IMG/VR virus record: IMGVR_UViG_3300031965_000001
Span: 7,267 to 71,266 of that record
Reading direction: 5' to 3' (one strand)
DNA length: 64,000 bases
Source: a virus
Part shown: positions 1-64,000 of the stretch, one piece after another
Numbering within the stretch: position 1 is the first letter of the stretch
Layout: the number at the start of each line of letters is the position of its first letter
The notes under the pieces: generated by a model
Told to the model about the DNA's origin: nothing
Databases searched by the model: none
Seen by the model: the letters and a program-made list of their open reading frames with translations, nothing else
Position numbers and translations under genes: made by a program

Positions 1-351
1 GTAAAAATTAAAATCACAAACTTCCCCGTCCTGCTCACAAAGAAGTTTTAAGTCATAATATGACCAAACAGCCTCCGCGCCACGCCAGAGAGGAATCCAC
101 GACTTTATATCAGGAGTTTTTGTGCTCCTAACTGCGTATTGGACAATGGCGTATTTTTTACCTTGTTCTTTCAACCTTTCGATTAAATCCGTCATTCTTT
201 CCAATCTACCGATGATATTCACGATAACAAGATCTGCGTCGTCTATGTTATTCACTATCTCCACTGAACTGGGGGCGTGTTTTTCTAAGGCGTTAATCAC
301 CCTTGTCATTCCCCTGTCTCCTTTTTTGTGGGTTCTGGTGAAAACCCTCAT
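1..351 (-). CDS. Putative glycosyltransferase, N-terminal part (runs off window edge; absent from ORF track)
   Basis: Hand translation from ATG 351 is open to base 1: MRVFTRTHKKGDRGMTRVINALEKHAP...DADLVIVNIIG...AVWSYYDLKLLCEQDGEVCDFNFY. ATGA overlap with the GT2 stop. GT call rests on remembered resemblance and context. Confidence 0.5.
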   Translation of the reverse strand, partial: MRVFTRTHKKGDRGMTRVINALEKHAPSSVEIVNNIDDADLVIVNIIGRLERMTDLIERLKEQGKKYAIVQYAVRSTKTPDIKSWIPLWRGAEAVWSYYDLKLLCEQDGEVCDFNFY

Positions 352-1238
352 TTGCCCCAGTGTAATTTCTCCCTCTCTTTTAGTTTCTCAACTTCTTCAT
401 CCGACCACCCTGGCATCGGCATAAATTGATCTATCAGCCAAGAAAGAGGATATTTTTGGTCTTGCCAAACTTTTTCTCCTGCGAAGAATCGCATATTCAT
501 ATTTCTACCTTGTTTAAGCCAGCTACCATTCAAAGAGTATCCTCTACCATATTTTTTGCCCTTGTGCAAGTGAAAAAAATGCGCCTTTTTATTTGTCATA
601 ACCATCCCATCTCCTGCTAGATATGCCCGGAATGAAAGTTCTTGCGCCTCGCTCCAAAATGGTCCCCAATTTTTATCATCCATAAGACCAAGTTTCTGAA
701 AGTATTTTTTTGGCATCATCCAGCAACTCCCTTGAAATCCTATGTTTGGCGAAATCAATTCATCTTTTTTTTCTCTCGATCTCTCATCCCACTTTCTTCC
801 ATTTAATCCTGCCCCACCATAATCAGATGGGTTGTCTGGGAATGAAAGATACTCATAATCAATATGAGGCTTCCCCACATCCTGTTCACACCAATTCTCA
901 GCATCAAGGCGTCTTCGTTGTGGGATAACCACCCAATTGTCTTCGCACTCAGACGTTAAAACTTCATCAAACCCTTTTGACACGGAACAGTGACCGTCGA
1001 TCTTCACAAGATAATCTCCCTTTGCTATTGCTGCACAAGAATTTATTCCAGCCCTCATACCCATCGGTATCCCTTTATGTATATAAATAACCCTCGGATC
1101 GTCAATAGGATCACACCAATACCCATCGAGCGACACGATCACCTCAACATCTCCAGTACAGTTTTGTAAAATATCACGAATCGTATTGTCGAGGAATTTT
1201 TCATTGCGGGAAGGTATTAAGAAGGATGTCTTGGGCAT
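348..1238 (-). CDS. Glycosyltransferase family 2 (GT-A)
   Basis: SFLIPSRNE start, VIVSLDG, GMRAGINSCAAIAKGDYLVKIDGHC (DxH/DxD region), GSCWMM. Confidence 0.85.
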   Translation of the reverse strand: MPKTSFLIPSRNEKFLDNTIRDILQNCTGDVEVIVSLDGYWCDPIDDPRVIYIHKGIPMGMRAGINSCAAIAKGDYLVKIDGHCSVSKGFDEVLTSECEDNWVVIPQRRRLDAENWCEQDVGKPHIDYEYLSFPDNPSDYGGAGLNGRKWDERSREKKDELISPNIGFQGSCWMMPKKYFQKLGLMDDKNWGPFWSEAQELSFRAYLAGDGMVMTNKKAHFFHLHKGKKYGRGYSLNGSWLKQGRNMNMRFFAGEKVWQDQKYPLSWLIDQFMPMPGWSDEEVEKLKEREKLHWGK

Positions 1239-1247
1239 GAATGAATT

Positions 1248-1913
1248 CTAACCAATCCCATAAGCTGCCGCAAGGAATTTTTCTACCTCTGTAATATCTG
1301 CGTTTTCTGGAAGACTGCACTTCTCAAATTCCTCTTTACAGTGTTCCTCTAGCTGAAAAATCCTAGAAAAAATATCGCTGTCTGACTTTAGCCCGTTTTT
1401 TATTTGTACTAATTCCTCCAAGACTCCACCAGAATACTGCCCTATCAGTTCTCCTGTCTTCAAAAGATGCAACAGCTGGTATAGGGTTCTAACATGGGCA
1501 CAAGCATATTTGTATTTTCTGTTATCCCTTATGCCGTCATGGTCACGGAACTTTTTCTCCTGATTTTTCGAGTATCCTAAAAAGGCGTGAAAGCACCTTT
1601 TTGATAGGAATTTTGGTAATAATTTCTTCAAATCTTCGCCTAGAGGCGTCGTTGTTTTCGGAAGACCAACTAATACCTCTAAGGAAGATGGATTGCCCTG
1701 AGCGCACATTTTTAGGAACTTACATAATTCGTATGCAGTTGCATCCGTGTTCTCACCCTCAACCCAATGAGAATCCTTGACCGTTCTAAAAGGAGAAATA
1801 ATTTCGATAGGAGAAACCATAAAAACACCCCTTATATCTTCGTCGCTCTCTGGCGTGGCAGTACCGTGTAACCTAGAGCCGACGATGGTTGTGAGGATGA
1901 AATTCTTTTTCAT
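1248..1913 (-). CDS. Pol-beta superfamily nucleotidyltransferase (RlaP-like)
   Basis: GSRLHGTATPESDEDIRGVF = GS-x(10)-DxD motif. Start moved to ATG 1913, 1 nt after the PNK stop. Confidence 0.8.
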   Translation of the reverse strand: MKKNFILTTIVGSRLHGTATPESDEDIRGVFMVSPIEIISPFRTVKDSHWVEGENTDATAYELCKFLKMCAQGNPSSLEVLVGLPKTTTPLGEDLKKLLPKFLSKRCFHAFLGYSKNQEKKFRDHDGIRDNRKYKYACAHVRTLYQLLHLLKTGELIGQYSGGVLEELVQIKNGLKSDSDIFSRIFQLEEHCKEEFEKCSLPENADITEVEKFLAAAYGIG

Positions 1914-1914
1914 C

Positions 1915-2787
1915 TTAGAAATCATAATTAGGGTCTCCAACCTGAAAAACGTGAAGCCCCATTTTTCTCCATGCGTCACAAACTCTCGGTCGGTCGTCCA
2001 CAATAAACCTAGGGTTGAATTTTCCTCTTATATTTTCATCAAACATTCTAGTCTTAATCAATGCATCGTTCTCTGTATTACCCTCTGGTCTTATAAAGAA
2101 ATGGTGGTATTTTATTCCGTGTTTTTCGAGCCACTCCTTCGTTTCTTTTTCGCAAACCCCATCCCTTCCTGTCAAAATAATAATTTGATAACCAAGATCG
2201 TAATATGTTCTAGCCATGTGAGCAACTGGCTCGTTGACATCATCTTCTCCTACTCTGGACCAGTCGAAAGGTCCACGGTTTTTCATCAAAGCAAGCGTAC
2301 CGTCAGCGTCGAAAATTGCAGCATCAGGGAGCGAGTCGTCCATTTCATAACTATGCCTATGCACCTTCGGTCGTATGTACTGATTATACATTTGCATAAT
2401 CACCTTAACACCAACAGGATTTTCTCTTTTTGAGTCTCTATCAATACAAACATCAAGGGGGGTATCGAATTCTTTAATTTCAAAGTCTGCGCCATGAAAT
2501 TCTGCGAGAGAACGATATCTCTCTTCGTGGTAAGGATTGAAGTTTGTAGAATCTATTATCGGGATTCGACCAGATTCCAATGCCGCCTGTGCAATCGAAA
2601 ATTCAAACGCCTGAATCATTTTTTCCTTCGCCTTGCTCCATTTTCCATCGTGGAACATTTTTCTTAAATCATCTTTTGAAATTCTGACATATTTTATGGG
2701 GTCTTTTTCGACCAACGAACGGGCGTGTGTGCTTTTTCCAGAACTGGGTAAACCTCGTAAAAAATATATCTTTACCTTATTTACCAT
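1915..2787 (-). CDS. pseT: Polynucleotide 5'-kinase/3'-phosphatase (T4 PseT-like)
   Basis: P-loop RGLPSSGKST, RISKDDLR, HAD motif FDADGTLA, TGRD, VDDRPRV. Start placed at ATG 2787. Confidence 0.92.
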   Translation of the reverse strand: MVNKVKIYFLRGLPSSGKSTHARSLVEKDPIKYVRISKDDLRKMFHDGKWSKAKEKMIQAFEFSIAQAALESGRIPIIDSTNFNPYHEERYRSLAEFHGADFEIKEFDTPLDVCIDRDSKRENPVGVKVIMQMYNQYIRPKVHRHSYEMDDSLPDAAIFDADGTLALMKNRGPFDWSRVGEDDVNEPVAHMARTYYDLGYQIIILTGRDGVCEKETKEWLEKHGIKYHHFFIRPEGNTENDALIKTRMFDENIRGKFNPRFIVDDRPRVCDAWRKMGLHVFQVGDPNYDF

Positions 2788-2788
2788 T

Positions 2789-3886
2789 TTATTCTTCATC
2801 TTTAGAGAACGGTAGTGAATAAGGAGGCTCAACCATTTTCCATATAATTTCAGAATAGTCCTTTCCATCATACATGGAAAATAGGATGGAACTATACTCA
2901 CCACCCATTGCTCTTGCCATAGACGCAAAGTATTTTTTCCTCTCTTTTTGATCTTTTATTTTTTTCATCGAACTCATATCCATAATTGCTTCAAGTGTCT
3001 CCTTAGCCTGAGATTCTATATCGTTGTAATCGAATTCTATGTCCCTATATACCTTATTTGCCCATCTGAAAAATTCATCTGGCATTCCCTCTATCAGTTT
3101 CAATATGTCATCACCATTCTTCATGCCTTCCCAAATCTTTCGAGAGCTTGTCTGCGTTAAAATAGAGTGGAACCTGACATATTCTGGCAATTTGATTTTT
3201 ACTCTCAGATCGTCTTCAAATTTAACAACAACCCCTTCATTTTGCCCATCATCTATTGCAGAATCCAAATATTCATCTTTTGAAAGTTCAAATTTTTTCA
3301 CAATAGGAAACCCTACATTCTTAGCCACAGCCTCACAATATTTTCTGCCCATACTCTTCCCTGTCTCATTATCCAAAACATCTAGGAGTATAAGTTCCTC
3401 AAAATTATATTTTACGACGATTCTATTTTGTGGGTGAATTAACTCGAATAAAAGACTTTTCCCCTCTGGGAATCTAAAAATTGGCAAATATTTCTCAAGG
3501 AATAAATTCTTTCCAATTTCTGCTTGGACTGATTTGAAACTACCGACCGTGGAGAAACGCAAAAAACCACCGTACTTAAAAACCATAAAAAGAGATCCGT
3601 CCATTTTTTCCGTCACCTCATATTTTTTACTCCAATCTATTTTTTGCAATATAATCCCGTCGTGTTCTGAGTCGTTGAAAAATTTTCTAAATCCCCTCGC
3701 AACAACATTCCCACCATCGTCGAGAACCAATCCCCTACAAATTATAGAAAGATCGTCCCATTTTCTTTCGTAGGCACATTTTGCTGTGTATTTATATATT
3801 GTGAGCGGTAATCTGCTGTGCCGAGATGATCTAACGAGACCGCGCTCCACTAGATCATTTATTTTTTCTATGTCAACCCTCGTCAT
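2789..3886 (-). CDS. rnlA: RNA ligase 1 (T4 RnlA-like)
   Basis: CRGLVLD, adenylation motif TEKMDGS, LFELIHPQNRIVV, EGVVV, RVKIK. Confidence 0.9.
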   Translation of the reverse strand: MTRVDIEKINDLVERGLVRSSRHSRLPLTIYKYTAKCAYERKWDDLSIICRGLVLDDGGNVVARGFRKFFNDSEHDGIILQKIDWSKKYEVTEKMDGSLFMVFKYGGFLRFSTVGSFKSVQAEIGKNLFLEKYLPIFRFPEGKSLLFELIHPQNRIVVKYNFEELILLDVLDNETGKSMGRKYCEAVAKNVGFPIVKKFELSKDEYLDSAIDDGQNEGVVVKFEDDLRVKIKLPEYVRFHSILTQTSSRKIWEGMKNGDDILKLIEGMPDEFFRWANKVYRDIEFDYNDIESQAKETLEAIMDMSSMKKIKDQKERKKYFASMARAMGGEYSSILFSMYDGKDYSEIIWKMVEPPYSLPFSKDEE

Positions 3887-4181
3887 TTTTAAGAGAAGAA
3901 AGCATATTTTCGACTGCTTTTCTACTCTCTTCTTTCTCTTCTACTAGTTCTTTTGGTGGATACTCCTGATCTAAACCTATAAGAAAAAATCCATATTCAA
4001 AATACTGGAATTGACATGTTTCGAGGGATATTCGCGTAGCCTCCTGTTTGCTATCTGCGACCATCATGCAACTTCCCTTTTTGAGCTGTTCTTTTGTTGA
4101 CATCGCGCTTGCAAAATCCATATAGCCCCTCCATTTCCCATCAGGACATTCTAAGACGACGAGGACATTATCTGCTGACAC
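3873..4181 (-). CDS. Hypothetical protein
   Basis: ORF packed in an operon with neighbours, GTG start. Confidence 0.6.
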   Translation of the reverse strand: MSADNVLVVLECPDGKWRGYMDFASAMSTKEQLKKGSCMMVADSKQEATRISLETCQFQYFEYGFFLIGLDQEYPPKELVEEKEESRKAVENMLSSLKNDEG

Positions 4182-4366
4182 TATCTTTGTTGGGCAAGTT
4201 TTTGCAAAAGAACCTCACTCTCCCACTCATTCCTAGCCCAAGAAATGAAATCCTCTCCGTTCTCGTACCTCTCAACCACCCCACCCTCCTCATATGATTC
4301 CATCCATTCTGACTCTAATTCTTCCCTGTTCTCTTCCAGCCACAAATCGAAACTGATATGTTCCAT
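4181..4366 (-). CDS. Small acidic hypothetical protein, leaderless
   Basis: 61 aa; ATG lies 6 nt after a TAGTAT -10 box. Confidence 0.65.
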   Translation of the reverse strand: MEHISFDLWLEENREELESEWMESYEEGGVVERYENGEDFISWARNEWESEVLLQKLAQQR

Positions 4367-4372
4367 GTGTAA

Positions 4373-4401
4373 ATACTAGCAGATATTTCTACAAAAATCA
4401 A
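4373..4401 (-). promoter_or_regulatory. Sigma70-type promoter
   Basis: TTGATT-17 nt-TAGTAT, then 6 nt to ATG 4366. Confidence 0.7.
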
Positions 4402-4405
4402 TAGC

Positions 4406-4675
4406 TCAGAGCAACAATTTTACATAGATGTCATCCTTATTTAATCCTGTCTCATGAGCAGCAACTGACGCAAATTGATAGATAATCTGATCCAATACAT
4501 AATCTAAAGAATCCCCAGATGTAGAATCCCATAAAAAGTCAAGAGTCCTGATGCTGGCCAGCATAATGTCTGATATTCGAGCGATCCCGTTTTCTGACGC
4601 ACCATTCTCTACCATTGTTTCTCTGCATGAAACATACGCATTAGCAAGCCGCTGTTTTCTAGTTTGCTCAACCAT
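4406..4675 (-). CDS. Hypothetical protein
   Basis: Start placed at ATG 4675 (MVEQTRKQ), overlapping the upstream stop. Confidence 0.6.
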   Translation of the reverse strand: MVEQTRKQRLANAYVSCRETMVENGASENGIARISDIMLASIRTLDFLWDSTSGDSLDYVLDQIIYQFASVAAHETGLNKDDIYVKLLL

Positions 4676-5228
4676 TTTCTTTGGAGAGGAACTTGATTTC
4701 TTTGTCCGCGAATTCCGCAATTCCCGAAATTTCAGCCTCTGATGATTTTTGAAAAAAATAATCGACATTAATTCTAAGGTTCCTATAGGGCGTTTTACTC
4801 ATTCCAAATTTAAGAAGCATCATTTTCATCAGGTTCTTATATTGCTCTTCTCTGGGGGTAAATACTACCCCGCCATCACACATCAACATTGACAGTGCTC
4901 TTCTGCTCGGACAGTGAATTCTAAAAACATATCTTATCTTTATTGATTTTTTCCCGTTTAACCTCTCTCCCCGCTTACATAGCTTGTCCATATTTGGATC
5001 AATCAGAGCGACTGAATATTTCCCCATGAATTCAGCGGCTCTCAGAAATGCCTTTTGTGTTACCGAAATATAGGAACACGATTCCTCTTCTGGTGGGGAA
5101 TTCAATCGAACTATTTTTGATTCAACCGTCTCTCCGTTACAAAGAAATTCATACGCACCGATGGCGATGTCTCCTTGCTTCTTTGCATACACATAAATAT
5201 CTGATATGAACTCTGCCTCGTATTGCAT
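4668..5228 (-). CDS. Hypothetical protein, possible degenerate RNase H fold
   Basis: Pattern resembles RNase HI (IYVYAK..GAYEF; QKAFLRAAE; terminal FADKEIK) but most catalytic acids are absent. Confidence 0.3.
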   Translation of the reverse strand: MQYEAEFISDIYVYAKKQGDIAIGAYEFLCNGETVESKIVRLNSPPEEESCSYISVTQKAFLRAAEFMGKYSVALIDPNMDKLCKRGERLNGKKSIKIRYVFRIHCPSRRALSMLMCDGGVVFTPREEQYKNLMKMMLLKFGMSKTPYRNLRINVDYFFQKSSEAEISGIAEFADKEIKFLSKENG

Positions 5229-5237
5229 GAAAAGACA

Positions 5238-5420
5238 TTACACTTTTTTAATCCAGTGTTCAAATACTTTTATTGTTTCTCCATCCTCTGTTTTCATAAA
5301 ATACCGTGGGGTTCCGCACATATCTTCTTTTTCACCCGTATACTCCAAAAGGGTACCGATTGGGATACCCTTTGGGTTACTATTTATGATCTTAAATTTG
5401 TCACCTTCTTGCCAGTCCAT
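5238..5420 (-). CDS. Small hypothetical protein
   Basis: 60-aa ORF in operon. Confidence 0.55.
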   Translation of the reverse strand: MDWQEGDKFKIINSNPKGIPIGTLLEYTGEKEDMCGTPRYFMKTEDGETIKVFEHWIKKV

Positions 5421-5427
5421 GCTGCGA

Positions 5428-5961
5428 TTATAGCTGAGATACCAGCATTTTCAATATCTGATTCTTGGATTCCTTTGTTAGATTGCAATTTAAGACATCT
5501 CTCATTACTGAGAAATTTTCTTTTTCTGATTTCTCAACTTTCTTTTCTTGCTCTTTGGTCTTTGGGCTTTCTATTTTAGTTATTTTTTGTTGCCCCTTGT
5601 CCTGAAAAGCATCAATAAAAGATTGAAGTTCAGAGTGAAATTTCTTAGTCGTACTTTTTCTATGCCCTTTTAGAACTTGGCATAGGCTTTCTGGAGTAAG
5701 GCTGATATATTCTCTACCAATCTGTTTTTGGGAAAGGCCAGAGGATTCAATTGCGCTAGATAACCTCTTTCTAAGGTCGCTATTTATTTTAACGAGCGGA
5801 ACGCCGTTTCTTTTTTTAATAGTGTACGATCTTTTTTTCTTGGAACGACCATATTTTTCTAATTTGCTATTTTTTGAGACTACACCGACTGTTGTTATGG
5901 GGGGGGGTGTGACCACCGGACTGAAAGTATCCATGATTTTTTTTGGGAAAAAATTAATCAT
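5428..5961 (-). CDS. Putative HTH DNA-binding protein
   Basis: XRE-like segment LSSAIESSGLSQKQIGREYISLTPESLCQVLKG; own promoter TTGACT-17-TAGTAT at 5996-5968. Confidence 0.55.
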   Translation of the reverse strand: MINFFPKKIMDTFSPVVTPPPITTVGVVSKNSKLEKYGRSKKKRSYTIKKRNGVPLVKINSDLRKRLSSAIESSGLSQKQIGREYISLTPESLCQVLKGHRKSTTKKFHSELQSFIDAFQDKGQQKITKIESPKTKEQEKKVEKSEKENFSVMRDVLNCNLTKESKNQILKMLVSQL

Positions 5962-5967
5962 GTAAAA

Positions 5968-5996
5968 ATACTAGCATAGCCAAATAACAAAGTCAA
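5968..5996 (-). promoter_or_regulatory. Sigma70-type promoter with extended -10
   Basis: TTGACT-17 nt (ending TGC)-TAGTAT-6 nt-ATG 5961. Confidence 0.75.
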
Positions 5997-6514
5997 ATCT
6001 TTTTCTTCAGTGCTGCTCCTAATTTGGAGTACCGATCCAAGGTTTGATAATAGTAACGATGCAAAAACCGAAGTGAAAATGCCTCTTGAATACCCCTTGC
6101 CTGTATCAATTTCCATAACCAGATCAGGCGGCCACATCGTCCGTTCAGGTCTTCACACGGATGAATGTATTCATATTCATTGTGTGCTTTCCATGCGTCC
6201 ATCTCATCAAAATTCTCCCAAAATTTATCCATTAACTTTTGAACGTCTCTCCAGTCTGGGCAAACATGATTGCCAATCTGAACACTGCATCTCCTGTATT
6301 CCCCCTTATACATCAAGCTGCGACCTTCTGATAAAGATAAGTGAAGCTCTAAAAATTCCTTTTCTCCTATCTTCTCATACTCCAAAAATTTCTTTGCAGC
6401 ACTAACATCGTTTCTATTAAGAACACCTATCCAATTCTTTTCGTCTTCAAGTTCAAACTCTATGGCGTTCGACTCGCGCATGAACTTTTCAATAAGATTT
6501 TCGGGGATTTCCAT
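5993..6514 (-). CDS. Fic/Doc family protein
   Basis: HPCEDLNGRCGR matches the Fic motif HPFxDGNGRxxR; ESNAIE; YRRCSVQIG. Confidence 0.85.
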   Translation of the reverse strand: MEIPENLIEKFMRESNAIEFELEDEKNWIGVLNRNDVSAAKKFLEYEKIGEKEFLELHLSLSEGRSLMYKGEYRRCSVQIGNHVCPDWRDVQKLMDKFWENFDEMDAWKAHNEYEYIHPCEDLNGRCGRLIWLWKLIQARGIQEAFSLRFLHRYYYQTLDRYSKLGAALKKKI

Positions 6515-6520
6515 GGGAGA

Positions 6521-6549
6521 ATACTAGCAGTTTTTTCCAACGAAATCAA
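6521..6549 (-). promoter_or_regulatory. Sigma70-type promoter
   Basis: TTGATT-17-TAGTAT-6 nt-ATG 6514. Confidence 0.7.
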
Positions 6550-6608
6550 CCACTTTTTTCTGTACCAGAGTAGTGGCAGTATTCCTTAGCTGCCTCCAAA
6601 AGTTTCAG

Positions 6609-6914
6609 CTATCTCTTCTCGATGTCCAAAAGAAAAATCCTGTATTTCTGTGCCTCATTAGCAAGAACATAACGAAATTGGTTAATCTTCTGAGCCTTCG
6701 TGCATCGTGCCGCACCAGTCTCCTCTAGGTACTGGAGGCTTTCTTTCACCTCCTCATCCAATTCGACCCGAAACTCCCAAAAAGACCTCTGCAACCTCGC
6801 CCTCTCATTCTCGCACGCATCTGAGATTTCTCTCGACAGTTCATCTAGCTCATTTGAGTCTGATGGAGCGGAGTTAATCATGTGGTTCATGTCAACGGAT
6901 GTCCATTCGCTCAT
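6609..6914 (-). CDS. Hypothetical helical protein
   Basis: 101-aa ORF. Confidence 0.55.
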   Translation of the reverse strand: MSEWTSVDMNHMINSAPSDSNELDELSREISDACENERARLQRSFWEFRVELDEEVKESLQYLEETGAARCTKAQKINQFRYVLANEAQKYRIFLLDIEKR

Positions 6915-6986
6915 GCTCCAATATTAACACACGCGTCAAGATTTCAAAAATCCCCCCCTTGTGTAAATACCTCGTCATGGTGTACG

Positions 6987-7814
6987 ATGGTATTTGTGTC
7001 GGCTCCTAAAAAGAGAAAGGGCGAAGACGACTACTACAAGGTAGTAATTATTAGCGACCCCCATGCACAATTCTTAGACCAAAAAGCATTTAATCTATTC
7101 TTACAAATTTATACAGAAAATAAATTTGACCTTCTCGTTTGCAACGGTGACTTCATGGATTTCCCAACACTCTCGTCTTTCGCTAAGAGAATTGAGACCT
7201 TTAACCCATATATCATTAAAGAATATAGCCTTGGAGAAGAAATTGATTTCGTCGAAAAAAATATATTAGACCCCCTTCATAACGCACAAAAAAATACACC
7301 AAAATTATTCAGGATAGGAAATCACGAAAAGCGCTTCCTCCGACCAGTCAGAGACAACGCCACTGCCCTGTCTGAAATCCTCGAAGAGTGCAGAAAAAGA
7401 GGATCAACAAAACTAGAAGAATTACTACACTTTGACAAATATAACACAAAAATCAGCTACCGACATACCGATATTCTTAGGGGAAAATTTGCACTAATCC
7501 ACGGTACACACCTTGGACAAAATAGATGCGAAAAATACCTCAGAGAATTTATGATGTCTGGTACGAGCGGACATTCACATCAGGGTCTCCGAGGAGAAAA
7601 AACAATATACGGGAAACAGGGAATAGAATGGGTAGAGAGCTTTTGTCTGAGAACAATAAAAAATATCGAATATATGGAAGAGGGGATGATACCAAATTGG
7701 TCACACGGATTCGTAACGGTATGGTTCAAAAAGGGAAGCGACCGTATGCACATCAAACAACATAAATTCAATGGGTACGAGTGTGAGTTCCACGGAAAGG
7801 TTTACCGCTCTTGA
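6987..7814 (+). CDS. Calcineurin-like metallophosphoesterase
   Basis: SDPH, NGDFMD, GNHE, IHG, GHSH motifs; start placed at ATG 6987. Confidence 0.85.
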   Translation: MVFVSAPKKRKGEDDYYKVVIISDPHAQFLDQKAFNLFLQIYTENKFDLLVCNGDFMDFPTLSSFAKRIETFNPYIIKEYSLGEEIDFVEKNILDPLHNAQKNTPKLFRIGNHEKRFLRPVRDNATALSEILEECRKRGSTKLEELLHFDKYNTKISYRHTDILRGKFALIHGTHLGQNRCEKYLREFMMSGTSGHSHQGLRGEKTIYGKQGIEWVESFCLRTIKNIEYMEEGMIPNWSHGFVTVWFKKGSDRMHIKQHKFNGYECEFHGKVYRS

Positions 7815-7875
7815 GTTCTGAGGCACATGCCATGGATGAACCGAGAAGCCACTTGGTCTTTAGCCTAGTGGTAGT

Positions 7876-8202
7876 TCACTTATTCTTCTCTTTTCCTAGA
7901 ACCCTTAGAAGGAAAGCGCCAAAATCATTATTAAAATATCCTAAAGTGGTTCCCATGAGGGCATGTAAGAAAAAAGGCGTTTGTGAATCGTTAAATTGAA
8001 AAATTGCATTTGTTACTGATAAAGTCCATAAAATAATAATAATCGTATTAACGATAGCAATGGCAGCTTTTCTGCCCTCAATCCTAGTGACATCTACCCC
8101 TATCAACCCTCTCATAATCCAGCCAAAAACAACCCCTACTGCAAATCCAATTGCGAGAGCTGTAAAACTATCAATAAATTGTAAAAAGGCGTAGTCGATC
8201 AT
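7876..8202 (-). CDS. Small multi-pass membrane protein (holin candidate)
   Basis: Three hydrophobic segments and a basic C-terminus. Confidence 0.45.
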   Translation of the reverse strand: MIDYAFLQFIDSFTALAIGFAVGVVFGWIMRGLIGVDVTRIEGRKAAIAIVNTIIIILWTLSVTNAIFQFNDSQTPFFLHALMGTTLGYFNNDFGAFLLRVLGKEKNK

Positions 8203-8624
8203 GTTGGGTATGTAATAGTCTTCACCGCCCCCTTCTTAAATTCAACGACAAAGTGATTATCACATCCATGTTGTATATCATGGACAGCCCCTCCAGCAAA
8301 AAACAATCTCACAGTTCCATAATATTTTCCACTTAGGCTTTGGGAATCAGTGGGCGTTATCGGTATCTCTAAAATCCCCAATGAAATATCTATGTCATCG
8401 GTATCTTTCGTGAGAACCGCATCTGCGTCTGCGTCACCGATATTTCTCTTGAGAAGAAAAAGAACATCTTCGATAGCCGCTGGGTCAATATCCTGCTTTC
8501 TATCTTCTGTCACTGACCACCCTTTTGAATAGGTCAACTCTATCTGAATGACCCTATTGTTCCCCGATGGTGCTATAGCCTTTGACATATAGATATTATA
8601 TGTCAACTCTCCAATTTTACCCAC
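8199..8624 (-). CDS. BppU-N-like beta protein, possible virion component
   Basis: VLFLLKR...GILEIPITPTDSQSLSGKYYGTVRL resembles baseplate-upper N-terminal domains. Confidence 0.4.
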   Translation of the reverse strand: MGKIGELTYNIYMSKAIAPSGNNRVIQIELTYSKGWSVTEDRKQDIDPAAIEDVLFLLKRNIGDADADAVLTKDTDDIDISLGILEIPITPTDSQSLSGKYYGTVRLFFAGGAVHDIQHGCDNHFVVEFKKGAVKTITYPT

Positions 8625-8710
8625 AGATTATGTATTGCTAAGAAATTATTGCATTTCGTGGAAAAATGTGCTACACTTCCCATATATTATCACCTATTTC
8701 TCAATTAAAT

Positions 8711-9265
8711 ATGAGCTGTATAGTCGCAATCCGAAATGATAAAGGTGTAATAATGGGGGCAGATTCCTGTGTATCAAGTTACTATCATCGTGCGACCCCT
8801 CAAAAGGAACCAAAGATCAAAATGGTCGGGGAATATATATTCGGCACCGCTGGTGGCGCAAGGGAGGGGCAGATCATCAAAAATGCCATAGCAACAAAAA
8901 AATATAATGAGAAAGATGATTTCTTTTATCATTGCATTAACATCCTCATACCAGAAATAAAAACTGCTCTGGGACAGGCTGGGTGCCTTAAAAAGGAAAG
9001 AGAAATTGAGGAATTCAACGGAGAGATACTTATAGGGCATGGGACTAGGTTGATGAGGGTAGGAGGCTCTTTCGCTGTTATAGAGCACATTGATGACTTT
9101 TTAGCTATAGGATGTGGCGAGGAATGGGCAATAGGGGCAATGTACGCATTGAAGAAAAACATGAAAAAAATGTCGGACAAAGAGGTGCTAGAAAATGCCC
9201 TACTCGCTGCGACCCAATATTCTGGATTTGTGAAGGGACCATATCATTTCCTACAAAACTATTAG
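8711..9265 (+). CDS. HslV/proteasome-beta-like Ntn hydrolase
   Basis: MSCIVAI...GADS, KI, GTAG, AIGCG pattern; start placed at ATG 8711. Confidence 0.75.
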   Translation: MSCIVAIRNDKGVIMGADSCVSSYYHRATPQKEPKIKMVGEYIFGTAGGAREGQIIKNAIATKKYNEKDDFFYHCINILIPEIKTALGQAGCLKKEREIEEFNGEILIGHGTRLMRVGGSFAVIEHIDDFLAIGCGEEWAIGAMYALKKNMKKMSDKEVLENALLAATQYSGFVKGPYHFLQNY

Positions 9266-9266
9266 T

Positions 9267-9638
9267 ATGGAAAAGAATTTTGTAGACATGGTTATAAAGA
9301 AAATCGTAGAATCCAGAGATGGGTGTAAGCATGAATGTGAATACGGAGAAGGGCATGTGTTTGATACCTATTGTGCTAAATGTGGCATGTCGGTAAGAGA
9401 TTACAAATTTGAAGACTGGATAGACCTCGAAGATGTTCTAAGGGCAACGTGGACAGACGATTCTGTAAAAAAATATTTAGAAGTTAGGACTATTGACATT
9501 CCTAGAGATGATATTATGGGGTCCAGAGATAGCATGATCGCCAGTATCGTCTATTCATGGGAACTGGGTAAAACACTGCGCGAACAAAGCGAAGAAACAT
9601 TGAAATTTTTAGACTCAATTCTCCCACCATCTTTATGA
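9267..9638 (+). CDS. Hypothetical protein
   Basis: 123-aa ORF with a CxH...CxxC cluster. Confidence 0.55.
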   Translation: MEKNFVDMVIKKIVESRDGCKHECEYGEGHVFDTYCAKCGMSVRDYKFEDWIDLEDVLRATWTDDSVKKYLEVRTIDIPRDDIMGSRDSMIASIVYSWELGKTLREQSEETLKFLDSILPPSL

Positions 9639-9832
9639 TAAAATTTATATCATACATTCTCATCGCACCATTCATATTTTTCTGTATCCTCTTTTTTATA
9701 TTAACAGTAATAGTAAGCGCAATGATGGCATTTGATGGAATAAAAAATGGAGATATAGAACTGATATTTATTGGTGCAGGAATATTTTCCTTATTTCTTT
9801 TTGTATTAGGAATTTGGATAATGCCAAAATAA
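9635..9832 (+). CDS. Small two-TM membrane protein
   Basis: Two hydrophobic helices; ATGA overlap with the upstream stop. Confidence 0.55.
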   Translation: MIKFISYILIAPFIFFCILFFILTVIVSAMMAFDGIKNGDIELIFIGAGIFSLFLFVLGIWIMPK

Positions 9833-9837
9833 AAGAT

Positions 9838-10278
9838 ATGAAAATAATAATGTTAGACATTGACGGCGTATGTAACCAAATGGGTCCCTCCTACTCAACA
9901 CCCATAAAAATGGTTGGCGATATTTTAACTCAGGTTGAGCCAGAGATTATCTATAGGTTTAATCTTTTGGTGGATAGGACTGACGCAGAAATAGTCCTTT
10001 CTAGCTCTTGGAGATACCACCCAAACTGGAGAGAAATAATGAAGGCGAGTGGGATTGTAAAATCATTTTTAGACAGAACCCCATTTGATCGTTCTTACTC
10101 ATCTAGGGGTCATTCAATACAGGCGTGGCTGGATGATCATACAGAAGTAGAAAAATATGCGATAATTGACGATGATCGGGACATGCTTCCAGCACAACTG
10201 CCAAACTTCTTTCATTGTAATGAAGAAGAAGGATTAACAGAGGAAATTGCAAAGACCATAGAACTTCACCTTTCTTAA
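9838..10278 (+). CDS. HAD-fold phosphatase (Swiss-army-knife RNA-repair-like HAD family)
   Basis: MLDIDGV, IVLSSSWR, RGHSIQAWL, YAIIDDD. Confidence 0.8.
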   Translation: MKIIMLDIDGVCNQMGPSYSTPIKMVGDILTQVEPEIIYRFNLLVDRTDAEIVLSSSWRYHPNWREIMKASGIVKSFLDRTPFDRSYSSRGHSIQAWLDDHTEVEKYAIIDDDRDMLPAQLPNFFHCNEEEGLTEEIAKTIELHLS

Positions 10279-11997
10279 ATGGAACTCAGGCCCTACCAGC
10301 GTGATTGTGTCGATGCTATATGGAAGGCTGTGGATGAAGGTGAGAAATTAATGATAGTTGTCATGGCTACAGGGCTTGGGAAATCCGTCATACTAGCAGA
10401 TATACCTAAAGTTATCAAGGGTAGAGGGGGCAAAACTTTAATAGTAGCGCACAGAGAGGAGCTGCTTAACCAAATAAAAGAGAAAATAGAACTCATATCT
10501 CCTGAATTAAAAATAGGAGTGGAACAGGCAGAAAAAACAGCTCCACCATATTCAGATGTGATCCTCGCTAGTGTCGCCACCATAGGCAGAAAAGATTCAA
10601 AAAGATTAAAGAAATTTAACCCAAATGAAATTCAATGTATACTACTTGACGAAAGCCACAGATCGGTTTCTGATGGTTTCAGCAATGTTCTCTCGTACTT
10701 CGGATGTAATAAAAAGGAAGGGATTAAGCCTGATTGTCCTTTTGTGGTCGGCTTCACTGCCACACCGTTTCGTGGGGATTCGGTTGGGCTGGAAAAGGTA
10801 TTCAATAAGGTGGTTTATACATACGACATAAACACAGGAATTGAAAATGGATACCTTAGTGATATACGGGCCTATAGTATTTTTACAAATCATAAACTCA
10901 ATGTAGGGGTTAGGGCTGGGGATTTTGCAATCAACGAGCTATCAGAATCAGTGAACAACCCGATAAGAAACAAGCTAGTTGTTGATTCCTATAAAGAAAT
11001 ATGTGGAGGGGAAAAGGCTATATGCTTCACCGTAGATGTTCAACACACTTTTGATTTATGTAATCAATTTCGGTCATCTGGATTTTTGGCACACCCAGCA
11101 CACGGCGGTATGCCAAAAGACGAAAGACATGATGTTGTTGATAGGTTTAGGAACGGAGATATACAGGTTCTCTTGAATTGTTCTATGTACTGCGAAGGAT
11201 TCGATGCGCCTGAAACAAGGGCTATACTCATGGCTCGACCGACAAAGAGCAAGACCCTATGGCAACAGTGCATAGGGAGGGGCACAAGAATCACTCCCAC
11301 CAAGAATGAGATGAAACTGTTGGACTTCGTCGATAGCTGCAAGCGCCACAGGCTAGTAACCTCCAGCTCCCTCATCGGTCTCGATGAACCCCTCCGAGCA
11401 AAAGGTCAAAGAATAATGAAGATGAAAGATAAAATCGACGAACTAAGAAACCGCCACCCCAACAAAGACCTCTCAAAAATTGATCTTGAGAATATCGACA
11501 AAGAAATTGAAGAGATAAATATCTTTGAGATGGCTACGCTCCCCCCTATTATCATGGAGAATAGCAAATATAAATGGGTTCAATATCTTGATGGATATAA
11601 GATTTTTCTCGGAGATAATGAAAATGGAGAAAAGAGATATTGTGAAATAAGACCAAATATCGTTGGCACATACGAAATCCATATTTATACAATGGTTAAA
11701 AATCCCAAAGAGAGAATAGAAATGGATGGTCTTTACAGAAAAAATGACAGTAAGCTGGTTGGTTCTGCGCCGACCGATATAGATGCTATAAAAATGGCAG
11801 ACTCATTTATAGAGCAAAATATGGCATCTTCCAAAAACCTCATTAGCCAAGATGCTAGGTGGAATAATGATGTAGCTACACCTAAACAGGTGAGATTTCT
11901 TACGAGAAACGGTCATAACAAACAAGACGCAGAAATGCTCACAAAGGGGCAGGCGTCGAATTTGATATCAAATATAATCAATTCCTTCAAGGGCTAG
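10279..11997 (+). CDS. SF2 DEAD/DEAH-box helicase
   Basis: LRPYQ, ATGLGKS, DESH, GFTATP, EGFDAP, QCIGRGTR. Confidence 0.92.
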   Translation: MELRPYQRDCVDAIWKAVDEGEKLMIVVMATGLGKSVILADIPKVIKGRGGKTLIVAHREELLNQIKEKIELISPELKIGVEQAEKTAPPYSDVILASVATIGRKDSKRLKKFNPNEIQCILLDESHRSVSDGFSNVLSYFGCNKKEGIKPDCPFVVGFTATPFRGDSVGLEKVFNKVVYTYDINTGIENGYLSDIRAYSIFTNHKLNVGVRAGDFAINELSESVNNPIRNKLVVDSYKEICGGEKAICFTVDVQHTFDLCNQFRSSGFLAHPAHGGMPKDERHDVVDRFRNGDIQVLLNCSMYCEGFDAPETRAILMARPTKSKTLWQQCIGRGTRITPTKNEMKLLDFVDSCKRHRLVTSSSLIGLDEPLRAKGQRIMKMKDKIDELRNRHPNKDLSKIDLENIDKEIEEINIFEMATLPPIIMENSKYKWVQYLDGYKIFLGDNENGEKRYCEIRPNIVGTYEIHIYTMVKNPKERIEMDGLYRKNDSKLVGSAPTDIDAIKMADSFIEQNMASSKNLISQDARWNNDVATPKQVRFLTRNGHNKQDAEMLTKGQASNLISNIINSFKG

Positions 11998-12066
11998 AAA
12001 AAAGTCTTGCTTTTGTTATTGACACAGTTTACAATGCTGGTGTTAATTTTTATTGATTCTATTTCC

Positions 12067-12372
12067 ATGGTAAAAGAAAGAAAGATCGGAACGAAAGGAC
12101 ACAAAACACTGATGAGTGAATGGCGTGTCGCCAAGAATCTCAGCCTAAACGATATAGCCAAAAAAATGGGCATAACAAGGGAATGTGTACGTTTATGGGA
12201 AAGGGGACGGACGAGGGCGAGCTTAGAAAATATCATATTTATTGCTGGAATTTTGGGAGTAAAGCCGCACGATATCGAGAGACATTTTGCTGAGGAGGCG
12301 ATGAAAAGGCGGGGGATAATGTCGTATGGAGATGAAGGGGAGGAGGAGAAAAAAGAGCTGAAGGTCTTCTAG
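12067..12372 (+). CDS. XRE-family HTH regulator
   Basis: WRVAKNLSLNDIAKKMGITRECVRLWERG. Confidence 0.8.
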   Translation: MVKERKIGTKGHKTLMSEWRVAKNLSLNDIAKKMGITRECVRLWERGRTRASLENIIFIAGILGVKPHDIERHFAEEAMKRRGIMSYGDEGEEEKKELKVF

Positions 12373-12376
12373 GGTC

Positions 12377-12405
12377 TTGACAGAATCATGGAGAACTGCT
12401 AGGGT
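12377..12405 (+). promoter_or_regulatory. Sigma70-type promoter
   Basis: TTGACA-17-TAGGGT-6 nt-ATG 12412. Confidence 0.65.
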
Positions 12406-12411
12406 TTTGTC

Positions 12412-12597
12412 ATGGAACAACTATATTCCGACCTCGAACGGCACGATGGCATTGAGGGGGACATGAAAGATGAGCTGAAAATGCTCTATCCCGACTTCCC
12501 TGCCCTCGATTCCGACTCTCCTCCACCCATGCCTCAGGCAATGGTTGTAGGGATCAGGAGTGGAACGATGAGGATCAAGAGCGAGGTGCACCAATAA
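12412..12597 (+). CDS. Small hypothetical protein, leaderless
   Basis: 61 aa; followed by hairpin ATCGTATCA-TTT-TGATACGAT. Confidence 0.55.
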   Translation: MEQLYSDLERHDGIEGDMKDELKMLYPDFPALDSDSPPPMPQAMVVGIRSGTMRIKSEVHQ

Positions 12598-12702
12598 TCG
12601 TATCATTTTGATACGATTTGACAGAATAGCCCTAAAGGTGGATAGGGGGTCTTTGTTCTAAAATTGGTTGAATGGTGGAAAGATTTATATTATGGTGGGG
12701 GT

Positions 12703-13294
12703 ATGAGACCTGTGAACAGATTAAACATAGAGAATGGACAAAAGTTCAATAAGTGGACAGTTATTAGGGAAGAAGATCCAGTCATATATAGCAACGGAAA
12801 AAGAAAAAGACTTTTCCTATGTAGGTGTGAATGTGGGAAAGAGAATGTTGTACGCCTTGATAATATTAAAAATGGTAGGTCTCTATGCTGCATGAACTGC
12901 AAAAATGTTTTTCGAGCACACAGTATGTCTAAAACCGAAGAACATAATATATGGATGGGGATACAGAACAGATGCTATAACTCCAAGGGGAAACCACATA
13001 AAAATTACGGAGGAAGGGGTATATCAATGTGTGAATCATGGAAAAATGATTTTATGGAATTCTATAACGACATGGGGCCAAGACCGTCAAAAAAACATTC
13101 TATTGATAGAATTGATAATAATGGGAATTATTGCAAAGAAAATTGTAGGTGGGCAACGCAGGAGGAACAAAATAGTAATACTAGACAAAATTTCTATATA
13201 ACACACAACGGAGAAACTAAAACATTGGCTCAGTGGGAAAGGAAAACTGGTATATCCAAAACAGCAATAAAATACCGTATAAATTTTAAAAAAA
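12703..13294 (+). pseudogene. HNH endonuclease, 5' part, interrupted by the IS1595 element
   Basis: GQKFNKWTV, CRCECG, YGGRGI, SIDRIDNNGNYCKENCRWAT; frame continues at 16749 once the insertion is removed. Confidence 0.88.
13287..13294 (+). repeat. 8-bp target site duplication, left copy
   Basis: TAAAAAAA, identical to 16741-16748. Confidence 0.9.
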
Positions 13295-13395
13295 GGCGAC
13301 TATCCCTTGGAAGCTAGGACACTATGATTTACTCTCTTACTGTGACAGGCGGACTATGGCAGTAGACCCTTTCATTATTGGCTTCTGGCTCGGCG

Positions 13396-13743
13396 CTATT
13401 TTTTCTTTCTTTTTGACTTCGGTAGCTTCAGCACTGGTGTATCTCCGTCTTCGGCATTACCCAAATCATTAGCCGATAGTTCCATCGGTTCAGAAGTGCC
13501 ACTTTCTTTTGAGTATCCTTTTGAGTGTTGTAGTTTTGCAATCTCTTCACGTTGCTGTTCAATTTGACTATATTGACCTTGGATTTGTTGTCCTTGGTAT
13601 TCATGCTCCCTTACAAATCTCCCCACTCTATAGCTCCCGTAACAAATAGCAGGAATGACTACGACAAGAAATCCCCAGTTGCCCACAATACATTGCCACG
13701 CAAAACTTGCTATTTGTTCTACGTCTGGCGGGACATTGCTCAT
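13396..13743 (-). CDS. IS cargo: membrane-anchored hypothetical protein
   Basis: One TM helix then a Gln-rich coil. Confidence 0.6.
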   Translation of the reverse strand: MSNVPPDVEQIASFAWQCIVGNWGFLVVVIPAICYGSYRVGRFVREHEYQGQQIQGQYSQIEQQREEIAKLQHSKGYSKESGTSEPMELSANDLGNAEDGDTPVLKLPKSKRKKK

Positions 13744-14003
13744 TTCTTCTTTGGCAGTGAAACTTTAAGTTCGCCATATTTCTTTTCGTATTCCTCTATT
13801 TTTTCCTGTAAACGAAGCATTAACTTCTTAGCATGTTTTGGAGTAAATACGTACTGTCCATCAACAACAGAGCCTGTCTGTAATGCCAATATAAAGTGTT
13901 CTTCGTTAAACAAGACAAATGCCCTGTCACAAAAATAGCGACGCGGATCGCCAATTTCTACTTTTACTGTTTCTTCGTCATTCTGCTTTGTGGGTTTTGC
14001 CAT
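13740..14003 (-). CDS. IS cargo: DUF3467-like small protein
   Basis: RYFCDRAFVLFNEEHFILAL...FTPKHAKKLMLRLQEKIEEYEKKYG pattern. Confidence 0.55.
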   Translation of the reverse strand: MAKPTKQNDEETVKVEIGDPRRYFCDRAFVLFNEEHFILALQTGSVVDGQYVFTPKHAKKLMLRLQEKIEEYEKKYGELKVSLPKKK

Positions 14004-14043
14004 AGTGAAATGGGGAAAGAAACTAGACGATAGTATCAGTCTG

Positions 14044-14697
14044 TTATCTTTTGCTCCACCTATCTTTTACTTTTTTGAAGTATTCAATTCTGCTATCAAT
14101 CTTTACGATTTCTCTCGGATAAAAAGAGAGCATTACATCACACAGTTCAATCATCCAATCCTTTCTACTGTAATGTGAGTTAACAAGAATCTTGTTGGAG
14201 TTGGCAATCTGAATTTGCCCCCACCCCAATGCACCTACAGTAAGACATTCCCAAGATAAAAATTCGATAGGAACAAAATGAACCTTATCCACTTCAATAT
14301 GATTTTCATTCGCTGAGTATGCAACCATCAATATCACAAAGTAGTTTTTATCATCTTCATAGAATCTTGCCAGCCTCTCAACGGATGTTAAGTTTGGCAT
14401 ATTAAAGTGTGTATCCATTCTATGTGTTTTAATATCAACAACATGGTAGCATGAATTCTTGTCTGTGAATGCAACATCAGCCATTGCTCTTCGTGCAAAG
14501 TCAGAAGAGTATTCGGAAATATATTTGCCAAGAATTTTATCAAAATTGTCCTCCAAAACGCTTTGTATTGCATCACCTACTGCACGAGGGCTTGATATTG
14601 TTCTGGCTGATAAAAAGTCCTCTTCTGCGTTCAGAAAATCCTTTATCTTTTTTTGGATAGAAACATACTTATCTGTGCTGAATATAATGCTGCTCAT
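14044..14697 (-). CDS. IS cargo: type II restriction endonuclease, PD-(D/E)XK
   Basis: ADVAF...VDIKT catalytic pattern; PNLTSVERLA and QIQI recall HincII-type enzymes; TAATG overlap with the MTase stop. Confidence 0.7.
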   Translation of the reverse strand: MSSIIFSTDKYVSIQKKIKDFLNAEEDFLSARTISSPRAVGDAIQSVLEDNFDKILGKYISEYSSDFARRAMADVAFTDKNSCYHVVDIKTHRMDTHFNMPNLTSVERLARFYEDDKNYFVILMVAYSANENHIEVDKVHFVPIEFLSWECLTVGALGWGQIQIANSNKILVNSHYSRKDWMIELCDVMLSFYPREIVKIDSRIEYFKKVKDRWSKR

Positions 14698-15692
14698 TAC
14701 GAAACCAGAGAAAATAAGTCTGCTTCCTGTTGTACCCTATTTGGCTTGCCTTTCTTCTGGTCTGCAAGCGAATTCCTTTCCCAAAATACTCCATCACAAT
14801 ATCCCTGAATAGAGTTATCACCTTCTGCCATTTCTAGCCTTCTTTCAGTCAAACATGCGTAAAGTTTGTCGCTTTCCACTCCACAATATCTCCTTCCTAA
14901 CTTCTTAGCTACAACCGATGTTGTACCAGAGCCAAGAAACGGATCAAAGATCATATCACCCTCTTTGGAGCTTGCCAGTATTATTTTAGCAATGAGCTTT
15001 TCAGGTTTTTGTGTTGGATGATCTGTATTTTCTGGCATTGACCAGAAGGGAATGGAAATATCAGTCCAGAGATTGGAAGGTGATGTCAGACGGTAATTCC
15101 CATTTTCTTCTGATTGCCAGTCCTTAGCCTCTCCATTTTCATTTTTATATGGAGCTATCACTTTCTTTTTCAATTTAACTTCTTCCACATCGAAGAAAAA
15201 ATCATCACCTAACGTTCCGTACCAAATATCCTCAGAGCAGTTTTTCCAGTTAGTTTTTGCCCCACGACCTTTTTCTCTTTCCCATGTAATTCTATTTCGT
15301 ATGGTAAAATACTTCGACATTACGCGTTCTACTGCACTAGATGATTTCCAGTCGCAACAGACATATACGGAAGCAGTAGGCTTGAGTATTCTTGTAAGTT
15401 CAGATAGCCATGAATCTACATATTGTTTGTAATCATTATCCTGCATCTTCTTAAAAGAATTGGAATTAAACGTCTTATTTAAGTTGTACGGCGGATCAAT
15501 CACCAACAAATCAACGAAATTATCTGGTAAGCAATGTACTGCTTCAAAAAAGTCCTGATTTATCGTTTTACCATACAAGTAATCAGGTGTCACCCTTTCC
15601 TTTAATTCTATTAGATTGTGTGACAGTCTTTTCATTTCCTGTTCATCTAGCGTAATAGTTTTATTGCGTTCTGCACGAATTTTGTTTTCCAT
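14697..15692 (-). CDS. IS cargo: beta-class N6-adenine/N4-cytosine DNA methyltransferase
   Basis: DPPY precedes HPTQKP and FDPFLGSGTT. Confidence 0.93.
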   Translation of the reverse strand: MENKIRAERNKTITLDEQEMKRLSHNLIELKERVTPDYLYGKTINQDFFEAVHCLPDNFVDLLVIDPPYNLNKTFNSNSFKKMQDNDYKQYVDSWLSELTRILKPTASVYVCCDWKSSSAVERVMSKYFTIRNRITWEREKGRGAKTNWKNCSEDIWYGTLGDDFFFDVEEVKLKKKVIAPYKNENGEAKDWQSEENGNYRLTSPSNLWTDISIPFWSMPENTDHPTQKPEKLIAKIILASSKEGDMIFDPFLGSGTTSVVAKKLGRRYCGVESDKLYACLTERRLEMAEGDNSIQGYCDGVFWERNSLADQKKGKPNRVQQEADLFSLVS

Positions 15693-15764
15693 AAAACGAA
15701 GGGGTAATTGACCTCATACTAGCGACATTTATTTCTAGTAGCAAAAAATGCTATAATCCCCTAC

Positions 15765-15929
15765 ATGCCAGACCATTCCACTGACCAGAACAGCTTCTTT
15801 AGGCTCCTCAACCTTGCCGCTACGACACGCGTGAAAGGAGAAGATCGAAAAGATGGTTTCCACTCTTCCGATGATTGTAACGCCACTGAAATTCAGAAAC
15901 ATAAGCGTGGAGCATCTTCGGAGAAATAA
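15765..15929 (+). CDS. Putative 54-aa leaderless ORF convergent on and overlapping the transposase 3' end
   Basis: TGC-TATAAT at 15749-15757, 7 nt to ATG; MPDHSTDQNSFFRLLNLAATTR... Confidence 0.4.
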   Translation: MPDHSTDQNSFFRLLNLAATTRVKGEDRKDGFHSSDDCNATEIQKHKRGASSEK

Positions 15930-16677
15930 CGTGATGCGTACCGTCTAGGCTGCGTTTTAGTTGGCTCCAAAAGCCTTCAATGGTGTTTGTATGCGTTCCA
16001 TTCTCTTTGGCGTACTGCTTAGCTCCATGCTGTACCGTGTCATGCTCCATTTCCAGTAGTGTTGCGATTTTCTTGTAGGTCTTGAGTTCATCGGTCATAA
16101 CTTTCGTACCCTTGGCGATATTGTTTTGGAAGTGTGGAAGCAAGGTTGACGCTCTTACGTTCTCTACAACGGAAGCGTTCATTTTGCCCTTTCTCTGTAC
16201 GGCTCCAAACACAATCGTTTTTCCTTCTGCTCCACGCCCACGTTTACCTTTTCGCTTACCACCTACAGCCGTTTCATCGGCTTCTACTTCCCCGAAAAGC
16301 ATTGTGGCATTCTCCTTCATTAGCTTCCGTACTTGATGCCCGATTCTATAGGCGCATTTGTAGGTAACGTCCAAAGCCCTCTCCAGTTCCTTCGCTGATA
16401 CACCATTGCGAGATTGAGAGAAAAGAAAGATGGCAAAAAACCACTTCACAAGGTCTGTAGAAGAATGGTCAAAGATCGTTCCCTCCTTCGGGAAGATGTG
16501 AGAGCAGCCGTTCTTACAGGTGTAGCAAGCCCGTGTAGGGTGCTTGTAGAACTTTGTCTCCCCGCATTTCGCACACTTTGGTTCGGGGAAGCGTGCGTTG
16601 AAGAGATATGCCAGACAGGTGTTGTTATCGGGGAATCTCTTGTGGAAGTTGAGAACAGAGAGGCGTTGTGCTTTCAT
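15820..16677 (-). CDS. IS1595-family DDE transposase
   Basis: Zn ribbon CAKC...CKNGC, VEADET, MTDE, TNTIEGFWSQLKR, EFQWRYN. Confidence 0.95.
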   Translation of the reverse strand: MKAQRLSVLNFHKRFPDNNTCLAYLFNARFPEPKCAKCGETKFYKHPTRACYTCKNGCSHIFPKEGTIFDHSSTDLVKWFFAIFLFSQSRNGVSAKELERALDVTYKCAYRIGHQVRKLMKENATMLFGEVEADETAVGGKRKGKRGRGAEGKTIVFGAVQRKGKMNASVVENVRASTLLPHFQNNIAKGTKVMTDELKTYKKIATLLEMEHDTVQHGAKQYAKENGTHTNTIEGFWSQLKRSLDGTHHVISPKMLHAYVSEFQWRYNHRKSGNHLFDLLLSRVS

Positions 16678-16740
16678 AGGTGAGTAGGAATGTACCTATA
16701 GTCTAGCTTTTACCTTCCTAGTCGTCAAGGGATAATCACC

Positions 16741-16748
16741 TAAAAAAA
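16741..16748 (+). repeat. 8-bp target site duplication, right copy
   Basis: TAAAAAAA. Confidence 0.9.
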
Positions 16749-16966
16749 TGTCAGCAGAGGACGCACTATCAACACCTACTGACAAAATTAAATATGATAA
16801 TGCAAAAAAGATAAGATATAATGGACAAACAAAAACTATATCAGAATGGTCTATGGAAACTGGTCTCCCCTGCTATCTTATTTACAAAAGAATAGAAAGT
16901 GGATGGGACACTGAAAAAGTTCTAACAACAAAACACAAAAAATACAAAAAAAGAGGGAGATGTTAA
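16749..16966 (+). pseudogene. HNH endonuclease, 3' part (DNA-binding repeat)
   Basis: Joined read AIKYRINFKK-MSAEDALSTP; YNGQTKTISEW repeats HNGETKTLAQW of the 5' part. Confidence 0.85.
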
Positions 16967-16974
16967 TCTCCCTC
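16953..16974. terminator. Hairpin between convergent genes
   Basis: GAGGGAGAT-GTTA-ATCTCCCTC with an A-run on the left. Confidence 0.6.
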
Positions 16975-16997
16975 AAATTTCGCAGAGAAAAGACGAT

Positions 16998-17459
16998 TCA
17001 GAGCAAATTTTTCTTGACCAAAAGTGCATCATAAAACGTTTTCGCATCGGATGTTACATCATAATCACCATCAAGATTGAACTCAATGGAATACTGCCCT
17101 AAGCGAGGTTCCTGGTCATTCGCGTGATTTATCTTCTTGAACGTCCAGTGTGATGTTCCATCTGTGCTATGGTAGAACGCAACTCCATCCCCAACAGCCG
17201 TTCCGACAGTAACTGGAGTCAAATAACGATAATCAGCGTTATCCGAAGCTGCTACCATGAGCGTAAGCATGTTGGTTAAGTACGTTTTCAACTGATCTGC
17301 CGATCCCCCCTCGTCGGAGAAAACGACACCGCCCTTTACAGCGTCTGTGTCATTCACATCGTCTGCATCCCGTTCTGCGATAACGAGAGAGTCATGTACG
17401 ACACCAGTAACGTGTGTCAGGGCTTTTGTATTTCTATTGATAATAATAGCAACAGCCAT
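16998..17459 (-). CDS. Hypothetical protein, possibly virion
   Basis: 153 aa, Asp/Thr/Val/Gly-rich. Confidence 0.55.
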   Translation of the reverse strand: MAVAIIINRNTKALTHVTGVVHDSLVIAERDADDVNDTDAVKGGVVFSDEGGSADQLKTYLTNMLTLMVAASDNADYRYLTPVTVGTAVGDGVAFYHSTDGTSHWTFKKINHANDQEPRLGQYSIEFNLDGDYDVTSDAKTFYDALLVKKNLL

Positions 17460-17613
17460 TTGTAAAATTAGAATAAAATAAAGTATAGATAGTATCTCCT
17501 ACTATTTACACGTTGACAACCCCCTATTCTATATTTTACAAATAGTTGTTATTATAACATATTTTTTATTAAAATCAATGTTCTGTTTTTCATGATCGTG
17601 CTATGATAAAAAC

Positions 17614-17796
17614 ATGAACAAAGGGAAATCTCGACGGGCATCTAAACATAAGAAAAGCGGAAAGTATTCTAAGACTTTCAGTCGTTCGGTAAAAAAGAAT
17701 GGTATGTGGAGAGGGAAAGTTGTGGACAAAATTGTTCATGATGCCTACCTTTCTGAACTCCGCCAAAAAACTAAGGCAGTCTCGGCAAACGGCTAA
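17614..17796 (+). CDS. Small basic hypothetical protein
   Basis: 60 aa, Lys/Arg-rich. Confidence 0.4.
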   Translation: MNKGKSRRASKHKKSGKYSKTFSRSVKKNGMWRGKVVDKIVHDAYLSELRQKTKAVSANG

Positions 17797-18376
17797 CAAC
17801 GACAGCCAGCTCCTCTCTTGTAACAAAATCAGTGGGTCTAAATAGCCCATCTTCGCCCCCCTTCATTATCCCCTTTTCTTTGCAATAGCGAACGGCTTCC
17901 TCGCTCCATCTTCCTATCTCTACGTCTGGGAATACTGGGATCGGTATGGGAATAGATGTATCTAGTTTAATGTTGGAAAAAGGTCGATATTGGTTGATTC
18001 TATAGGTATTTTTTACCAATTTCGCTGGAAAAACGAGCGGGTCAATCATTTGCTTCGTATCGTTGTTATAGCAAAAGAAATGTGTTTCATAGCCTTGATC
18101 TGCATAATCTCTTGTTCTCGCGATACACCACCCATCTGGAGGAGTATTGGTAGCCCCCAATGCCCTACCCCCGCAATATTTTGCTATTGTATCTGAAAAT
18201 ATAAGACCAGCATCATTAAATGCTCCATTCACTACCAATAATTCTGTAGGATGTTTCTGATAAAGATTCGCTAAGGAAACGAGAAAACAGCCAAATCCAG
18301 AAACCCGAAGATTGCTTCTGCCAAGGCTAGCATTTTGATAGCTAGGGTCGCGCTGCGAATGCAAAAAGGTTGTCAT
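17771..18376 (-). CDS. Peptidase C39-like domain plus C-terminal SLH domain (endolysin candidate)
   Basis: HSQRDP...GCFLVSLA...THF; SLH FPDV...WSEEAV...GIMKG...FRPTDFVTREE; promoter TTGCCC-17-TATAAT-7-ATG. Confidence 0.72.
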   Translation of the reverse strand: MTTFLHSQRDPSYQNASLGRSNLRVSGFGCFLVSLANLYQKHPTELLVVNGAFNDAGLIFSDTIAKYCGGRALGATNTPPDGWCIARTRDYADQGYETHFFCYNNDTKQMIDPLVFPAKLVKNTYRINQYRPFSNIKLDTSIPIPIPVFPDVEIGRWSEEAVRYCKEKGIMKGGEDGLFRPTDFVTREELAVVVSRLPRLP

Positions 18377-18416
18377 TGTTTATATTATAGAGGGTCTTTT
18401 TTGTTGGGGCAAGGCA

Positions 18417-18445
18417 TTGACAACAATCTATTTTCTGATTAGAAT
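18417..18445 (+). promoter_or_regulatory. Promoter of the HNH gene
   Basis: TTGACA-17-TAGAAT, 5 nt before the conserved leader. Confidence 0.75.
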
Positions 18446-18450
18446 TAAAT

Positions 18451-18525
18451 AGATGCTGACAAGGGCATTTCTTAGAAGATTACTTTCCGTGCACTGCTTG
18501 TCCATTGCACGGAGAATAGTCTTTT
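18451..18525 (+). ncRNA. Structured 5' leader, copy 1 (two hairpins with complementary loops)
   Basis: Differs from 20562-20637 at only 3 positions, all outside stems. Confidence 0.65.
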
Positions 18526-19140
18526 ATGGGCAAAGTTAAAGATATTACTGGACAGAAATTTGGAAAACTTACTGTCATTAAAAGACATGGAAATGATAAT
18601 TTTGGGCAAGCAACATGGGGTTGCCTTTGTGAATGCGGAAAGAAAAAAGTAGTAACAGGATATGATCTCAGGGGTGGACGCTCAAAGAGCTGCGGATGCC
18701 TACAAAGATCTGGAACACATGGTAAATCCAAAACACGACTATACAGAACTTGGGTCTCGATGAAGACCAGGTGCCTTGACGAAAACCACAACAGCTATGC
18801 TTCCTACGGGGGTAGAGGAATTAAAGTTTGCGAATATTGGCTTAACCCAAAAAATTTTATGGATTGGGCATTAAAAAATGGTTACGATATGGCGCTGCAG
18901 CTAGATCGTATAGACAATAATGGAAATTATTGCCCTGAAAATTGCAGATATGTAACATCGAAGAAGAATAATCAAAATAGATCTAATAATGTTACATATA
19001 TGGGAGAATGTGCGTCAGAAGCTAGCAGAAGATTGGGCGGAAAAAGAAATCTTGTTTCTAGCAGAATTCAATATGGAATGTCAATTGAAAAAGCATTTAC
19101 AACTCCACTAATGAGGAAACAAGTATCCAAATGCTCATAA
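18526..19140 (+). CDS. Free-standing HNH homing endonuclease
   Basis: DITGQKFGKLTV, CLCECG, YGGRGIKVC, LDRIDNNGNYCPENCRYV. Confidence 0.88.
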   Translation: MGKVKDITGQKFGKLTVIKRHGNDNFGQATWGCLCECGKKKVVTGYDLRGGRSKSCGCLQRSGTHGKSKTRLYRTWVSMKTRCLDENHNSYASYGGRGIKVCEYWLNPKNFMDWALKNGYDMALQLDRIDNNGNYCPENCRYVTSKKNNQNRSNNVTYMGECASEASRRLGGKRNLVSSRIQYGMSIEKAFTTPLMRKQVSKCS

Positions 19141-20478
19141 AGATGAGCCATCCCTCCTATCAAGGACACCATTAAAAATAGGCTCCCAGGATTCTCGAAA
19201 AATTTTATCCCACGTATACTGCTGCGCCCATTCGTATCCCCTTTCAACCTGCTTAAATGTTTCTGTACCCTCTTTGGGATGTGGCAATCTATTCCCCCCT
19301 TCGTCGGTACAGTCTATAAACACCCTCTTCATCTGTCTCGCCAGAGACACCGGATCTGTTACAGGACGAGGCGGATCTGAAAATTGTGAGGATCTGTCCA
19401 TAAATCTCCAGTTCCAATAACCATTCGGACCATTCCCAGATACACAGAATTTTCCTCTCTCTGCATCGCCTTTATTGCCATATTCTTCGCCAAGGATTTC
19501 TATGCTGGCTGTATTTCTTGGCATGATCACTGGGGTTTTTGTGGCTAAGGATTCACTCAATTGAAATCCCCAGCCCTCGCCCCTGTTGCTACTTACAGAG
19601 CAATCCGCAGCATTATAAAACATATTTATCTCTTCAGTCGTGAATCCATTTGGCGGGATGGACGGGAAAATAATGTGGTCTGCAACATCCTTCATGTGCT
19701 CATCCCTAATATAAATAAGGTTCTCTCCTGGTCCAGAAATAGGGTGCATGTGGAGAAGTAATTTGGGCTTTGGGGTATTAAACTCCTGCTTCTTCCACCA
19801 TCCCATAAAAATCTGGAAAGCGAACATCGTTTGGGGTATATCCTTCCTGACCTGATTCTTATTGAGGTTCATAAATAATGCCTGATTTCCATAGAGATGA
19901 AGCTCCTCTTTTCTAAAAACTTCCACCCCCTCCTCTGGAAGCGGCTTAAAAATATCTACGTTTGTCCCATGATATGCGATGGTAACCCTCTCTAGTTCTC
20001 TTTCTGGGATATGTTTTTTTAGCTGTTCCATACCAAAATTTGTATAGACAACAGGTTGGTCAAAAGACATCGCAGTTTTACACCATGTCTCAGGAATGTC
20101 AGAAGCATCCACTGGGAAATAAAAAATGCTTTTGAAATTCGCTCCCATAGCCCTTTTTCTAGCGAGTGCTGTAGATATTTCTTGCATCTGGAAACTATCT
20201 TCAATTGAGAAAAACACATCAAAATCTGTATTCATTATATATTTACATAATGCTTTTTTATTTAACTGCTTATCTCTTTCGTCTCTATCTGGGCTTCCTT
20301 CTAGCCTAGAATCAATAATTGTAAAGCGTTCGTCAGATTCTCCTGTGTGATTTATCGCCCAGATAGTAATATCACATTTATATGTCTTGTGCACAAGACC
20401 GAGGATTTCATTAGCCACACGCCCGAAGCCTGATGGGGCTAGGGGGCTATCACAAAATACGAGGATCTTCTTTTTCAT
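19135..20478 (-). CDS. GT-B glycosyltransferase (GT4-like)
   Basis: DSPLAPSGFGRV, YHGTN, LNKNQVRKD, YNAADCSVSSNRGEGWGFQLSESLA. Confidence 0.85.
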   Translation of the reverse strand: MKKKILVFCDSPLAPSGFGRVANEILGLVHKTYKCDITIWAINHTGESDERFTIIDSRLEGSPDRDERDKQLNKKALCKYIMNTDFDVFFSIEDSFQMQEISTALARKRAMGANFKSIFYFPVDASDIPETWCKTAMSFDQPVVYTNFGMEQLKKHIPERELERVTIAYHGTNVDIFKPLPEEGVEVFRKEELHLYGNQALFMNLNKNQVRKDIPQTMFAFQIFMGWWKKQEFNTPKPKLLLHMHPISGPGENLIYIRDEHMKDVADHIIFPSIPPNGFTTEEINMFYNAADCSVSSNRGEGWGFQLSESLATKTPVIMPRNTASIEILGEEYGNKGDAERGKFCVSGNGPNGYWNWRFMDRSSQFSDPPRPVTDPVSLARQMKRVFIDCTDEGGNRLPHPKEGTETFKQVERGYEWAQQYTWDKIFRESWEPIFNGVLDRRDGSSL

Positions 20479-20527
20479 GGAGGAATCTTAATCTTATTTT
20501 ATTTTTAATACAATAGAAAATATTAAT

Positions 20528-20556
20528 TTGACACAGAAATATTATTTAATTAAAAT
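20528..20556 (+). promoter_or_regulatory. Promoter of the HNH gene
   Basis: TTGACA-17-TAAAAT, 5 nt before the conserved leader. Confidence 0.75.
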
Positions 20557-20561
20557 TAGAT

Positions 20562-20637
20562 AGATGCTGACAAGGGCATTTTATAGAAGATTACTTTCCG
20601 TGCACTGCTTGTCCATTGCACGGAGAATAGTCTTCTT
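20562..20637 (+). ncRNA. Structured 5' leader, copy 2
   Basis: Near-identical to 18451-18525. Confidence 0.65.
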
Positions 20638-21264
20638 ATGAGCAAGGTTATTTACATGAAAGGGGAGAAATTTGGAAGACTAACAGTGGTCAGAAGGGCA
20701 AAAAATGCTAACAATAGAAAGGCTATGTGGGAATGTACCTGTGAATGTGGTAAAAAAACAATAGTAATCGGTTACCAACTTAGATCAGGACGAACGAAAA
20801 GCTGTGGATGCCTTAGAATAGAAACAACTAGCAATAATATGAAGAGGCACGGGATGATAAATAGTAGTCTATATTGTGTCTGGGCTAGCATGAAGTCCAG
20901 ATGCCTTAACCCAAATACTAGGTGTTATCATAGATATGGAGGAAGGGGGATAAAAATTTGCAAAGAATGGATAGAATTTCTACCGTTCTATAATTGGGCT
21001 ACTGAAAATGGATTTGAAGACGGTCTTAAACTTGATCGAATAAATAACGACAGGGATTATGAACCGAAAAATTGCAGGTTTGTCACTCATGCAGAAAATA
21101 TGAGAAACATGAATTGTAATGTAAAATACAAAGGCGAATGCGCTTCAGAGGCATCAAGAAGGTTAGGGGGAAATCCAAGCCTTGTATCATGTAGAATTTT
21201 CCAAGGAATGTCTGTAGAGGAGGCATTCACCACTCCATTAAGAAAAAAGGGACAGGTCTCGTAA
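20638..21264 (+). CDS. Free-standing HNH homing endonuclease
   Basis: GEKFGRLTV, CTCECG, YGGRGIKIC, LDRINNDRDYEPKNCRFV. Confidence 0.88.
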   Translation: MSKVIYMKGEKFGRLTVVRRAKNANNRKAMWECTCECGKKTIVIGYQLRSGRTKSCGCLRIETTSNNMKRHGMINSSLYCVWASMKSRCLNPNTRCYHRYGGRGIKICKEWIEFLPFYNWATENGFEDGLKLDRINNDRDYEPKNCRFVTHAENMRNMNCNVKYKGECASEASRRLGGNPSLVSCRIFQGMSVEEAFTTPLRKKGQVS

Positions 21265-21282
21265 CCCATCCCTTATATTTTC

Positions 21283-21657
21283 CTACTGACCGATTTCCTT
21301 AGATTTTTCGTCTTTGACATCGGGAGCCGTAACGGTAACTTCTCCTTTGGGTTGGTTTACCGTCTGATTTGAAACAGAAGTTCTGGAAGCCAATAATCTC
21401 GCACTGTCCTGAGCGATTGGATACAAACCAGTCACGGTTCCACCAAGCACAATTCCTTGGTAGATGACATTTGACATAGCCGCTTCTCCGAGGGATGTGA
21501 CTCCGACTCCGATGAGAACGGCGACGATGGGCATAATGACATCTCTGTTGTCAGTAGAAAAAAACCTGTTGATTAATTTTCCAACGACAGCGGTAAGACC
21601 GACGATGACACCTGCCTGTAAAGCTAGACCTGTTAGTGAAATGCTATCTAAGTCCAT
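21283..21657 (-). CDS. Holin-like membrane protein
   Basis: Three TM segments, IMPIVAVLIG, GIVLGGTVTGLY, hydrophilic tail. Confidence 0.6.
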   Translation of the reverse strand: MDLDSISLTGLALQAGVIVGLTAVVGKLINRFFSTDNRDVIMPIVAVLIGVGVTSLGEAAMSNVIYQGIVLGGTVTGLYPIAQDSARLLASRTSVSNQTVNQPKGEVTVTAPDVKDEKSKEIGQ

Positions 21658-21708
21658 AGAATAAAATTGGGAAAAACAAACAAAATACTAGCACTTTTTA
21701 CAGGTGAA

Positions 21709-22137
21709 TCAATGCTTTTCACTTGCCTCATCCAAAAAGGATACAACAACACTTCTACTTCTTACCCCATCCATTTCTACAAGGAAAAGAGTCTCCCACT
21801 GCCCAAGTAGCATCTTTCCGTTAAGGACAGGGATCATTTCCGACGTATTAAATAATAAACTGCGAAGGTGAGAGTATCCATTAATTCTTTCGTCTGGCGG
21901 AACGTCCCTAATTCCCACGTAATCATGACGGAAGTGTCCTTTTTCTGGGAATGTATCTTCCAAGAATTTTAGGTAATCTGAATGAAGAAGAATTTCATTT
22001 TCAAGAATGCGAATGCTGGCAGTTGTATGCTGCGAAAACACATGGACAACACCATTGAACCCATCAGGTATTTTGTCCTGTACATCTCGCGTTATATTGG
22101 TGAACACCTTCTCTGTTGTAAAATTAAGTATAATCAT
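21709..22137 (-). CDS. yjbQ: YjbQ/UPF0047 family protein
   Basis: FTNIT, HVFSQHTTASIRILENE, NGYSHLRSLL, MLLGQWETLFLVEMDG.R.R. Confidence 0.85.
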   Translation of the reverse strand: MIILNFTTEKVFTNITRDVQDKIPDGFNGVVHVFSQHTTASIRILENEILLHSDYLKFLEDTFPEKGHFRHDYVGIRDVPPDERINGYSHLRSLLFNTSEMIPVLNGKMLLGQWETLFLVEMDGVRSRSVVVSFLDEASEKH

Positions 22138-22745
22138 CTTTCAATGAGGTAAGTTCTATCCACAGCTATCCCTATATGCGTTCCCCTCGGGTATTCACCC
22201 TTTACCATTTTCAAAACATGGTCAGCAATTCTCTCTGGGTCTAATAGCGTGTTTGGGTCTTCATCTGGAAACAAATCCTTCCTCATTTTTGTCGCTATCC
22301 TATGCGGAGAAATACAATAGGCATTTACCCCCTCCTCCACCAAAGATTCCGTCAAGGAGATCAGCCCAGCTTTACTCGCAGAATATCCACTCCATCCACC
22401 TCGCCCCTTTAATCCCGCTGCCGAGGCTATGTTAATAATAGTATGAGCACCATTCAAAAGGGCATATTTTGTACAATAGTATGCGCCGAGGAGATTCACA
22501 GAAATTTCTCTCTCCCAAAATTTTACAGAGTCGTTAGATGGATCATCAACACGGGCTGGATGTATGTATCCAGCGCAATTTACAAGAATTTTTGGTCTAT
22601 TCTCCTCCATAAATTCTTTTACCTCTTCTGATATTGTTATATCTAGGTCGTTGCTTCCTGGTGACATGCAATTTGGAAACCGAGAAGCTACAGCCTGAGC
22701 AGTTCCGCCAGTACCGCCAGTGACTAGAACTAAATCGTTTTGCAC
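22134..22745 (-). CDS. SDR oxidoreductase, putative ribitol-5-phosphate dehydrogenase
   Basis: TGGTGG, VNCAG, NIAS, YSASK; coupled to the IspD-like gene. Confidence 0.75.
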   Translation of the reverse strand: MQNDLVLVTGGTGGTAQAVASRFPNCMSPGSNDLDITISEEVKEFMEENRPKILVNCAGYIHPARVDDPSNDSVKFWEREISVNLLGAYYCTKYALLNGAHTIINIASAAGLKGRGGWSGYSASKAGLISLTESLVEEGVNAYCISPHRIATKMRKDLFPDEDPNTLLDPERIADHVLKMVKGEYPRGTHIGIAVDRTYLIER

Positions 22746-23314
22746 AGTGATTCGAGAATAGGCAAGTCTTCTTTATATGTCAATTTATATAGATTCCTAC
22801 CGCCCTCCAGAATTTTTGGTTTTACATCCCAGTATTCCTTAAATATCACAGTGTCATCTGTGGCATTTTCCATATTCGTGTGCTTGTGAGCCATCCTAAG
22901 ACTATTGAGATCAAACGCCTGTGGCACCTGTAGTGCAATCAGACCAGACCTTTTATAATCTCCATCATCATAAATAGTATCGACTGGCTCAATGCCGAAT
23001 GTCACTGATGGGTGTTCTAACACAGCCCCCTTTATACATTCTATTTGAAAAGGAGTTACGAGCGGTCTCACAGCATCAAAAATAACAACATAATCTCCAC
23101 TCACATTATTGATACCAATTTTACAAGATTCCTGCCTCGTCTTCCCCCCTGGTACATCCATTCCGACAATAACGATGTCGTCAAAATGATCTTCACAAGT
23201 ATCAGAAACCCACTTCCAAACTGGCTTACCGCTTAGGAATATATCTTGTTTTTTTTTGTCACCAGAGAACCTCTCTCCATTCCCGCCAGATAATATGATG
23301 GCGCTAAACCGCAT
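22730..23314 (-). CDS. IspD/TarI-family cytidylyltransferase
   Basis: ILSGGNGERF...K, GGKTRQES, FDAVRP, LQVPQAF, TDD, KLTYKEDL. Confidence 0.88.
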   Translation of the reverse strand: MRFSAIILSGGNGERFSGDKKKQDIFLSGKPVWKWVSDTCEDHFDDIVIVGMDVPGGKTRQESCKIGINNVSGDYVVIFDAVRPLVTPFQIECIKGAVLEHPSVTFGIEPVDTIYDDGDYKRSGLIALQVPQAFDLNSLRMAHKHTNMENATDDTVIFKEYWDVKPKILEGGRNLYKLTYKEDLPILESLCKTI

Positions 23315-24281
23315 TTTCTATGAAATGAACACAGTTATTTATAGCGTTACCGCAGTTAAAAAGCAACTGATCTTTCCAAAAATCTCTCCTATCCTTGAAA
23401 TAAGATTCCTTATTTTTTACTGCAATATCTATCTCTTTTTTAAGTTCAGATATATCATCTATATTCCTCCCAATGGTCATATCCTCCTGTTTTTTTGCGG
23501 TTAAATACGACCCCCTTTTTCTTGATTCCACATTAATCGTACTCCCATTAGGTGCAAGTATTTGTATAACTGGAAGGTCTGGTATTGCCAAAGCCTCAAA
23601 ACCAGAACTTGAAAAATCTGTTAAAACAACATCTGATATCGAAAGAAGATCATTGACATTCGGAGTTTCTATGTACCAAGGATAATTTTTATCGTATCCC
23701 CACCCCCTGAATTTTCGGTATGTGAGTTCGTGTGGTGCGATAATAAGATTAGGGATATTTAGAGAAACAATATCAGGAGTCCTAACCCATGCTGCTGAGT
23801 GGCTTGGAACCCAAGAAATTATTGGATACCCCTCTATGAAGGGACTCTTCATTTTTTTCTCAATTTCTTTTAGGATTTCTGATCTGTGATCCCTCATGGA
23901 AATCAACTCATCAGACTTCGGGTATCCAGTTACGACACATTTTTCTTTAACATCTTCAGCCCTGTTTACCCACCACTTCCCCGATACCAGAATCCAATCA
24001 AATTTACTATAAGAGTGGTTATTAAGAGGAAAAACAGACCTTAAAGGATTTATCCCATGCTCAATACAAATTTTCTTTCCACAATCACCCTTAAATTCAT
24101 TCACCAAAATAGAATAAGAAGTGATTGTACAGTCAGACCTTTCAAGGTGTATACCGTTTTTCAGGTCTTTCCTAGCCAAGTTTTTCAATATGATTTTGTG
24201 TCCTCTTTTTTCAAGTTCATCAAGGACTGACTTTGCAGAATATAGGTGCTGGTCGTGGCAATAAACATATTGGACGCGCAT
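23304..24281 (-). CDS. CDP-glycerol/ribitol phosphotransferase-like (TagB/TagF family), paralog 2
   Basis: IEHGIN, TGYPKSD, WVPSH, PHE, LLSISDVVLTDFSS; start placed at ATG 24281. Confidence 0.75.
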   Translation of the reverse strand: MRVQYVYCHDQHLYSAKSVLDELEKRGHKIILKNLARKDLKNGIHLERSDCTITSYSILVNEFKGDCGKKICIEHGINPLRSVFPLNNHSYSKFDWILVSGKWWVNRAEDVKEKCVVTGYPKSDELISMRDHRSEILKEIEKKMKSPFIEGYPIISWVPSHSAAWVRTPDIVSLNIPNLIIAPHELTYRKFRGWGYDKNYPWYIETPNVNDLLSISDVVLTDFSSSGFEALAIPDLPVIQILAPNGSTINVESRKRGSYLTAKKQEDMTIGRNIDDISELKKEIDIAVKNKESYFKDRRDFWKDQLLFNCGNAINNCVHFIENAV

Positions 24282-24282
24282 C

Positions 24283-25350
24283 CTAAAGAACAGAATTTTC
24301 CAAAAAATCGCAAACATCTTTTGTAGCATTCCCAGCATTATGGAAAATCTCATCCCTCCAAAATTCCCTCTCTTTCCGATGGTAGTCCGATTGCTCTATA
24401 AGTGCATCAGAAACCTCATTCTTTAAAATAGATAAATCACTCACATTCGCCCCCAATCTGAATTCCCTATCATCATTTTGTGAAAGAGGATAGTGACCGT
24501 TTTTTAGAACGTCAAACTCACTTCTGTTGTGGAATTTCATATCTTTCAATATCTGAATAATCGGTATGTTCAACAGTGTTGCCTCTACCCCCGCACTTGA
24601 ATAATCAGTAATGACTAGATCAGATGCCAAGAGAACGTCATATATTGTATCTGTCTCGATATAATATGGGTAATCCTCTTTGTAATTCATTTTCATTCTT
24701 CCGTCTCTAAATGCCGCATAACTTCCCTCATGTGGCGCAACTACAACATTATATTCATTGCCAATCCTATCTAAAATTTCGTCGGTCATATCGCATGCGC
24801 CTCCGTGGGTGGGAACCCACGAGATTATGGGACCAGACTTAAAATCCTGCTTAACAAAATCACGAAGCCTCTGCCTATATTTTCTCCTCACTTCCTGAGT
24901 GCCCTTCCCAACAAGAAAATCAGCCTTTGGCCATCCTGTCATCTTGCATTTTGGCAAAAGATCATAATTAAACAATGACCTCCTTACAGCATCCATTTGC
25001 CATTTTCCAGTAACAAAAACATGGTCGAATAATCTATGCCTATCTAGTGGAAATCCCCAAGCGATAGGGTTCACACCATGTTCAATACATACCGTTTTTT
25101 TACATCCATGATCGAACCGTATTCTGCCATTCTTCTTATCTCTCAATGTTTGCATTATCCTCGGATAAGAACAAATGAAAATATCACCGTTTGAAATATC
25201 TACATCTTCAAATCCTGGTTTCCTTTTCCGTATATCATCGTGGATTAGGCTGACTTCTGCTATATCATGCCCACGTTTGTCCATCTCTTCTAAAACAGGG
25301 TTCACTGCTGACCAATGTTGCCGACCACAATAAGCATGGATAATTTTCAC
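24283..25350 (-). CDS. CDP-glycerol/ribitol phosphotransferase-like (TagB/TagF family), paralog 1
   Basis: IEHGVN, TGWPKAD, WVPTH, PHE, LLASDLVITDYSS. Confidence 0.78.
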   Translation of the reverse strand: MKIIHAYCGRQHWSAVNPVLEEMDKRGHDIAEVSLIHDDIRKRKPGFEDVDISNGDIFICSYPRIMQTLRDKKNGRIRFDHGCKKTVCIEHGVNPIAWGFPLDRHRLFDHVFVTGKWQMDAVRRSLFNYDLLPKCKMTGWPKADFLVGKGTQEVRRKYRQRLRDFVKQDFKSGPIISWVPTHGGACDMTDEILDRIGNEYNVVVAPHEGSYAAFRDGRMKMNYKEDYPYYIETDTIYDVLLASDLVITDYSSAGVEATLLNIPIIQILKDMKFHNRSEFDVLKNGHYPLSQNDDREFRLGANVSDLSILKNEVSDALIEQSDYHRKEREFWRDEIFHNAGNATKDVCDFLENSVL

Positions 25351-25356
25351 TCAAGA

Positions 25357-25385
25357 ATTATAGATTTCTGATGAATTATTGTCAA
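25357..25385 (-). promoter_or_regulatory. Perfect-consensus sigma70 promoter of the phosphotransferase operon
   Basis: TTGACA-17-TATAAT-6 nt-GTG 25350. Confidence 0.85.
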
Positions 25386-27310
25386 ACCTCAATTTCTAAT
25401 GCTATGCCATTGCTACCCGAATTACCAGGGCTACCATCTACTCCAAGTGCCCCTCCGCCATCTGGGGCACCGGCAGACCCAGCAGCCCCCCCAGCAGCTC
25501 CTGTAAGAACATAAGAGCCTGTCCATCCAGAGTTGTCTGAATAAATGTTAATTCCTGAGCCTCCACTTCCCCCTGCACCACCACCACCACCACCGCCTGA
25601 GCCACCGGTATCTGCAGGGGCACCACTACCGTAAGTACCATTGCCACCATCCCCTCCTAGGCCCCCAGTAGAAACAATGTCCCAGTTTCCATCCATTACC
25701 TTAGCAGACACAAACCACCTTCCACCCTCTCCACCAGAACCACCACCACCACCGCCGCCGCCGCCATTAGAACCAACTGGGGGTGTACCAGCATTTCCAC
25801 CGCCGCCCCCACCTCCGCCACTTCCACTTCCACCGTTTCCTTTTATTTCAGATAATGTTTCCCCTTTACTGGTTATCATCCTCGGCAAATCTACAATATA
25901 TTTTTTAGATATTGATCCATCAGTAGCAGTCCCTGCTGGTCCCGCAGAACCACCAGGTGCCCCATTTCCAGCAGGACCAGCACTACCTGAGCCGCCAGCA
26001 CCACCTGAGCCGCCAGCAGATCCGCTTGTAGATCCAATTGAATTAGTCACTGACGTACCTGCTGTCCCAGCAGACCCAGGATTACCGTTAGCAACTGGCT
26101 CGCCTGATTTTCCGCTTCCTCCTGATCCACCAGTCTTTCCTGCTGTAGAATCTGGCAATGTCACCCCACTAGACGCTGCCCCAGCAGATCCGCCACTACC
26201 ACCAGGAGTACCACCAACAGGAGCTGCGTTCCCACCGTTACCTCCGTTGCCGCCACCAGGGGCGAAGATCCCACCACCGCCAGAAGAATCTGTTATTCTC
26301 CTTGCAAAAACCCTATACCCACCAGTGGTAAGATTAAAACCGGCAAGGTCTAATGTCTCATAATGTGCATCTGATGTTATGGAATCATTCCCAGTCAAAG
26401 TCTCATTACCATCTGATCCAGTACCCCATAAAAAAAGATTTTCTAAATCACCCTGCTCGGGTATTTGTGGTGTCTGCATTTGGAAATTTGTTCCATCAAA
26501 TTGAACATCAATAACCATATCTTCTTCTATATCGCCAGGTGATATGGTTCCGTCTTTATTTTTTCTTAAATCAACAGATGCGAATGCAACTCCCCTAGAA
26601 TCTGTTACGATTATACCAACTGCGCCTGTTACTGTTTGATTCGACTTAAATGAAAACCTAAGACCCTCTGTAATTTCAAGAATTGGGTATGGGAGCGTTA
26701 CATTAAAAGTATCGGATGACCCCGTTGCCGAACCTACATACCCCAATTCTCCAGAATAAACAGATTGGAGTGCCTGTATATTTATTTTTGATGGTTGCCT
26801 TGTGTCTACTATATCGCTATTTGTTATTGTCGAAAAAGAATCTGGCGTAATAATATCTGCCAATCTATAAAAACCATCTCCAGAATCTAATTCTGCTATT
26901 ATAGCTGCATCTGATAAAGCCGAAGTTCCTGTCCCCTCTATAAGCTCGATAGTTCCGTTATTATCAGCTTCCGCATCTGGGACTACCCCCGCCTGAACCC
27001 TAGCGATAACTGCATCGACACGATCATCCCCAGAGCTATTCGCAGGTACTGTCAATAACTCCTCTTCTGTGACATAGATTCTTTCTGAGTGTGGGTCTTC
27101 TAAGCCATCGTCAATACCAGAAATATACACCCGACCAACCTTAACCTTTACCTGATTATCTGGTGTATCATTTTCTACAACTTGGCAGTCGCTACCATCC
27201 CCCGAAAAATCTGCGACACCACTTTTAATAAGGTCTGTTTCTAAAAGAGAAACATCGACACTATTCCACAAGCGGCTGGGGGAGTTGCGATACGAAACAC
27301 GAACAGACAT
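25382..27310 (-). CDS. Tail fibre/receptor-binding protein with Gly-rich C-terminal domain
   Basis: Minor-tail-type N-terminus, about 280 aa of G-x-x/GGxG repeats, position after the hub; promoter TTGATT-17-TAGTGT-6-ATG. Confidence 0.75.
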   Translation of the reverse strand: MSVRVSYRNSPSRLWNSVDVSLLETDLIKSGVADFSGDGSDCQVVENDTPDNQVKVKVGRVYISGIDDGLEDPHSERIYVTEEELLTVPANSSGDDRVDAVIARVQAGVVPDAEADNNGTIELIEGTGTSALSDAAIIAELDSGDGFYRLADIITPDSFSTITNSDIVDTRQPSKINIQALQSVYSGELGYVGSATGSSDTFNVTLPYPILEITEGLRFSFKSNQTVTGAVGIIVTDSRGVAFASVDLRKNKDGTISPGDIEEDMVIDVQFDGTNFQMQTPQIPEQGDLENLFLWGTGSDGNETLTGNDSITSDAHYETLDLAGFNLTTGGYRVFARRITDSSGGGGIFAPGGGNGGNGGNAAPVGGTPGGSGGSAGAASSGVTLPDSTAGKTGGSGGSGKSGEPVANGNPGSAGTAGTSVTNSIGSTSGSAGGSGGAGGSGSAGPAGNGAPGGSAGPAGTATDGSISKKYIVDLPRMITSKGETLSEIKGNGGSGSGGGGGGGGNAGTPPVGSNGGGGGGGGGSGGEGGRWFVSAKVMDGNWDIVSTGGLGGDGGNGTYGSGAPADTGGSGGGGGGGAGGSGGSGINIYSDNSGWTGSYVLTGAAGGAAGSAGAPDGGGALGVDGSPGNSGSNGIALEIEV

Positions 27311-27363
27311 ATTAACACACTACGCAAAAAATCTTATACAATCAATTTTTTACTATTGTCAAA

Positions 27364-28038
27364 CTACGCCTTGAATCCACTCCAAAAATTCACAGAAAAC
27401 CTCCAGTCTGCTGGGTTTTTACTTTTCACCTTTACATTTTCAACGCTATGTAAGAAATGAGACGGGAAAAATACTATTCTATTATGCTTAGGAACCACCT
27501 TTTCTATCCTTTTCCCAAACTTAAACATAATAGATCCGCCTGTAAACTGCTCAGGGATAGTGTTTGCATAATATACAGCAGTAATGACCCTACCTGCTAT
27601 ATTCGTTCCTATTGCATCCGTATGCCATCCATAAAAATCACACTTACCATATCTGCTTAAAATCATCTCACTGTGGGTTGTCCTATAAATAACAGAAAGG
27701 AGTGTGTCCCCCATCTCTTTTTTGAGGATCTTATCTTGATATGTGACTTCTTCCAGTTTTTTTATTATGAATGATTTGTGCCTATCTCCAGTACCTTTCC
27801 CATATAATTCCTCTAAATATACAACATCATTTTTTCTCATCTTATTATTTAATACTCCTTTATCACCATCCATCACTTTTGCTGGTTCATAGAATGGTGC
27901 AAGATAAACACACTCATCTAGCACTGCCTGAGAATCTTTTTCGGGTAAAAAATTATCGACAATCAAAATAGGGGCACCGTCCATCCACTGAAATTCCATC
28001 GTATTCGCCTCTGATTCTTTCTTTTTTGGCACAGGCAA
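27364..28038 (-). CDS. 2OG-Fe(II) oxygenase, prolyl-4-hydroxylase-like
   Basis: YGWHTD (HxD), FTGG, PKHNRIVFF, HSV, RFSVNFW. Confidence 0.88.
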   Translation of the reverse strand: MPVPKKKESEANTMEFQWMDGAPILIVDNFLPEKDSQAVLDECVYLAPFYEPAKVMDGDKGVLNNKMRKNDVVYLEELYGKGTGDRHKSFIIKKLEEVTYQDKILKKEMGDTLLSVIYRTTHSEMILSRYGKCDFYGWHTDAIGTNIAGRVITAVYYANTIPEQFTGGSIMFKFGKRIEKVVPKHNRIVFFPSHFLHSVENVKVKSKNPADWRFSVNFWSGFKA

Positions 28039-28062
28039 ATCCTATCACTTAAAATATATAGG

Positions 28063-29385
28063 TCAAGCTCGTTCCAGAGAATATACCCTCCTCACAGTCT
28101 CCGCTATCGTATTAAGAACATCTTTCCTTGTTACAGCCCTATCAGAAAGAGATATTCTTACATTCTCCACCTGTTTATCTTGCCGAACCTCCGACATTTT
28201 TGATGTCACTCTGAATGGCAAATTCAATGAATAAAAGCCCCTATCTATTTTTACGCCAACAATATCTCCAACTTCGTATAAATTACTGGATATTCTCTCT
28301 TCGATTGGAACTAACTCTGGTATTTCTATTGGGCTGTCTAACTTTTCAAGGATAATCTCTGTTTCCTGATCGAGCGTGGATTGGTCATTTGCGTCTCCAA
28401 TGGATTCTACCCTCTCCAAAAGACCAAATGTGTCAATACTGTCCTGTGTGGTCTTTGTAGACGTTAGGCTGGTCGTAGTACCCTTTATGGAATTAAACAG
28501 CTCAGAACCGTCGTAGACCACATTTATGTCTTCTACATTGGTCTCATTTGGCTTATTGTCCAATAATTTGAAAGTGACTTCTCCGTTACTTTTATCCGAC
28601 CCCCTCGCAACCACCATTTTTGCTACCCCTCCGAAATCTATGAAAAATTCACTCCCCACTGATTGTGCCACCGTCCTCAGAGCAGATAACGCTGTCTGAT
28701 CCTGAAAATCGAAACCTCTCTGCGCCCTGATAAAACTTATGTCTCCCGTGCCATTATCTTGTATATTTATGACAGAACCGCCTGATGTTAGTGAAAGCTG
28801 AAATGTGTCTGTTGTTTCATTCACAACAAAATAAATCTGATGTTCTACTAATGGGAATGGAACAGATTCTGTAGATACAATAACAATCTGTTCGTTACCC
28901 AAAAACCCGTGCCCCTCTGATGTAAATGTATCAGTTGATTCATCTGGAACTGTCGGAACACCAACGCCTCCGAACTCGAATGTCCCAGCGGTTATCCCCG
29001 TATCATCTTCGTCATTGATAACATCAAAAATATCTTGAAATATCTCATTGGCTGCTTGTTCTGAATACTCTTTTGTTATCAGCCTCTTTTCTAAAATTCC
29101 CTCAAGTCCCAGACATCTAATCGTTACATCCGTTGATTGCATACTCCATAGGTTCAGATAGCCCTCCCATTTTGTATCCTCTCCGTGCTTTATGCGAACC
29201 CTGTTCATTACCTCTATGTTTTCTCTCGTTAATTCTGGTCTCGTATATGGGATAACGACCTCCGCAGTGTTTCCTTTGTCTATGCTTATTTCATAATTCA
29301 TAGAGCCGAACGCCTTGATTTTTGTCAGGATATTGCTGAATGTTCTATCCCAAATTTCAAGATGATATTCTATAGGAGCTGTCAT
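28063..29385 (-). CDS. Siphovirus baseplate hub/minor tail protein
   Basis: Follows Dit; LKIVAQSVGSEFFID-like segment, FGLLERV, VGDIV. Confidence 0.7.
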   Translation of the reverse strand: MTAPIEYHLEIWDRTFSNILTKIKAFGSMNYEISIDKGNTAEVVIPYTRPELTRENIEVMNRVRIKHGEDTKWEGYLNLWSMQSTDVTIRCLGLEGILEKRLITKEYSEQAANEIFQDIFDVINDEDDTGITAGTFEFGGVGVPTVPDESTDTFTSEGHGFLGNEQIVIVSTESVPFPLVEHQIYFVVNETTDTFQLSLTSGGSVINIQDNGTGDISFIRAQRGFDFQDQTALSALRTVAQSVGSEFFIDFGGVAKMVVARGSDKSNGEVTFKLLDNKPNETNVEDINVVYDGSELFNSIKGTTTSLTSTKTTQDSIDTFGLLERVESIGDANDQSTLDQETEIILEKLDSPIEIPELVPIEERISSNLYEVGDIVGVKIDRGFYSLNLPFRVTSKMSEVRQDKQVENVRISLSDRAVTRKDVLNTIAETVRRVYSLERA

Positions 29386-30167
29386 GTTTTACATTTTACA
29401 CCAATAGAGTTTTTTTTCATAAATTCCTTCATGGTTAGTTTCTGTTTTTTGGAATTGCAACTCAGACAAATAATTTGAGTATTGTCAAGGGTCATTGGAA
29501 CTGATGTCAAATCATTATTTTTTCTATCCCACGATGCAGTAGATGCCTTACTATGTCCATCAATATATACCAAATCTTTTTTGCACAAAAAACATGTTTT
29601 TGTTCCCGACGCTAAAGATTCTAATTCTTTTCTTGATACAGAAATCCTAAAACCACTTCTCTTATGATTCTGGATTGTTCTGCCAGCCCATACCCTGTAT
29701 GGATACTTTTTATTATACATTTCTTTCCATATTTTAAGTCTAATCTTATTGCCCCTCCTCCAATCTCTCTGTTTTTTAGAAAAAACTTCTTGGTTATTAT
29801 CACGCCATCTTTTAGTTGAAACATAGCTTTTTTCCTTATTATTATAATAATAATTCTTGCGATTCTCTCTAATTTTAGACTTATTATTTTCATAGTATTT
29901 TGCTCCATAAGAACGCACTTTGCATTTATTTTTTCTCTTCCATTCTATACTTTTTCTATTTAGCTTATCCTTATTATTTCTATAATAGATCTTGCGAGTT
30001 TTTATTACTTTTTCCTTATTATTCATGCGATAAATTTTTTGTTTTACTGACCTACACGCCTTACATTGCCCGTTATATTGTTTCTCACCATTGTGTATTC
30101 TTTTCACATAAAAATCACCAATAAATTTAACCTCACAACACTCCGAACATTTCTTCCGTTCTTCCAT
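29382..30167 (-). CDS. HNH-type endonuclease with N-terminal Zn finger and basic repeats
   Basis: CSECC...CKAC; CFLC...SWDRKNN...NTQIICLSCNSKK. Confidence 0.75.
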   Translation of the reverse strand: MEERKKCSECCEVKFIGDFYVKRIHNGEKQYNGQCKACRSVKQKIYRMNNKEKVIKTRKIYYRNNKDKLNRKSIEWKRKNKCKVRSYGAKYYENNKSKIRENRKNYYYNNKEKSYVSTKRWRDNNQEVFSKKQRDWRRGNKIRLKIWKEMYNKKYPYRVWAGRTIQNHKRSGFRISVSRKELESLASGTKTCFLCKKDLVYIDGHSKASTASWDRKNNDLTSVPMTLDNTQIICLSCNSKKQKLTMKEFMKKNSIGVKCKT

Positions 30168-30181
30168 GTCCTAATAATAAT

Positions 30182-31114
30182 CTATCTGGGCGCAGAAATC
30201 CATGTGTCCCTATATGATAAAGTGGCAGATGGAATCCCTGACATAGAAGTAACCCTCAGCGTGTCTGTGCTTCTTGGTGAAATATATATCCAACTGCTCA
30301 ATTCTGTCTCAAATTTCAATACGCTATTCCCATCTTGGTCTACTGCCGTCCCCTGAAGGGTATCGACCGTTATAGTATCCCCAGGATCCATCTCCATATT
30401 AAATTCTTGATACGTTCCCCTAGTCTCATTTGTTATCCTAGGACTTTGAACTGTCCCTGACCCAACATTTTCAATGGTATATTCGACTGGGGCTGACCAG
30501 TTTCCGTCTGAGATTGCTGTCTCATCATTTAGATAGCCACTAGCCCCAAACATAATTGGAAAGAAATTTGGAAATCCCGAAGCGAGAACGGCCTTATCTA
30601 GTGATAATGTTTTTTGAATAGTGGAATAGATTCTCGGGTCTTCACACCTGAACTGCACCTGAAAACTATACTTCTTCCTTGCCTGCAATTCTCTTTCAAC
30701 AAGAGAAAGGCTATGAATCTTTGCATTGACGAATTTCGATGGCTCCCCTGGTTTCGAGAATGTCAAGGGTGCATAACCATTATTCGACGGCGTGGGGATG
30801 TCTGCAACATTCCAGTAGAAATTTAAGTCCTCCATTAATTCAAGGGTCTCATTTTCATTGGCACCATATAAAATACCCTCTAGGGTAATGAGCCTAGACC
30901 CAATATAGCTAAGATGATCAACAATCCCATGATTCCCGATAATGACAGATTCACTATGCCTAATTTCTGGAGACGTAAATCCTGTTACCTTGTGAACTGC
31001 GATTATTTTTTTGCTCCTACTTGTATTACAATCTGAAACGCCCCCCAGAAGATCATCTGGGCTTCCAAAGATATTTATCGTATAGCCATTGTAGGTGTAT
31101 TCGTAACTCTGCAT
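30182..31114 (-). CDS. Distal tail protein (Dit)
   Basis: Directly after TMP; GSRLITLEG, FRCEDPRIYS, PGDTITVDT. Confidence 0.8.
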   Translation of the reverse strand: MQSYEYTYNGYTINIFGSPDDLLGGVSDCNTSRSKKIIAVHKVTGFTSPEIRHSESVIIGNHGIVDHLSYIGSRLITLEGILYGANENETLELMEDLNFYWNVADIPTPSNNGYAPLTFSKPGEPSKFVNAKIHSLSLVERELQARKKYSFQVQFRCEDPRIYSTIQKTLSLDKAVLASGFPNFFPIMFGASGYLNDETAISDGNWSAPVEYTIENVGSGTVQSPRITNETRGTYQEFNMEMDPGDTITVDTLQGTAVDQDGNSVLKFETELSSWIYISPRSTDTLRVTSMSGIPSATLSYRDTWISAPR

Positions 31115-34100
31115 TTAAGAAAGGAGCCTGTTAGAAAGAGAGTACCCCAGATATTCTGCGAGTGATCGCATATCAATTGACTCTTTAATTGTGTTCGTCA
31201 TATTGATCTTAATATCATTAGACTTGTGAACGCTGCTAGAAACTGCCCCAGCCAAGCCACCAGATGAAAATGATGGAACTGATCCAGATTTTCTGATGGA
31301 TTCCAACCACGATATGACACCTGGCATACCCCTGTTCATCCATTTGGGAATAATGTATTCATCTTTGTGGACAATACCTGCTGGCTGAAATTTCCCACCG
31401 CTTCCAGTATATCCACCACCAGCAAATGATTTGAAAATATTGGCGACTCTCGCCCATCCACCTTCAGAATTACTAGGAACATCCCCAGTCGGCTGTTGTG
31501 CGCCACCGCCTCCGCCTGCCTGTGCGGCTGCTAATGCCTGATATTTTAGAATCAAGGCATCAATCGCCTCTCCTATTTTTTGCATTCTGGTAGTCTCTGC
31601 CTCTTGGAATTGCTGCCCCCTTGTTTCCATGTTGTCATGCGTAACCTGAAATTGGGTATCAAGGTTTCTAAGATTTTCTATAGCAGCTGATTGTTTCTTT
31701 CTATCTTCCTCCATAGCAGTAATCGAAGCCTCTATAGTTCTCCTCTGCTCTTCGGTTAACCTTTCATCGTTATCCTCAAGGAATTGTCTTTGCGCCCCTT
31801 CAGATATAACCCGCTTCAGATTTTCTTCAGCAAGGGCAATCTCCTTTTCTCTATCTATCTTATTTTTCATATTGCCTTCTTCATCGTTAAATCTTCGGGC
31901 TAATGTAACTGCCTGCTGTGCAGCGATGTAATTATTTACATCGTCAACCCCTGCCTGTGCAATGTTCCTTTTAAATTCTTCTTCTTCCACCGCCCTCCTT
32001 TTCTCTTCTTCTGCTCTTTCAGTTGGACTAAGACCCTCAAGAAACTGTTTATCCTCATATCCTTTTGCAAATGCAGATTGCGGTGTCGTCCCAGTTCTCC
32101 TAGCTTCTGACTCCTTTATCCGTTTGATCGAAGCCTCTATTGACAAATATTTTCGATTCATCTCATGAAGTTTCGCTATTTGTTTTGCCGATTTATCAGA
32201 AATAGCGTCAAGTTCTGTTCTCTGGATTCCAAGGCTCGTAAGTTGTTCCTCTAATAATTTCAGCTCCTTTGATCTATCTGGGACATTGGAAATGTTATTC
32301 GCTGTCTCTATCATTTTGTTCGTTTCTTCAACAGTTTTCATGTCCTGATCCCTCTGCTTCTGATCTTCTGGACTAAAGCCTCCTTCTGGAGCCTCTTCCT
32401 TTAGCCTTTTATCTGCGTCCATTCTTATTTGAACCAATTCATCAACGTGATCCTTTTCTATCTGGGCTATCTCATCATTGATGTCATCAATATCATTCAA
32501 AAATTCCTCCTTCATATCCCTGAAACTTTGCAATACATCATCTACAACCTGTGTGCTTTCCCTGAAAGAATCATTGAGCTTTTCAAGATTCTCATTCATT
32601 TTTTCTAAATCTTTCGCCAATTCTTCTAATTTCCACCCTTCAAATGTGTCCCCTGCTGCCCTTTTTATTCTTCCCAATAACAGAAGCTCTTTCTCAGTGA
32701 TAGTATTGAGTTTCTTCTTATCCTCAAGAATCTTTTCTTGGCTGGAAACATATTCTTTTCTGTATTCTTCTATTTTCTTCGTTGTTTCATCAATCTGTCT
32801 TTGGAGTTCTTTTTGCGCTTCTGATTCCTTAGATGTACCGCCTCCGCCACCAATATCCTCAATTGATTTTTCAAGTTCTTCTAACATTTTTGCAAACTGA
32901 TTATCCTTTAACTGGTCTTCTATGCCCATGGCTGCCCAAACCCCAGTTACAGCACCACCCACATTCTTTGCATATTCTGCGCCGTGCTCTTTTCCAGCGG
33001 CACCAAACCAAGGCTTTGCCTTTGCTATTTCAAGAAGCGCACTAGATGTCAGAGCACCAGAAGCAGCGGCTGCTGCATCAGATTCCGAGATCATTCCCAG
33101 TGCCAAAAGACTAGTAGCCAGTCTGCCAGCATCTTCATATCGTATGGCGTTCGCAGCATTGGAGATAAACCATTCATCTGTTATCACCTGTCCTGCATCC
33201 CTCAATTTTGAGATGGCCTCTGTTGATGTCATGCCCTCAGACATTAATATTGTTATAGCCTTGCCTATGTCTCCAGCTGCTGCCTCCATCCTTGCCACTT
33301 GAAAAATGGTTTCAGATGCTGCTTTTTCTGTAACCTTTGGAAGTTTCAAAAATCCCTTCCTAACTAATTCCAAAAACTCATCAGATGTTTCAGACATATT
33401 TTCATTAGCGGTCTTCACCTGCTTTGCGACTTCAATATATTGATCAACAAAATTTCCCATAGTCTCTCTTCCTTTTGAGCTGACCTCGCTAACAACCTGC
33501 CCATATTCCTGAGATCCAACGGACATATTCTTTATTTCTTCTCTTATTTTCTCTCCGCTTTGCCCTGTAGATTCAGCCAACTGAATGAGGCTTTCTTTCG
33601 ATTTCCTTGCCTCTTCTGCCAATAATTTCAGGTCTTCCCTAGCAAAAGGCAAATTAAATAGTGGATCTTTTCCTTTCAGCGCTCTCCCCACACCACCCCT
33701 CTCGGCCCCAATTTCCCCAGCCATATCTGATGTCCTATCCATCGAATTCAGAACGTCAGACCCAGCACCTCCAAACTCAGATAAATTAGAAAAATCTTCT
33801 CTGAAATTCCTCAGTCTTTCCATTTGGGCATTTAGATTTTTCACATGCCTGACTACCAATGCTAGAGATATAACAGCAGCTGCCACCCATGTCATTGGGT
33901 TCACTAGAAGGGCGGAGACCATCCCCTTAGCAGCTAATGCCGCACCTTTCAGAGATGCCCCAAGTCCCACGGCAGCAGTATTTGACGCCAATATTGCGCT
34001 ATTCATTGTCACAAATTTGCCAGTGGTCTTATCTACAAGGTTGCCAGCCTTACTAATTTCGACTCCCATAGCTGCCATCCTTTGATTTATCGCAGTTCCG

Positions 34101-35575
34101 ACTATTGCAGCAGAAGACCCAGCCCCTGCTGCCTTTGATGCTGCTATGGCCGCCTTTATTCTTCCTGTGTCAGACATGATTGATGTAAGGGCAACGCCCG
34201 AAAACATTGATCTGCTAGCCGCCAATACAGTAAGTGCCTTCATATCACCAGCTAGAGCAGCTATAACCAATCTCAAACCCCCAAGTGCGGCTGCTACCTT
34301 ATTTATGCCGATTACAACAGCGACACCAAAAAGAACGTGCCTAAAATCAACTGCTATTTTTATAGTTCCAAGCATTATTTTCCCTAAAAATGCAATGGTC
34401 TTCCCAAGCGCCTCGACACTCCTAACAAAATCCGTACTTGTAAAAATCTTCGACATCTCCAATGAGAATTTCCTAATCATTGGAAGGAATTGTTTTGCGA
34501 ATGAATCTGAGATAAAGCTAAGGGCTGCCCCTAGAATTTTAACGCCAGACTGTGTTGATTCAAGCTGCCTCTCAAATTCTTGCTGAATAGATGTCCCTTT
34601 CATAAATCCTTTCCCAGATAGTTCTAATGTATTCGTCAGTGATTGAAGCCCCTTGTCTCCAGACAGCTGAAGCATCGTTTGGATGACACGAACACCGCTC
34701 AAATTTAATTCCTTTAGGAATGTGGTAGCCCCGTCCCCCTTCTTGTTCAGTTCCTCAAGAAAAACCTGAAGACCCAAAACTGGGCTTCTCTCAAATGCCT
34801 CTTTGAATTTTTGCCCAGCTGGACCCAATTTATTAACAAACTTATCCATGTCTTTGCTGGCATCAATGAAGAATCTGTTTATAGCAGTAGACCCCAACTC
34901 TGCTGTTGATCCCACCTCTGTTAGAGACGCACCTAGCGCTGCTACTTGCGCTGCCGTTCCACCCATAACAACACCAGTGGCTCCAATCCTCCTTGTAAAC
35001 TCTGAAATATCATCGGCACCAGCTGCCGTGTTATTCGAAAGTTCGTTAAATGCAGATAGGAGCCTCTCAGTATCATCGACACCAAGATTCAAAACATTCA
35101 AAAGTTTTGCTACTTTTGTGGCAGCCTCCTCTGAGCTACCAGCCATTTCTGGCATCGCAACTCTCGATTTTGCTATGAGTTCCGTAAATTTTTCAAGAGC
35201 CTTTATGCCCTGCTCCCCCTTGCCAGCCTTTGTGAATATTCCCAATCGACCAGCCACAACCGATATTTCTGCAAGTTCTTTTTTGGCTATTCCCGTTTTG
35301 ACTGATAGATCTTTGAACGTATCACCCATTCTATTCACCTCCTCTATGGTTGCACCCGTTGTTTTTCTGACATTATACAATTCTGCCTCGAATGTTACTG
35401 CGTCCTTGATAACTTTTCCGAATAATGCGACAGAGGCTGTTGCTGCTGCAAATTTAAGGTAGCTGGATTTCATAGTGCCAAATCCTCGGTGTATTCTGGA
35501 CATGCTACGAAATAGCTCTGAATCTTGGGCTTGGAACCTAATCGTAGCTCTAGCCATTGTAGCCGATACCGCCAT
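31115..35575 (-). CDS. Tape measure protein
   Basis: 1486 aa, helical; TP901-type core (VRKTTG, LSNNTAAG, AELGSTAINRF). Confidence 0.93.
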   Translation of the reverse strand: MAVSATMARATIRFQAQDSELFRSMSRIHRGFGTMKSSYLKFAAATASVALFGKVIKDAVTFEAELYNVRKTTGATIEEVNRMGDTFKDLSVKTGIAKKELAEISVVAGRLGIFTKAGKGEQGIKALEKFTELIAKSRVAMPEMAGSSEEAATKVAKLLNVLNLGVDDTERLLSAFNELSNNTAAGADDISEFTRRIGATGVVMGGTAAQVAALGASLTEVGSTAELGSTAINRFFIDASKDMDKFVNKLGPAGQKFKEAFERSPVLGLQVFLEELNKKGDGATTFLKELNLSGVRVIQTMLQLSGDKGLQSLTNTLELSGKGFMKGTSIQQEFERQLESTQSGVKILGAALSFISDSFAKQFLPMIRKFSLEMSKIFTSTDFVRSVEALGKTIAFLGKIMLGTIKIAVDFRHVLFGVAVVIGINKVAAALGGLRLVIAALAGDMKALTVLAASRSMFSGVALTSIMSDTGRIKAAIAASKAAGAGSSAAIVGTAINQRMAAMGVEISKAGNLVDKTTGKFVTMNSAILASNTAAVGLGASLKGAALAAKGMVSALLVNPMTWVAAAVISLALVVRHVKNLNAQMERLRNFREDFSNLSEFGGAGSDVLNSMDRTSDMAGEIGAERGGVGRALKGKDPLFNLPFAREDLKLLAEEARKSKESLIQLAESTGQSGEKIREEIKNMSVGSQEYGQVVSEVSSKGRETMGNFVDQYIEVAKQVKTANENMSETSDEFLELVRKGFLKLPKVTEKAASETIFQVARMEAAAGDIGKAITILMSEGMTSTEAISKLRDAGQVITDEWFISNAANAIRYEDAGRLATSLLALGMISESDAAAAASGALTSSALLEIAKAKPWFGAAGKEHGAEYAKNVGGAVTGVWAAMGIEDQLKDNQFAKMLEELEKSIEDIGGGGGTSKESEAQKELQRQIDETTKKIEEYRKEYVSSQEKILEDKKKLNTITEKELLLLGRIKRAAGDTFEGWKLEELAKDLEKMNENLEKLNDSFRESTQVVDDVLQSFRDMKEEFLNDIDDINDEIAQIEKDHVDELVQIRMDADKRLKEEAPEGGFSPEDQKQRDQDMKTVEETNKMIETANNISNVPDRSKELKLLEEQLTSLGIQRTELDAISDKSAKQIAKLHEMNRKYLSIEASIKRIKESEARRTGTTPQSAFAKGYEDKQFLEGLSPTERAEEEKRRAVEEEEFKRNIAQAGVDDVNNYIAAQQAVTLARRFNDEEGNMKNKIDREKEIALAEENLKRVISEGAQRQFLEDNDERLTEEQRRTIEASITAMEEDRKKQSAAIENLRNLDTQFQVTHDNMETRGQQFQEAETTRMQKIGEAIDALILKYQALAAAQAGGGGGAQQPTGDVPSNSEGGWARVANIFKSFAGGGYTGSGGKFQPAGIVHKDEYIIPKWMNRGMPGVISWLESIRKSGSVPSFSSGGLAGAVSSSVHKSNDIKINMTNTIKESIDMRSLAEYLGYSLSNRLLS

Positions 35576-35688
35576 CTTAAATTAATGGGAAAATCATCGG
35601 CTGTATTTTACAATAGAAATATAGTATTGACAATTGCCAAATACCCCCTTGACACAAAATGTCTTGGGGGTAGGCTGTCATTAACGAG

Positions 35689-36351
35689 ATGACGAATCAA
35701 ATAATAAACCATCGGCTGTGCAGTGTCAAGGGATGCGGAATAAACCACAGCTCACGGGGGTATTGCAAAAGCCATGCTCGAAGATTTAGAAAATACGGAG
35801 ATCCCCTTGCTGAATCAGAAAAATCAAGAAAATATAAAAGAAATAACTATATCAAGGATGGGATTGGTTTTATCCAGCTTACACATGGCAAATATACTAT
35901 GGTTGATATTGAGGATTTTGAGGAAATGTCGAAGTATAAATGGTGTTATTGCAAACCAAAAAATAAGAGAACTGGTTATGCCAATAGGCAAGTAGGCGGA
36001 AGGAATAATGTAAAAACCATAATTATGCACAGAGAAATAATAAAAGCTGGTCCAAGAATTTCTGTGGACCACATTTCGCACGACGGCCTTGACAACAGAA
36101 AAAGAAACATCAGGAAATGTACTGCCTCTGAAAATGCATGTAATTCAAGAAAGAGAAGAGGGAATACATCGTCTAAATATAAAGGAGTGTGTTGGCACAA
36201 AGCCTCTAATAAATGGATGGCATATATAAACTTTAACAAAAAACGAGAATACCTCGGTCTTTTCACCTATGAAGAATATGCAGCTAGGGCTTACGATATA
36301 AAGGCGAAAGAGATATTTGGCAAATTCGCTTTTCTCAACTTTCCCCAATAA
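35689..36351 (+). CDS. HNH-AP2 homing endonuclease
   Basis: VDHISHDGLDNRKRNIRKCT; AP2 SSKYKGV.W...AARAYD...FGKFAFLNF. Confidence 0.9.
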   Translation: MTNQIINHRLCSVKGCGINHSSRGYCKSHARRFRKYGDPLAESEKSRKYKRNNYIKDGIGFIQLTHGKYTMVDIEDFEEMSKYKWCYCKPKNKRTGYANRQVGGRNNVKTIIMHREIIKAGPRISVDHISHDGLDNRKRNIRKCTASENACNSRKRRGNTSSKYKGVCWHKASNKWMAYINFNKKREYLGLFTYEEYAARAYDIKAKEIFGKFAFLNFPQ

Positions 36352-36368
36352 AACAATAGAAAACAACA

Positions 36369-36757
36369 CTATTCCTTCTTTTTCTTCACTGGCTTTTGTA
36401 CTTTTGTCCTCATTCCAAGACCAGCAATTACATTGTCATCTGCGAACCATTTTTCTGATTTCTTATCTTTCTTTGTTCTCATTTCAAGAAGGTTTTGTCC
36501 AAATGTTTTCGGTGGTTGAACCTCCTTCGACATTCCTGCCGCATAGAGGTGCATGACCAGATTCGCCAATTGAAGATTATTGTTGTAATTCTGCATTATA
36601 CACAATTCAAATGTTGATCTGACCCAAACAAACGACTTATTGAGAATATATTCGTCAGTGTACCCACAGCCCATCCTGATGGTATTTATCATCTCAAGGA
36701 GGGCATCTGGCTCTATGGACGCTATTCGTTCATCACTGCCATTATTTTCTCCACTTC
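36369..36757 (-). CDS. Tail assembly chaperone, frameshift extension (gpT/GT)
   Basis: The -1 frame from the slippery site is open through RSGENNGSDERIASIEPDALLE into MINTIR at 36692. Confidence 0.8.
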
Positions 36758-37210
36758 TAAAAAAACCCCCTTAAAATCCTCGGTATGCACGAACGCCCTG
36801 ATCAGACGTAACATGCCTAAAATAGAAAAGTTCTCCTTCGTGAATTTTTCATCCTTTCTCATTATCATAGAAAGGAGGGTGATTATCTCATCTTCATCAA
36901 GGGTAGAGACAAATTCATAAACAATGTTGGACCACATTTCATTCGCTGTGCTATTAGGATCTTCTTTCGCCTTTTGGAATGCCTCAGTCTGAAATAATCT
37001 TGAGTAATTCTTCGCTATAAATTTACTAACAAATAGGGCAGTCTTCGGACTCATTGGCTCCAGTTTTATTTCCTCTTTTCCAAATTGGACAACGCAGAGA
37101 GGGTCTGGCATCAAAACATCCTCAGCCTTCATATCAATGCCGCTCTTTTCTGGTTCCTTCTTCTCTACCTCGTCAACATCTTCCTTAGTTTTTTTCTTCT
37201 TATCAGCCAT
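36722..37210 (-). CDS. Tail assembly chaperone (gpG)
   Basis: Between tail tube and TMP, with the slippery site near its end. Confidence 0.82.
   Translation of the reverse strand: MADKKKKTKEDVDEVEKKEPEKSGIDMKAEDVLMPDPLCVVQFGKEEIKLEPMSPKTALFVSKFIAKNYSRLFQTEAFQKAKEDPNSTANEMWSNIVYEFVSTLDEDEIITLLSMIMRKDEKFTKENFSILGMLRLIRAFVHTEDFKGVFLEVEKIMAVMNE
36758..36764 (-). promoter_or_regulatory. Programmed -1 ribosomal frameshift site
   Basis: T TTT TTA heptamer in frame (GGG GTT TTT TTA). Confidence 0.8.
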
Positions 37211-37278
37211 GTAAAATAATTGGAATTAATATATATGGTTAAATTTTACATGTTAAAAACAAAAAGTAAAGCACAAAA

Positions 37279-37300
37279 AATAGGGGATTTCTCCCCTATT
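37279..37300 (-). terminator. Rho-independent terminator after the tail tube gene
   Basis: AATAGGGGA-TTTC-TCCCCTATT plus T-run on the minus strand. Confidence 0.7.
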
Positions 37301-37321
37301 TCTATAGAACGATCACAGTTC

Positions 37322-37975
37322 TTACGATGGCGGATTCTGGCGGAGAACAATACCGAACTCCTCACCTTCATCCTTGCTAGGATCAGGCAAAAGCCTAAAC
37401 GTAACAGGCAAAACGGTTTTTTCACCTTTCACAAAGGCGTGAGAAGATTCACTACCATCGACCTGAGCGATCCAGAAAATATACGCTCGAACCCTTGCCT
37501 CACCAGCCGCACAATCTTCAGCCTCATCAACGATGAGTGCGATCATGCGCTCTGGAAGACAGGTCGGAGCACCAAATCCAAGCCTTCGCTCGTCTGGATA
37601 CCCAGAGGGTACGGTTGTTATAGTCGTGATAGAGGATGCACCGATCCACGCAATCTGGAGATTCTCCAGTGTGGTTTCGGCAAGTTCCGTGCTAAGAGAC
37701 ATGCTCCAGCTCGTAACTTCCTCATCAAAAACGCCAGCAAGCTGGTCAACCATGATCTCATTCTTTTCGTAAGAACGAGAAATGGCAGCACCACCTTCTG
37801 TGGCACCGAAATCGTTCCATCCTGACTGCGCTGCATACGGAGAGGTACCGACGTTTACGATATCAGAGATATCAGTAGGAACGGCTGTTCCGCTGTCTGC
37901 ATAGAGCAGACGACCAGCACCTCCGAAGATATTATCTCTCGATATAATCTTCTTACCGCTTCTGTAAACTGGCAT
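37322..37975 (-). CDS. Major tail (tube) protein
   Basis: GAGRLLY, DFGATEGG, LSTELAETTLENL, LPVTFRLL; position. Confidence 0.85.
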   Translation of the reverse strand: MPVYRSGKKIISRDNIFGGAGRLLYADSGTAVPTDISDIVNVGTSPYAAQSGWNDFGATEGGAAISRSYEKNEIMVDQLAGVFDEEVTSWSMSLSTELAETTLENLQIAWIGASSITTITTVPSGYPDERRLGFGAPTCLPERMIALIVDEAEDCAAGEARVRAYIFWIAQVDGSESSHAFVKGEKTVLPVTFRLLPDPSKDEGEEFGIVLRQNPPS

Positions 37976-38005
37976 AGTAACGAATGGAAAAACGATTAAA
38001 AATCC

Positions 38006-38350
38006 CTATAAAATATCAAATCCGAATCCTTGTTCAGAAAGTTTCTGTAATAGCGCGTTGCTTATGTAAGCTGTGCGTTTGTCGCCTTTTTTCAGGGTGA
38101 TGATTTTTTTAGAAACCTCATCCTTTAGGCAAAGATCATCTTTTCCTTTGGTATATCGTACTTGTACGAGATTCCTTAGGACGGAAACATTTAGTTCCGT
38201 ATGAGCGTAGCCCGTTCTTGCAATACCCCTTACGGGGGAAGCAATGAATTGGTCGGACTTCTTCTCATCAAGAGACTGGGTTTCGTTTTGATTGACCTGC
38301 CTTTTAGGGACAGAATACGCCTTTTTTCGCTGATACTTCTTTCTGGACAT
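38006..38350 (-). CDS. Hypothetical protein in the tail module
   Basis: 114-aa ORF. Confidence 0.55.
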   Translation of the reverse strand: MSRKKYQRKKAYSVPKRQVNQNETQSLDEKKSDQFIASPVRGIARTGYAHTELNVSVLRNLVQVRYTKGKDDLCLKDEVSKKIITLKKGDKRTAYISNALLQKLSEQGFGFDIL

Positions 38351-38542
38351 AATATACGGATGGTTGAAGATTTACAGGAGATGGGACTTTATACCCACCT
38401 ATTTTTTTAATCGTGCTTCATTCAGATGCCCATCTGACAGAATTTTTAGTGTCTCTCATAGAGAGATTGAAGCTAGTAAAAAATTCCACTTTTTATTCTA
38501 TAACAAATATATACCTTGTCCATGAATAAGACTTGCCCCGAC

Positions 38543-38953
38543 TCAAATATACTGAGCCTCCATTATCTCTATATTTACATACATAGAGGACTCAAACCAT
38601 CCAAGAGTCTCATCGCTAGTGTCTCCAAATTGCCCTTCTATTGTAACCTCTGTGATATTTTCTCCTGTAGGCAAATTCATGGGTGAGTGCAGCCTTCTGA
38701 TAACAGCCCTTCTCAATAATGCCAGCGTAGCCATATCCTTTGCCCTGACTCTGAAAAAATATCTGTATCTTCCGTAAACACCCCCTGCCCTATTAAAAAC
38801 AATAAGGGGAACATCTGGCTCCTTCCCCTTGATAAGAGGAACACGATAATAAAAAACCCTCGTCCCAACAAGGTCTGATATATCATCATAATCTAATAGA
38901 AATGTTCTTATACTCTCGTCTATCTCTGGGAATGGATCGTAGGCTGACATCAA
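38543..38953 (-). CDS. Tail terminator-like protein
   Basis: IRTFLL...LVGTRVF...PLIVF; position. Confidence 0.65.
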   Translation of the reverse strand: MMSAYDPFPEIDESIRTFLLDYDDISDLVGTRVFYYRVPLIKGKEPDVPLIVFNRAGGVYGRYRYFFRVRAKDMATLALLRRAVIRRLHSPMNLPTGENITEVTIEGQFGDTSDETLGWFESSMYVNIEIMEAQYI

Positions 38954-39339
38954 GAATTTTGGGTAACTGATTTGGCAAATACTGCACCTGCTAATGCCTT
39001 TATTTTTGGCTCTGACTTATCGAGAGAAATTGCTAAAATATGATACCTTCTTTCGAGAATGGGAGCATAGTGCTCGTTCGTATCTGGATCAGTTGCAGAA
39101 CTCCCTACATCAAGCCATTTATTACTTGGTCCGAATTCAAAAATACCAAATTCAGATAATGGGTTCCCGATTGAAAGCATATATCTTGCTGTCACAATAT
39201 GGTCTTCATCAATAGTGTGTTGTTTAGCCTCGTTCGCAAACACCTGACCAGCCTTTTTTAGAACTTCCTTTATGCCACCCCTTACGGCTGGTTTGAAGCG
39301 TGGATTCATTTGGAAGATACCAACTGTCTTAAAAATCAT
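38950..39339 (-). CDS. Neck protein (HK97 gp10-like)
   Basis: Position; TARYMLSIG, YAPILE. Confidence 0.55.
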   Translation of the reverse strand: MIFKTVGIFQMNPRFKPAVRGGIKEVLKKAGQVFANEAKQHTIDEDHIVTARYMLSIGNPLSEFGIFEFGPSNKWLDVGSSATDPDTNEHYAPILERRYHILAISLDKSEPKIKALAGAVFAKSVTQNS

Positions 39340-39767
39340 ACTGAGATGTTGGGATTTCTAAAGGTGCAAGATGCCTCTATATGATGTATGCCCCTGTCTG
39401 CTGGGATTTTCACAACATTATTAACAATCATTGGGTTCGCCCCCCCATCATCCTCGAAAACAATCTCCCCATTATTCGTTTGAATTTTCATTATCTGATC
39501 CGATTGCCGTATATTTGCGCTGGGCAAAAGCATTAAAAAGAAATCGTAATCGACAATATACTCTTTGTTTTTCACCCTCTTTGTCTCTTTTTGAAATACA
39601 CCAGATTCAACATGGCATTTCTCTATGGTATCTTCTGTGACCTGATCATATTGCCCAAAACCGTCCTGAGTCCCAGAATCAGTAATATGTCTCACCGTCA
39701 CAGTATGGCGCAACTCGTTCGCTGGGATAACATGAAGACCTTCCATGAGGGTAGTATAGCTTGACAC
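39336..39767 (-). CDS. Head closure/stopper protein
   Basis: HTVTVR...QDGFGQ, HHIEA; position. Confidence 0.7.
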   Translation of the reverse strand: MSSYTTLMEGLHVIPANELRHTVTVRHITDSGTQDGFGQYDQVTEDTIEKCHVESGVFQKETKRVKNKEYIVDYDFFLMLLPSANIRQSDQIMKIQTNNGEIVFEDDGGANPMIVNNVVKIPADRGIHHIEASCTFRNPNISV

Positions 39768-39794
39768 GAAAATAAATGTAGTTTTTTGTTTTGC

Positions 39795-40106
39795 TCAAAG
39801 ATTATGAACCATCCCCTTTACATTACGCCAACAATCTGAGAAAAGCCTAAATCTTCCCTTATTGTTATGGAACTCTCTTACAGATGATTGGAGTGCCTTT
39901 TTATCTTCTTGTGTTTTTGACATAAATACAAAAGATGCCCTATTGTTTCCCTCCTCTCTCGCAACACTGTGAACGGAGTACCCTTCCATCGTGAGGTATG
40001 CAGCCACCGTTAAATCTGCCGTTATATAGGGATATGACGACGTTTCTTCAAGTAAAATTGAAGGAATTTCGTTTGTCAGCGCCTCTTCTTTCTTTTTGGC
40101 ACTCAT
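39795..40106 (-). CDS. DUF5659-like small protein
   Basis: TADLTVAAYL...Y.V...ASFVF pattern. Confidence 0.55.
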   Translation of the reverse strand: MSAKKKEEALTNEIPSILLEETSSYPYITADLTVAAYLTMEGYSVHSVAREEGNNRASFVFMSKTQEDKKALQSSVREFHNNKGRFRLFSDCWRNVKGMVHNL

Positions 40107-41314
40107 AGGAAGCTAATCGAAAAATTCTCCATATAGGTCTTAAAAACATCTCTATTATTTTTTATCATCGCTGCATCGAATGATACACCTATGGTCTCAA
40201 GCGCCTTAGAGCTTATTCTCTGTCCAGAACCCTCAGCAGCCGTCTCAAACCACTGCTTTGTATATTTACCTGTCGTTATTGTCCTTACAAATGCGTCTGA
40301 TGTCCTCTCCCCAGAAACAAAGTCGCTCGTATGATGGACATATCTCTTAATCATGTCTTCATTTCTTAGGTGCATTGCAATGACATTCAGAAGGAGTTTC
40401 CGTATGTCCGCTGGGACCGCACTCGATTCAAAATATCCCACTTTCAGGAGAAGGTGCAACCTGTCATTATCATCATCATTCCACGACATCGACAAATCAA
40501 GCCCTGGTAAATGGACAACTCCCTGTGAAAATACCTCATACGGCTTTTCTATTTCTATCGACGCCCCAGTAATGGGATTAACGATGTGCGCCTCCAACAC
40601 CTCAACGACTGGTCTTGCGTCTTTTATCTTCATTCTTACCTTATTGAATGAGCTTACCTTGTCCATGGGAATAACAACCTTTTTATAGTGATGCCATAGC
40701 CTTTCATTCTGGAATCTCCCTATCGTATGGTCTAATAAATCACTATAGGCATCACACAACATAATCACATTGGGGTCACACTCATCAATACCGTCAGGAT
40801 ATTTCATATATTCAACAACCTCTTCTGGCGTGACATACGGCTCTTTTGTTTTTACATATTCTATCTTTTCCATCGAATAATCCGATGTCACATCAGTAAC
40901 GGAATTGGAATACCTGTACCTGTATCTATCTGTCTTCTCTGGATTGGGATCAACAAAAATTGTGTATGGACCATCGACATCCATTACCTTTTTTTCTAAC
41001 AATTGGAATTCTCCGTTTCTTCTCTGCTTATATAATTCAATAATATCGTATGGCGATGGATAAACAAGAAAACCATCTCTATGTTGATATGTTAGTGTGC
41101 TGATCGTTAAAACAGGAGAATCAATACTGATAACTTGTACGATCTCATTGTTATCTTTGTCATTATCATATCCGAATACGGCAAAATTATTAGCCAGAAA
41201 GCCAGTAGAAGACGCAAGCTCTGCGCTAGATTCTGTTGCCAGTACCACCTCTTCAAGCAGTTGTCCTGTTTGCAGTTTCCTGAAGTCGTAGTTGGGGGCG
41301 CGGATGGCTTGCAC
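40103..41314 (-). CDS. Head-tail adaptor with N-terminal beta extension
   Basis: PYVTPEEV, VGY...VPADIRKLLL; position. Confidence 0.65.
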   Translation of the reverse strand: MQAIRAPNYDFRKLQTGQLLEEVVLATESSAELASSTGFLANNFAVFGYDNDKDNNEIVQVISIDSPVLTISTLTYQHRDGFLVYPSPYDIIELYKQRRNGEFQLLEKKVMDVDGPYTIFVDPNPEKTDRYRYRYSNSVTDVTSDYSMEKIEYVKTKEPYVTPEEVVEYMKYPDGIDECDPNVIMLCDAYSDLLDHTIGRFQNERLWHHYKKVVIPMDKVSSFNKVRMKIKDARPVVEVLEAHIVNPITGASIEIEKPYEVFSQGVVHLPGLDLSMSWNDDDNDRLHLLLKVGYFESSAVPADIRKLLLNVIAMHLRNEDMIKRYVHHTSDFVSGERTSDAFVRTITTGKYTKQWFETAAEGSGQRISSKALETIGVSFDAAMIKNNRDVFKTYMENFSISFL

Positions 41315-41331
41315 AAAAAATAAAGAAAATA

Positions 41332-42051
41332 TTAATCCTCAGTTACAGCTCCACCCTCATAAGCGCACTCTCCGAACATATTTCTTTTCCCCCTGAAATA
41401 TTTTAATTCGACATCGAGTGATCTGTATGGGGTTTCTTTCCTCAGCCTTATGCCTGGAATGTTCGTATATGGTGATGTGAAGGAGCTGAGTTTCGTTCCT
41501 TTTAGAAGAAAAAAACAAATATCAGTTATCTTTGCGCCGTGTTTTCTGGCTGCCTCCTTGTGGTACTCTGCGATTCCTGCGTCTGCGGCTGCAACCAACC
41601 TTGCATTCTTAATATCATTAGTTCTCCTCTCCTGCTCTCTAAGAATTCTTCCCTCTAGCGTCTCGCCAAATTGATCATCACCAGAAGCGAAGTCTGATGA
41701 TATAATCTTATTAATCGAGGCTGATTCTCCATCGTGGGGTTGGACCTCTTTCGATTCGATATCGAGCTTCCTTTTTACTGGTTTATTCTTTTCTGCACTT
41801 CTGTCGGGAAGTCTAGGCTGTGATTCACCAGAATCATCATCATCTTCTTCTTCATCTAACACACTATCGGCAGCTGCTTTTGCCCTAGAATCTAGTGAGT
41901 CACCATCGTCTCCAAGTGCATCTTGCACTTCCATAGCCTTTTCTCTAATCATAGGCAGAGACGCTTTCGGGTCCATTGTATTCCCTGTTTCTTGCAGATA
42001 TGACAAAAGAGTGTCTTTGTCTGCTGTAGATAAATCTTTTTCTTTAGACAT
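41332..42051 (-). CDS. Hypothetical protein after the capsid gene (N-terminal HeH-like motif, acidic linker)
   Basis: 239-aa ORF. Confidence 0.55.
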   Translation of the reverse strand: MSKEKDLSTADKDTLLSYLQETGNTMDPKASLPMIREKAMEVQDALGDDGDSLDSRAKAAADSVLDEEEDDDDSGESQPRLPDRSAEKNKPVKRKLDIESKEVQPHDGESASINKIISSDFASGDDQFGETLEGRILREQERRTNDIKNARLVAAADAGIAEYHKEAARKHGAKITDICFFLLKGTKLSSFTSPYTNIPGIRLRKETPYRSLDVELKYFRGKRNMFGECAYEGGAVTED

Positions 42052-42135
42052 ATAGTTAATTGGGAAAAATTAATTGAAAAGTGTCTATATTTTACACAGA
42101 ATATTTAAAATAACAATTGACATGTAACAAAGAAA

Positions 42136-42157
42136 AACCCCACTTTTAGGTGGGGTT
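42136..42157 (-). terminator. Rho-independent terminator after the capsid gene
   Basis: AACCCCAC-TTTTAG-GTGGGGTT plus T-run. Confidence 0.75.
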
Positions 42158-42179
42158 AAACTTCTACTTTTTGCCTCTA

Positions 42180-43085
42180 TTAAGCAGTCAAACTGTCGTT
42201 CCAGACCGTTGCGTCTGAATTATCGAGGCCGAAACCGATTCTCGTAGTAATAGTCCACTCAGTAGAACGCTTCCTAGGCTTGCGCTCACTCTCCCGAGTA
42301 ATGTCACGGTGGACACCAACAACGAAGTTGTTCATAGGAGTAAGAATCGCAAGGTTATCAGAGAGGCGTGGGATACCGATTACTGGGCGACCGAACAGAC
42401 GAGGAAACGAATCTGATGCCAACTGAGTATCTCCCAGCTGTGTCTCTCTCTGAGAGATCGTGTTCCGATAGTTCTGAAGGCTGTTCTCACTTACCGCAAA
42501 CGCAAGATTCTTATTGCGCCACTTTGTCGGCATAGCCTTAATCATTGTGTGGGCAACAGAAGTGCCAAACACGCCAGAAACAGTAACATAATGGCTGCCT
42601 GGACTCTGTGTTTGGAGCAATCGAAGGAATCCTTCCTGCTTGTTTAAGTCTGCATCAGCAGACGTTGTGTCTGAGAAAAGTGCGAAATCCTCAAGGTCAT
42701 TACCAGCTTGAGCTGCGATCATCTCTGCAATCGTTCGGTTCGTACCATCCTTTGCGATGGTGTCTTCTGCGATACGATCAGACTCATTCCAGATGATGAT
42801 ATATTCCTGTGTGGAGAGAGTCAGTTTATCAGAGGTGATTTGAACCAATTTGTCATTACCAGGTTCAACACTCTCATTAGCGTGGTGCATGACTCGCTCA
42901 CCAAGGTGGAGCCTGTCAATTTCCTCAACTGGTGCGCTCATCGTAACGACACGACCAAAGTTTCTAACGAATGCTGATTCATCTACAACGTGATGAACGA
43001 ATTCGTCTCTTTGCTGAGGATTGAGCAGCCCACCCCCTTGGAAGTCTTGGGTTCCGATTTTCTTCAGGGCTTTCTTATTATCCAT
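42180..43085 (-). CDS. Major capsid protein, HK97 fold
   Basis: GGLLNPQQ, IAAQAGNDLEDFALFSD, LFGRPVI, TITTRIGF. Confidence 0.9.
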   Translation of the reverse strand: MDNKKALKKIGTQDFQGGGLLNPQQRDEFVHHVVDESAFVRNFGRVVTMSAPVEEIDRLHLGERVMHHANESVEPGNDKLVQITSDKLTLSTQEYIIIWNESDRIAEDTIAKDGTNRTIAEMIAAQAGNDLEDFALFSDTTSADADLNKQEGFLRLLQTQSPGSHYVTVSGVFGTSVAHTMIKAMPTKWRNKNLAFAVSENSLQNYRNTISQRETQLGDTQLASDSFPRLFGRPVIGIPRLSDNLAILTPMNNFVVGVHRDITRESERKPRKRSTEWTITTRIGFGLDNSDATVWNDSLTA

Positions 43086-43118
43086 ATTCCAAGATAGAAA
43101 AAATAAATAAAATAGATA

Positions 43119-44507
43119 CTAGGCAATCCTCTTGCCCCACGGATCAGACTTGAATGAAGTTTTCTTGCCAGAACTACACGTTCCACCGCAATCATCTTCA
43201 TCAATTTCCTGATCGTCTCTCTGAACAGATCCGCCCGCTTTCTTTGCGAACTGTTCAATGGTTTGGGCAACAGCCTTATTAGATTTCTTGATCTCAGCAA
43301 CAGTATCCTTGTTGCTCTTTTCGATGGAACCAGCAAGTGACTTGATGGCATCGACAATCGCATTCGTTTGCGCCGACGCCTCCTTGGTCTCTTCCGTTTC
43401 ATCTTCGTCCTCTTTCTCCTCATCCTCTTTTTCATCTTCCTCTGTAGACTCAGTTTCCTCAGTCTCCTTCTCATCTTCTGTGGTTTCCTCATCTTCAGAC
43501 GATACCTCAGTCTCATCAGAATCTTCCGTTTCCACGGTTTCATCCTCTGATCCCTCAACGGCACCCTCTTCAGACTCTTCTACTCCATCAGCCTTAACGA
43601 GAATCGCTAGATGTTGAACAACATCTGCAACCAATTCCTTGGCTGCCTCTACGATTTCTCCTCGACTGAGAGTGTGAAGCTCAGACATGCTTTCGTCAGT
43701 GATGCCAGCAGCCTTGAGAGCCGACTGAATTGCACTGTCTGCCGTTTTTTGCATCTGAGCCAAATTTACTTTACTCATAGTTAGAGGGGCTAAAATTGAT
43801 AATGGGTTACGCTTCTTGAGCGTTTTCATTGAAGATGGGCAATTCACAGTATCTAACACCTTACCTATTCTTGTCAAATCAGGTTGTAAAATTACACTTG
43901 GCACGAAGTTTTCTTCCGAGTCTACCTGACCATCCTTACTGTCAAATTTACACAGTTTTGCCGCTTTATAGCTTGATATAAGGGCATCTGGATTCGCTGG
44001 TCTATCGACCAAGGAAATTTCAATGAGTTTAATTTTTATAATTTCGATACCCCCTGTAAATACTTCGTGCATATTCCCATCTTTATCTGCGACCTCGACC
44101 GTGATTGGTTCCCACTCCTCAATAACTCCGCCGATACTGAACCCCTTATACACTTCTTCTTTTACCTTCTCCCATTCCTGATTATCTACAACCTTGGCTG
44201 TAATATAGAAAATCTTCTCAGTTTCATCTACTTTGTGGTCTACTATTTTTCCAGCAGCAATGTTCGAGTGCATCGAGCGAAGGTTGGCGAATTTCATATA
44301 GTCGGGTAGCGCATCTTTTATCGCTGTCACTCGTACAATATCTCCATAGGAATCTACGGACTCAGAGGACGCTATCCCCTCCACTGTTTTATCCTCTTCA
44401 TTAATACGAATAAACGGAGAGTAGTATGCCATTTTCTTGGAACGATCTTCCACTTTATCATTCTTTTTTAACGCTTTCTTCGCCATCATTTTCTTGAATT
44501 TTGACAC
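43119..44507 (-). CDS. HK97-type prohead protease fused to an acidic scaffold-like region
   Basis: VEGIAS...DSYGD, LRSMH, YKGFSIGG, EISLVDRPANPDA; Glu-rich tail. Confidence 0.9.
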   Translation of the reverse strand: MSKFKKMMAKKALKKNDKVEDRSKKMAYYSPFIRINEEDKTVEGIASSESVDSYGDIVRVTAIKDALPDYMKFANLRSMHSNIAAGKIVDHKVDETEKIFYITAKVVDNQEWEKVKEEVYKGFSIGGVIEEWEPITVEVADKDGNMHEVFTGGIEIIKIKLIEISLVDRPANPDALISSYKAAKLCKFDSKDGQVDSEENFVPSVILQPDLTRIGKVLDTVNCPSSMKTLKKRNPLSILAPLTMSKVNLAQMQKTADSAIQSALKAAGITDESMSELHTLSRGEIVEAAKELVADVVQHLAILVKADGVEESEEGAVEGSEDETVETEDSDETEVSSEDEETTEDEKETEETESTEEDEKEDEEKEDEDETEETKEASAQTNAIVDAIKSLAGSIEKSNKDTVAEIKKSNKAVAQTIEQFAKKAGGSVQRDDQEIDEDDCGGTCSSGKKTSFKSDPWGKRIA

Positions 44508-44531
44508 AGTAATTATGGGTAACAGATAAAA

Positions 44532-44831
44532 TTATTTAACAGAAAAATTAGAATCGACCCACTTCTGGGCTTCTTCTATTGAAAAGTTTTTCTTAGGGAA
44601 TCTGAAGGCAGAAACTGCGCACTGCATTTTCTTGCCCTTGATGATACCGACTATCGCACTCACCCCGATCTCCTTATTAACACCTATGTTTGTCAGTGAC
44701 CCATCTACAAAATCAGATGTTTTCCTAAATGTTATTCTAATAAATTCTGGTTCATCTTTGCTCTTGCTAAAATGAGAACTGGAAATTTTTGATAAATTTG
44801 GGTAGCGATTCTCTTGAGAATTTTTAGTCAT
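44532..44831 (-). CDS. Small head-module protein of unknown function
   Basis: GVSAIVG...AFRFPKKNFSIEEAQKWV. Confidence 0.55.
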   Translation of the reverse strand: MTKNSQENRYPNLSKISSSHFSKSKDEPEFIRITFRKTSDFVDGSLTNIGVNKEIGVSAIVGIIKGKKMQCAVSAFRFPKKNFSIEEAQKWVDSNFSVK

Positions 44832-44882
44832 TAACAGTATTAAAACATAATACTGTCAAAAGTGGTATATTTTTCCCTTGCC

Positions 44883-45383
44883 TTACTTTTTCTCTGGGAG
44901 GCGAAAGTTTTCTTCCTTTAGCCAGTGGGCTATTAAAAGGCTCTCTGCCCTGTTGTGATGTTTCTTTAAATATATATCTGCATCTGGATATAATTCTAGT
45001 GCCATTTTTATCGAGTCTGATTTATCACTTTTTAGCCCAAAATACTTCTTCCATTTTTGTGGCGTGACTATCGTGTAATACATATCGCTGTACTCAAGTG
45101 ATCCTATTAAAATCCCATATCCATATCCAAGACTAAACACAGAGGAGACCCCCTGCTTGGGCATAGAGTGCTGTGATTCTATCGCGCAACATACGGTATC
45201 GCCGGACAAAAGGCTCATCAGGGAGGCCATCTCCCTTTCATCATATTTTTTCCTATATGTCTTTCCTACTTTTACTTTTGTCACTGGCATATCGTAAATT
45301 TCTACTTTTTTCCCGTTATTTGATATGACAGACAGCGCCCCAGTAAGACCCACATCTATCCCAATAAAAGATTTGTAGCCCAC
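44883..45383 (-). CDS. RuvC-like Holliday junction resolvase
   Basis: IGIDVG, IESQ, SVFSLGYGYG, PQKWKK, NRAESLLIA. Confidence 0.85.
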   Translation of the reverse strand: MGYKSFIGIDVGLTGALSVISNNGKKVEIYDMPVTKVKVGKTYRKKYDEREMASLMSLLSGDTVCCAIESQHSMPKQGVSSVFSLGYGYGILIGSLEYSDMYYTIVTPQKWKKYFGLKSDKSDSIKMALELYPDADIYLKKHHNRAESLLIAHWLKEENFRLPEKK

Positions 45384-45419
45384 AGAGTGTAGGGTACATC
45401 ATGGCATAAAAAACACAAC

Positions 45420-45620
45420 CTATTTCGGGATGGCTCCCGAAAGATAGTTCCACTCTGTGATCTCCAGCCCCCTTTTTCTCCTCCATCTCCGGTATTTTTT
45501 CTTCCTTGCAACCAATTCCCTAGAAACTGGTTTCGATTGTTTGTGGGTTACCCTATCCATCGCTCGTCTTCTGGCTCGATTGATAACTGGTTTTTCGCCA
45601 ATGTTTTTTTGTTTATCCAT
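45420..45620 (-). CDS. Small basic hypothetical protein, leaderless
   Basis: TTGACT-16-TAGTAT-7-ATG. Confidence 0.55.
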   Translation of the reverse strand: MDKQKNIGEKPVINRARRRAMDRVTHKQSKPVSRELVARKKKYRRWRRKRGLEITEWNYLSGAIPK

Positions 45621-45665
45621 TGAAAGAATACTAGCGTACTTTGATGCAAAGTCAAATGTTTTTCT

Positions 45666-46034
45666 TTAGCTGTCCAGTGATAACTCTATTTGCCTCTTTA
45701 TTACCTTATTCTCTTTAATCATTCTGCCTATATAATCTTGCGCTGATTTAGGAAATAGTGGATGGTAATAATTATGTTGGAATTCACTGTGCGGAAGTGT
45801 TATATCCGCAATGGCTATTTTTATATGGTCATCTTCAAAATATGAAGGATCAAATTCTGTGATATTGTTCATCGTCCTCCTCTTCTCTTTGACATGTGTT
45901 TTTTTTACAATCCCTATCTTGAATACTATAAAATCGGTGTCGCTTGCGTCCCAACAAATTCTTCCAAAATACTTACTGTGTTTCAGTGGGACCGAGCTAA
46001 CTGGATGATATAGTGCACTATCCATACCCTTCAA
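45666..46034 (-). CDS. Hypothetical protein
   Basis: ORF in operon. Confidence 0.5.
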   Translation of the reverse strand: MKGMDSALYHPVSSVPLKHSKYFGRICWDASDTDFIVFKIGIVKKTHVKEKRRTMNNITEFDPSYFEDDHIKIAIADITLPHSEFQHNYYHPLFPKSAQDYIGRMIKENKVIKRQIELSLDS

Positions 46035-46107
46035 ATTCTACACAAATTTTCAAATTAATAAAATATTTACGATTGACTCGATGGTACAAAAATTGTGTAC
46101 ATAAAAA

Positions 46108-46551
46108 TCAGCCTCCAAATGGGTTCCCAGCTTGCGGTTGAACCTGTTGCTGTGGCTGCTGAACATTCCACGGAGGGGAAACAGCCTGTTGCTGTTGCTG
46201 GGGGGCTGGTTGACCGTGCTGCTGTGGTACTGGGGCTGGTTGTGCCTGCTGTTGAGGTGCATACGCAGCTGGTTGTGTATGCGGCGTATAGGATGGTTGC
46301 TGAGGCTGCTGGTCTCTAGGTTTCGACAAAAGGATTGTGTACTTAGGAACCTTTTCATTTTCTGCAGATTTCTCATTATAGAATGCGACAAGGGGAAGAG
46401 GCTGACCAGAACCGAGACACCGATCAATTTCTGCCTTCGCCATAGGGCTATGAGATACATCGAGGCTAATAGAAAGGAATGTGCTGCCCTTGGAGCTAAT
46501 TTTTTCCCAGATAGCACCGACCTGTTTTTCTGGCTTCTGATATGCTGACAT
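46108..46551 (-). CDS. DUF736-like OB-fold protein, putative SSB
   Basis: VGAIWEK.S.KG..FLSISL...PKYTIL; Q/P-rich tail ending NPF. Confidence 0.6.
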   Translation of the reverse strand: MSAYQKPEKQVGAIWEKISSKGSTFLSISLDVSHSPMAKAEIDRCLGSGQPLPLVAFYNEKSAENEKVPKYTILLSKPRDQQPQQPSYTPHTQPAAYAPQQQAQPAPVPQQHGQPAPQQQQQAVSPPWNVQQPQQQVQPQAGNPFGG

Positions 46552-46552
46552 G

Positions 46553-46933
46553 TTAATTGGGGGAATTTGGAGATAAAAGTGATTCTAATTCCTCTTCTAA
46601 TCCTTGCGCCTCTGGATGTTCCTCCTTTAATTGTTCTACAATAAATTTTCTTACATTCTCCTCCCTGAATCCCAGTTTCTTAAACAGAAACATCAACATG
46701 TGGATAATTACTTCTGATGATTCTGACTGATTCCTCTCCGACTTCCTGAATGCCATGACCGTTTTTGCCTTTTTTCCTGAAAACATACCACGAAGAAAAA
46801 CTATTGCGGATAGATCAGTGAAGCCATCTTCCATAAATACACCATCTACCTTATTGAGAACGTCATTCATAGACGAATCTAGTTCTTGCTCTGTCCGATT
46901 TTCTGTCTCATTATTTGACTCGTCTGAGGACAT
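46553..46933 (-). CDS. Hypothetical protein
   Basis: Start placed at ATG 46933. Confidence 0.5.
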   Translation of the reverse strand: MSSDESNNETENRTEQELDSSMNDVLNKVDGVFMEDGFTDLSAIVFLRGMFSGKKAKTVMAFRKSERNQSESSEVIIHMLMFLFKKLGFREENVRKFIVEQLKEEHPEAQGLEEELESLLSPNSPN

Positions 46934-47372
46934 TCTTGAAGAGGGAAACTTGATAATCAATATTTTCTGGACATGGCTCTGAATCAATACTATCACTGAT
47001 GGCCTTCCATGTCACATTACTCGCTGTGTCATCAACCCAATGGAATCCGCCAATGTTCTTAAACAATTTATGTGGAATAAGAATTTCTTTTTTGACATGC
47101 GACGCTCTCCTCATGTTCACCTCCTCGGTGAAATAAATCTTCCACTTCTCATAAAACGACAGAGTTCTCTGCTCTTTATCAAAGATGACAAAGACCATAT
47201 CATCTCCCATCGTCTCAATGTCTGTTATGTCATATACGACACAGTGATCCTCCCTAGAGTTTTTATCTAGTGAAAATATATTATCAATAGTAGTAAAGTA
47301 CATTTTACCATCTGCACCATCCCGCAGTATCTTCGTTCTGCCGTTCTTGGATTTGAAATAATTTTCTCGCAT
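46911..47372 (-). CDS. Hypothetical protein
   Basis: 153-aa ORF with upstream TTCCCTCAATT motif. Confidence 0.55.
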   Translation of the reverse strand: MRENYFKSKNGRTKILRDGADGKMYFTTIDNIFSLDKNSREDHCVVYDITDIETMGDDMVFVIFDKEQRTLSFYEKWKIYFTEEVNMRRASHVKKEILIPHKLFKNIGGFHWVDDTASNVTWKAISDSIDSEPCPENIDYQVSLFKNVLRRVK

Positions 47373-47374
47373 AG

Positions 47375-47866
47375 TTAATTGAGGGAATTTCGTTCCTGCT
47401 CGTCAATGATAGCGTAGACAACTGTGTTGGGCAACTCTCTTACGATTTTTGTAACAAAATCATCTGCATTCAGTGAAATGGTCAATGTTTTTGATGTATC
47501 AGAATTTCGTAGGTTGATGCGAACAGATTTATCTTGCTCCAAAAATGAGAATTTCACAGAATCAAACTCCTGCTTCTCTTGTGACTCGATCATTTCCTTT
47601 CTTATCTCCTTTGTCTTTTCTGTAATAGATTCAAAATCTTCCATTAGTCCGACAATCTGAATATCCCTAGTGGCTATATCACAACTGAAGCCATCTAATG
47701 TTTTAACTTTTATACTGTATGGCGGTAAATCTCCATTAATGCAAACTGATCCGTCTGGATAGAAACAGTTCAAATTTGATTCTAACGCCATGAACCTGAA
47801 AGCCCCCAAATCGGTTCTTATATAGTATTCCTTGCCTTCTTCAAAATTGAAAACACTAAAATACAT
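47375..47866 (-). CDS. Hypothetical protein
   Basis: Start placed at ATG 47866. Confidence 0.5.
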   Translation of the reverse strand: MYFSVFNFEEGKEYYIRTDLGAFRFMALESNLNCFYPDGSVCINGDLPPYSIKVKTLDGFSCDIATRDIQIVGLMEDFESITEKTKEIRKEMIESQEKQEFDSVKFSFLEQDKSVRINLRNSDTSKTLTISLNADDFVTKIVRELPNTVVYAIIDEQERNSLN

Positions 47867-48338
47867 CTCCCTTTTTGATAACAAGGTAAATATTTGGCGA
47901 TACTTCCACCCCACATTCTTCTGGCTCTGGGAGAACCCTATCGTTCTTTAACTCCATGACGTAGGAGTTGAGAGCCTTTTTATCGAATACCTCTTTTTTC
48001 TGTACGATGCTATCGTACATATTATTATCCCTGAGCCATTTCTTGACTATCTCTTCGTCATTTATATTCACACCTTCTCTTTCTGCTGTGTGAATTTTAT
48101 ACTCACCAGATTGCACATTCTTCTCATCCTCATCTTTCATCCGTTGTAAAAGCATCTCCTTAGCCGAATATATTTTTCCTTCCAGTTCTTCCTCATCTCT
48201 TTTCATTGATTGATATTCCTTATATTCCTTTGTTTTTTCAAATTTTTCAACGGCATCAATCGTCGATTGCTTTGCGCCTTCTAATTTTGAAGATGCCTCT
48301 GCAATCTCATCTGCCAACGATTGAATTGTTTTATGCAC
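47856..48338 (-). CDS. Coiled-coil protein, Gp157/Gam-like
   Basis: N-terminal coil, then V.I.DEE.V..WL...K...DKKAL. Confidence 0.5.
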   Translation of the reverse strand: MHKTIQSLADEIAEASSKLEGAKQSTIDAVEKFEKTKEYKEYQSMKRDEEELEGKIYSAKEMLLQRMKDEDEKNVQSGEYKIHTAEREGVNINDEEIVKKWLRDNNMYDSIVQKKEVFDKKALNSYVMELKNDRVLPEPEECGVEVSPNIYLVIKKGDVF

Positions 48339-48361
48339 AAAAGAATACTAGCGTGTTTTCT

Positions 48362-48877
48362 TCAACGGCGCAACCCCTTTTTTCTCCGATATGCCACTTG
48401 CATCGGTGTTAGTCCTTGATTTTTAGACATAAATCTTTTCTTTTCATATATGTATTTATCTCTCATATATGTCTTGTATGCCTTTGGCTGATTTTTTTTC
48501 GCCGTACTGGCCTTGAAGTGCTTTTCTGAATAGTCGATCTCAGGAAGTCCAGCCTCCATCCTTCTCCTCAGCGCTGTTTCAATACACAAATTCTCAAGTT
48601 CTTTTGATTCTTTGACTTCCGATAGAGCTGGCTTGTGTAACAGGTCGTGGCACCAGCCACATAAATTAAACAAATTCCATTCCTCGTCCCTATCCCTACC
48701 CCTATATCTACTCTTAAATATACAGTGGTGCAGATGTAGTTTATTCTGAACCCACAATCCCAATTCCTCATTCCAGTGTCTTTTTTTCCTGAATTTACAT
48801 TTAGGATTTTGACACTGATAATTATCTCTTACGAGACATTGACGCCTTACCTCGTCTCTGATGCCGTTTAGTGCCAT
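48362..48877 (-). CDS. HNH endonuclease
   Basis: RDNYQCQNPKC, LHLHH, NLFNLCGWCHDLLH. Confidence 0.85.
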   Translation of the reverse strand: MALNGIRDEVRRQCLVRDNYQCQNPKCKFRKKRHWNEELGLWVQNKLHLHHCIFKSRYRGRDRDEEWNLFNLCGWCHDLLHKPALSEVKESKELENLCIETALRRRMEAGLPEIDYSEKHFKASTAKKNQPKAYKTYMRDKYIYEKKRFMSKNQGLTPMQVAYRRKKGLRR

Positions 48878-48886
48878 GCCTAAATC

Positions 48887-49291
48887 CTAGCAAACGAGTA
48901 TACATGAGTCCAGAACATCATCCTTCGCGTCCGATACGGCATCCACACCACCTCCTACAATTCCATCAACAACATCGACTAGTCCACTTTCGACGTTGAC
49001 CACATTCTCATCATCTGCCCCGCTGCTAGAATCTTCTCCTTTGGTGCTTGGTATAACCTTCTCAATTGTCCTTTCGATAATTGATGGGAAAATGGAACTT
49101 TCTTGCTCCTGCTCTTTCGCTTCAACTGATGGAACGAATCTCCCGCCCTCTCTCTCACTGGTTATTCTTCCTTCCATTACACCGTCTCCACCATTTCTGA
49201 ACATAGAAGTGATCAGTATCGCTAGCACTGGGAGCATGAAGGCGAATGTTGCCATTGATACGAGCCTAGACTTATCATCAAGGTCCATCAT
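48887..49291 (-). CDS. Membrane-anchored hypothetical protein
   Basis: One N-terminal TM helix. Confidence 0.5.
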   Translation of the reverse strand: MMDLDDKSRLVSMATFAFMLPVLAILITSMFRNGGDGVMEGRITSEREGGRFVPSVEAKEQEQESSIFPSIIERTIEKVIPSTKGEDSSSGADDENVVNVESGLVDVVDGIVGGGVDAVSDAKDDVLDSCILVC

Positions 49292-49359
49292 TGACTATAC
49301 ATTATAGAACAAAATTATTAATTTTCAATTGGCGATTTGGATTTTATCTTGCCACTAAT

Positions 49360-50343
49360 TCATTTCAAGAACCAATTCGACGATGGAGCTGAAATCGACC
49401 TCTCTATCACTTCTTCGGATAAGAACCTAAGTCTCAGATACCCACCAGGATATTTTCTTAGGTTGTCCAGTGCCTGAGTAGATTGTCCAGCCCAAATGTC
49501 GATTCTCCTGTTTTGTATTGCAGAACCGTGATCACGGCAGCTTAAAACCCCAATACCCTCTACCTCAACCTTTGTCCCAAATGGAATCTCAGGTGGGCAA
49601 GCAGCAACCTTAAACGCATCTTCTGGCTTTAGAATATAACTACTTGCTGTGCTTAAACAATTACCCCAACAGTTCACCACAAAGTCCTCCTCATACTCTA
49701 AGTCCCTTCTCAGGCTATCCCTGATTGCTGGTCGATCATGAAACCACTGATCTGCCTCCTCCAGTGAATCGCCTATAATTTCATCGTTGAACATGATCTG
49801 CGATCCACTATTGGTTATGTAATCCCATTTTTTTGCCGTCGCTATAAAAACTGAATCTTTTACCGATCTAAAATACCGTTCCTGACCTCGAACTGGCGTA
49901 TAATATCTAGTGACATCCCAAATCTCCCATGTGTGAGTTGTTCTCCACATATCATCGAGGGCTGTCATTATATTATCCCCTGGGCAGGCTGTGGGGCTAG
50001 CCCACCGATGGGGAATTATTTCATCAAAATTATAGATAGAATCTAGGTTCTTTATCAGGTCTCTTGCTGCCTGCAATTGTTCTGGCGTCGGTTGTTCTAC
50101 TTGGAAATTCCCAGAAAAGACGATGGCGATGGCATGATTATTAACCTCTGAGTTTCTTGTGGTCCCAGTCCTTTCATACGTTGCCCTGTTTGGTATCACC
50201 TCTCCTGATGTTTCTACTAGAAAGTGATATGCAATGTGAATACCATACACGCTCTCTTCATACCCCCTGTTCTTGTGAGAACTATTGATCTTACTGTGTT
50301 GGTTGTCTCCATCTTCGGCAGTATGATGGACGACCAAGATCAT
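49360..50343 (-). CDS. N-acetylmuramoyl-L-alanine amidase (Amidase_2) fused to a 3D domain
   Basis: VVHHTA, IAYHFLV, IVFSGNF, HR...TACPG; AACPPEIPFGTKV...RDHGSAIQNRRIDIW. Confidence 0.85.
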   Translation of the reverse strand: MILVVHHTAEDGDNQHSKINSSHKNRGYEESVYGIHIAYHFLVETSGEVIPNRATYERTGTTRNSEVNNHAIAIVFSGNFQVEQPTPEQLQAARDLIKNLDSIYNFDEIIPHRWASPTACPGDNIMTALDDMWRTTHTWEIWDVTRYYTPVRGQERYFRSVKDSVFIATAKKWDYITNSGSQIMFNDEIIGDSLEEADQWFHDRPAIRDSLRRDLEYEEDFVVNCWGNCLSTASSYILKPEDAFKVAACPPEIPFGTKVEVEGIGVLSCRDHGSAIQNRRIDIWAGQSTQALDNLRKYPGGYLRLRFLSEEVIERSISAPSSNWFLK

Positions 50344-50351
50344 GGGGCTAT

Positions 50352-50666
50352 CTACCTGGCCCCTAATTTTAAAGGGTCGTAGACATTGGGACAGACTGTA
50401 TCTGGGTATCCCTCTCTATAATGATCATGGAACCATATTGTGCTGTTATCTTTCTCAATACACTCCTCCTTGTCTCCGTTGAGGCACTTGCTCCACCTTT
50501 CTGCAATGGTCTTACAAGATTTTTGCATAGATTTTTGCTTTGCGACAGCAGCCCGATACGCAACCCTTTCATCCGAATTATATGCAGACACGGCAGAATA
50601 AATGCCCAGACCAAATACGACAAGGGAAACAAAAATAACGCCAGTGATGAATTTGTTTTTGTTCAT
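50352..50666 (-). CDS. Membrane-anchored/exported small Cys-containing protein
   Basis: N-terminal TM helix, four Cys. Confidence 0.55.
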   Translation of the reverse strand: MNKNKFITGVIFVSLVVFGLGIYSAVSAYNSDERVAYRAAVAKQKSMQKSCKTIAERWSKCLNGDKEECIEKDNSTIWFHDHYREGYPDTVCPNVYDPLKLGAR

Positions 50667-50721
50667 AATTACATTGATAAAAGAATAAAAAGACAAACGA
50701 CGGAAAAAATAAAAATAGTTC

Positions 50722-51123
50722 TCATTTTATTATTTGGTCTTGGAATTTTGATTCGAGATATTTGTCTATCCACTTTGCGTCGAACACAATAGGCTTATTG
50801 TTAATGGTCTCCTCTGAATCCTCGTCTGTAATGGCATCCACCATTTTTGATAAAACATTTTCAGAGCTTACTCGAACATCTAAATTATATTTATCTAGGA
50901 AATTATCAATCACACATTTTACAAGGTCTTTCTGTAAAATAAGCAACGCCTCGTCATACATATCAAGGTGCTTTCTAAATGGGTTTTTCCAATATTCCAT
51001 TTCGTCTAATTTCATCTTTGAGGCATAGATTATCATTGATTTTCTTATGTTCTGCTTATTCAGCATCTTTGACTGCCAGAGGGCGTTTATTTCATCCGAT
51101 GGTTCAATATCTTCAAACTTCAT
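50722..51123 (-). CDS. Hypothetical protein
   Basis: Start placed at ATG 51123. Confidence 0.5.
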   Translation of the reverse strand: MKFEDIEPSDEINALWQSKMLNKQNIRKSMIIYASKMKLDEMEYWKNPFRKHLDMYDEALLILQKDLVKCVIDNFLDKYNLDVRVSSENVLSKMVDAITDEDSEETINNKPIVFDAKWIDKYLESKFQDQIIK

Positions 51124-51166
51124 GCGATCAGTGTAGCAGAACACCAAAGAAAAGTCAATGACATTT

Positions 51167-51445
51167 CTAGCTATTTATGGCATCTTTCATTGTCTTACCT
51201 GCCTTGAAATGCGCTCTACTCTTGGGAGGAATCTTTATTTTCTCAGTAGGATTTCGGGGGTTGATGCCGATTCTTGATCCACGGTGCTTAACGCTAAAAC
51301 ATCCAAATCCATTGATTTTTACTTTCTTCCCCTCCCTCATATTCTTATATACAAAATTTACAAAAGCATCTAAAGCGTCTGACGCTGCATTTTTGGGGAG
51401 ACCTGCTCCTTCTGCAATGGCATCAATGATGTCTTTTCTGACCAT
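51167..51445 (-). CDS. hup: HU-family DNA-binding protein
   Basis: KVKINGFGCF, GINPRNP.EKIKIP, FKAGK. Confidence 0.92.
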   Translation of the reverse strand: MVRKDIIDAIAEGAGLPKNAASDALDAFVNFVYKNMREGKKVKINGFGCFSVKHRGSRIGINPRNPTEKIKIPPKSRAHFKAGKTMKDAINS

Positions 51446-51460
51446 AATTTAATTGGGAAT

Positions 51461-51763
51461 TTAATTAAAAGGGTTTTTGGGGTCTTTATTGCCCCTAGAA
51501 TTCTTAGCGGATCGTTCCCAGACTCTCACAAGCGTTTCCTTTGTCTCCTTCCTCTTTAGCCATTTTACAAGATTATGTCTCCTAATAACATAATAATTCT
51601 TTGAGGCATGTCCAGTTTTAGCCGTATAATTATGTTCTAATGGCGTATTAAACCCCTGATATATCCATGCGGGAGAAACCCCTAAAATACCAACGAGATC
51701 TTTGGGCTTTAGTATTTCTGGACCATTTTCTACATCCTTGATTATTGAATCTATAGTTTTCAT
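51461..51763 (-). CDS. Excisionase-like HTH protein
   Basis: ILKPKDLVGILGVSPAWIY. Confidence 0.55.
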   Translation of the reverse strand: MKTIDSIIKDVENGPEILKPKDLVGILGVSPAWIYQGFNTPLEHNYTAKTGHASKNYYVIRRHNLVKWLKRKETKETLVRVWERSAKNSRGNKDPKNPFN

Positions 51764-51827
51764 ATAGCAGAAATATACATGACTTTTAACTATATTCAAG
51801 TGTAAAATTTTGTTTGCTCTTGCCACC

Positions 51828-52442
51828 CTATCCTCGGCTAGTAATACGATCTTTTTGTGCCCCTCGCCATTCTGCATACAGCTTCATGTGCCGATCCGAT
51901 AGAATTTTCTGCTGCTGATATATCGTATCCATCATTCCCTTTAAAGTCCTTGAAACGTGATAAAAATACAACTCCTTCCTCGATTCATCCGCTGATGTGA
52001 TAGTCGCAATGGATTTTTTGTCATCATTCGTGAGACCCTTCTGTATCCTCTCTGCTAAAGTCTTTGCCTTTTTACTGAGCGACCACGTTATCCCCGCTTC
52101 GTGCAATTTAATTGCGTATTTTAACTGTAGTGACCTACCCTCACACCACGCCTGTTTCTGTGAGAGGAAAAGATACATCTGTGATAGATTCCATGAATGA
52201 GAAATTATATCGTCCATTGTCATTCCCATAAGGTAATTCACATCCATATCTATCTTCTGTTTTAGCTGATTAAGAGACTCCTCCATATCCTTCGGAGGGA
52301 CAAGATCGAAATCCATGACCTCTGATAAATCTTTTAATAGAGAAGAGAAATTTGATTTAGCCTCTTCTCCCATTTCTAGGGCATCAAACACTCGCTCAAT
52401 GTGCTCGGAAATTTTGCCTATTGCTTTGGATTCTTCGCTCAT
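51828..52442 (-). CDS. Hypothetical helical protein
   Basis: ATGA overlap with the upstream ORF. Confidence 0.55.
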   Translation of the reverse strand: MSEESKAIGKISEHIERVFDALEMGEEAKSNFSSLLKDLSEVMDFDLVPPKDMEESLNQLKQKIDMDVNYLMGMTMDDIISHSWNLSQMYLFLSQKQAWCEGRSLQLKYAIKLHEAGITWSLSKKAKTLAERIQKGLTNDDKKSIATITSADESRKELYFYHVSRTLKGMMDTIYQQQKILSDRHMKLYAEWRGAQKDRITSRG

Positions 52443-52627
52443 TTTTTTAGGGAAAGGCATCCTTTATGCTCTGCATTACATTCTTCTCCTGACAGATCAC
52501 AGTCCATTTTTATGCAAGCCTCCCACCATTTCCTATCTGCGTACTCTTCCCAGCAATCTTGGCAGAACTCATCCGCCCATTCTGCGATCTTGCCGCATTT
52601 GCATTTTGCTTCTGTCTCATCATTCAT
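52439..52627 (-). CDS. Small Cys-rich hypothetical protein
   Basis: CxC...CxxC; coupled at both ends. Confidence 0.55.
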   Translation of the reverse strand: MNDETEAKCKCGKIAEWADEFCQDCWEEYADRKWWEACIKMDCDLSGEECNAEHKGCLSLKK

Positions 52628-53436
52628 CTGTACGGGCAGAAGAAATTATTAGAACAACTGGGCAAATTATATTTCCCCTCCATCATATCCTTACATATCG
52701 ACATGCCCCGCTTCGTATCTTCATAGAACCCAACAAGATCTTTCATTGTAAATTCTACTGGCTGGTTCGATACGGTCGCATCCTTATTACCATTCTTTTT
52801 AATCAATGAAATAACATCTATCATTGGAATTTCCCCAGTAACAGCCCATCCGAAATAACAATACCCCTTGAATTGATATGAATTCATACACTTGCTTTTT
52901 GTCCATTTTGTTGTGCCACTCTTAAAGTCCGCTATTCTCATCTTTTGCCCCTTTAATCCATCATTAGATAAAATTTTACTCAGGTCGATGATCCCATAAA
53001 GAGGAATATCTAAAAATTCATTCGGATTCTCTGGATGACGAATCCATGTTAGAAATTCTTTTTCTGGCGATCCATCTCTTAGTCCTAATGTATCTAATTT
53101 TTCTTTCAGAAGCCGAACATGGGTCTCTATTTGATCAATATACTCCAGACCAGCCCTCGCTGCTATCTCCGCTTCCTCTGGCAAATCTTCCCCCTTTATC
53201 GCAAGCTCTATTACATAATGAACAAGCTCCCCATATCCATAAATATGCTTCTTGTCCTTAAATGGATCTTCCTGTTCTTTCTTAATGTATTTTCTGTAAA
53301 AGCATGATGGACAGGATTTCAACATGTTGTGTCGAGTCGCGCTCCAGTAGAATGGTAGTTCTTCTGATTTCTTCTTCGCTGGAGTACCGTACCATGTTGG
53401 AATTTTCTCAGTCAATAGGTAACTATTCCCTAACAT
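52624..53436 (-). CDS. PD-(D/E)XK nuclease (RecB/Cas4-like); start codon now supplied by the mobile element end
   Basis: WSAT...CP, YGELVH, GIIDL...IADFKSG, QFKGY, C...FCPYR. Confidence 0.85.
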   Translation of the reverse strand: MLGNSYLLTEKIPTWYGTPAKKKSEELPFYWSATRHNMLKSCPSCFYRKYIKKEQEDPFKDKKHIYGYGELVHYVIELAIKGEDLPEEAEIAARAGLEYIDQIETHVRLLKEKLDTLGLRDGSPEKEFLTWIRHPENPNEFLDIPLYGIIDLSKILSNDGLKGQKMRIADFKSGTTKWTKSKCMNSYQFKGYCYFGWAVTGEIPMIDVISLIKKNGNKDATVSNQPVEFTMKDLVGFYEDTKRGMSICKDMMEGKYNLPSCSNNFFCPYR

Positions 53437-53560
53437 ATAGTTTGGGGAACTCTACGTTTCACAGGGCGAGTAACTCTCACACAGTCCCGTAGGGCTGTGC
53501 TACCATCTCCTCCCTCCGCGTCTTGGTTGGCACCCAACCAGTGCTTCAGAACCATTTTGG
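53400..53560 (-). ncRNA. Predicted TnpB omega RNA (scaffold plus flank-derived guide); boundaries approximate
   Basis: Hairpins TGGTTGG/CCAACCA, CACAGCCC/GGGACTGTG and TTCCC/GGGAA over the tnpB 3' end; position expected for omega RNAs. Confidence 0.6.
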
Positions 53561-54687
53561 CAGCGTTAATGTCTCTGTCGTGTTTTGTAGAACACTTTGG
53601 ACATTCCCATTGCCTTATTGATAATGGAAGCGATTGACACACGAAATTACACTGTGAGCAGGTCTTCGAGCTTGGGAAGAAGCGACCAACTTTCTCTACT
53701 GAGTTGCCACGCCACTTCTGCTTATACTCCAACTGTCTGATGAATTCACTCCATGAGGCATCCCCTATGGATTCCGCAAGGCAATGATTCTTCATCATGT
53801 TGCTCACTGCCAAATCTTCACAGACGATGACAACGTGGTTCTTGTTTGCCAACTTCTTCGAGATATGGTGTAAGTGATTAGATCGTGTGTTTTTTATTTT
53901 CTTGTGAAGTCTAGCTACTTTTAATTTGGCTACAGTACGGCTCTTTGATCCTTTTTGTTTTCTTGAAAGACCCTGTTGAATCTTCTTCATTTCTTTTTTT
54001 AGACTCTTCTTTGGATGGATGTTCTCGTACTTCTTTCCATCACTGGTAATAGCAAGGTGGGTGAGTCCAAGGTCAAGACCTATGGGGTCTTTCTTTTTTC
54101 CTCTTGGTTCTTTCATTTCTTCCTCTGAAACAATCGTAGCCCACCAGTCCCCACAGGCATCTACCTTGATTGTAACGGAGTAATTCTTATTGTCCTTCGG
54201 AGGGGGGTTCCCCTTAAAATAAATGGAAAGACCACGTTCTATATGTAATTTCTTTCCATTGATTCTCCATCTATCGGGTTTTCTGAAGGATTGGTTTGGA
54301 TTGTACTTGGATTTGAATTTAGGATAATTTGCCCTCTTCTCAAAGAAGTTTTTGTATGCTGCATCTAAATCTCGGAGAGATTGCTGAAGGGGGTGTGTCT
54401 GCGCTTCTCCAATCCATTTATACTCATCCTGCTGCTTTAGTTTTGTTAGTGCCATAGCAGTTTCATGGTAGTACATTTTTTCTCCTCTCTCTAAATAGGC
54501 TGTTTTTCGTTCATTAAGAAAGTAGTTCCAAACAAATCTACACGCTCCGAAGGTTTTCCTTAGCTTCTCCTCTTGATACTTTCGAGGATAGAGCTTGAGC
54601 CTATAGGTCTTTTTTACTTCCATGATTGAATGGTACACGGATGATATGGTTGTGTCAATAGTTACTATACTATAGGGAATAGTCACG
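53418..54687 (-). mobile_element. Non-autonomous TnpB element with TIRs and 8-bp TSD, 1270 bp
   Basis: 24-bp TIRs GGTAACTATTCCCTAACATATAGT and CGTGACTATTCCCTATAGTATAGT (19/24); flanks AGTCAATA 53410-53417 and AGTTAATA 54688-54695; removal restores MEILTEKIP. Confidence 0.82.
53430..54623 (-). CDS. tnpB: TnpB RNA-guided endonuclease
   Basis: HTH YRLKLYP...FGACRFVWN; RuvC GLDLG, VCEDL, DRDINAA; Zn finger CSQC/CPKC; all three acids intact; promoter TTGACA-17-TACCAT-6-ATG. Confidence 0.95.
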   Translation of the reverse strand: MEVKKTYRLKLYPRKYQEEKLRKTFGACRFVWNYFLNERKTAYLERGEKMYYHETAMALTKLKQQDEYKWIGEAQTHPLQQSLRDLDAAYKNFFEKRANYPKFKSKYNPNQSFRKPDRWRINGKKLHIERGLSIYFKGNPPPKDNKNYSVTIKVDACGDWWATIVSEEEMKEPRGKKKDPIGLDLGLTHLAITSDGKKYENIHPKKSLKKEMKKIQQGLSRKQKGSKSRTVAKLKVARLHKKIKNTRSNHLHHISKKLANKNHVVIVCEDLAVSNMMKNHCLAESIGDASWSEFIRQLEYKQKWRGNSVEKVGRFFPSSKTCSQCNFVCQSLPLSIRQWECPKCSTKHDRDINAAKMVLKHWLGANQDAEGGDGSTALRDCVRVTRPVKRRVPQTIC

Positions 54688-54702
54688 AGTTAATATCTCC
54701 AT

Positions 54703-55530
54703 CTAAGATTGGGGGGACGATTCGTTCGCCTTCGCTAATACCTCCTGATAAACAGAGCTAAGATGTTTCTTTGCCCCTGCGCTCAGGGTGGAAATTTCCT
54801 TTTTCATTTCCTTCGCAATTTTATTCAGGGCATCGTTTGGATTCTCTTCATTTAAACATGCCCTTATTTTAGCCTCCATAGACTGAACCGCCATTCTCGC
54901 CCCCGAATCTGGGCTTTCTTCGGTCTCTGCATCTGACAACATAACATCTTCAATAGTCGAAAATCCTCCCGCAATGTCCAATCCTATTCCGGCGGCCGCT
55001 ATTGCCCTTGACCTTGCCGCTGTCTCTGCCTTTTCGATATATGTCGTTGAATAATTTGCATCCCCACTTCTTTTTGCTGTGCCTGTGCCCTCCTTTAAGA
55101 TGATAGGATTTTGCTCGCATGGAAGAAATACTTCTAGGGTGAATCTAACACTGGCTATTGTGGTGAATGGCACGTTGGCAGATATAAACTCTGTTTTTGT
55201 AAAGTTAATAAGCGCCCTGCACCCCATTTCCTTCTCGATTGCGTTAGCAACCATCTGCGCCATAAAAGCCCTCCCAGATGCTTTGAGATATGTGTTTCTT
55301 GAGTGCTCAATGTATTCTCCCTTTTTATCCCCATCAATATATCCTACATAGTCTAGCAAATAATGATAATATATAGGATTCTGAGCCGATGCAGCCCTCT
55401 GGCTAGGGCTGGCGAGTCCATTCATTTGACAGTAAACATCAAAAGCCTTCTCACATTCTGGGTAACTTTCTGCTGGGGGCTTGAACTGTTCGACCTGCTG
55501 ATAAACTTTAATTTTTCCTTTGTATGACAT
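54703..55530 (-). CDS. Rad52/Sak-like single-strand annealing protein
   Basis: YLKASGR, GTGTA, YIEKAETAARSRAIAAAGIG. Confidence 0.7.
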   Translation of the reverse strand: MSYKGKIKVYQQVEQFKPPAESYPECEKAFDVYCQMNGLASPSQRAASAQNPIYYHYLLDYVGYIDGDKKGEYIEHSRNTYLKASGRAFMAQMVANAIEKEMGCRALINFTKTEFISANVPFTTIASVRFTLEVFLPCEQNPIILKEGTGTAKRSGDANYSTTYIEKAETAARSRAIAAAGIGLDIAGGFSTIEDVMLSDAETEESPDSGARMAVQSMEAKIRACLNEENPNDALNKIAKEMKKEISTLSAGAKKHLSSVYQEVLAKANESSPQS

Positions 55531-55583
55531 AAATAAAAATGGTAGTTAATATGTATGAAATCTACTCTAGTTTTTCCCAGTGG

Positions 55584-56114
55584 TCAAGGATTTTTTTTCT
55601 TCCTAGCTGCCAGACCACTTTCCAGAGATTTCACAAACATGTCATCATCAAACATCCATTCAAATCTTCCTGTATAAATACAAAGAGGAAGGGAAAAAAG
55701 CGGGGTGACCTCTACGAGAAATGAATACCTCTTAACATAAGATTTTGGGCTTACAGTCGTTATCACTCCCTTTTTATCAGATACCTTTATATGAGGATAT
55801 TCGACTTTTCCCTCAGTCTCTTTATCATAAAAAAACTTATACAAATAATATTCAATAATCATTATTGAAATAAATATTGAATATATAATAATTATTTTTT
55901 CTGTATAGCCCCAAAATAAAAATGCAGATATGGATATAATTGGCAATAGGATTGACACAAACCACTTTATAACCTGATCTGTATCCCCCATCGCCAACTC
56001 CCCATTTTCATTATTATAAAATTCTTCTGGTGCCTCTTTTAGTATTGGAACAATTTCATAGTCGGTACCGCCATGGTAAAATGTGGATGGGATATCACTG
56101 TCTTTGAGGTCCAT
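55584..56114 (-). CDS. Membrane protein of unknown function
   Basis: Two adjacent TM helices. Confidence 0.55.
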   Translation of the reverse strand: MDLKDSDIPSTFYHGGTDYEIVPILKEAPEEFYNNENGELAMGDTDQVIKWFVSILLPIISISAFLFWGYTEKIIIIYSIFISIMIIEYYLYKFFYDKETEGKVEYPHIKVSDKKGVITTVSPKSYVKRYSFLVEVTPLFSLPLCIYTGRFEWMFDDDMFVKSLESGLAARKKKNP

Positions 56115-56132
56115 ATAAAAATTGGGGAAAAA

Positions 56133-56429
56133 TCAGCAAACAAATCCCATCAATTTTACCTTATGTTCTATTTCTTTTGCAACTGTCTCACCAACACCCT
56201 TAATGGATGTTAGCGTGGAATACCTAATTTCTATAAGAATATCTCCTATAGTTTCTATATCGTCATTAAGCATTGCCCTGTATGCCCTTGCGCTGAGCCG
56301 CAAAAATTCTATGGGACTGTCTTCTGTAATTTGGAACTTACTTTCTTTCTTGGGGGCCAGTGTTCTAGTTCTTACTGAGGAGACTTGCACAGTTAAAATG
56401 CTATCATAAAAACTACCATTTTGAAACAA
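56133..56429 (-). CDS. Small protein with helix-hairpin-helix motif
   Basis: LTSIKGVGETVAKEI; start uncertain. Confidence 0.5.
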   Translation of the reverse strand: MFQNGSFYDSILTVQVSSVRTRTLAPKKESKFQITEDSPIEFLRLSARAYRAMLNDDIETIGDILIEIRYSTLTSIKGVGETVAKEIEHKVKLMGFVC

Positions 56430-56448
56430 AAACGCTTTGCTTTTTCTC

Positions 56449-58398
56449 TCAATTATCAGTGTTGTCTTCTTCCTCTCCCGATCCTATCTCCTCACCACCT
56501 TCATCTTGCTGCCCATCTTCTGCGACACCCGCATCATCAGAAGTGGGCGCAGATACGATAATATCCTCTTCTCCAAGACCATTAATTGGGTGAACAGAAT
56601 TCGGGAGATAGATAAGGTGGACATCAGCATACGGTACATTCGATACCCTGGGCATATTCAACATCTCCCTACCCTCATTTATGGTTATCTCACCAACCCT
56701 AACCATATCTTTGACTATTTCACTATCCTCTTTCATATCAGTAAGATCTGGCGGATAGAACACAAACCGACCACTGAAACCAAAGTCTTGCCTAATCATC
56801 TTGGTAAATTTATATGCGATTAGCATCTGAAGAGGTCTGACCTGATCATGATAGAATGTCTCTCTTTGGTCCCTAGAATTGGAATTATGTACAAGAATAC
56901 CATTGGCGATGAAATTGTGTGAATCTTCAACCTCAATATCGTATGTCATTTCTTTCCTTCCTGTTTTCTCAATAGAATCTACAGTCTGGGTTCTTAGCTT
57001 CCTGAAAAACTTTTTATCAGTATTGTCAAAAACAATAATAGAATCACCCTCCATAAGCTGATCAGCATTGCACCAAACGAAGTCCTCATCATACATTTCA
57101 TCAACGAGTGCAAACGGATGGTTGGCCGTACAATTAATCTCTTTCCCGCCACATGTGATTTTATAAATTTCCTTTTCTCCATTTTCAAAAATATTTATTA
57201 CCTTTCTCTCTTCCAGTTTTCCATCATCGAATGAGTATACCATATCTCCAACTTCTATTTCAGAAATAGGTTTGCGCCCTTCTACCATTGAAACGACTGT
57301 CTCCGCAGTCAGACACCTATTCGCATTTTCGACTAGATTGAGAAGAATCGGCGGGACTCCATACGCCATAAAAACCATCTCCCTTAGATATTTCATAAGA
57401 TTCAAATACGCCCCTTCTGGCTGGTGTTGATTGAGGAATTTCACCTCAAAATCTGCGTTGTCCTCCCCCTGCAAGTTAATAATAGGAACCTTATTCCACC
57501 TCTTCTCTTCATGGATAACCTCTTCAATATATTCTTCAAGCTCCATGAGCTGCTCGTCACTAATTGACCCTCTCTTAACAACGAAAAGGAACTTCTGTAA
57601 CCAACCATGTTCAAATTGGTCTATATTAAATTCCTCTGTATATTTTGCCATCAGAAGAACCCTCGATAAAGATATTGCCGGAGATTGCCCATAATATTTA
57701 CTATCTGGATTAGAGAGCTTGAACCACATTATCTCTGTCATTTTTTTCTGACGAGATCCCTTTGGCGGCTTCCGTGCGAACCCTTCTGATTCAACGCGCA
57801 TATCTCTCTCAGGTGTATATTTGTTGTACCAAACAATTTCATCTTTCATGTTTAATGTTTCATCAATCTCAACGAATCTCTGCCCAGTCCTGAATGCACC
57901 ATATTTTTTGTCATCAGACCTTCCTCTGGCAACACGCATTTTTCCTATCGGTGCTCTATAAAATCCAGATGGTTTACCGTCAACACTCCCTGCGAATCTT
58001 GTTATCTCCATGGCGGCAGAACCCGTATTAAGGAGATCCGTAACCAAATCTTCCATCTCTACAGCAAATGGAGAATCTGGGTTCCCATTTTCAAAAAATT
58101 CAGTGACATCACTCGGCACTGCCTGCGCAGTATTATCAGGAACAACCCCATACCCGTTTTTTGTGACTGACCCAGCTGTGACATCTATACATCTCTGCAA
58201 TGTTGCGTTTTCAGAATATAGATTGATTAAAGAGTCAAATGGGAATGTAGGATGTAAAACGCCTATATCTTTCAAGATTCCCTCTTCTTTTTCATCATCT
58301 ACCTGTTGGCTTTGAACATGGCTTTTCCCCAATAAAACAACAGATGACTCCTTTTTTGAAGTATCTCCTGCCAATGTCTTCTTAGTCTTCTTTGCCAC
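56449..58398 (-). CDS. Portal protein with intein
   Basis: CIDVTAGSV, LLNTGSAAME, YYGQSP, AYGVPPILL, ITINEGREML. Confidence 0.92.
   Translation of the reverse strand: MAKKTKKTLAGDTSKKESSVVLLGKSHVQSQQVDDEKEEGILKDIGVLHPTFPFDSLINLYSENATLQRCIDVTAGSVTKNGYGVVPDNTAQAVPSDVTEFFENGNPDSPFAVEMEDLVTDLLNTGSAAMEITRFAGSVDGKPSGFYRAPIGKMRVARGRSDDKKYGAFRTGQRFVEIDETLNMKDEIVWYNKYTPERDMRVESEGFARKPPKGSRQKKMTEIMWFKLSNPDSKYYGQSPAISLSRVLLMAKYTEEFNIDQFEHGWLQKFLFVVKRGSISDEQLMELEEYIEEVIHEEKRWNKVPIINLQGEDNADFEVKFLNQHQPEGAYLNLMKYLREMVFMAYGVPPILLNLVENANRCLTAETVVSMVEGRKPISEIEVGDMVYSFDDGKLEERKVINIFENGEKEIYKITCGGKEINCTANHPFALVDEMYDEDFVWCNADQLMEGDSIIVFDNTDKKFFRKLRTQTVDSIEKTGRKEMTYDIEVEDSHNFIANGILVHNSNSRDQRETFYHDQVRPLQMLIAYKFTKMIRQDFGFSGRFVFYPPDLTDMKEDSEIVKDMVRVGEITINEGREMLNMPRVSNVPYADVHLIYLPNSVHPINGLGEEDIIVSAPTSDDAGVAEDGQQDEGGEEIGSGEEEDNTDN
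56884..57315 (-). other. Mini-intein, 144 aa, no homing endonuclease
   Basis: ANR|CLTAET...TANHPF...YDIEV...HNFIANGILVHN|S. Confidence 0.93.
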
Positions 58399-58456
58399 TT
58401 ACACCACATCATACTTATTATTTACACAAACGCAAGGGTTTCCGCATGTCTAATGC

Positions 58457-58927
58457 CTAAAAATCTGGGTACAATGCCAAACAGCCCTGAATATCAGACT
58501 TATACCTCGATTCAACCACATTGTCGTAAAACATGAATTTACCAACAATTTTCGATTGCATACAGGTAACGAACCCCTCGTATTCATCGTGCCCTTCGAC
58601 TGATCCTGAAGAAGTATAATATACCAATGGATCATCGGAAACCGTGATATTAGCCCAATACTGATCAAGGCACCTTTTTGCATCTAATCGAAGATTGAGA
58701 ACTGGCACATCCACCGAAAGCTCGTCCTCTATACAATCATAATATTCTTCGTGGATATTCCTTGTTTTCTCATCGTTTTCAATATACTTGGTTACTTCTT
58801 GTTTGCTATTGATGGCCAGATGGTTAGCAGGCACGATAGCCGCTTCCCTATAATCCAAGACCAACCATATAGCCAACATAAAAACTGCAATAGTGGCACC
58901 GACGATTTTTAGAAAATTTTGAGACAT
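58457..58927 (-). CDS. Membrane-anchored/exported hypothetical protein
   Basis: TM helix after MSQNF; start uncertain. Confidence 0.55.
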   Translation of the reverse strand: MSQNFLKIVGATIAVFMLAIWLVLDYREAAIVPANHLAINSKQEVTKYIENDEKTRNIHEEYYDCIEDELSVDVPVLNLRLDAKRCLDQYWANITVSDDPLVYYTSSGSVEGHDEYEGFVTCMQSKIVGKFMFYDNVVESRYKSDIQGCLALYPDF

Positions 58928-58985
58928 TCGATATTGGGAAGGAGAACACCATAAGAGGGAAAAATTCCCCCTCATGCTAACCTCT

Positions 58986-59159
58986 TTAGCGGCAAAGATG
59001 ATGCTGCCCCCTACGAACCTCTGCTCCCCATCGTGCCTCATGCGTTTCAGACACTGCATGGTTTGCAATGAACGTAGTATATAGCTGCCCATCATGGCGA
59101 ACTCCATCGCAGAAGTTGGCACCAACTGACAGATACAAGGCGATAAGTGCAAAACCCAT
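58986..59159 (-). CDS. Small hypothetical protein
   Basis: ATG 59159 preceded by TTTTTCTCCAATTTTAT. Confidence 0.4.
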   Translation of the reverse strand: MGFALIALYLSVGANFCDGVRHDGQLYTTFIANHAVSETHEARWGAEVRRGQHHLCR

Positions 59160-59367
59160 ATAAAATTGGAGAAAAATATAAGAGTTTTCAGTGTAGCAGA
59201 AACAAACTTGGAAGTCAAGACCTGTTTCCCCTTTTCTTCTTTTTCCTGTATTCCGCCGGAGCAAATGGGTCAGCACCAAATTTATATCCAGAATCCTCAA
59301 GTTCCTTTGCATATTCGTGACAATACATCCCTGGCACTTTGCTGTTCTTTCTTTTCTTCGCCATATA

Positions 59368-59751
59368 CTAATCGTAGCCTATATTGCCCTCTTGTGGAAG
59401 GGAAATCGCCTCTCGCAACAATTCTCTCACATCTCTTCCCTCTTTATGGAATCTGGGTCTCGAAAGTTGTATCGCAAACCCCCTTAGGTGTGGGTGATAA
59501 GAAAGAGAAAAATGCGTATTGTGCTTTTGCCTAAGAGCCTCCAACAATGTTACCCCGTCATTCAGGCTAACCTGATTTGGTTTCCTCATAGACACGCTCT
59601 GCACACTCGCTAATATTTTTCCCCTCGCAGCATTTTTTGATGTAGCCCTGCACGCCTTGCAAACCCCCTCTTTTCCGTCTGGCCTCCTCTTATCTGCCCT
59701 GAACATCTCTATTGGTTTTTGTGTTCCGCATTTGTTGCAAGATTTTTCCAT
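59368..59751 (-). CDS. Zn-finger protein (HNH-associated finger, no nuclease domain)
   Basis: CNKCGTQKPIEMF...DG...CKAC. Confidence 0.6.
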   Translation of the reverse strand: MEKSCNKCGTQKPIEMFRADKRRPDGKEGVCKACRATSKNAARGKILASVQSVSMRKPNQVSLNDGVTLLEALRQKHNTHFSLSYHPHLRGFAIQLSRPRFHKEGRDVRELLREAISLPQEGNIGYD

Positions 59752-59815
59752 TTTTGAGAATTGTGAAGTTAATTGGTGACTGATTTTAGCTGAGGGAACG
59801 GTCGGTGTCAACCCC

Positions 59816-61810
59816 CTAGAACGGCAAATCGTCTGGTTTTTCCTCTTTCTTTTTTTGTTTCTTCGGTGCTTTCAGAAGGGAGATTTCCTTCTCTCTCGTT
59901 AGCTCCTGCTTCGTCCCTATCTTTTGATCGACATATTCATATTCAAAAGTATATGGGTTAAATTTCATCACTATCGTCTTTTCCCCGACTGGAGAACGTA
60001 TCTTTGGCATCATAAAGTGTGTTTCATTGATGTCTGTCCCGAGATCATCGCTTCTATCTCTCCACATATTTATGACGACGTTCGCCGTTTGCACTATTGA
60101 ACTCGAATCTTTGAATGAGTCTAGCGTAGGCTTCTCACCTCGCAATTTATGATAATGAGCAACCAATAATATGGCTACCTCTAGCTTATCAGCAAGTCCC
60201 TTTATTCTCTGCATAACCTCTTCTATTGCATCTGCCTTTGTTCTGTTCTGCACACCAATATTGAAGAAGTGAAGGTGATCTATCCCAAATAATTTGTATC
60301 CCCTTTCCGCAGATTTTATTATTAGATCTTCCAATGTATCGACATCCATTTTTTTGGGTGCATCTTCGTGCCCTCTGTCATAAAATATAAGATTCCCACT
60401 ATCCTTGGTCATCCGCTCTGCCTCTTCCCTTTCTTCTGCGTAAGAAGAACTAACTATATTATTGTTTCTAAATTCCTTCCATGGATAATTTTTGTGACCA
60501 GCCCTCTTTCTAATTTTCCCGATTGAAAACCACAACTGCTTTAGTGTGTAGTCCAAGAGAGTATCCTCTAGGGAGAAAAGAACTACTTTATGCCGTAGAG
60601 AATTATGCCTTAAAATGCTTGTAATAAAAGAACTTTTCCCGAGTCCTGACTCTCCGCCCACTAAAACAACCTCGCTGGGATATATTCCTCCCAAGTGATC
60701 ATCTAGCGGTGCGTACCCATAAGAGAATATACTATTCGGATCAAGTTCGTCAATGTATTTTGCTGATTTGTCCACCATTGTATCCAGCGTCACAAATGGG
60801 AATGAGTTCTTTTTCTTCTCTTCATATTCTCTTTTCGACGCTTCTCTGACTTGCTGATAATTTTTTCTGAACCATGCAAAGGTGTCTTTTGAATCAAGTT
60901 TTAACCATGTTTTCACAAATGAGAACGGCGAATACCCCTCCGAATCTGGCGGGAGATGGTCTGTCCCTCCATGAACGAGAAAATTCCCCTTATCCGCGAC
61001 AAAACATGCCTTGGGCTTCGTATCTCCTCCACTGTAAAAATGATTTTTCTCTAGTCTCCAGCCAGTAAGACTGGCAACGATCCCCCCGATTGGGATTGAG
61101 TTTATCACAGATAGCGTGTTGTCTGGATCTGACGGCTCTATTGAATTTTCAGGCTCCTCATCGGAAAAAATGGCTAGTGCTTTCCCCACATCCTGAATTT
61201 CATGTATTTTGAATGTTCTATCTTGATAGTAGAGAATTTCTACTAGTGTGTGTTGACCGTTTTTATTGTTGTACGTTCCTGGGAATCTCGAAAGTCTTGC
61301 TGCATTTTTGCACGCTGGGTCTATCTCTATTCCAACAGTTCTCACCGCCTCTTCTATAAAATGCTCCACCCCTAACCTCCACCATAATTTATCTTCTACC
61401 TCAACTGTATCTCCTATAAAATGTATATGGATGCCATTAGCTGTAAAAACAAGATATCTCCAATTTCGTAATTCTGTGTGGGAATCTAGTTTGTCAACAA
61501 TATACCCAGCCGCACTGTTTTTTATCTCCTCTTTGGATATCTCTTTACCATACTGTTTTTTGTGCCATTCCCTGATATCAAAATCTAAGAAAAAGCTATT
61601 CTTGTGAGTTATGTGATCATCCTTTGCTCTCCCCTTGGTTCCTATTTTTACACCCCCCAAAAAATATAAATCCTCATTCTCATGTTTTTTAATTATTTCT
61701 GTTGGGAATTTATCTTTTTCTAAAACTGAATATACTGTGTAGAGATTTCCAAATTGCAAATCGCAGCCGTCAATAATAAGATCGTTCTGAAACTTTAGGA
61801 GGTTGCTCAT
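59816..61810 (-). CDS. Primase-helicase (AEP-like primase plus DnaB-like SF4 helicase)
   Basis: FFLDFD, NGIHIHF, RLSRFPGTYNNK; GGESGLGKS, GIDHLH, LVAH, KDSSSIVQTANVV. Confidence 0.88.
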   Translation of the reverse strand: MSNLLKFQNDLIIDGCDLQFGNLYTVYSVLEKDKFPTEIIKKHENEDLYFLGGVKIGTKGRAKDDHITHKNSFFLDFDIREWHKKQYGKEISKEEIKNSAAGYIVDKLDSHTELRNWRYLVFTANGIHIHFIGDTVEVEDKLWWRLGVEHFIEEAVRTVGIEIDPACKNAARLSRFPGTYNNKNGQHTLVEILYYQDRTFKIHEIQDVGKALAIFSDEEPENSIEPSDPDNTLSVINSIPIGGIVASLTGWRLEKNHFYSGGDTKPKACFVADKGNFLVHGGTDHLPPDSEGYSPFSFVKTWLKLDSKDTFAWFRKNYQQVREASKREYEEKKKNSFPFVTLDTMVDKSAKYIDELDPNSIFSYGYAPLDDHLGGIYPSEVVLVGGESGLGKSSFITSILRHNSLRHKVVLFSLEDTLLDYTLKQLWFSIGKIRKRAGHKNYPWKEFRNNNIVSSSYAEEREEAERMTKDSGNLIFYDRGHEDAPKKMDVDTLEDLIIKSAERGYKLFGIDHLHFFNIGVQNRTKADAIEEVMQRIKGLADKLEVAILLVAHYHKLRGEKPTLDSFKDSSSIVQTANVVINMWRDRSDDLGTDINETHFMMPKIRSPVGEKTIVMKFNPYTFEYEYVDQKIGTKQELTREKEISLLKAPKKQKKKEEKPDDLPF

Positions 61811-61898
61811 TGGGAATCAATTATGCTCTGCTATTGCCATATCCGCAAATGAACGTGGGTTGAAAATAAGAAAAAATGTTTTAACAAACAAAAAGAAA

Positions 61899-61916
61899 GG
61901 CCGCTTGGGAGCGGCC
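61899..61916 (-). terminator. Rho-independent terminator
   Basis: GGCCGC-6-GCGGCC plus T-run on the minus strand. Confidence 0.6.
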
Positions 61917-61937
61917 ACACGTGATAGTCTAAATTTT

Positions 61938-62249
61938 CTAAAGAATCTTTATAATCTCGTCCATGGCATTTATAAAATCTCCAACTTTGTCTACTTTAAT
62001 AATGTTTTTGTCTTTTAGGACTTTTAGAATTTCAAAAGCCTGTTTTCCTTTATCAATGGACTTTTCCTGAATATATACTGGATATGTTTCTTTTATGACA
62101 TGCGGGTAATAATAATCTCTCCAATATCCCCAGCATGTCATCCCTGATTCCTGTGGAGAAATATAATCTGTCGTAACACTTACGCCCAAATTATCTCCAA
62201 CTGGAGAATTCATCATTGACATTACCTGTGATTTATTAAGATTTTCCAT
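61938..62249 (-). CDS. Hypothetical protein
   Basis: 103-aa ORF. Confidence 0.55.
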   Translation of the reverse strand: MENLNKSQVMSMMNSPVGDNLGVSVTTDYISPQESGMTCWGYWRDYYYPHVIKETYPVYIQEKSIDKGKQAFEILKVLKDKNIIKVDKVGDFINAMDEIIKIL

Positions 62250-62330
62250 AGTTTTTGCAATTGGAAGGCGGATAAAAAACGACTATCAAGTGCAATCTGA
62301 ATATACTCTTCCGATTCTGACTGTCAACCC

Positions 62331-62693
62331 TCAACACCAAAGTGCTCTCATATATTCCCCAAGAAGTCGTAGCCCCTCTTCTCGCCTCCTAGCTCTTATT
62401 GAAAATTCGTCGGGACTCAGTTCTGAAAAATATTTGTCCTCATTTGCAGTAAAATCGACTGCGTCAATCATCTCGTCCACAATATCATGCCAATCTCCAT
62501 CTTTGTATTCCTGTTCTCCCACATATTTTCTATTAAATTTTTGGAACTCCTTTAGCCTTGGTAGTAGCCAGACACAAAGCGTGTGGTCCAATGACCATAG
62601 ATCTTCATCTGAGAAGCCTCTTGTTAATTTCTGCCATTTATATTTGATGTATCTAAGCGGTCTCATCTTTTTTATAGAATTCTTTCGTATCAA
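62331..62693 (-). CDS. Hypothetical phage protein
   Basis: RGFSDEDLWSLD...W..IVDEMI...EEGLRLLGEY. Confidence 0.6.
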   Translation of the reverse strand: MIRKNSIKKMRPLRYIKYKWQKLTRGFSDEDLWSLDHTLCVWLLPRLKEFQKFNRKYVGEQEYKDGDWHDIVDEMIDAVDFTANEDKYFSELSPDEFSIRARRREEGLRLLGEYMRALWC

Positions 62694-62967
62694 TGTCTGT
62701 CATATATTTTACAATTTCTGATATTTTTTCTCCAGACACTATCATCTTTTGCATACTCGATACTATATCTTCTCCATCATCCATCATACGATGTATAGAC
62801 ATATTACTCAAAACATGGCTAAAAATATGAACTGCGTTCATCACATCCTCATCTGTATATCGAATATGTTTAGATTTGTCTCCCGCATCTAGCTCCAACA
62901 TCGCTGATGCCATTTCATTTAATAGTTCTGATATTTTTGGACCTGTGCTGGGGTGTGGCTTGGTCAT
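62653..62967 (-). CDS. Hypothetical protein
   Basis: 104-aa ORF. Confidence 0.55.
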   Translation of the reverse strand: MTKPHPSTGPKISELLNEMASAMLELDAGDKSKHIRYTDEDVMNAVHIFSHVLSNMSIHRMMDDGEDIVSSMQKMIVSGEKISEIVKYMTDIDTKEFYKKDETA

Positions 62968-62970
62968 AGA

Positions 62971-63144
62971 TTATTGTGGGAATCCCATTTCCTTTAAAAT
63001 TTCCAAATATTCCTCTCTCGTCTCTTCTTTAATTCTTTCGTTTGCTATGATGGTATCTTCTCCCCTTTTAGTTGCCTCAAGGAACATATTCTTGACTTTC
63101 TCATCGAATTCTTCCATGCGCCGTGATGGTTCCACCTTGGTCAT
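62971..63144 (-). CDS. Small hypothetical protein (57 aa, not in track)
   Basis: ATGA overlap with the recA stop; MTKVEPSRRMEEFDEK... Confidence 0.5.
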   Translation of the reverse strand: MTKVEPSRRMEEFDEKVKNMFLEATKRGEDTIIANERIKEETREEYLEILKEMGFPQ

Positions 63145-64000
63145 TCAGCGGTGGAGTTTCGGATAACCTCTTCGATTTCTTTTTGGAGTTTTTGATCACC
63201 AGAGACTTCCTCTCTCATCGCAACCTCACCTTTCCATTTTCTATCTGCGAATGAAATCATTGGACCTGATTTTTTAATCACTCCTGTCATTAGACCAGTG
63301 GTTATTATGTCTTGCACAAGATCAAAACCTAGACCATATCGGATAATCACCTTCGTCTTCCCGAATGGCTTTCCTACTTTATTCTTCTTTACATCAATCG
63401 TCGTCTCCCCAGTCTTCTCATCTATCTTTTTTGATGACGCGTGTAGAACGATGCTCGATGCGTAGGGTAGGGCTTTCCCACCTGGGCTTGTGATTGGATT
63501 TCCATACATAGCCATACTTGCCCTGAGCTGGTTGATGAAGATGCAGGTACATTTGTTTTTAGATGCCTTGGGTGAAATTTTCCTCAATGCCTGACCCATG
63601 AGTCTAGCCCTTGCCCCGAACTCTGCATCTCCTATCTCTTTTGTCAGTTCCACATTTGGAGTGAGCTGCGCTACAGAATCCAAAACAACGACCTTAAATT
63701 CCCCAGAAGAAACGAGGGCATCCATTATTTCTAATGCCCCCTCTGCTGAGTCTGGCTGGGAAAGAAAAATATTATCAATATCTAGTCCCAATGTCCTTGC
63801 ATAATCTGGAGATAGGGCGTGTTCTATGTCAAGAAACGCCAACTTCTTATTGGGATACTTTTTTTGTGCCTGCGCCAAAATCGTTATCGCAAGACTGGTT
63901 TTCCCGCTGGCTTCCATTCCAAGAATACTCATTATTCTGCCCTCTGGGATTCCTCCTCCGATAATAAGGTCAAGGCTAGGAAGACCAGACGAAAATCTGT
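63141..64000 (-). CDS. recA: RecA/UvsX recombinase (5' end outside the window)
   Basis: SGLPSLDLIIGGGIPEGR, GMEASGKT, VVLDSVA, FINQLR, GGKAL, KNKVGKPF. Confidence 0.95.
   Translation of the reverse strand, partial: RFSSGLPSLDLIIGGGIPEGRIMSILGMEASGKTSLAITILAQAQKKYPNKKLAFLDIEHALSPDYARTLGLDIDNIFLSQPDSAEGALEIMDALVSSGEFKVVVLDSVAQLTPNVELTKEIGDAEFGARARLMGQALRKISPKASKNKCTCIFINQLRASMAMYGNPITSPGGKALPYASSIVLHASSKKIDEKTGETTIDVKKNKVGKPFGKTKVIIRYGLGFDLVQDIITTGLMTGVIKKSGPMISFADRKWKGEVAMREEVSGDQKLQKEIEEVIRNSTAE

Follow-up and report, generated by a model that had tools for sequence, protein, structure and literature searches.

Genes of the phage analysed here fall into two predicted start types: leaderless starts, and starts that follow a G-poor leader carrying a UUCC(C) box. 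We propose that this box is probably a signal for translation initiation that works independently of the Shine-Dalgarno (SD) sequence and is common to the phage and its likely host lineage. By comparison of the sequences before start codons, conservation extends to UUCC(C) and its G-poor surroundings but not to the whole of TTCCCAATT.

The window (the whole stretch of DNA analysed, 64 kb) comes from a tailed phage of 106 kb, and starts were counted over the whole record of 105,910 bp, in 159 ORFs whose starts were assigned by a motif-blind 'longest ORF' rule; this rule is crude and blurs the counts, and should weaken a positional peak, not create one. The number of box cores expected at -16..-12 was derived from -40..-21 of the same starts, and a gene was taken as operon-internal if the gap before it was at most 25 nt, some of these genes overlapping the upstream stop. 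No tRNA genes or Rfam matches were found within the window. Searching a phage collection at the DNA level gave no near match to the phage, tblastn of its DnaB-like protein against the same collection gave no match, and a single-protein scan of IMG/VR with one head protein found no relative. The best named relatives of the capsid protein are Streptomyces phages, which at only 32% identity are uninformative on the host.

TTCC or TCCC begins at -16..-12 in 37 of the 159 starts, against 5.0 expected (Poisson p=4e-20), which disposes of the possibility, raised in the preliminary description of this DNA, that the motif is not positionally enriched; the antisense words GGAA or GGGA occur there in 4 starts, indicating strand specificity. 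Within -22..-3 the core precedes 28% of starts and 7.5% of internal ATGs (p=9e-13), and, in an unbiased scan of the k-mers at -17..-11, TCCC and TTCC come out on top, followed by CCAA and CAAT (at -13..-10). The preliminary description had proposed a longer motif of nine nucleotides. All 11 sites that it listed are present as described (the one at 59159 belongs to an ORF of only 57 aa), and the core of the motif, TTCC/TCCC, is locked in position, but the literal 9-mer is not enriched across the window (40 matches with at most one mismatch, 38 expected); its three exact copies all lie at -15..-7 of start codons, and the AAT extension is partly real, as seen in the CCAA and CAAT words. The coding strand of the phage is G-rich overall, so that a C-rich box runs contrary to the bulk composition, and the G fraction is 0.08-0.13 across -13..-5. 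The strict core is found before about one-quarter of the genes in the phage and, with naive gene calling, 13-16% of those in the host genomes, and is therefore not a universal requirement.

SD-like words, by contrast, are depleted (GGAG, GAGG or AGGA before 9% of starts vs 22% of internal ATGs), and GGAGG precedes a single start of the 159, in agreement with the earlier remark that AGGAGG sites are missing. Leaderless genes, about one-fifth to one-quarter of the total, have a TAnnnT -10 box with a sharp peak 6 nt (6-7 nt) before the ATG. In leadered genes UUCC(C) ends 6-14 nt upstream of the ATG (mode 9-11 nt from the last C), with Cs near -13..-11. The box is thus placed as an SD site would be, about 5-13 nt upstream with variable spacing, but it is not purine-rich or GGAGG-like and lacks the expected complementarity to CCUCC of the 16S tail. 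Several box-bearing starts have extended sigma-70-type -10 boxes 26-28 nt upstream, so that the box falls within leaders some 20 nt long. The sites catalogued in the window are listed in Table 1.

Table 1. UUCC(C) boxes and associated start signals, with their positions in the window
Feature	Position	Strand	Remarks
UUCCC	21669..21673	-	11 nt before ATG 21657; holin-like gene (PHROG match)
TGCTAGTAT -10 box	~27 nt upstream of ATG 21657	-	puts UUCCC in a ~20-nt leader
UUCCC	42062..42066	-	10 nt before ATG 42051; head-module gene downstream of major capsid gene
UUCCC	51455..51459	-	9 nt before ATG 51445; HU-like DNA-binding protein; 15-nt gap to upstream gene
UUCCCCC	46559..46565	-	7 nt before ATG 46551; 147-aa ORF
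UUCCC	47383..47387	-	before ATG 47372; operon-internal, gap 2 nt
UUCCC	35587..35591	-	11 nt before ATG 35575; tape-measure protein, 1486 aa
UUCCCC	56124..56129	-	9 nt before ATG 56114; 176-aa ORF; 18-nt gap to upstream gene
UUCC	37222..37225	-	11 nt before ATG 37210; 162-aa tail-module ORF
UUCC	37986..37989	-	10 nt before ATG 37975; tail tube protein
UCCC	39351..39354	-	before ATG 39339
UUCC	62263..62266	-	13 nt before ATG 62249; 103-aa ORF
Degenerate UUCUCC	59168..59173	-	8 nt before ATG 59159; 57-aa ORF; TGCTACACT -10 box upstream
Degenerate UUCUC	8698..8702	+	8 nt before ATG 8711; TGCTACACT -10 box ~33 nt upstream of ATG
UUCC	16687..16690	-	before ATG 16677; IS1595 transposase
UCCC	9622..9625	+	before ATG 9635; operon-internal, 4-nt overlap with upstream gene
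UUCCCC	53444..53449	-	7 nt before ATG 53436; PD-(D/E)XK nuclease; start overlaps tnpB end
Leaderless contrast: TTGATT-N17-TGCTAGTAT, 6 nt, ATG 4366	4367..4404	-	

The 2-nt gap before ATG 47372 means that its box lies within the upstream coding sequence, as does that of start 39339, which overlaps the upstream stop (ATGA). Both start types are also present in L057-L059, three related phage contigs with a capsid protein 74-76% identical to that of the phage, and the box is carried by both members in eight pairs of orthologues. It is retained in the L057 and L058 orthologues of the head-module gene (ATG 42051), identical in those of the 147-aa ORF (ATG 46551), and conserved before the tail tube gene in L058 and, as judged by eye, also in L057.

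The host lineage is probably the CPR order that holds the Peribacteria, as judged from sequence similarity. The IS1595 transposase of the phage shares 83% identity with a protein from the genome of 'Candidatus Peribacteria bacterium RIFCSPHIGHO2_02_FULL_52_16', and among its best 120 matches all the named ones are Peribacteria or Peregrinibacteria. This chromosomal IS1595 copy in Peribacteria (L079) has the same DUF3467-like neighbour as in the phage, and CUUUCCUCCUCUUCC precedes its ATG. When the phage HU protein was compared with 301 Patescibacteria genomes, four of the best eight matches belonged to the Peribacteria order. The CPR host guessed in the preliminary description is thus supported by the transposase, its neighbour gene and the genomes placed by DnaK (below); the assignment is based mainly on one mobile-element protein and on the shared start architecture, the latter being partly circular here. 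The top relatives of TnpB come from cyanobacteria (40-41% identity) and suggested a cyanobacterial host, which was ruled against by the purine-rich SD-like sites used in the ribosomal-protein operons of two cyanobacteria. Such sites are also found in the ribosomal-protein operons of a Saccharibacteria MAG.

The analysis of starts, which the preliminary description had proposed extending to CPR genomes, reveals the same signal in two genomes assigned to the order by DnaK (77-79% identity vs 68% for the next group): TTCC or TCCC peaks at -15/-14 in both G007 (269 genes; p=3e-7) and G292 (182 genes; p=7e-8); 5-6% of the starts have an SD-like word before them and 18-25% a -10 box directly adjoining. 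These host statistics come from two genomes of 43-44% GC, because in the members of the order with about 60% GC many of the ORFs that passed a 'reliable start' filter were spurious. In five ribosomal-protein clusters of the order, comprising 61 closely spaced genes, SD-like words are absent throughout and 34 of the genes carry YYCC, and the G fraction of the spacers is 0.08 at -20..-1. None of 40 Patescibacteria ribosomal-protein clusters surveyed blind has a CC peak at -15..-11, and most of them are without SD-like words. Counts of TTCCC-N6-10-ATG across 301 genomes were too noisy for a choice of host, and the top candidates examined had no clear peak; in hindsight, four of the six Peribacterales genomes were among the most enriched in that count.

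The 16S rRNA tails of the order read GGAACACUUCCUUA in 12 genomes, GGAACAUCUCCUUA in 11 and GGAAUAUCUCCUUA in 2; CCUCC is kept in 2 of the 27 Peribacterales tails and absent from 25, and GGAAC or GGAAU follows helix 45 in all 27 genes. An rpsA-like ORF of 474-526 aa is present in each of the five genomes of the order that were checked. S1-type initiation calls for a pyrimidine-rich, unstructured leader together with an S1 protein in the organism; G-poor C/U leaders and an S1-like gene are both seen here, making the S1-like protein a candidate reader of the box.

We envisage that a sigma-70-type -10 box exactly 6-7 nt upstream of the ATG would mark leaderless genes, while leadered and operon-internal genes would offer a G-poor leader with UUCC(C) where an SD sequence would be, and that the box would help the 30S subunit to position the start codon. 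We consider a ribosomal protein (S1-like, or a protein of the platform) the most likely reader, aided by the unfolded, G-free leader, and Watson-Crick pairing of the box with the 16S tail seems less likely. The preliminary description had proposed an alternative initiation signal read by either a ribosomal protein or an atypical rRNA segment; the motif is indeed start-locked, non-SD, and found in short 5'UTRs and at operon-internal starts, but no convincing complement favours the rRNA. Pairing would amount to a displaced SD/anti-SD pair, between UUCC and the GGAA after helix 45 or, if it is kept in mature rRNA, the conserved trailer ACCAGGGAR. That GGAA is common to all 27 Peribacterales 16S genes where canonical bacteria have GGAU, and UUCCC exactly complements the GGGAA trailer of 12 genomes. 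Yet genomes with a GGGAG trailer favour TTCCC over CTCCC just as GGGAA genomes do (TTCCC/CTCCC ratios 1.2-1.8 and 1.2-1.9, respectively), so that the box fails to co-vary with the variants of either tail or trailer. The helix-45-adjacent GGAA is not unique to the Peribacteria order, and four other CPR genomes with GGAA(C/U)ACCUCC tails have no excess of TTCCC-N6-10-ATG; moreover, in the established SD geometry the mRNA positions opposite the nucleotides that adjoin helix 45 are -3..-1 and not -15..-12. The complement AAUUGGGAA, which the preliminary description suggested seeking in host 16S rRNA, is absent from the 27 genes, where the search yielded short chance-level complements only, and no conserved complement of at least 7 nt occurs save one 7-mer far from the tail, compatible with chance. 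With no conserved, co-varying 16S complement of the kind expected of a variant SD/anti-SD pair, and the helix-45 GGAA a weak candidate, we regard rRNA pairing as very unlikely.

The box might instead be read at the DNA level, as a -10-like element for another sigma or phage factor that yields leaderless middle or late transcripts, for at -15..-7 it overlaps the -10 position of the leaderless class and it precedes many structural (late) genes. The preliminary description had itself allowed for a promoter element; variable spacing, occurrence inside operons and the -10 boxes further upstream all speak against one. The box lacks TAnnnT, its spacer to the ATG spans 6-14 nt where that of TAnnnT is sharply 6-7 nt, and the same starts are preceded, at 26-28 nt, by extended -10 boxes of the sigma-70 type. 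It is equally frequent before operon-internal genes (15 of 60), at starts embedded in coding sequence, and other phage genes (22 of 97), which makes a promoter role unlikely, whereas start-adjacent -10 boxes fall from 27 of 97 to 7 of 60; it also precedes internal genes of the ribosomal-protein operons of the host lineage. We accordingly give this alternative hardly any weight. An explanation that is unlikely, if less so, is a passive landing pad, in which selection in a lineage with an altered 16S tail does no more than keep G out of the leaders, where it would cause folding or chance SD-like words, and the UUCC(C) peak, instead of being a recognised word, follows from leaders that are rich in C/U and unstructured. 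The low G fractions of phage leaders and Peribacterales ribosomal-protein spacers are in keeping with it, as are the many starts with other pyrimidine words (CUCC, CCUC, UUACC) or none, and de novo EM yields only a diffuse T-run followed by CC. Mere avoidance of G, however, implies no favoured register, and the peak is 1-3 positions wide with a register common to the phage and the two host-lineage genomes; other G-free tetramers, such as TTTC, AATT and TTAA, are not locked in a comparable way. Much of the effect could nevertheless stem from G-poor, unfolded leaders alone.

Among known systems, the SD-independent signal proposed here is like the non-SD element of Bacteroidia (GeneMarkS-2 'group B', PMC6028130) in being a non-SD word at a short preferred distance, with SD-like words depleted, and in preceding first genes of operons as well as internal ones (in the phage and in host ribosomal-protein clusters, at the frequencies given above), a placement that is the published argument against a promoter role (PMC6028130). 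It differs in that the group B element is A-rich (Bacteroides, Flavobacterium), whereas TCCC and TTCC rank top here, and in the share of genes here that are leaderless. According to two reports (PMC9976891, PMC13000453), Bacteroidia keep CCUCC, sequestered by proteins, whereas in Peribacterales the 16S tail itself is mutated. Group C (Actinobacteria, Deinococcus-Thermus; PMC6028130, PMC12340547) has a similar dual architecture, with a -10 box adjoining many first-gene starts, but its leadered genes use SD where those of the phage use UUCC(C). Ca. Peribacter riflensis has been classified as SD-scarce without CCUCC (class iv; PMC10783764), and Amin et al. 2018 (PMC6107228) found no significant pre-ORF motif complementary to the 16S tail. 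The lineage and its loss of SD and anti-SD are the same here, as the tails lacking CCUCC confirm; those two studies report an absence, PMC10783764 being silent on pyrimidines, whereas here a positive, position-locked box is described, and in a phage. S1-dependent initiation (cyanobacterial rbcS, Mutsuda and Sugiura 2006, as cited in PMC6028130; E. coli S1 enhancers) shares the pyrimidine-rich leader and a dispensable SD, and an S1-like protein is encoded in the lineage. Known S1 sites are not known to be register-locked and usually lie further upstream, whereas the present box is register-locked. We found no published description of a positive motif for Peribacter, although its SD loss has been published.

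How start codons are found without SD pairing is an open question, and CPR bacteria are nearly unexplored in this respect. The phage adds a genome of another kind, one on which selection for expression is strong, and its carrying the same signal makes a function more likely. We tentatively entertain a bolder version, which we think possible although we would not bet on it: UUCC(C) at -15..-11 may be a second 'docking code' of bacterial ribosomes; it would have evolved in Peribacteria after the anti-SD decayed, its reader would be some part of the 30S platform peculiar to the lineage (a protein or the helix-45 GGAA), and the phages would have had to adopt it. The box could improve start calling in these genomes and serve as a marker for predicting the hosts of CPR phages; if the docking code is true, it would be a sequence marker assigning phages to uncultured Peribacteria hosts.

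The signal upstream of the leadered phage genes is a short word, UUCC(C) (TTCC or TCCC in DNA; the box), lying in a G-poor leader. Its position was examined with 159 ORFs across the whole record, whose starts were set by a longest-ORF rule blind to the motif, a crude form of start calling. With these starts, TTCC or TCCC begins at positions -16 to -12 in 37 cases, against 5.0 predicted from the rate at -40 to -21 (p=4e-20), and the antisense control (GGAA or GGGA at the same positions) gives 4 cases. The box is also favored at starts over 1,756 internal ATGs (odds ratio 4.7, p=9e-13), and when every 3- and 4-mer at -17 to -11 is ranked, TCCC and TTCC come out on top. The words CCAA and CAAT rank next, 1-3 positions downstream, and so the 'AAT' extension of the motif in the preliminary description is partly real. 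The 9-mer proposed there, TTCCCAATT, is not enriched across the window (40 matches with at most one mismatch versus 38 expected). It has three exact copies, each found shortly before a start codon, and the 11 sites originally listed are all present as written; it is the TTCC/TCCC core that is locked in position. SD-like words are depleted (9% of starts versus 22% of internal ATGs, with GGAGG upstream of one of the 159 ORFs), in agreement with the earlier report of no convincing AGGAGG sites. Because the coding strand is G-rich overall, the C-rich box opposes the bulk composition.

Two types of gene start can be distinguished. About a fifth of ORFs have a TAnnnT separated from the start codon by precisely 6 nt, or in some cases 7 nt; it frequently takes the form TGCTAGTAT, preceded by TTGA at a distance of 17 nt. 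The mRNAs of these ORFs should, judging from the sequence, be leaderless. The box marks the second type, the leadered genes, and is found before the genes for HU, tail tube, tape measure and a holin-like protein, among others. The preliminary description had set a promoter or operator element against its own reading; a promoter is unlikely on three counts. The distance from the last C of the box to the ATG is spread over 6-14 nt (mode 9-11), resembling SD sites and unlike the fixed -10 box. A separate, second cluster of extended -10 boxes lies 26-28 nt upstream of start codons, and with this spacing the leader is some 20 nt long and the box falls a few bases into it. Moreover, the box is equally frequent before operon-internal genes (15/60; gap of at most 25 nt, several overlapping the upstream stop) and other genes (22/97), whereas the start-adjacent -10 box is rarer before the operon-internal ones (7/60 versus 27/97). 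One minus-strand gene may have two alternative starts: its leaderless ATG is followed 27 nt later, in frame, by a second ATG, and the intervening AUUAAUUUUUUCCCAAAAAAAAUC amounts to a UUCCC box with normal spacing.

The window corresponds to positions 7267-71266 of a single virus record of 105,910 bp (41% GC) and encodes a tape-measure protein, an intein-bearing portal protein, a capsid protein, a protease/scaffold protein, a tail tube protein, a holin, an amidase, a DnaB-like helicase, RecA, an HU-like protein, TnpB, and an IS1595 transposase. No tRNA genes or Rfam matches were found in the window, nor any close DNA relatives among deposited phages. The intein part of the portal protein is similar to inteins of helicase genes in cyanophages and Lak phages. 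Relatives of the capsid protein occur on metagenome contigs at 60-76% identity; three such related phage contigs (L057, L058 and L059; GC 39-48%) are syntenic with the window and contain both start types, as in UUAAUUCCCCCCAUUUUUU-AUG and in UAUAAU followed by 6 nt and AUG. Among orthologue pairs with the window, the box is present on both sides in 8 and the leaderless form in 3, at protein identities of only 42-79%.

Coordinates of selected features in the window
Feature	Window position	Strand	Remarks
T4-type RNA ligase	2789-3886		
Gene with two in-frame ATGs	5934-5961	-	leaderless ATG at 5961; second ATG at 5934
IS1595 transposase, with DUF3467-like small gene after it	15820-16677		homologue at 10001-11215 of L079, a named Peribacteria chromosomal contig
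CDP-glycerol glycerophosphotransferase-like gene cluster	21709-25350		
Portal protein gene	56449-58398		intein at residues 360-506; basis Intein_splicing/Hint
RecA, bacterial type	63141-64100		

The host is probably a member of the Peribacteria order. The phage IS1595 transposase shares 83% identity with a 'Candidatus Peribacteria bacterium RIFCSPHIGHO2_02_FULL_52_16' protein and 82% with one from a Peregrinibacteria MAG, and all named matches among its best 120 are from Peribacteria or Peregrinibacteria. The Peribacteria copy sits on a chromosomal contig, where the genes on either side of it encode a VanW-domain protein and a thioredoxin-like (DsbA-type) protein and the region also includes genes for DnaK, Obg and RecG; the DUF3467-like gene follows both copies and thus appears to travel with the element. 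DnaK of this contig has 77-82% identity to that of six genomes in a sample of 301 Patescibacteria genomes (next best 68%), all six in one GTDB order, and order membership as used here is based on this DnaK identity and the GTDB grouping. Four of the eight best matches to the phage HU protein are in these six genomes. One unpublished genome (G159) is in the sampled sets, and no claim depends on it. A cyanobacterial host was considered and rejected: the best TnpB relatives are cyanobacterial (40%), but the ribosomal-protein operons of two cyanobacteria use purine-rich sites, as do those of a Saccharibacteria MAG.

Extending the analysis to CPR genomes, as originally proposed, recovered the same signal in two genomes of the order whose GC is close to that of the phage (G007, 43%, 269 genes; G292, 44%, 182 genes). 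TTCC/TCCC peaks at -15/-14 in both (p=3e-7 and 7e-8), which is also the register of the phage; in the pooled data the maxima are at -15 for TTCC, -14 for TCCC, and -13/-12 for CCCC. SD-like words precede 5-6% of starts versus 12-14% of internal ATGs, and 18-25% of starts have a TAnnnT 5-7 nt upstream. On the named Peribacteria contig, each gene start is preceded either by a -10 box or by a leader of the type CUUUCCUCCUCUUCC-AUG. In ribosomal-protein clusters from five genomes of the order, none of 61 closely spaced co-directional genes has an SD-like word and 34 have a YYCC word, with G making up 8% of positions -20 to -1. Ribosomal-protein operons are co-transcribed in bacteria studied so far, and the occurrence of box-type words inside them therefore favors a translational role.

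The canonical 16S tail is GGAUCACCUCCUUA; in the 27 genomes of the order the tail reads GGAACACUUCCUUA (12), GGAACAUCUCCUUA (11), GGAAUAUCUCCUUA (2), GGAACGCCUCCUUA (1), or GGAACACCUCCUUA (1). Tail and trailer co-vary (16S loci L125-L153), CUUCC occurring with GGGAA and CUCC with GGGAG; this co-variation implies that a hairpin is conserved at the 3' end of pre-16S rRNA. The loop of helix 45 is AGAA in 27/27 genomes read (GGAA in canonical 16S), and an S1-like gene is present in all five genomes checked. Among other sampled Patescibacteria, 22 of 30 tails are canonical (GGAUCACCUCC; 16S loci L163-L191), and about 28 of 40 ribosomal-protein clusters from the Patescibacteria sampled (L017-L056) have at most three SD-like words in some 18 gene starts; together these suggest that SD-poor starts with an intact anti-SD are common in CPR. 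In one 0.5-Mb Patescibacteria genome (G031, locus L190), the 16S 3' end (…CGUAGACUAUUUCAUUUU) lacks any recognizable anti-SD. Two others with canonical tails, G180 (L029) and G025 (L040), have YCC abutting the ATG in ribosomal-protein genes (UAAUCCU-AUG and AAUUCCC-AUG), a register different from that of the phage box; AUCC is complementary to the GGAU after helix 45.

That Ca. Peribacter riflensis has lost CCUCC has already been published (PMC10783764, PMC6107228); in the literature searched we found no positive start motif for Peribacter, the papers reporting SD and anti-SD absence only. Among described systems, the Bacteroidia non-SD element (GeneMarkS-2 group B, PMC6028130) comes closest: it follows the same logic as the box but differs in word and in anti-SD state. 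The 'group C' genomes have a dual start architecture like that of the phage, but their leadered genes use SD and those of the phage do not.

If the box paired with the 16S trailer or mimicked the tail, GGGAA genomes should favor UUCCC and GGGAG genomes CUCCC; however, the ratio of TTCCC-N6-10-ATG to CTCCC-N6-10-ATG is 1.2-1.9 in the former and 1.2-1.8 in the latter, with no co-variation. Pairing of UUCC with the GGAA adjoining helix 45 has in its favor that this GGAA, created by a U-to-A change, is complementary and invariant in the order, but it also adjoins helix 45 in four other CPR genomes that lack an excess of TTCCC-N6-10-ATG, and by established SD geometry that segment would lie opposite mRNA positions -3 to -1. 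The search for a motif complement in host 16S rRNA, suggested at the outset, found AAUUGGGAA absent from all 27 16S genes of the order. Our leading guess is that the box would be read by a protein, through a putative contact on the unfolded, G-free leader.

Follow-up and report, generated by a model that had tools for sequence, protein, structure and literature searches.

How does a nuclease gene of a phage come to contain a restriction-modification (R-M) system, from where did that system arrive, and whom might it serve? In a phage of about 106 kb, an HNH nuclease gene is interrupted by an IS1595-family element of about 3.4 kb, which carries an R-M system together with two small genes. To our knowledge, intact insertion sequences are rarely seen in phage genomes. 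The explanation considered probable here is that an intact transporter insertion sequence (tIS) from a Peribacteria lineage, its R-M cargo under a promoter of this phage's type, sits in a phage of a Peribacteria-like host. Positions (Table 1) are those of the window, that is, the whole 64,000-nucleotide stretch of the phage record that was analysed.

The element measures 3446 bp and is present once in the 105.9-kb phage record. Its terminal repeats are imperfect, IRL matching the reverse complement of the opposite end at 19 of 25 positions. A 15-nt end core occurs in the window at two places only, the two element ends, and the core GGCGACTATCCCTTG is kept at the ends of more than ten related elements from Peribacteria and metagenomes; on the IRR side, the element agrees with the end of L116 at every one of its first 41 nt. 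All five genes are intact and on the minus strand, with four passenger ORFs between the single transposase and IRL, as in a tIS. A zinc-ribbon DDE transposase, imperfect inverted repeats within the ~20-40 bp range of IS1595 (25 bp here) and an 8-bp duplication complete the family picture. Judged from these features, the element is an intact IS1595-family tIS, and the initial annotation was right about its ends and perfect duplication, about its four cargo genes (ORFs and family matches agree) and about its class, which the transposase families, ends, duplication and passengers all support. The single DDE transposase would recognise both 25-bp ends and would have inserted everything between them towards the 3' end of the HNH gene, at a target of 8 AT-rich bp; the element is presumably capable of transposition.

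Table 1. Features of the element and of the interrupted gene (window coordinates).
Feature	Position	Strand	Description or basis
Target-site duplication, left copy	13287-13294		8 bp, TAAAAAAA; direct reading; same as 16741-16748
Target-site duplication, right copy	16741-16748		TAAAAAAA
IS1595-family element	13295-16740		3446 bp
IRL, distal terminal inverted repeat	13295-13319	+	25 bp, GGCGACTATCCCTTGGAAGCTAGGA
IRR, transposase-proximal terminal inverted repeat	16716-16740	-	overlaps promoter-like site TTGACG-17-TAGACT, 16728-16700
Passenger protein, 115 aa	13396-13743	-	ORF; one hydrophobic helix, Q-rich middle, K-rich tail
DUF3467 passenger protein, 87 aa	13740-14003	-	PF11950, 3e-7
Predicted type II restriction endonuclease, 217 aa	14044-14697	-	EcoRV/SwaI-like PD-(D/E)XK fold; structure model
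Beta-class amino-methyltransferase, 331 aa	14697-15692	-	DPPY; PF01555, 6.5e-40; PADLOC MTase_II, 8e-64
Promoter-like site in front of methylase	15716-15744	-	TTGCTA-N15-GC-TAGTAT (TTGCTA-17-TAGTAT)
IS1595-family transposase, 285 aa	15820-16677	-	full length, N-terminal zinc ribbon; PF12762, PF12760, NF033547
HNH endonuclease gene, 5' part	12664-13294	+	210 native codons; phrog_374, 4e-57
HNH gene, detached 3' part	16748-16966	+	72 codons, second DNA-binding repeat copy; phrog_3377, 1.7e-10

The family matches of the HNH gene (phrog_374 at 4e-57 and phrog_3377 at 8e-50) are both annotated as HNH endonuclease; a Pfam search gave no match. In-silico excision of the element joins the two parts in frame (...INFKK-MSAEDALSTP...) into an ORF of 282 aa, and 25 distant HNH homologues align unbroken across the junction, which bears out the earlier view that the element is nested in this gene and that excision rejoins the frame. 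As it now stands, the 5' part reads 7 extra codons into the element, to position 13317. The further claim that the gene was “inactivated” is weakened: the insertion removes the final 72 residues and nothing else, the catalytic core (with the H...N...N motif) still lies ahead of it, as does one DNA-binding repeat, and many homologues end soon after the equivalent of the cut (55 of 80 project to end ~6-35 residues past it, and 1 before it). The HNH gene may nevertheless have lost its function.

The transposase matches PF12762 (1.2e-39, positions 2-153 of 153), PF12760 (5e-6) and, above its cut-off, NF033547 (1.1e-60). Its identity to the copies found in Peribacteria/Peregrinibacteria MAGs is 81-83%, and all named relatives of its lineage belong to these CPR bacteria. 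The nearest copy (P0122), on one unbinned contig, is 91% identical in amino acids and 80% in nucleotides, with different cargo behind it; in a quick tree the phage transposase is sister to P0122, within a clade of 99% SH-aLRT support that holds four of the named copies. Five Peribacteria MAGs (1.0-1.4 Mb) have one element copy each. The related Peribacteria/Peregrinibacteria elements are 1.7-3.7 kb long, with the same ends and AT-rich 8-bp duplications, the latter perfect around eight related elements (L002, L004, L005, L006, L097, L101, L103 and L104).

Only a backbone is conserved across the related elements: the stretch from IRR to a point ~45 bp beyond the stop codon of the transposase gene, and ~27 bp at IRL. 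Between these lies a cargo slot whose contents can be swapped, and which in about half of cases holds an R-M system. The variety includes fused N6_Mtase(+HSDR_N/Methylase_S) type IIG-like R-M proteins (L002, L096 with two elements, L110 and L118), a ClpP-like protein with DUF3467 and a small protein (L101), DUF3467 with a small protein (L006) and, in other related elements, DUF2335, Bro-N, Peptidase_M78 and unknowns. The DUF3467 passenger of the phage element is 56% identical to that of the Peribacteria element L006, and in an Atlas structure comparison it matches DUF3467 clusters. The 115-aa passenger gave no family match in Pfam, NCBIfam or PADLOC profile searches; L006 and L101 have proteins of similar size (115 aa and 108 aa) in the same position after DUF3467, with start and stop overlapping, but the identity is only 22-32%. 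The slot of the phage element would thus hold a type IIP R-M operon followed by a DUF3467/small membrane protein pair, the usual cargo of its nearest bacterial relatives. The defined, exchangeable and often R-M-filled slot of this lineage of IS1595 vehicles is a new observation, and suggests a concrete mechanism for the horizontal spread of R-M systems.

In the methylase, DPPY (residues 66-69) precedes FLGSG (FxGxG, 252-256), which is the beta order, and the enzyme is probably of the N6-adenine type. Its nearest solved relative is M.BceJIV (8urk), which recognises GTWWAC (PMC11380664) but, at only about 1e-34, is too distant to fix the specificity of the phage enzyme. The nuclease ATG overlaps the methylase stop (ATGA). 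Although the nuclease has no match in Pfam, NCBIfam, PADLOC or PDB sequences, its AF2 model (pLDDT 87.4, pTM 0.86; Foldseek E 6e-7) resembles EcoRV-like blunt cutters, with VIA-align Z values of 15.3 for SwaI, 11.1 for HincII, 10.9 for EcoRV and 10.5 for NlaIV, and its Atlas neighbours are SwaI-like, NgoBV and EcoRV clusters. The fold is shared with these enzymes over ~175-190 of the 217 residues, with a D...D-x-K motif in the equivalent place, but the sequence identity is only 9-17%. The motif residues (D74...D88-I-K90) are invariant in 22 homologues. The family, 64-83% conserved across phyla, has at least 4391 members, and every one examined directly follows an N6_N4 methylase. In L010 and L012 the methylase-nuclease pair, with overlapping stop and start, lies in other neighbourhoods; L011, L013 and L014 are truncated on the upstream side of the nuclease gene, where all that is visible is a gene abutting it in the same manner. 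The pair is conserved and co-diverging in unrelated contexts such as beside IS110 or beside SIR2, the methylases preceding nuclease homologues elsewhere being 75-77% and the nucleases 80-81% identical.

Because of the nuclease fold, the invariant motif and the constant linkage to a methylase, the cargo is read as a type II R-M pair, with SAM-binding and catalytic motifs in the methylase, a separate predicted nuclease core and conserved linkage between the two. The complete type II cargo of the initial annotation is upheld on the same grounds, the nuclease finding its restriction-enzyme relatives by modelled fold though not by sequence family. In order, the operon would encode a beta-class adenine methylase and then a translationally coupled nuclease of the EcoRV/SwaI fold and blunt-cutter type; the pair presumably has the enzyme activities and specificity of such a system.

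The promoter previously claimed for the methylase was found exactly as described, at 15744-15716 on the minus strand, where TTGCTA-17-TAGTAT has its sole match in the window (0.01 expected). The window contains the motif GCTAGTAT 8 times, always on the minus strand, where 0.95 would be expected; the phage genome as a whole has 12 copies, and in 10 of these a TTG-led -35 hexamer precedes the motif with unchanged spacing (TTGnnn-N15-GCTAGTAT). The motif was not found in 400 kb from two Peribacteria genomes, nor was the phage-family promoter motif found upstream of homologous R-M cassettes. By its sequence, the site in front of the methylase belongs to the promoter family of the phage itself, and its absence from homologous cassettes and from Peribacteria DNA speaks against ready-made import and argues for an R-M operon assembled or adapted inside the phage lineage. 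Read from such a promoter, the operon would most likely be expressed within the phage programme, methylating phage DNA and cutting unmethylated host or competing-phage DNA. That it both methylates phage DNA and restricts competitors or host DNA, as had been suggested, is plausible, and the phage presumably benefits. A promoter of the phage family driving the R-M cargo of this element is new, and suggests that a phage can co-opt cargo of this kind.

Could the cargo be something other than a working R-M system? An orphan protective (anti-restriction) methylase, accompanied by a nuclease-fold protein that has another role or is inactive, would accommodate a nuclease outside the sequence families and a pair whose specificity sequence does not fix; but the fit of the model to type IIP enzymes over nearly its whole length, with a Z as high as that for SwaI, the restriction-enzyme clusters around it in the Atlas, the invariant catalytic residues and the conservation across phyla of copies ATGA-joined to the same methylase make this improbable. 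It is far less credible still that faulty assembly produced the insertion, or that the contig comes from a bacterial island and not a phage. The contig is indeed metagenomic, listed in IMG/VR as linear and 70% complete, but its ends carry a direct repeat of 126-140 nt, typical of a closed circular assembly, and the element is flanked on both sides by genes for phage structure and replication (tape measure, portal, head protease/capsid, primase-helicase). An exact 8-bp duplication together with exact restoration of a frame is impossible from a chimeric join, and the independent Logan assembly of the source run crosses both junctions with zero differences, so the element is not an assembly chimera; no alternative junction at the element was found in the source-run contigs checked.

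More serious is the “recent host-to-phage jump” of the initial annotation: an insertion sequence already carrying its R-M system would have moved very recently from a host chromosome to the phage, the cargo being incidental and one selfish passenger knocking out another selfish gene. The perfect duplication, the five intact genes and the single copy all fit, as does a transposase GC3 of 0.52 against 0.37-0.40 in phage genes, which suggests that it has not been ameliorated; the cargo is not datable by composition, as methylase and nuclease have a low GC content wherever they occur. Yet database searches gave no bacterial copy of the composite and no identical or near-identical donor; the closest transposase, P0122, is well diverged in nucleotides and precedes different cargo, and the named bacterial copies are more distant. 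The R-M promoter, moreover, is of phage type. GGCC and CCGG are wholly missing from the element (0 observed against 6.6 and 3.4 expected), as they are from the phage, a weak point, as Peribacteria IS copies likewise avoid CCGG. Searches for relatives of the phage yielded no close relative and no phage with an empty site. A recent ready-made jump is therefore rather unlikely, and the claim is not sustained; a Peribacteria-lineage tIS whose R-M cargo has come under phage-type control is the preferred reading.

The principle of such an element is already published, both for tIS of the IS1595 family and for R-M genes in transposon-like units. The tIS concept (Siguier, Gagnevin & Chandler 2009, as cited in PMC2853133; also the TnCentral preprint, 10.1101/2021.05.26.445724) covers MTnSag1/tISSag10 of Streptococcus agalactiae and tISCpe8 of Clostridium perfringens (PMC5704250). 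These share with the phage element a DDE transposase, 25-bp inverted repeats, 8-bp duplications, AT-rich targets and passengers between the transposase and the far end, and usually occur, like the phage element and its Peribacteria relatives, in one or few copies per genome. The phage element differs in carrying a type II R-M operon and a DUF3467/membrane protein pair instead of a lincosamide resistance gene, in having a phage genome as carrier, in its CPR (Peribacteria) lineage and in a phage-family promoter on its cargo. Transposon-like R-M units were described in Neisseria gonorrhoeae and Xanthomonas oryzae (a type II unit) by Furuta, Abe & Kobayashi (2010; PMC2853133), the former with 26-bp inverted repeats, an 8-bp duplication and a type IIG R-M gene, S and a gene with a transposase motif (PMC2853133). 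R-M genes within inverted repeats and an 8-bp duplication are common to both, as is, in the Neisseria case, a COG3677-type transposase motif; the phage element, however, has an intact transposase, many sister elements that define a family, a two-gene type IIP system and a phage gene as its site.

What does the element say about the host? Assigning hosts to CPR phages is very difficult; the mobile element described here bears an unambiguous signature of insertion and links its phage to Peribacteria-like bacteria. Because the element's backbone lineage is otherwise named only in Peribacteria/Peregrinibacteria, itself a new observation, the host may be Peribacteria-like. The argument is based on one mobile element and on the SLH domain of the phage lysin, a non-specific point: each of five Peribacteria genomes has 17-40 SLH matches, while among 14 control genomes such matches turn up in only 4. 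Against the link stand the absence of the promoter motif from the two Peribacteria genomes sampled and the chromosomal flanks of Peribacteria copies, which do not share the phage's palindrome avoidance.

A bolder scheme, which we regard as doubtful, would make the tIS lineage a dedicated R-M shuttle between Peribacteria (CPR) cells and phages: the phage would have wired the R-M system to its own promoter and would use it to guard its own DNA and to cut that of its tiny host, as a nucleotide supply, or of rival phages, and the same transposase might move a second element in trans. If true, this would provide a sequence-based host assignment for a CPR phage of ~106 kb and would show concretely how phages can carry defence genes and RNA-guided nucleases about.

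Elsewhere in the window, at 53418-54687, lies a TnpB element with look-alike ends and without a transposase of the IS1595 kind; since it has such ends and no such transposase of its own, it is the element that, on the same doubtful scheme, the IS1595 transposase might mobilise in trans.

The element within the phage HNH endonuclease gene carries every sequence-level hallmark of the IS1595 family and of its transporter insertion sequences (tIS), as the initial annotation proposed: 25-bp ends, an 8-bp duplication, AT-rich targets and passenger genes, with five ORFs, all on the minus strand, between the ends of a 3446-bp unit. The 15-nt core of these ends, GGYGAYTATCCCTTG, occurs only twice in the window, both times at an element end. 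When ends, duplication, ORFs, excision product and promoter were read again, all of the coordinates in that annotation proved correct (table). Deletion of 13295-16748 in silico does join ...INFKK to MSAEDALSTP..., giving a single ORF of 282 aa. Logan contigs from what is probably the source run, a soil metagenome, include one of 22 kb that covers 12300-17400 with zero differences and confirms both junctions; none of them shows an uninterrupted variant. Together, this identity, the exact duplication and the restored frame exclude a chimeric join.

Features of the element and its surroundings (window positions)
Feature	Position	Strand	Remarks
HNH gene, 5' part	12664-13294		PHROG HNH endonuclease families, 4e-57; H-N-N motif inside
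HNH gene, 3' part			72 codons; same PHROG HNH families, 1.7e-10
8-bp target-site duplication	13287-13294 and 16741-16748		TAAAAAAA; read directly, identical copies
Distal end (IRL)	13295-13319		GGCGACTATCCCTTGGAAGCTAGGA; imperfect inverse at 16716-16740, 19/25 matching
115-aa protein		minus	one of last two element genes; one hydrophobic helix
DUF3467 protein		minus	one of last two element genes; PF11950, 3e-7
Predicted nuclease	14044-14697	minus	217 aa; ATG overlaps methylase stop
Methylase	14697-15692	minus	N6_N4_Mtase, 6.5e-40; PADLOC type II methylases, 8e-64
Promoter-like site before methylase	15744-15716	minus	TTGCTA-17-TAGTAT
Transposase	15820-16677	minus	DDE_Tnp_IS1595, 1.2e-39 (full profile); IS1595 zinc ribbon, 5e-6; NCBIfam IS1595 model, 1.1e-60
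GCTAGTAT promoter copies	e.g. 4373, 5968, 6521, 10390, 15716, 21685, 45628, 48345	minus
Lysin-like protein	17771-18376		201 aa; C-terminal SLH domain
TnpB element	53418-54687		TnpB gene only; OrfB_IS605, 2.5e-21; Cas12f1-like TNB, 7e-22

As to the complete type II restriction-modification (R-M) system proposed for the cargo, the 217-aa ORF is without a match in Pfam, NCBIfam and PADLOC and among PDB sequences, and has at least 4391 homologues (64-83% identity), every one of them named hypothetical. Its structure model, built on 22 of these homologues, is confident (pLDDT 87.4, pTM 0.86) and over most of its length fits the EcoRV-like, blunt-cutting branch of the type IIP restriction enzymes: SwaI (Z 15.3; 188 residues aligned, rmsd 3.4), HincII (Z 11.1), EcoRV (Z 10.9) and NlaIV (Z 10.5), then BglI and SfiI, with a gap beyond those. 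Foldseek matches reach an E value of 6e-7, and neighbours in the Atlas fall in the SwaI-like, NgoBV and EcoRV clusters. Residues D74, D88 and K90 are invariant among homologues, and mirror D74, D90 and K92 of EcoRV. On unrelated contigs the nuclease homologues lie directly behind a methylase 75-77% identical to that of the window, in one case next to an IS110 transposase and in another next to a SIR2 gene. The restriction-enzyme fold, the invariant residues and the linked methylase elsewhere all indicate that methylase and predicted nuclease are a type II R-M pair travelling as a unit, and the initial annotation is upheld on this point: restriction enzymes are found among the structural homologues of the nuclease. 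The methylase has DPPY ahead of FxGxG, the beta order, and its closest solved structure is M.BceJIV (8urk, 1e-34), a beta-class N6-adenine enzyme with the site GTWWAC (PMC11380664). Neither this site nor the HincII, SwaI and EcoRV folds could be used to assign a recognition sequence, the likeness being too distant, and counts of candidate sites were uninformative.

In the proposed mechanism, the transposase would bind the two ends and insert the unit into AT-rich DNA through a cut staggered by 8 bp, to judge from the anatomy and from sister insertions. A phage-type promoter would transcribe the R-M operon, methylase first, with the nuclease translationally coupled, an order that would give protection before cutting. 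Phage DNA would be methylated on leaving each cycle, and unmethylated DNA of the host or of a rival phage would be cut, with blunt ends if the fold is a guide; the DUF3467/membrane protein pair would be core cargo. The principle is already known: MTnSag1 and tISCpe8 are described examples of tIS of the IS1595 family (PMC5704250; TnCentral preprint), and Furuta et al. (2010; PMC2853133) described transposon-like units that contain R-M genes and are flanked by inverted repeats and 8-bp duplications; a COG3677 transposase motif is present in one of these units. What the window element adds is a link to Peribacteria, a defined cargo slot often holding R-M genes, and a promoter of a phage family on the cargo.

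The link to Peribacteria comes from the transposase. Scanning a single genome for each prokaryotic species gave eight loci, six of them at 58% identity or more; five of these six (four at 81-83%) are in metagenome-assembled genomes (MAGs) of Candidatus Peribacteria/Peregrinibacteria. The sixth, 83% identical, is on a contig of 3.5 kb from a MAG labelled "Gammaproteobacteria", probably a binning error given every other match. In a collection of 5.8 billion proteins each named relative is assigned to Peribacteria, Peribacter, Peribacteraceae or Peregrinibacteria, and the best match, 91% identical, lies on a contig of 1150 bp that carries different cargo; the metagenome and genome scans gave nothing closer than 83%, and in IMG/VR the lineage was not found outside this record. 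A quick tree places the phage transposase as sister to the 91% match, in a clade (99% SH-aLRT) that includes four named Peribacteria/Peregrinibacteria copies. Five MAGs of 1.0-1.4 Mb have one close copy each, and in two of the five there is a second match, distant and much weaker.

Related elements, 1.67-3.7 kb long, have the same ends and perfect, AT-rich 8-bp duplications (TTTTTTTT, TAGAAAAA, ATTTTCAA, TAATATTT, TAATTTTA, AATTATTT, TTCTTTTG, TTAAATTT). Conservation is limited to the transposase-proximal end, the transposase with about 45 bp past its stop, and some 27 bp at the distal end; everything between these parts is a cargo slot. R-M genes occupy it in about six of 13 distinct elements, the window element included. 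Fused N6-methylase, type IIG-like R-M proteins are carried at locus L002 (PADLOC REase_MTase_IIG, 1e-47), in each of two elements at L096 (HSDR_N; one also Methylase_S) and, with a separate S subunit, at L110; L118, beside rpoB, has a fused HSDR_N, N6-methylase and Methylase_S protein. At L006 the cargo is the same DUF3467 and 115-aa pair as in the window element (DUF3467 56% identical), and at L101 it is a ClpP-like protease, DUF3467 and a small protein; others carry DUF2335, Bro-N, Peptidase_M78 or unknowns. The window element looks like one of the L006 type with an R-M operon added between transposase and DUF3467, the position of the ClpP-like gene in L101. The two L096 elements (825-4487 and 4937-8642) are 450 bp apart on one metagenome contig and encode different R-M proteins, of 902 and 865 aa. 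In the second element the transposase is a close copy (83% identity to that of the window); the first surrounds a 49%-identical match and has diverged ends. The flanking 8-mers of these elements mismatch, and a rearrangement is possible.

The initial annotation saw here a recent jump, from host to phage, of a mobile R-M cassette. The transposase is indeed compositionally foreign (GC3 0.52, against 0.37-0.40 in phage genes). The methylase promoter inside the IS is a member of a family, TTGAYTT-N15-GCTAGTAT, whose GCTAGTAT part occurs eight times in the window, where 0.95 would be expected, always on the coding strand, and 12 times in the phage genome; in ten of these 12 a -35 hexamer beginning with TTG precedes it at the same 15+2 spacing, and several share a similar AGAAA spacer. 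A rough calculation of ours puts the probability that such a site would fall by chance in the 127-bp gap ahead of the methylase at about 1e-4. Homologous R-M cassettes lack the promoter, nucleotide similarity to them being confined to the coding region (15570-14045), and GCTAGTAT was not found in the 400 kb searched from two Peribacteria genomes, so that the motif adds no support to the host link. A ready-made unit newly arrived in the phage does not fit this distribution; the promoter data argue instead that the R-M operon belongs to the phage transcription programme, and that the composite was put together or adapted within the lineage of the phage.

Base composition (GC and GC3) gives no date for the cargo, since its R-M genes have a low GC content wherever they occur. 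The element has no GGCC (6.6 expected) and no CCGG (3.4 expected), but as a sign of residence time this is weak, because Peribacteria IS copies (L002, L004, L005, L006) avoid CCGG too (4 against 25 expected), along with several 6-mers. The chromosomal DNA around these copies does not avoid GGCC, CCGG or the 6-mers, and palindrome avoidance was set aside as a host link; avoidance in the IS copies fits a vehicle often entering cells as unmethylated DNA, though the numbers are small. In the phage genome avoidance is strong (observed against expected: GGCC 50, 208; CCGG 37, 129; TTCGAA 1, 28; ATCGAT 1, 28; GAGCTC 0, 13; TCTAGA 1, 16; AAGCTT 1, 13; CATATG 4, 29; TTTAAA 9, 40), which suggests heavy R-M pressure from hosts.

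The initial annotation also held that the insertion inactivated the HNH gene. Interruption, with the frame restored on excision, is borne out, but inactivation is not established, since the catalytic core survives in the truncated protein. A formerly continuous gene is supported by the 25 of 99 alignments to homologues (80 viral loci) that cross the junction in one piece; each part also has one copy of a repeat of about 40 residues (NG-TKT...W....G). For 55 of the 80 homologues the projected end lies only about 6-35 residues past the cut, and one ends before it. Close relatives of the phage were not found in the collections searched: HNH homologues in IMG/VR are at most 45% identical, with no empty-site phage among them, megablast of the 4.4-kb region gave zero matches among GenBank phages, and a scan of IMG/VR with the transposase and the neighbouring helicase gave zero relatives besides this record.

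As to the host, the IS lineage points to a Peribacteria-like cell, a reading slightly more likely than not. The SLH domain of the phage lysin is consistent with this: SLH matches number 17-40 in each of five Peribacteria genomes, and occur at all in only four of 14 control genomes. The lysin has only nine relatives among the 5.8 billion proteins, and the four examined in their contigs all adjoin phage tail genes, three of the contigs being 42-44 kb long; these phages (55-62% lysin identity) were rejected as relatives, being different phages of 42-44 kb in which the locus is absent. The window covers bases 7267-71266 of an IMG/VR viral record of 105,910 bp. The first 126 bases of the record (1-126) recur at 105771-105896, 14 bases from its end, a repeat of about 140 nt with one small indel. 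Such a repeat is typical of circular assembly overlap and suggests that the genome is closed at about 105.8 kb, probably complete rather than linear and 70% complete. Neither integrase nor resolvase was found in the record; there is thus no sign of lysogeny, and a prophage-mediated defence role is not indicated.

The window contains a second bounded element, with a TnpB gene only; TnpB homologues were not found in the five Peribacteria genomes. Its ends, GGTAACTATTCCCTAAC and CGTGACTATTCCCTATAG, are close to IS1595 ends (e.g., GGTAACTATCCCTTGAC at L002) with one extra T, its flanking 8-mers are AGTCAATA and AGTTAATA, and the element is a possible non-autonomous partner of the IS1595 transposase.

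Follow-up and report, generated by a model that had tools for sequence, protein, structure and literature searches.

An element of ~80 bases, promoter-proximal in position, is nearly identical in two old, diverged nuclease cassettes of an uncultured soil phage (IMG/VR record IMGVR_UViG_3300031965_000001, positions 7,267 to 71,266; this 64,000-nt stretch is the window analysed here, and all coordinates refer to it). We hold with moderate confidence that the element is best read as a selected promoter/mini-ORF/hairpin module that throttles translation of the HNH-like genes. The two copies (18451–18531 and 20562–20643, + strand) differ on alignment by three substitutions and one inserted base, share an exact direct repeat of 51 nt on the + strand (18473–18523, identical to 20584–20634) and are the only two in the 105.9-kb record. 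An initial annotation of this DNA had counted three differing positions between 18451–18525 and 20562–20637, and these are indeed 18471 (C/T), 18472 (T/A) and an extra C after 20634; a fourth, 18530 (G/A), falls in codon 2 of HNH1, just beyond the range considered there. In the source sequencing run, the 51-nt repeat forms a separate 51-nt unitig at a depth of 26.8 against 12.2 for its flanks (~2x), and a search of sequencing runs found the stretch only in the probable source soil metagenome, a DNA run.

HNH-like gene 1 (18526–19140, + strand; P0001, 204 aa) and HNH-like gene 2 (20638–21264, + strand; P0002, 208 aa) both match PHROG 374 'HNH endonuclease' (E values 3e-69 and 1.5e-65, respectively), and the N-terminus of P0001 aligns with its homologues. 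P0001 comprises a zinc-ribbon/SH3-like N-terminal domain, an HNH-like middle domain and a helical C-terminal domain. Residues 63–155 of its structural model (pLDDT 86) resemble PacI at a modest score (Z 6.5, rmsd 3.2 over 79 residues), while the model of the whole protein returned no Foldseek matches in the PDB and neither HNH-like protein has a Pfam match. The core residues invariant in the family are D-R-I-D ... N-C ... N, in which an Arg takes the place of the His found in many HNH enzymes. Sequence and fold place P0001 and P0002 among the HNH (beta-beta-alpha-metal) endonucleases, with putative activity.

The two proteins had been described as clearly diverged, and we find them 54 % identical (BLASTP), with silent sites randomised (pS 0.85, saturated; 14 of 47 fourfold sites match, 30 %). 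In the tree, they are sisters on long branches (support 81/87). Both genes are accessory inserts on the opposite strand, and the genes upstream of the leaders are divergent. Between the repeats lies a putative glycosyltransferase gene (19135–20478, − strand; weak Pfam GT1 match, PHROG 2170) that is divergent from cassette 2 and looks leaderless, its −10 box ending 6 nt before the ATG. A third paralogue (12704–13287, + strand; 39 % identity by own-genome protein search), interrupted by an IS1595 element, has no such leader: the covariance model introduced below finds no match there, and a −10-like box of its own seems to lie immediately before the gene start.

Identity between the cassettes is 93–100 % in the leader, ~60 % in the coding sequences and ~35 % in the flanks. 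The similarity extends to both promoter hexamers, whereas the promoter spacer matches at only 9/17 positions. A tract bounded approximately by the transcription start and the HNH ATG, with the hexamers kept and the spacer drifted like the coding sequence, is more in keeping with selection acting on the transcribed segment than with a random conversion tract. The fairly unlikely alternative is recombination or gene conversion of the kind associated with promoter-early stem-loop (PeSL) cassettes, in which the segment was recently copied or is kept uniform by exchange, and amounts to a generic promoter/5′ region with a 51-bp homology patch able to shuffle or delete the genes between. Such exchange would fit 51 nt of perfect identity beside saturated coding divergence, the absence of double compensatory changes and the accessory, opposite-strand character of both inserts. 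PeSL cassettes number ~50 per genome in T4-type phages, mostly in plastic regions, where a stem-loop around the promoter terminates upstream transcription and the cassettes end in a Shine–Dalgarno (SD) site; these repeated promoter-plus-stem-loop units mediate shuffling and mini-circles (PMC2839356, PMC4122927). Like them, the present element pairs a repeated strong sigma-70-like promoter (11/12) with a stem-loop directly upstream of accessory genes, and direct-repeat modules of either kind can delete or shuffle what lies between. Unlike them, it occurs in two copies rather than dozens, its promoter spacer is unconserved, and its stem-loop lies inside the transcript with divergent genes upstream, so nothing would be terminated. 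Conversion is further disfavoured by a tract whose ends fall at the transcription start and at the HNH ATG, and by bordering sequence that, at only ~60 % identity, is a poor substrate. Deletion from repeat to repeat, as the initial annotation suggested for HNH1 and the glycosyltransferase gene, is possible; no deletion joint between the 51-bp repeats was present in the source-run contigs, which is weak evidence since contigs drop rare variants. We infer that selection, not conversion, keeps the two copies alike.

A promoter scan detected TTGACA, a 17-nt spacer and TAGAAT in cassette 1 (18417–18445, + strand) and TTGACA, a 17-nt spacer and TAAAAT in cassette 2 (20528–20556, + strand), each matching 11/12 of the sigma-70 consensus. 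On the + strand, the same scan showed no further promoter-like site within the hairpin or beyond it (18446–18571, and from 20557 to the gene). As annotated initially, the −10 box ends 5 nt before each repeat copy begins. In both leaders, an ATG lies 7 nt behind the −10 box, which is the spacing of a wider set of genes in this phage: genome-wide, 17 genes have their start codon 6–7 nt after TTGnnn-16..18-TAnnnT against 0.66 expected. Leaderless starts are used by this phage. SD-like motifs are rare in its genome (8/138 genes), and a GGAG at 11-nt spacing was consequently judged improbable as an SD site and rejected as the main signal. Most likely, transcription starts at, or 1–2 nt before, the 5′-proximal AUG.

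That AUG opens a mini-ORF in each copy. Mini-ORF 1 (18453–18539, + strand) has 28 codons in a frame different from that of HNH1 and ends with a TAA 11 nt past the HNH1 ATG; mini-ORF 2 (20564–20641, + strand) has 25 codons, and its TGA overlaps the HNH2 ATG as ATGA. Both span the whole of the hairpin termed P2 below. They were overlooked in the initial annotation, and the mini-ORF and the leaderless-start rule are new observations on this locus. By our own chance estimates, an ATG 6–7 nt behind a promoter would arise in ~4–9 % of cases and 25 open codons in ~20 %. The peptide had no tblastn matches outside the two copies, which show no synonymous differences and a single internal change, the non-conservative Leu to Tyr; coding selection by itself therefore cannot explain the identity. 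We infer both that the mini-ORF is translated and that HNH translation is coupled to it.

Folding of the leader predicted two hairpins, P1 and P2, in each copy. The P1 proposed in the initial annotation was reproduced: in copy 1 (18452–18469, + strand), it has 6 bp and a GACAAG hexaloop (18458–18463) and contains the 5′-proximal AUG. P2 (18470–18529, + strand) is longer than the 17 bp assigned to it, with ~25 bp made up of 10 lower, 10 upper and 2 apical pairs plus 2–5 basal pairs, interrupted by C.A and C.U mismatches. Its apex is a CUUGUC hexaloop (18497–18502) closed by U-A and G-C. Copy 2 (20563–20641, + strand) folds alike into P1 at 20563–20580 (loop 20569–20574) and P2 at 20581–20641 (loop 20608–20613). 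The predicted energies are −32.4 kcal/mol for copy 1 and −33.9 kcal/mol for copy 2 (z −5.05 and −4.86), and none of 200 shuffled sequences folded as well as the native leader. In copy 1, P1 alone contributes −5.9 kcal/mol and the upper part of P2 −15.8 kcal/mol, to which the lower part adds −10.7 kcal/mol.

The HNH start codon is buried by the predicted P2. The AUG had been placed 3–4 nt beyond this stem; in our folds, the basal pairs of P2 take it in, including the AUGA of copy 2. Paired probability over positions −16 to +3 of the HNH starts is 0.86–0.87 against a genome mean of 0.52 (sd 0.16), and both HNH upstream regions belong to the three most stable in a set of 138 genes. Nor do the differences between the copies all lie outside stems, as had been claimed: three affect pairs predicted at the base of P2, each with pairing preserved (C-G to U-G, G-U to G-C, U-G to U-A). 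The best explanation for the near-identity of the copies is that pairing, mini-ORF codons, loops and start-codon context jointly constrain the same bases.

In the module that we favour, each HNH-like gene would be a free-standing cassette on the opposite strand, consisting of a strong sigma-70-type promoter, a 5′ region of ~75 nt and the ORF. The transcript would begin at or just before the AUG within P1, which would open the mini-ORF of 25–28 codons; this would cross P2 and end, in copy 2, on the HNH AUG itself and, in copy 1, 11 nt beyond it. Because P2 would pair the HNH AUG and its surroundings, free ribosomes would be barred from starting there, and synthesis of the nuclease would require a ribosome that, having read the mini-ORF, melts P2 and re-initiates. 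Opening of P2's weak lower half in a minor fraction of molecules would permit it as well. Either way, little of a potentially harmful nuclease would be made, and its expression would be gated. A point against the module is that P1 pairs the AUG of the mini-ORF too (probability 0.85, compared with a mean of 0.34 in the 17 leaderless genes), so leaderless initiation would be hampered. A leader far more conserved than neutral sites, structured and with the start codon buried fits a role in limiting nuclease translation. The initial annotation had proposed such a role, and conservation, fold and AUG occlusion are in keeping with it, although the mini-ORF was missed.

Hairpins that sequester the ribosome-binding site (RBS) are known from homing endonuclease genes of the T4 family (I-TevI, I-TevII, I-TevIII, segB and mobE); there, only read-through transcripts form the hairpin, whereas those from a late promoter within or behind it have an open RBS (PMC2988022). 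The present leader likewise places a very stable predicted hairpin right where translation of a phage endonuclease begins, an arrangement thought to lower or delay synthesis. It differs in promoter layout: the entire hairpin is downstream of the cassette's sole promoter, and the scan for an internal one was negative. It also differs in a genome that makes no use of SD sites, in predicted pairing that takes in the AUG itself and in a 5′ mini-ORF that runs across the hairpin, and the two systems are unrelated in sequence. In mycobacteria, leaderless short ORFs serve as first cistrons and attenuators (PMC4633059; bioRxiv 10.1101/834739). The candidate AUG at the start of the transcript and a short first cistron ending at or near the HNH gene start are reminiscent of these, whereas here the element belongs to a phage, translation is putative, and the mini-ORF lacks a tell-tale codon run, overlaps the downstream start and is embedded in a 25-bp hairpin. 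In ermC/cat leader-peptide control and pyrBI-type attenuators, ribosomes translating a short ORF upstream refold a hairpin, which either conceals the downstream start or acts as a terminator. The leaders described here differ from both: neither a stalling motif nor an alternative anti-hairpin can be recognised, and the mini-ORF extends over both hairpin arms.

A pyrBI-type arrangement could nevertheless act on transcription: the upper part of P2 and the U-rich run behind it (UCUUUUAU in copy 1, UCUUCUUAU in copy 2) would terminate most transcripts unless a ribosome on the mini-ORF, following the polymerase closely, prevented the hairpin and so let transcription proceed into the HNH gene. We regard this ribosome-coupled attenuator as improbable. 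The mini-ORF traverses the entire hairpin and the U-rich stretch follows an upper stem of 14–15 bp, as it would demand; however, the terminator scan did not call the element an intrinsic terminator, the pairs adjoining the U-run are weak A-U and G-U with a mismatch, and the run itself pairs with the upstream A-rich arm and is interrupted by a C in copy 2.

The complementarity of GACAAG to CUUGUC, pointed out in the initial annotation, is exact in both copies, and the P1 and P2 loops are 100 % conserved between them. For two given hexaloops, we put the chance of this at ~2e-4 with Watson–Crick pairs only and ~3e-3 with G-U pairs allowed, by our own post hoc arithmetic. The annotation took the leader to be a kissing-loop RNA. 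As an untranslated riboregulator, it would have its loops pair either within one molecule, the lower P2 being open, or between mRNAs and so set the accessibility of the HNH AUG, leaving the mini-ORF coincidental. The perfect match of two invariant loops speaks for such a contact, as does an estimated −5.6 to −7.8 kcal/mol for the 6-bp loop duplex against −10.7 to −12.2 kcal/mol for the lower P2, which puts the two states within a few kcal/mol of each other. Judging by helix lengths, however, a fully formed P2 of ~25 bp whose foot abuts P1 would be geometrically incompatible with an intramolecular kiss: its loop would sit ~70 Angstrom from the P1 anchor, so the lower P2 would have to melt, and the contact could not coexist with full P2. 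The closed state is favoured by 3–6 kcal/mol, and loops that are invariant between the two copies give no covariation signal. We judge a purely untranslated kissing switch quite improbable.

A combined form, which we regard as speculative and rather doubtful, is a three-part RNA switch in which the leaderless mini-ORF and a kiss of the P1 loop with the apical loop of P2 both compete with the lower P2, and ribosome traffic on the mini-ORF or dimerisation of nuclease mRNAs opens the start codon. If true, such a switch would not have been described before, and the identity of the bases would follow from codons, pairs and loop contacts imposed on the same nucleotides. The pseudoknot between hairpin loops also raised the question of a Pistol-like or other ribozyme, which was rejected: Rfam gave no match of this kind, and the pairing partner is an apical rather than an internal loop.

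At the level of DNA, the P2 palindrome (TTTCCGTGCA, 13 nt, TGCACGGAGAA) might be an operator bound by a repressor, possibly the conserved helical C-terminal domain of the HNH proteins themselves. I-TevI is a transcriptional autorepressor (PMC2988022), and similar autorepression here would draw on a perfect, 100 % conserved inverted repeat of 10–11 bp and on a 13-residue C-terminal motif that is identical in P0001 and P0002. Yet the site, at +33 to +66, does not overlap the promoter, its half-site is found nowhere else in the genome, and conservation reaches well past the palindrome into P1 and the lower stem; we consider an operator very improbable.

A search of the whole window against Rfam 15, the Infernal-type check proposed with the initial annotation, returned no matches at gathering thresholds. 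A permissive search of 18350–20750 gave chance-level matches only (E values 0.47–7.8, 12–18 bits), among them GlsR14, uup and IsrM, which we dismissed. Against a covariance model (R1) built from the two copies, copy 2 scores 109.9 bits. In the viral and prokaryote genome collections, R1 found no matches ahead of 159 homologous genes; nine loci of the closest subfamily gave none either, and exact and purine/pyrimidine-degenerate P2 patterns found none in viral and metagenome collections. The P1 18-mer had four viral matches, all in unrelated coding DNA lacking P2, and these were set aside as chance. BLASTn against 50,697 phage records gave chance matches of 19–35 nt only, and no relatives of the phage were found via the neighbouring glycosyltransferase. 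AUG-occluding hairpins precede the gene in 3 % of 138 homologue loci, equal to the genome background, and are thus not general in the family. Homologous genes at two loci (L007 and L175) are preceded by long hairpins abutting the start codon, with unrelated sequences, and at L007 a −10-like box lies within the hairpin loop, unlike in either cassette. Coupling to an ORF upstream is frequent among close members of the subfamily. These loci are analogues that favour the module. A new cis-regulatory RNA, as had been proposed, is putative: the leader is strongly structured and its fold occludes the AUG, and no homologue or covariation was found in Rfam, at 168 homologue loci or in the viral and metagenome collections. 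With no homologue in any collection searched, the structure and the mini-ORF stand as predictions; with only two nearly identical copies, compensatory double changes are absent, and one pair from one uncultured soil phage does not yet permit generalisation.

The locus is a clean natural case in which sequence that looks non-coding has hardly changed, whereas the paralogous genes beside it have diverged to 54 % identity. Selfish nuclease genes need enough expression to spread and not so much as to harm their phage. The T4 hairpin combined with a late promoter is the only well-studied solution, and this locus suggests another, in which a mini-ORF at the start of the transcript would gate a start codon buried in a hairpin. 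The suggested setting is a host that makes no use of Shine–Dalgarno sites and translates leaderless mRNAs, and the locus could serve as a ready-made reporter construct for leaderless initiation, re-initiation and loop–loop contacts.

The two HNH genes, HNH1 (18526–19140, +) and HNH2 (20638–21264, +), are preceded by leaders (18451–18531 and 20562–20643, respectively) carrying a direct repeat present in exactly two copies, with no third in the whole 105,910-bp IMG/VR record. The initial annotation placed this repeat at 18451–18525 and 20562–20637, starting 5 nt after a -10 box; the repeat is genuine and the distance holds for both copies. The aligned leaders differ by three substitutions (18471 C/T, 18472 T/A and 18530 G/A) and a single additional C after 20634 in copy 2, and share an identical 51-nt block (18473–18523 = 20584–20634). 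Among sequence data, only the probable source soil metagenome contains the stretch; in its assembly, contigs are interrupted at the 51-nt repeat, and the repeat unitig has a depth of 26.8 vs 12.2 for its flanks (~2×), which fits two copies. No deletion joint between the repeats was found in these contigs. The promoters (TTGACA-17-TAGAAT, 18417–18445, +, for copy 1; TTGACA-17-TAAAAT, +, for copy 2) are the best two sigma-70 matches (11/12 each) of the surrounding 9 kb.

Both HNH genes are lone + strand genes amid - strand genes, divergent from the gene on their left (for HNH1, an SLH-domain gene with its start at 18376 (-); for HNH2, a glycosyltransferase gene with its start at 20478 (-)) and convergent with the gene on their right. 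Free-standing nuclease cassettes have this layout. The SLH gene and HNH1 promoters lie back to back (18412–18384 (-) and 18417–18445 (+)), 4 nt separating the -35 boxes, and the divergent glycosyltransferase/HNH2 promoters are similarly arranged. Inside the 3′ end of HNH2 lies a 12-bp terminator-like hairpin (21247–21274, -) of the - strand gene 21283–21657, which could halt both convergent transcripts. The HNH1 and HNH2 products, P0001 and P0002, match PHROGs family 374 'HNH endonuclease' (E values 3e-69 and 1.5e-65) and returned no match in Pfam or NCBIfam; the family is without a Pfam model despite >6,500 relatives. An AlphaFold model of the HNH-like protein (pLDDT 86.4) gave no match with Foldseek; VIA-align found its residues 63–155 to be similar to PacI, a restriction enzyme of the HNH type (Z 6.5). 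The family core, DRID...NC...N, is invariant in P0001, P0002 and the family alignment, and is preceded by a zinc-ribbon/SH3-like domain (CxC...CGC). As this core carries an Arg where many HNH enzymes carry His, nuclease activity of these proteins is not assured. An IS1595 element (~13287–16748) divides a third, more distant paralog (~12704–13287; 12664–13317 plus 16748–16966; 39 % identity to P0001), which lacks a hairpin leader and seems to begin immediately after its own -10-like box.

As the initial annotation had stated, the HNH proteins are clearly diverged: P0001 (204 aa) and P0002 (208 aa) share 54 % identity, synonymous sites are saturated (pS 0.85) and fourfold sites in identical residues match at only an approximately random level (14/47). 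A tree with 32 homologs groups them as sisters with support of 81/87 and branch lengths of 0.56 and 0.96 changes per site, and searches of 5.8 billion proteins with either returned none >52 % identical except the paralog. The sliding identity profile is 93–100 % in the leader, ~60 % in coding DNA and ~35 % in the flanks. Judging from the coding divergence, the genes were duplicated long ago, and the similarity of the leaders cannot simply date from that event; the leader is either under selection or recently homogenised. Promoter-plus-stem-loop modules that are repeated and shuffle accessory genes, the promoter-early stem-loop (PeSL) cassettes of T4-type phages (PMC2839356, PMC4122927), are the closest known recombination analogue, and a recent conversion or PeSL-like patch is a minority possibility. 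However, the highly identical tract is bounded by the HNH ATG and the position where transcription is predicted to start, and the promoter hexamers are kept between copies while their 17-nt spacer is identical at only 9 positions. Selection on functional elements produces such a pattern, whereas a copied block with the promoter included would not leave it. A DNA operator seems to us very improbable.

Each leader is predicted to fold into two hairpins (-32.4 and -33.9 kcal/mol; z = -5.05 and -4.86; 0/200 shuffles as stable). P1, the small 5′ hairpin, has 6 bp and a GACAAG hexaloop. P2 comprises ten A/U-rich pairs in its lower part, ten G/C-rich pairs in its upper part and two apical pairs closing a CUUGUC hexaloop, and at its base two to five further pairs, in which the HNH AUG takes part. 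Three differences between the copies, which the initial annotation had put outside the stems, sit in the predicted basal pairs of P2, and all three preserve pairing (C-G to U-G, G-U to G-C and U-G to U-A), weakly supporting P2 (roughly 0.04–0.1 by estimate).

The hexaloops are exactly complementary, as originally claimed, which is unlikely to be by chance. However, P1 is anchored at the P2 foot without a linker and the P2 loop is ~25 bp (~70 Å) away, so that contact in one molecule would require an open lower P2. Nearest-neighbour energies favour lower P2 (-10.7 and -12.2 kcal/mol) over the 6-bp loop duplex (-5.6 to -7.8), so the closed form should dominate, and only a minority of molecules would adopt the kissed form, in which the HNH AUG is exposed. 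Alternatively, the loops could pair between two molecules. We consider the original proposal, an untranslated kissing-loop leader, improbable.

Leaderless gene architecture is statistically clear across the record. Among 138 crude ORFs, 17 have a promoter (TTGnnn-16..18-TAnnnT) whose end is precisely 6 or 7 nt upstream of the start codon, vs an expectation of 0.66 based on 3,998 control ATGs, with no enrichment at other spacings; examples start at 18376(-), 20478(-), 25350(-), 48338(-) and 68586(+). SD-like motifs lie upstream of only 8/138 genes, both HNH genes included. This scarcity and the leaderless spacing point to a host that translates both leaderless and non-SD mRNAs.

In each leader, an ATG (at 18453 in copy 1 and 20564 in copy 2) follows the -10 box by exactly 7 nt, the spacing of the neighbouring leaderless gene at 18376. 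In copy 1, this ATG opens 28 codons, with a TAA (18537–18539) 11 nt beyond the HNH1 ATG; in copy 2, it opens 25 codons, whose TGA overlaps the HNH2 ATG as ATGA. Frames relative to HNH differ between copies because of the one-base insertion, which excludes a frameshift fusion. By the genome's leaderless rule, the transcript should start with the mini-ORF AUG and be translated. Since the mini-ORF spans both P2 arms, a translating ribosome would melt P2 and, on terminating, arrive at the otherwise buried HNH AUG. We estimate that chance alone would place an ATG at such spacing in ~4–9 % of promoters and would leave 25 codons open in ~20 % of cases, the two copies being dependent evidence. There are no synonymous differences between the mini-ORFs, the sole internal change being Leu to Tyr, and no relative of the peptide was detected. 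The mini-ORF AUG is paired in P1 with probability 0.85; for the start codons of the 17 leaderless genes, the value is 0.34 (sd 0.28). In mycobacteria, short leaderless ORFs have been described that serve as first cistrons and as attenuators (PMC4633059; bioRxiv 10.1101/834739); a transcription attenuator of the coupling type is an unlikely reading here.

Rfam returned no match to the leader. A covariance model built from both copies retrieves them at 105–110 bits and found no match in 80 viral and 79 prokaryote homolog-encoding loci or in nine loci of the closest subfamily; neither did exact and transition-tolerant P2 patterns in viral or metagenome collections, and phage GenBank records gave chance matches only. 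Four P1 18-mer matches were rejected as unrelated coding DNA. A new RNA family is, accordingly, not demonstrated. This outcome, no homologs or covariation, was to have indicated a recent duplication only, which does not follow because the HNH genes are anciently diverged.

Start-region occlusion >0.8 occurs in 3 % of 138 homolog loci, equal to this genome's background. Two loci embody the same idea with start-abutting hairpins unrelated in sequence. At a homologous HNH-like gene in L007 (1254–1312; IMGVR_UViG_3300026549_000592), a -34 kcal/mol hairpin buries AGGAG, extends to the ATG and holds a TGnTATACT-like -10 box in its loop. RBS-sequestering hairpins are known in T4 for I-TevI, I-TevII, I-TevIII, segB and mobE, and I-TevI is autorepressed (PMC2988022); L007 has the classical T4-type design of I-TevI and mobE, here outside the T4 group. 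In L175 (944–1003; ENA ERZ28573518 scaffold_50320), which belongs to the closest subfamily, an 18-bp hairpin without mismatches (z -4.5) ends at the ATG. It overlaps an alternative GCGCGAAC/GTTCGCGC pairing that cannot form at the same time, and it may therefore be a switch. Further close relatives lie 2–28 nt downstream of an upstream ORF or overlap one.

All readings draw on one copy pair in one uncultured phage. The reading that we favour, with roughly even confidence, is a selected module of promoter, leaderless mini-ORF and hairpin, which would keep HNH translation low and make it depend on the passage of ribosomes upstream.
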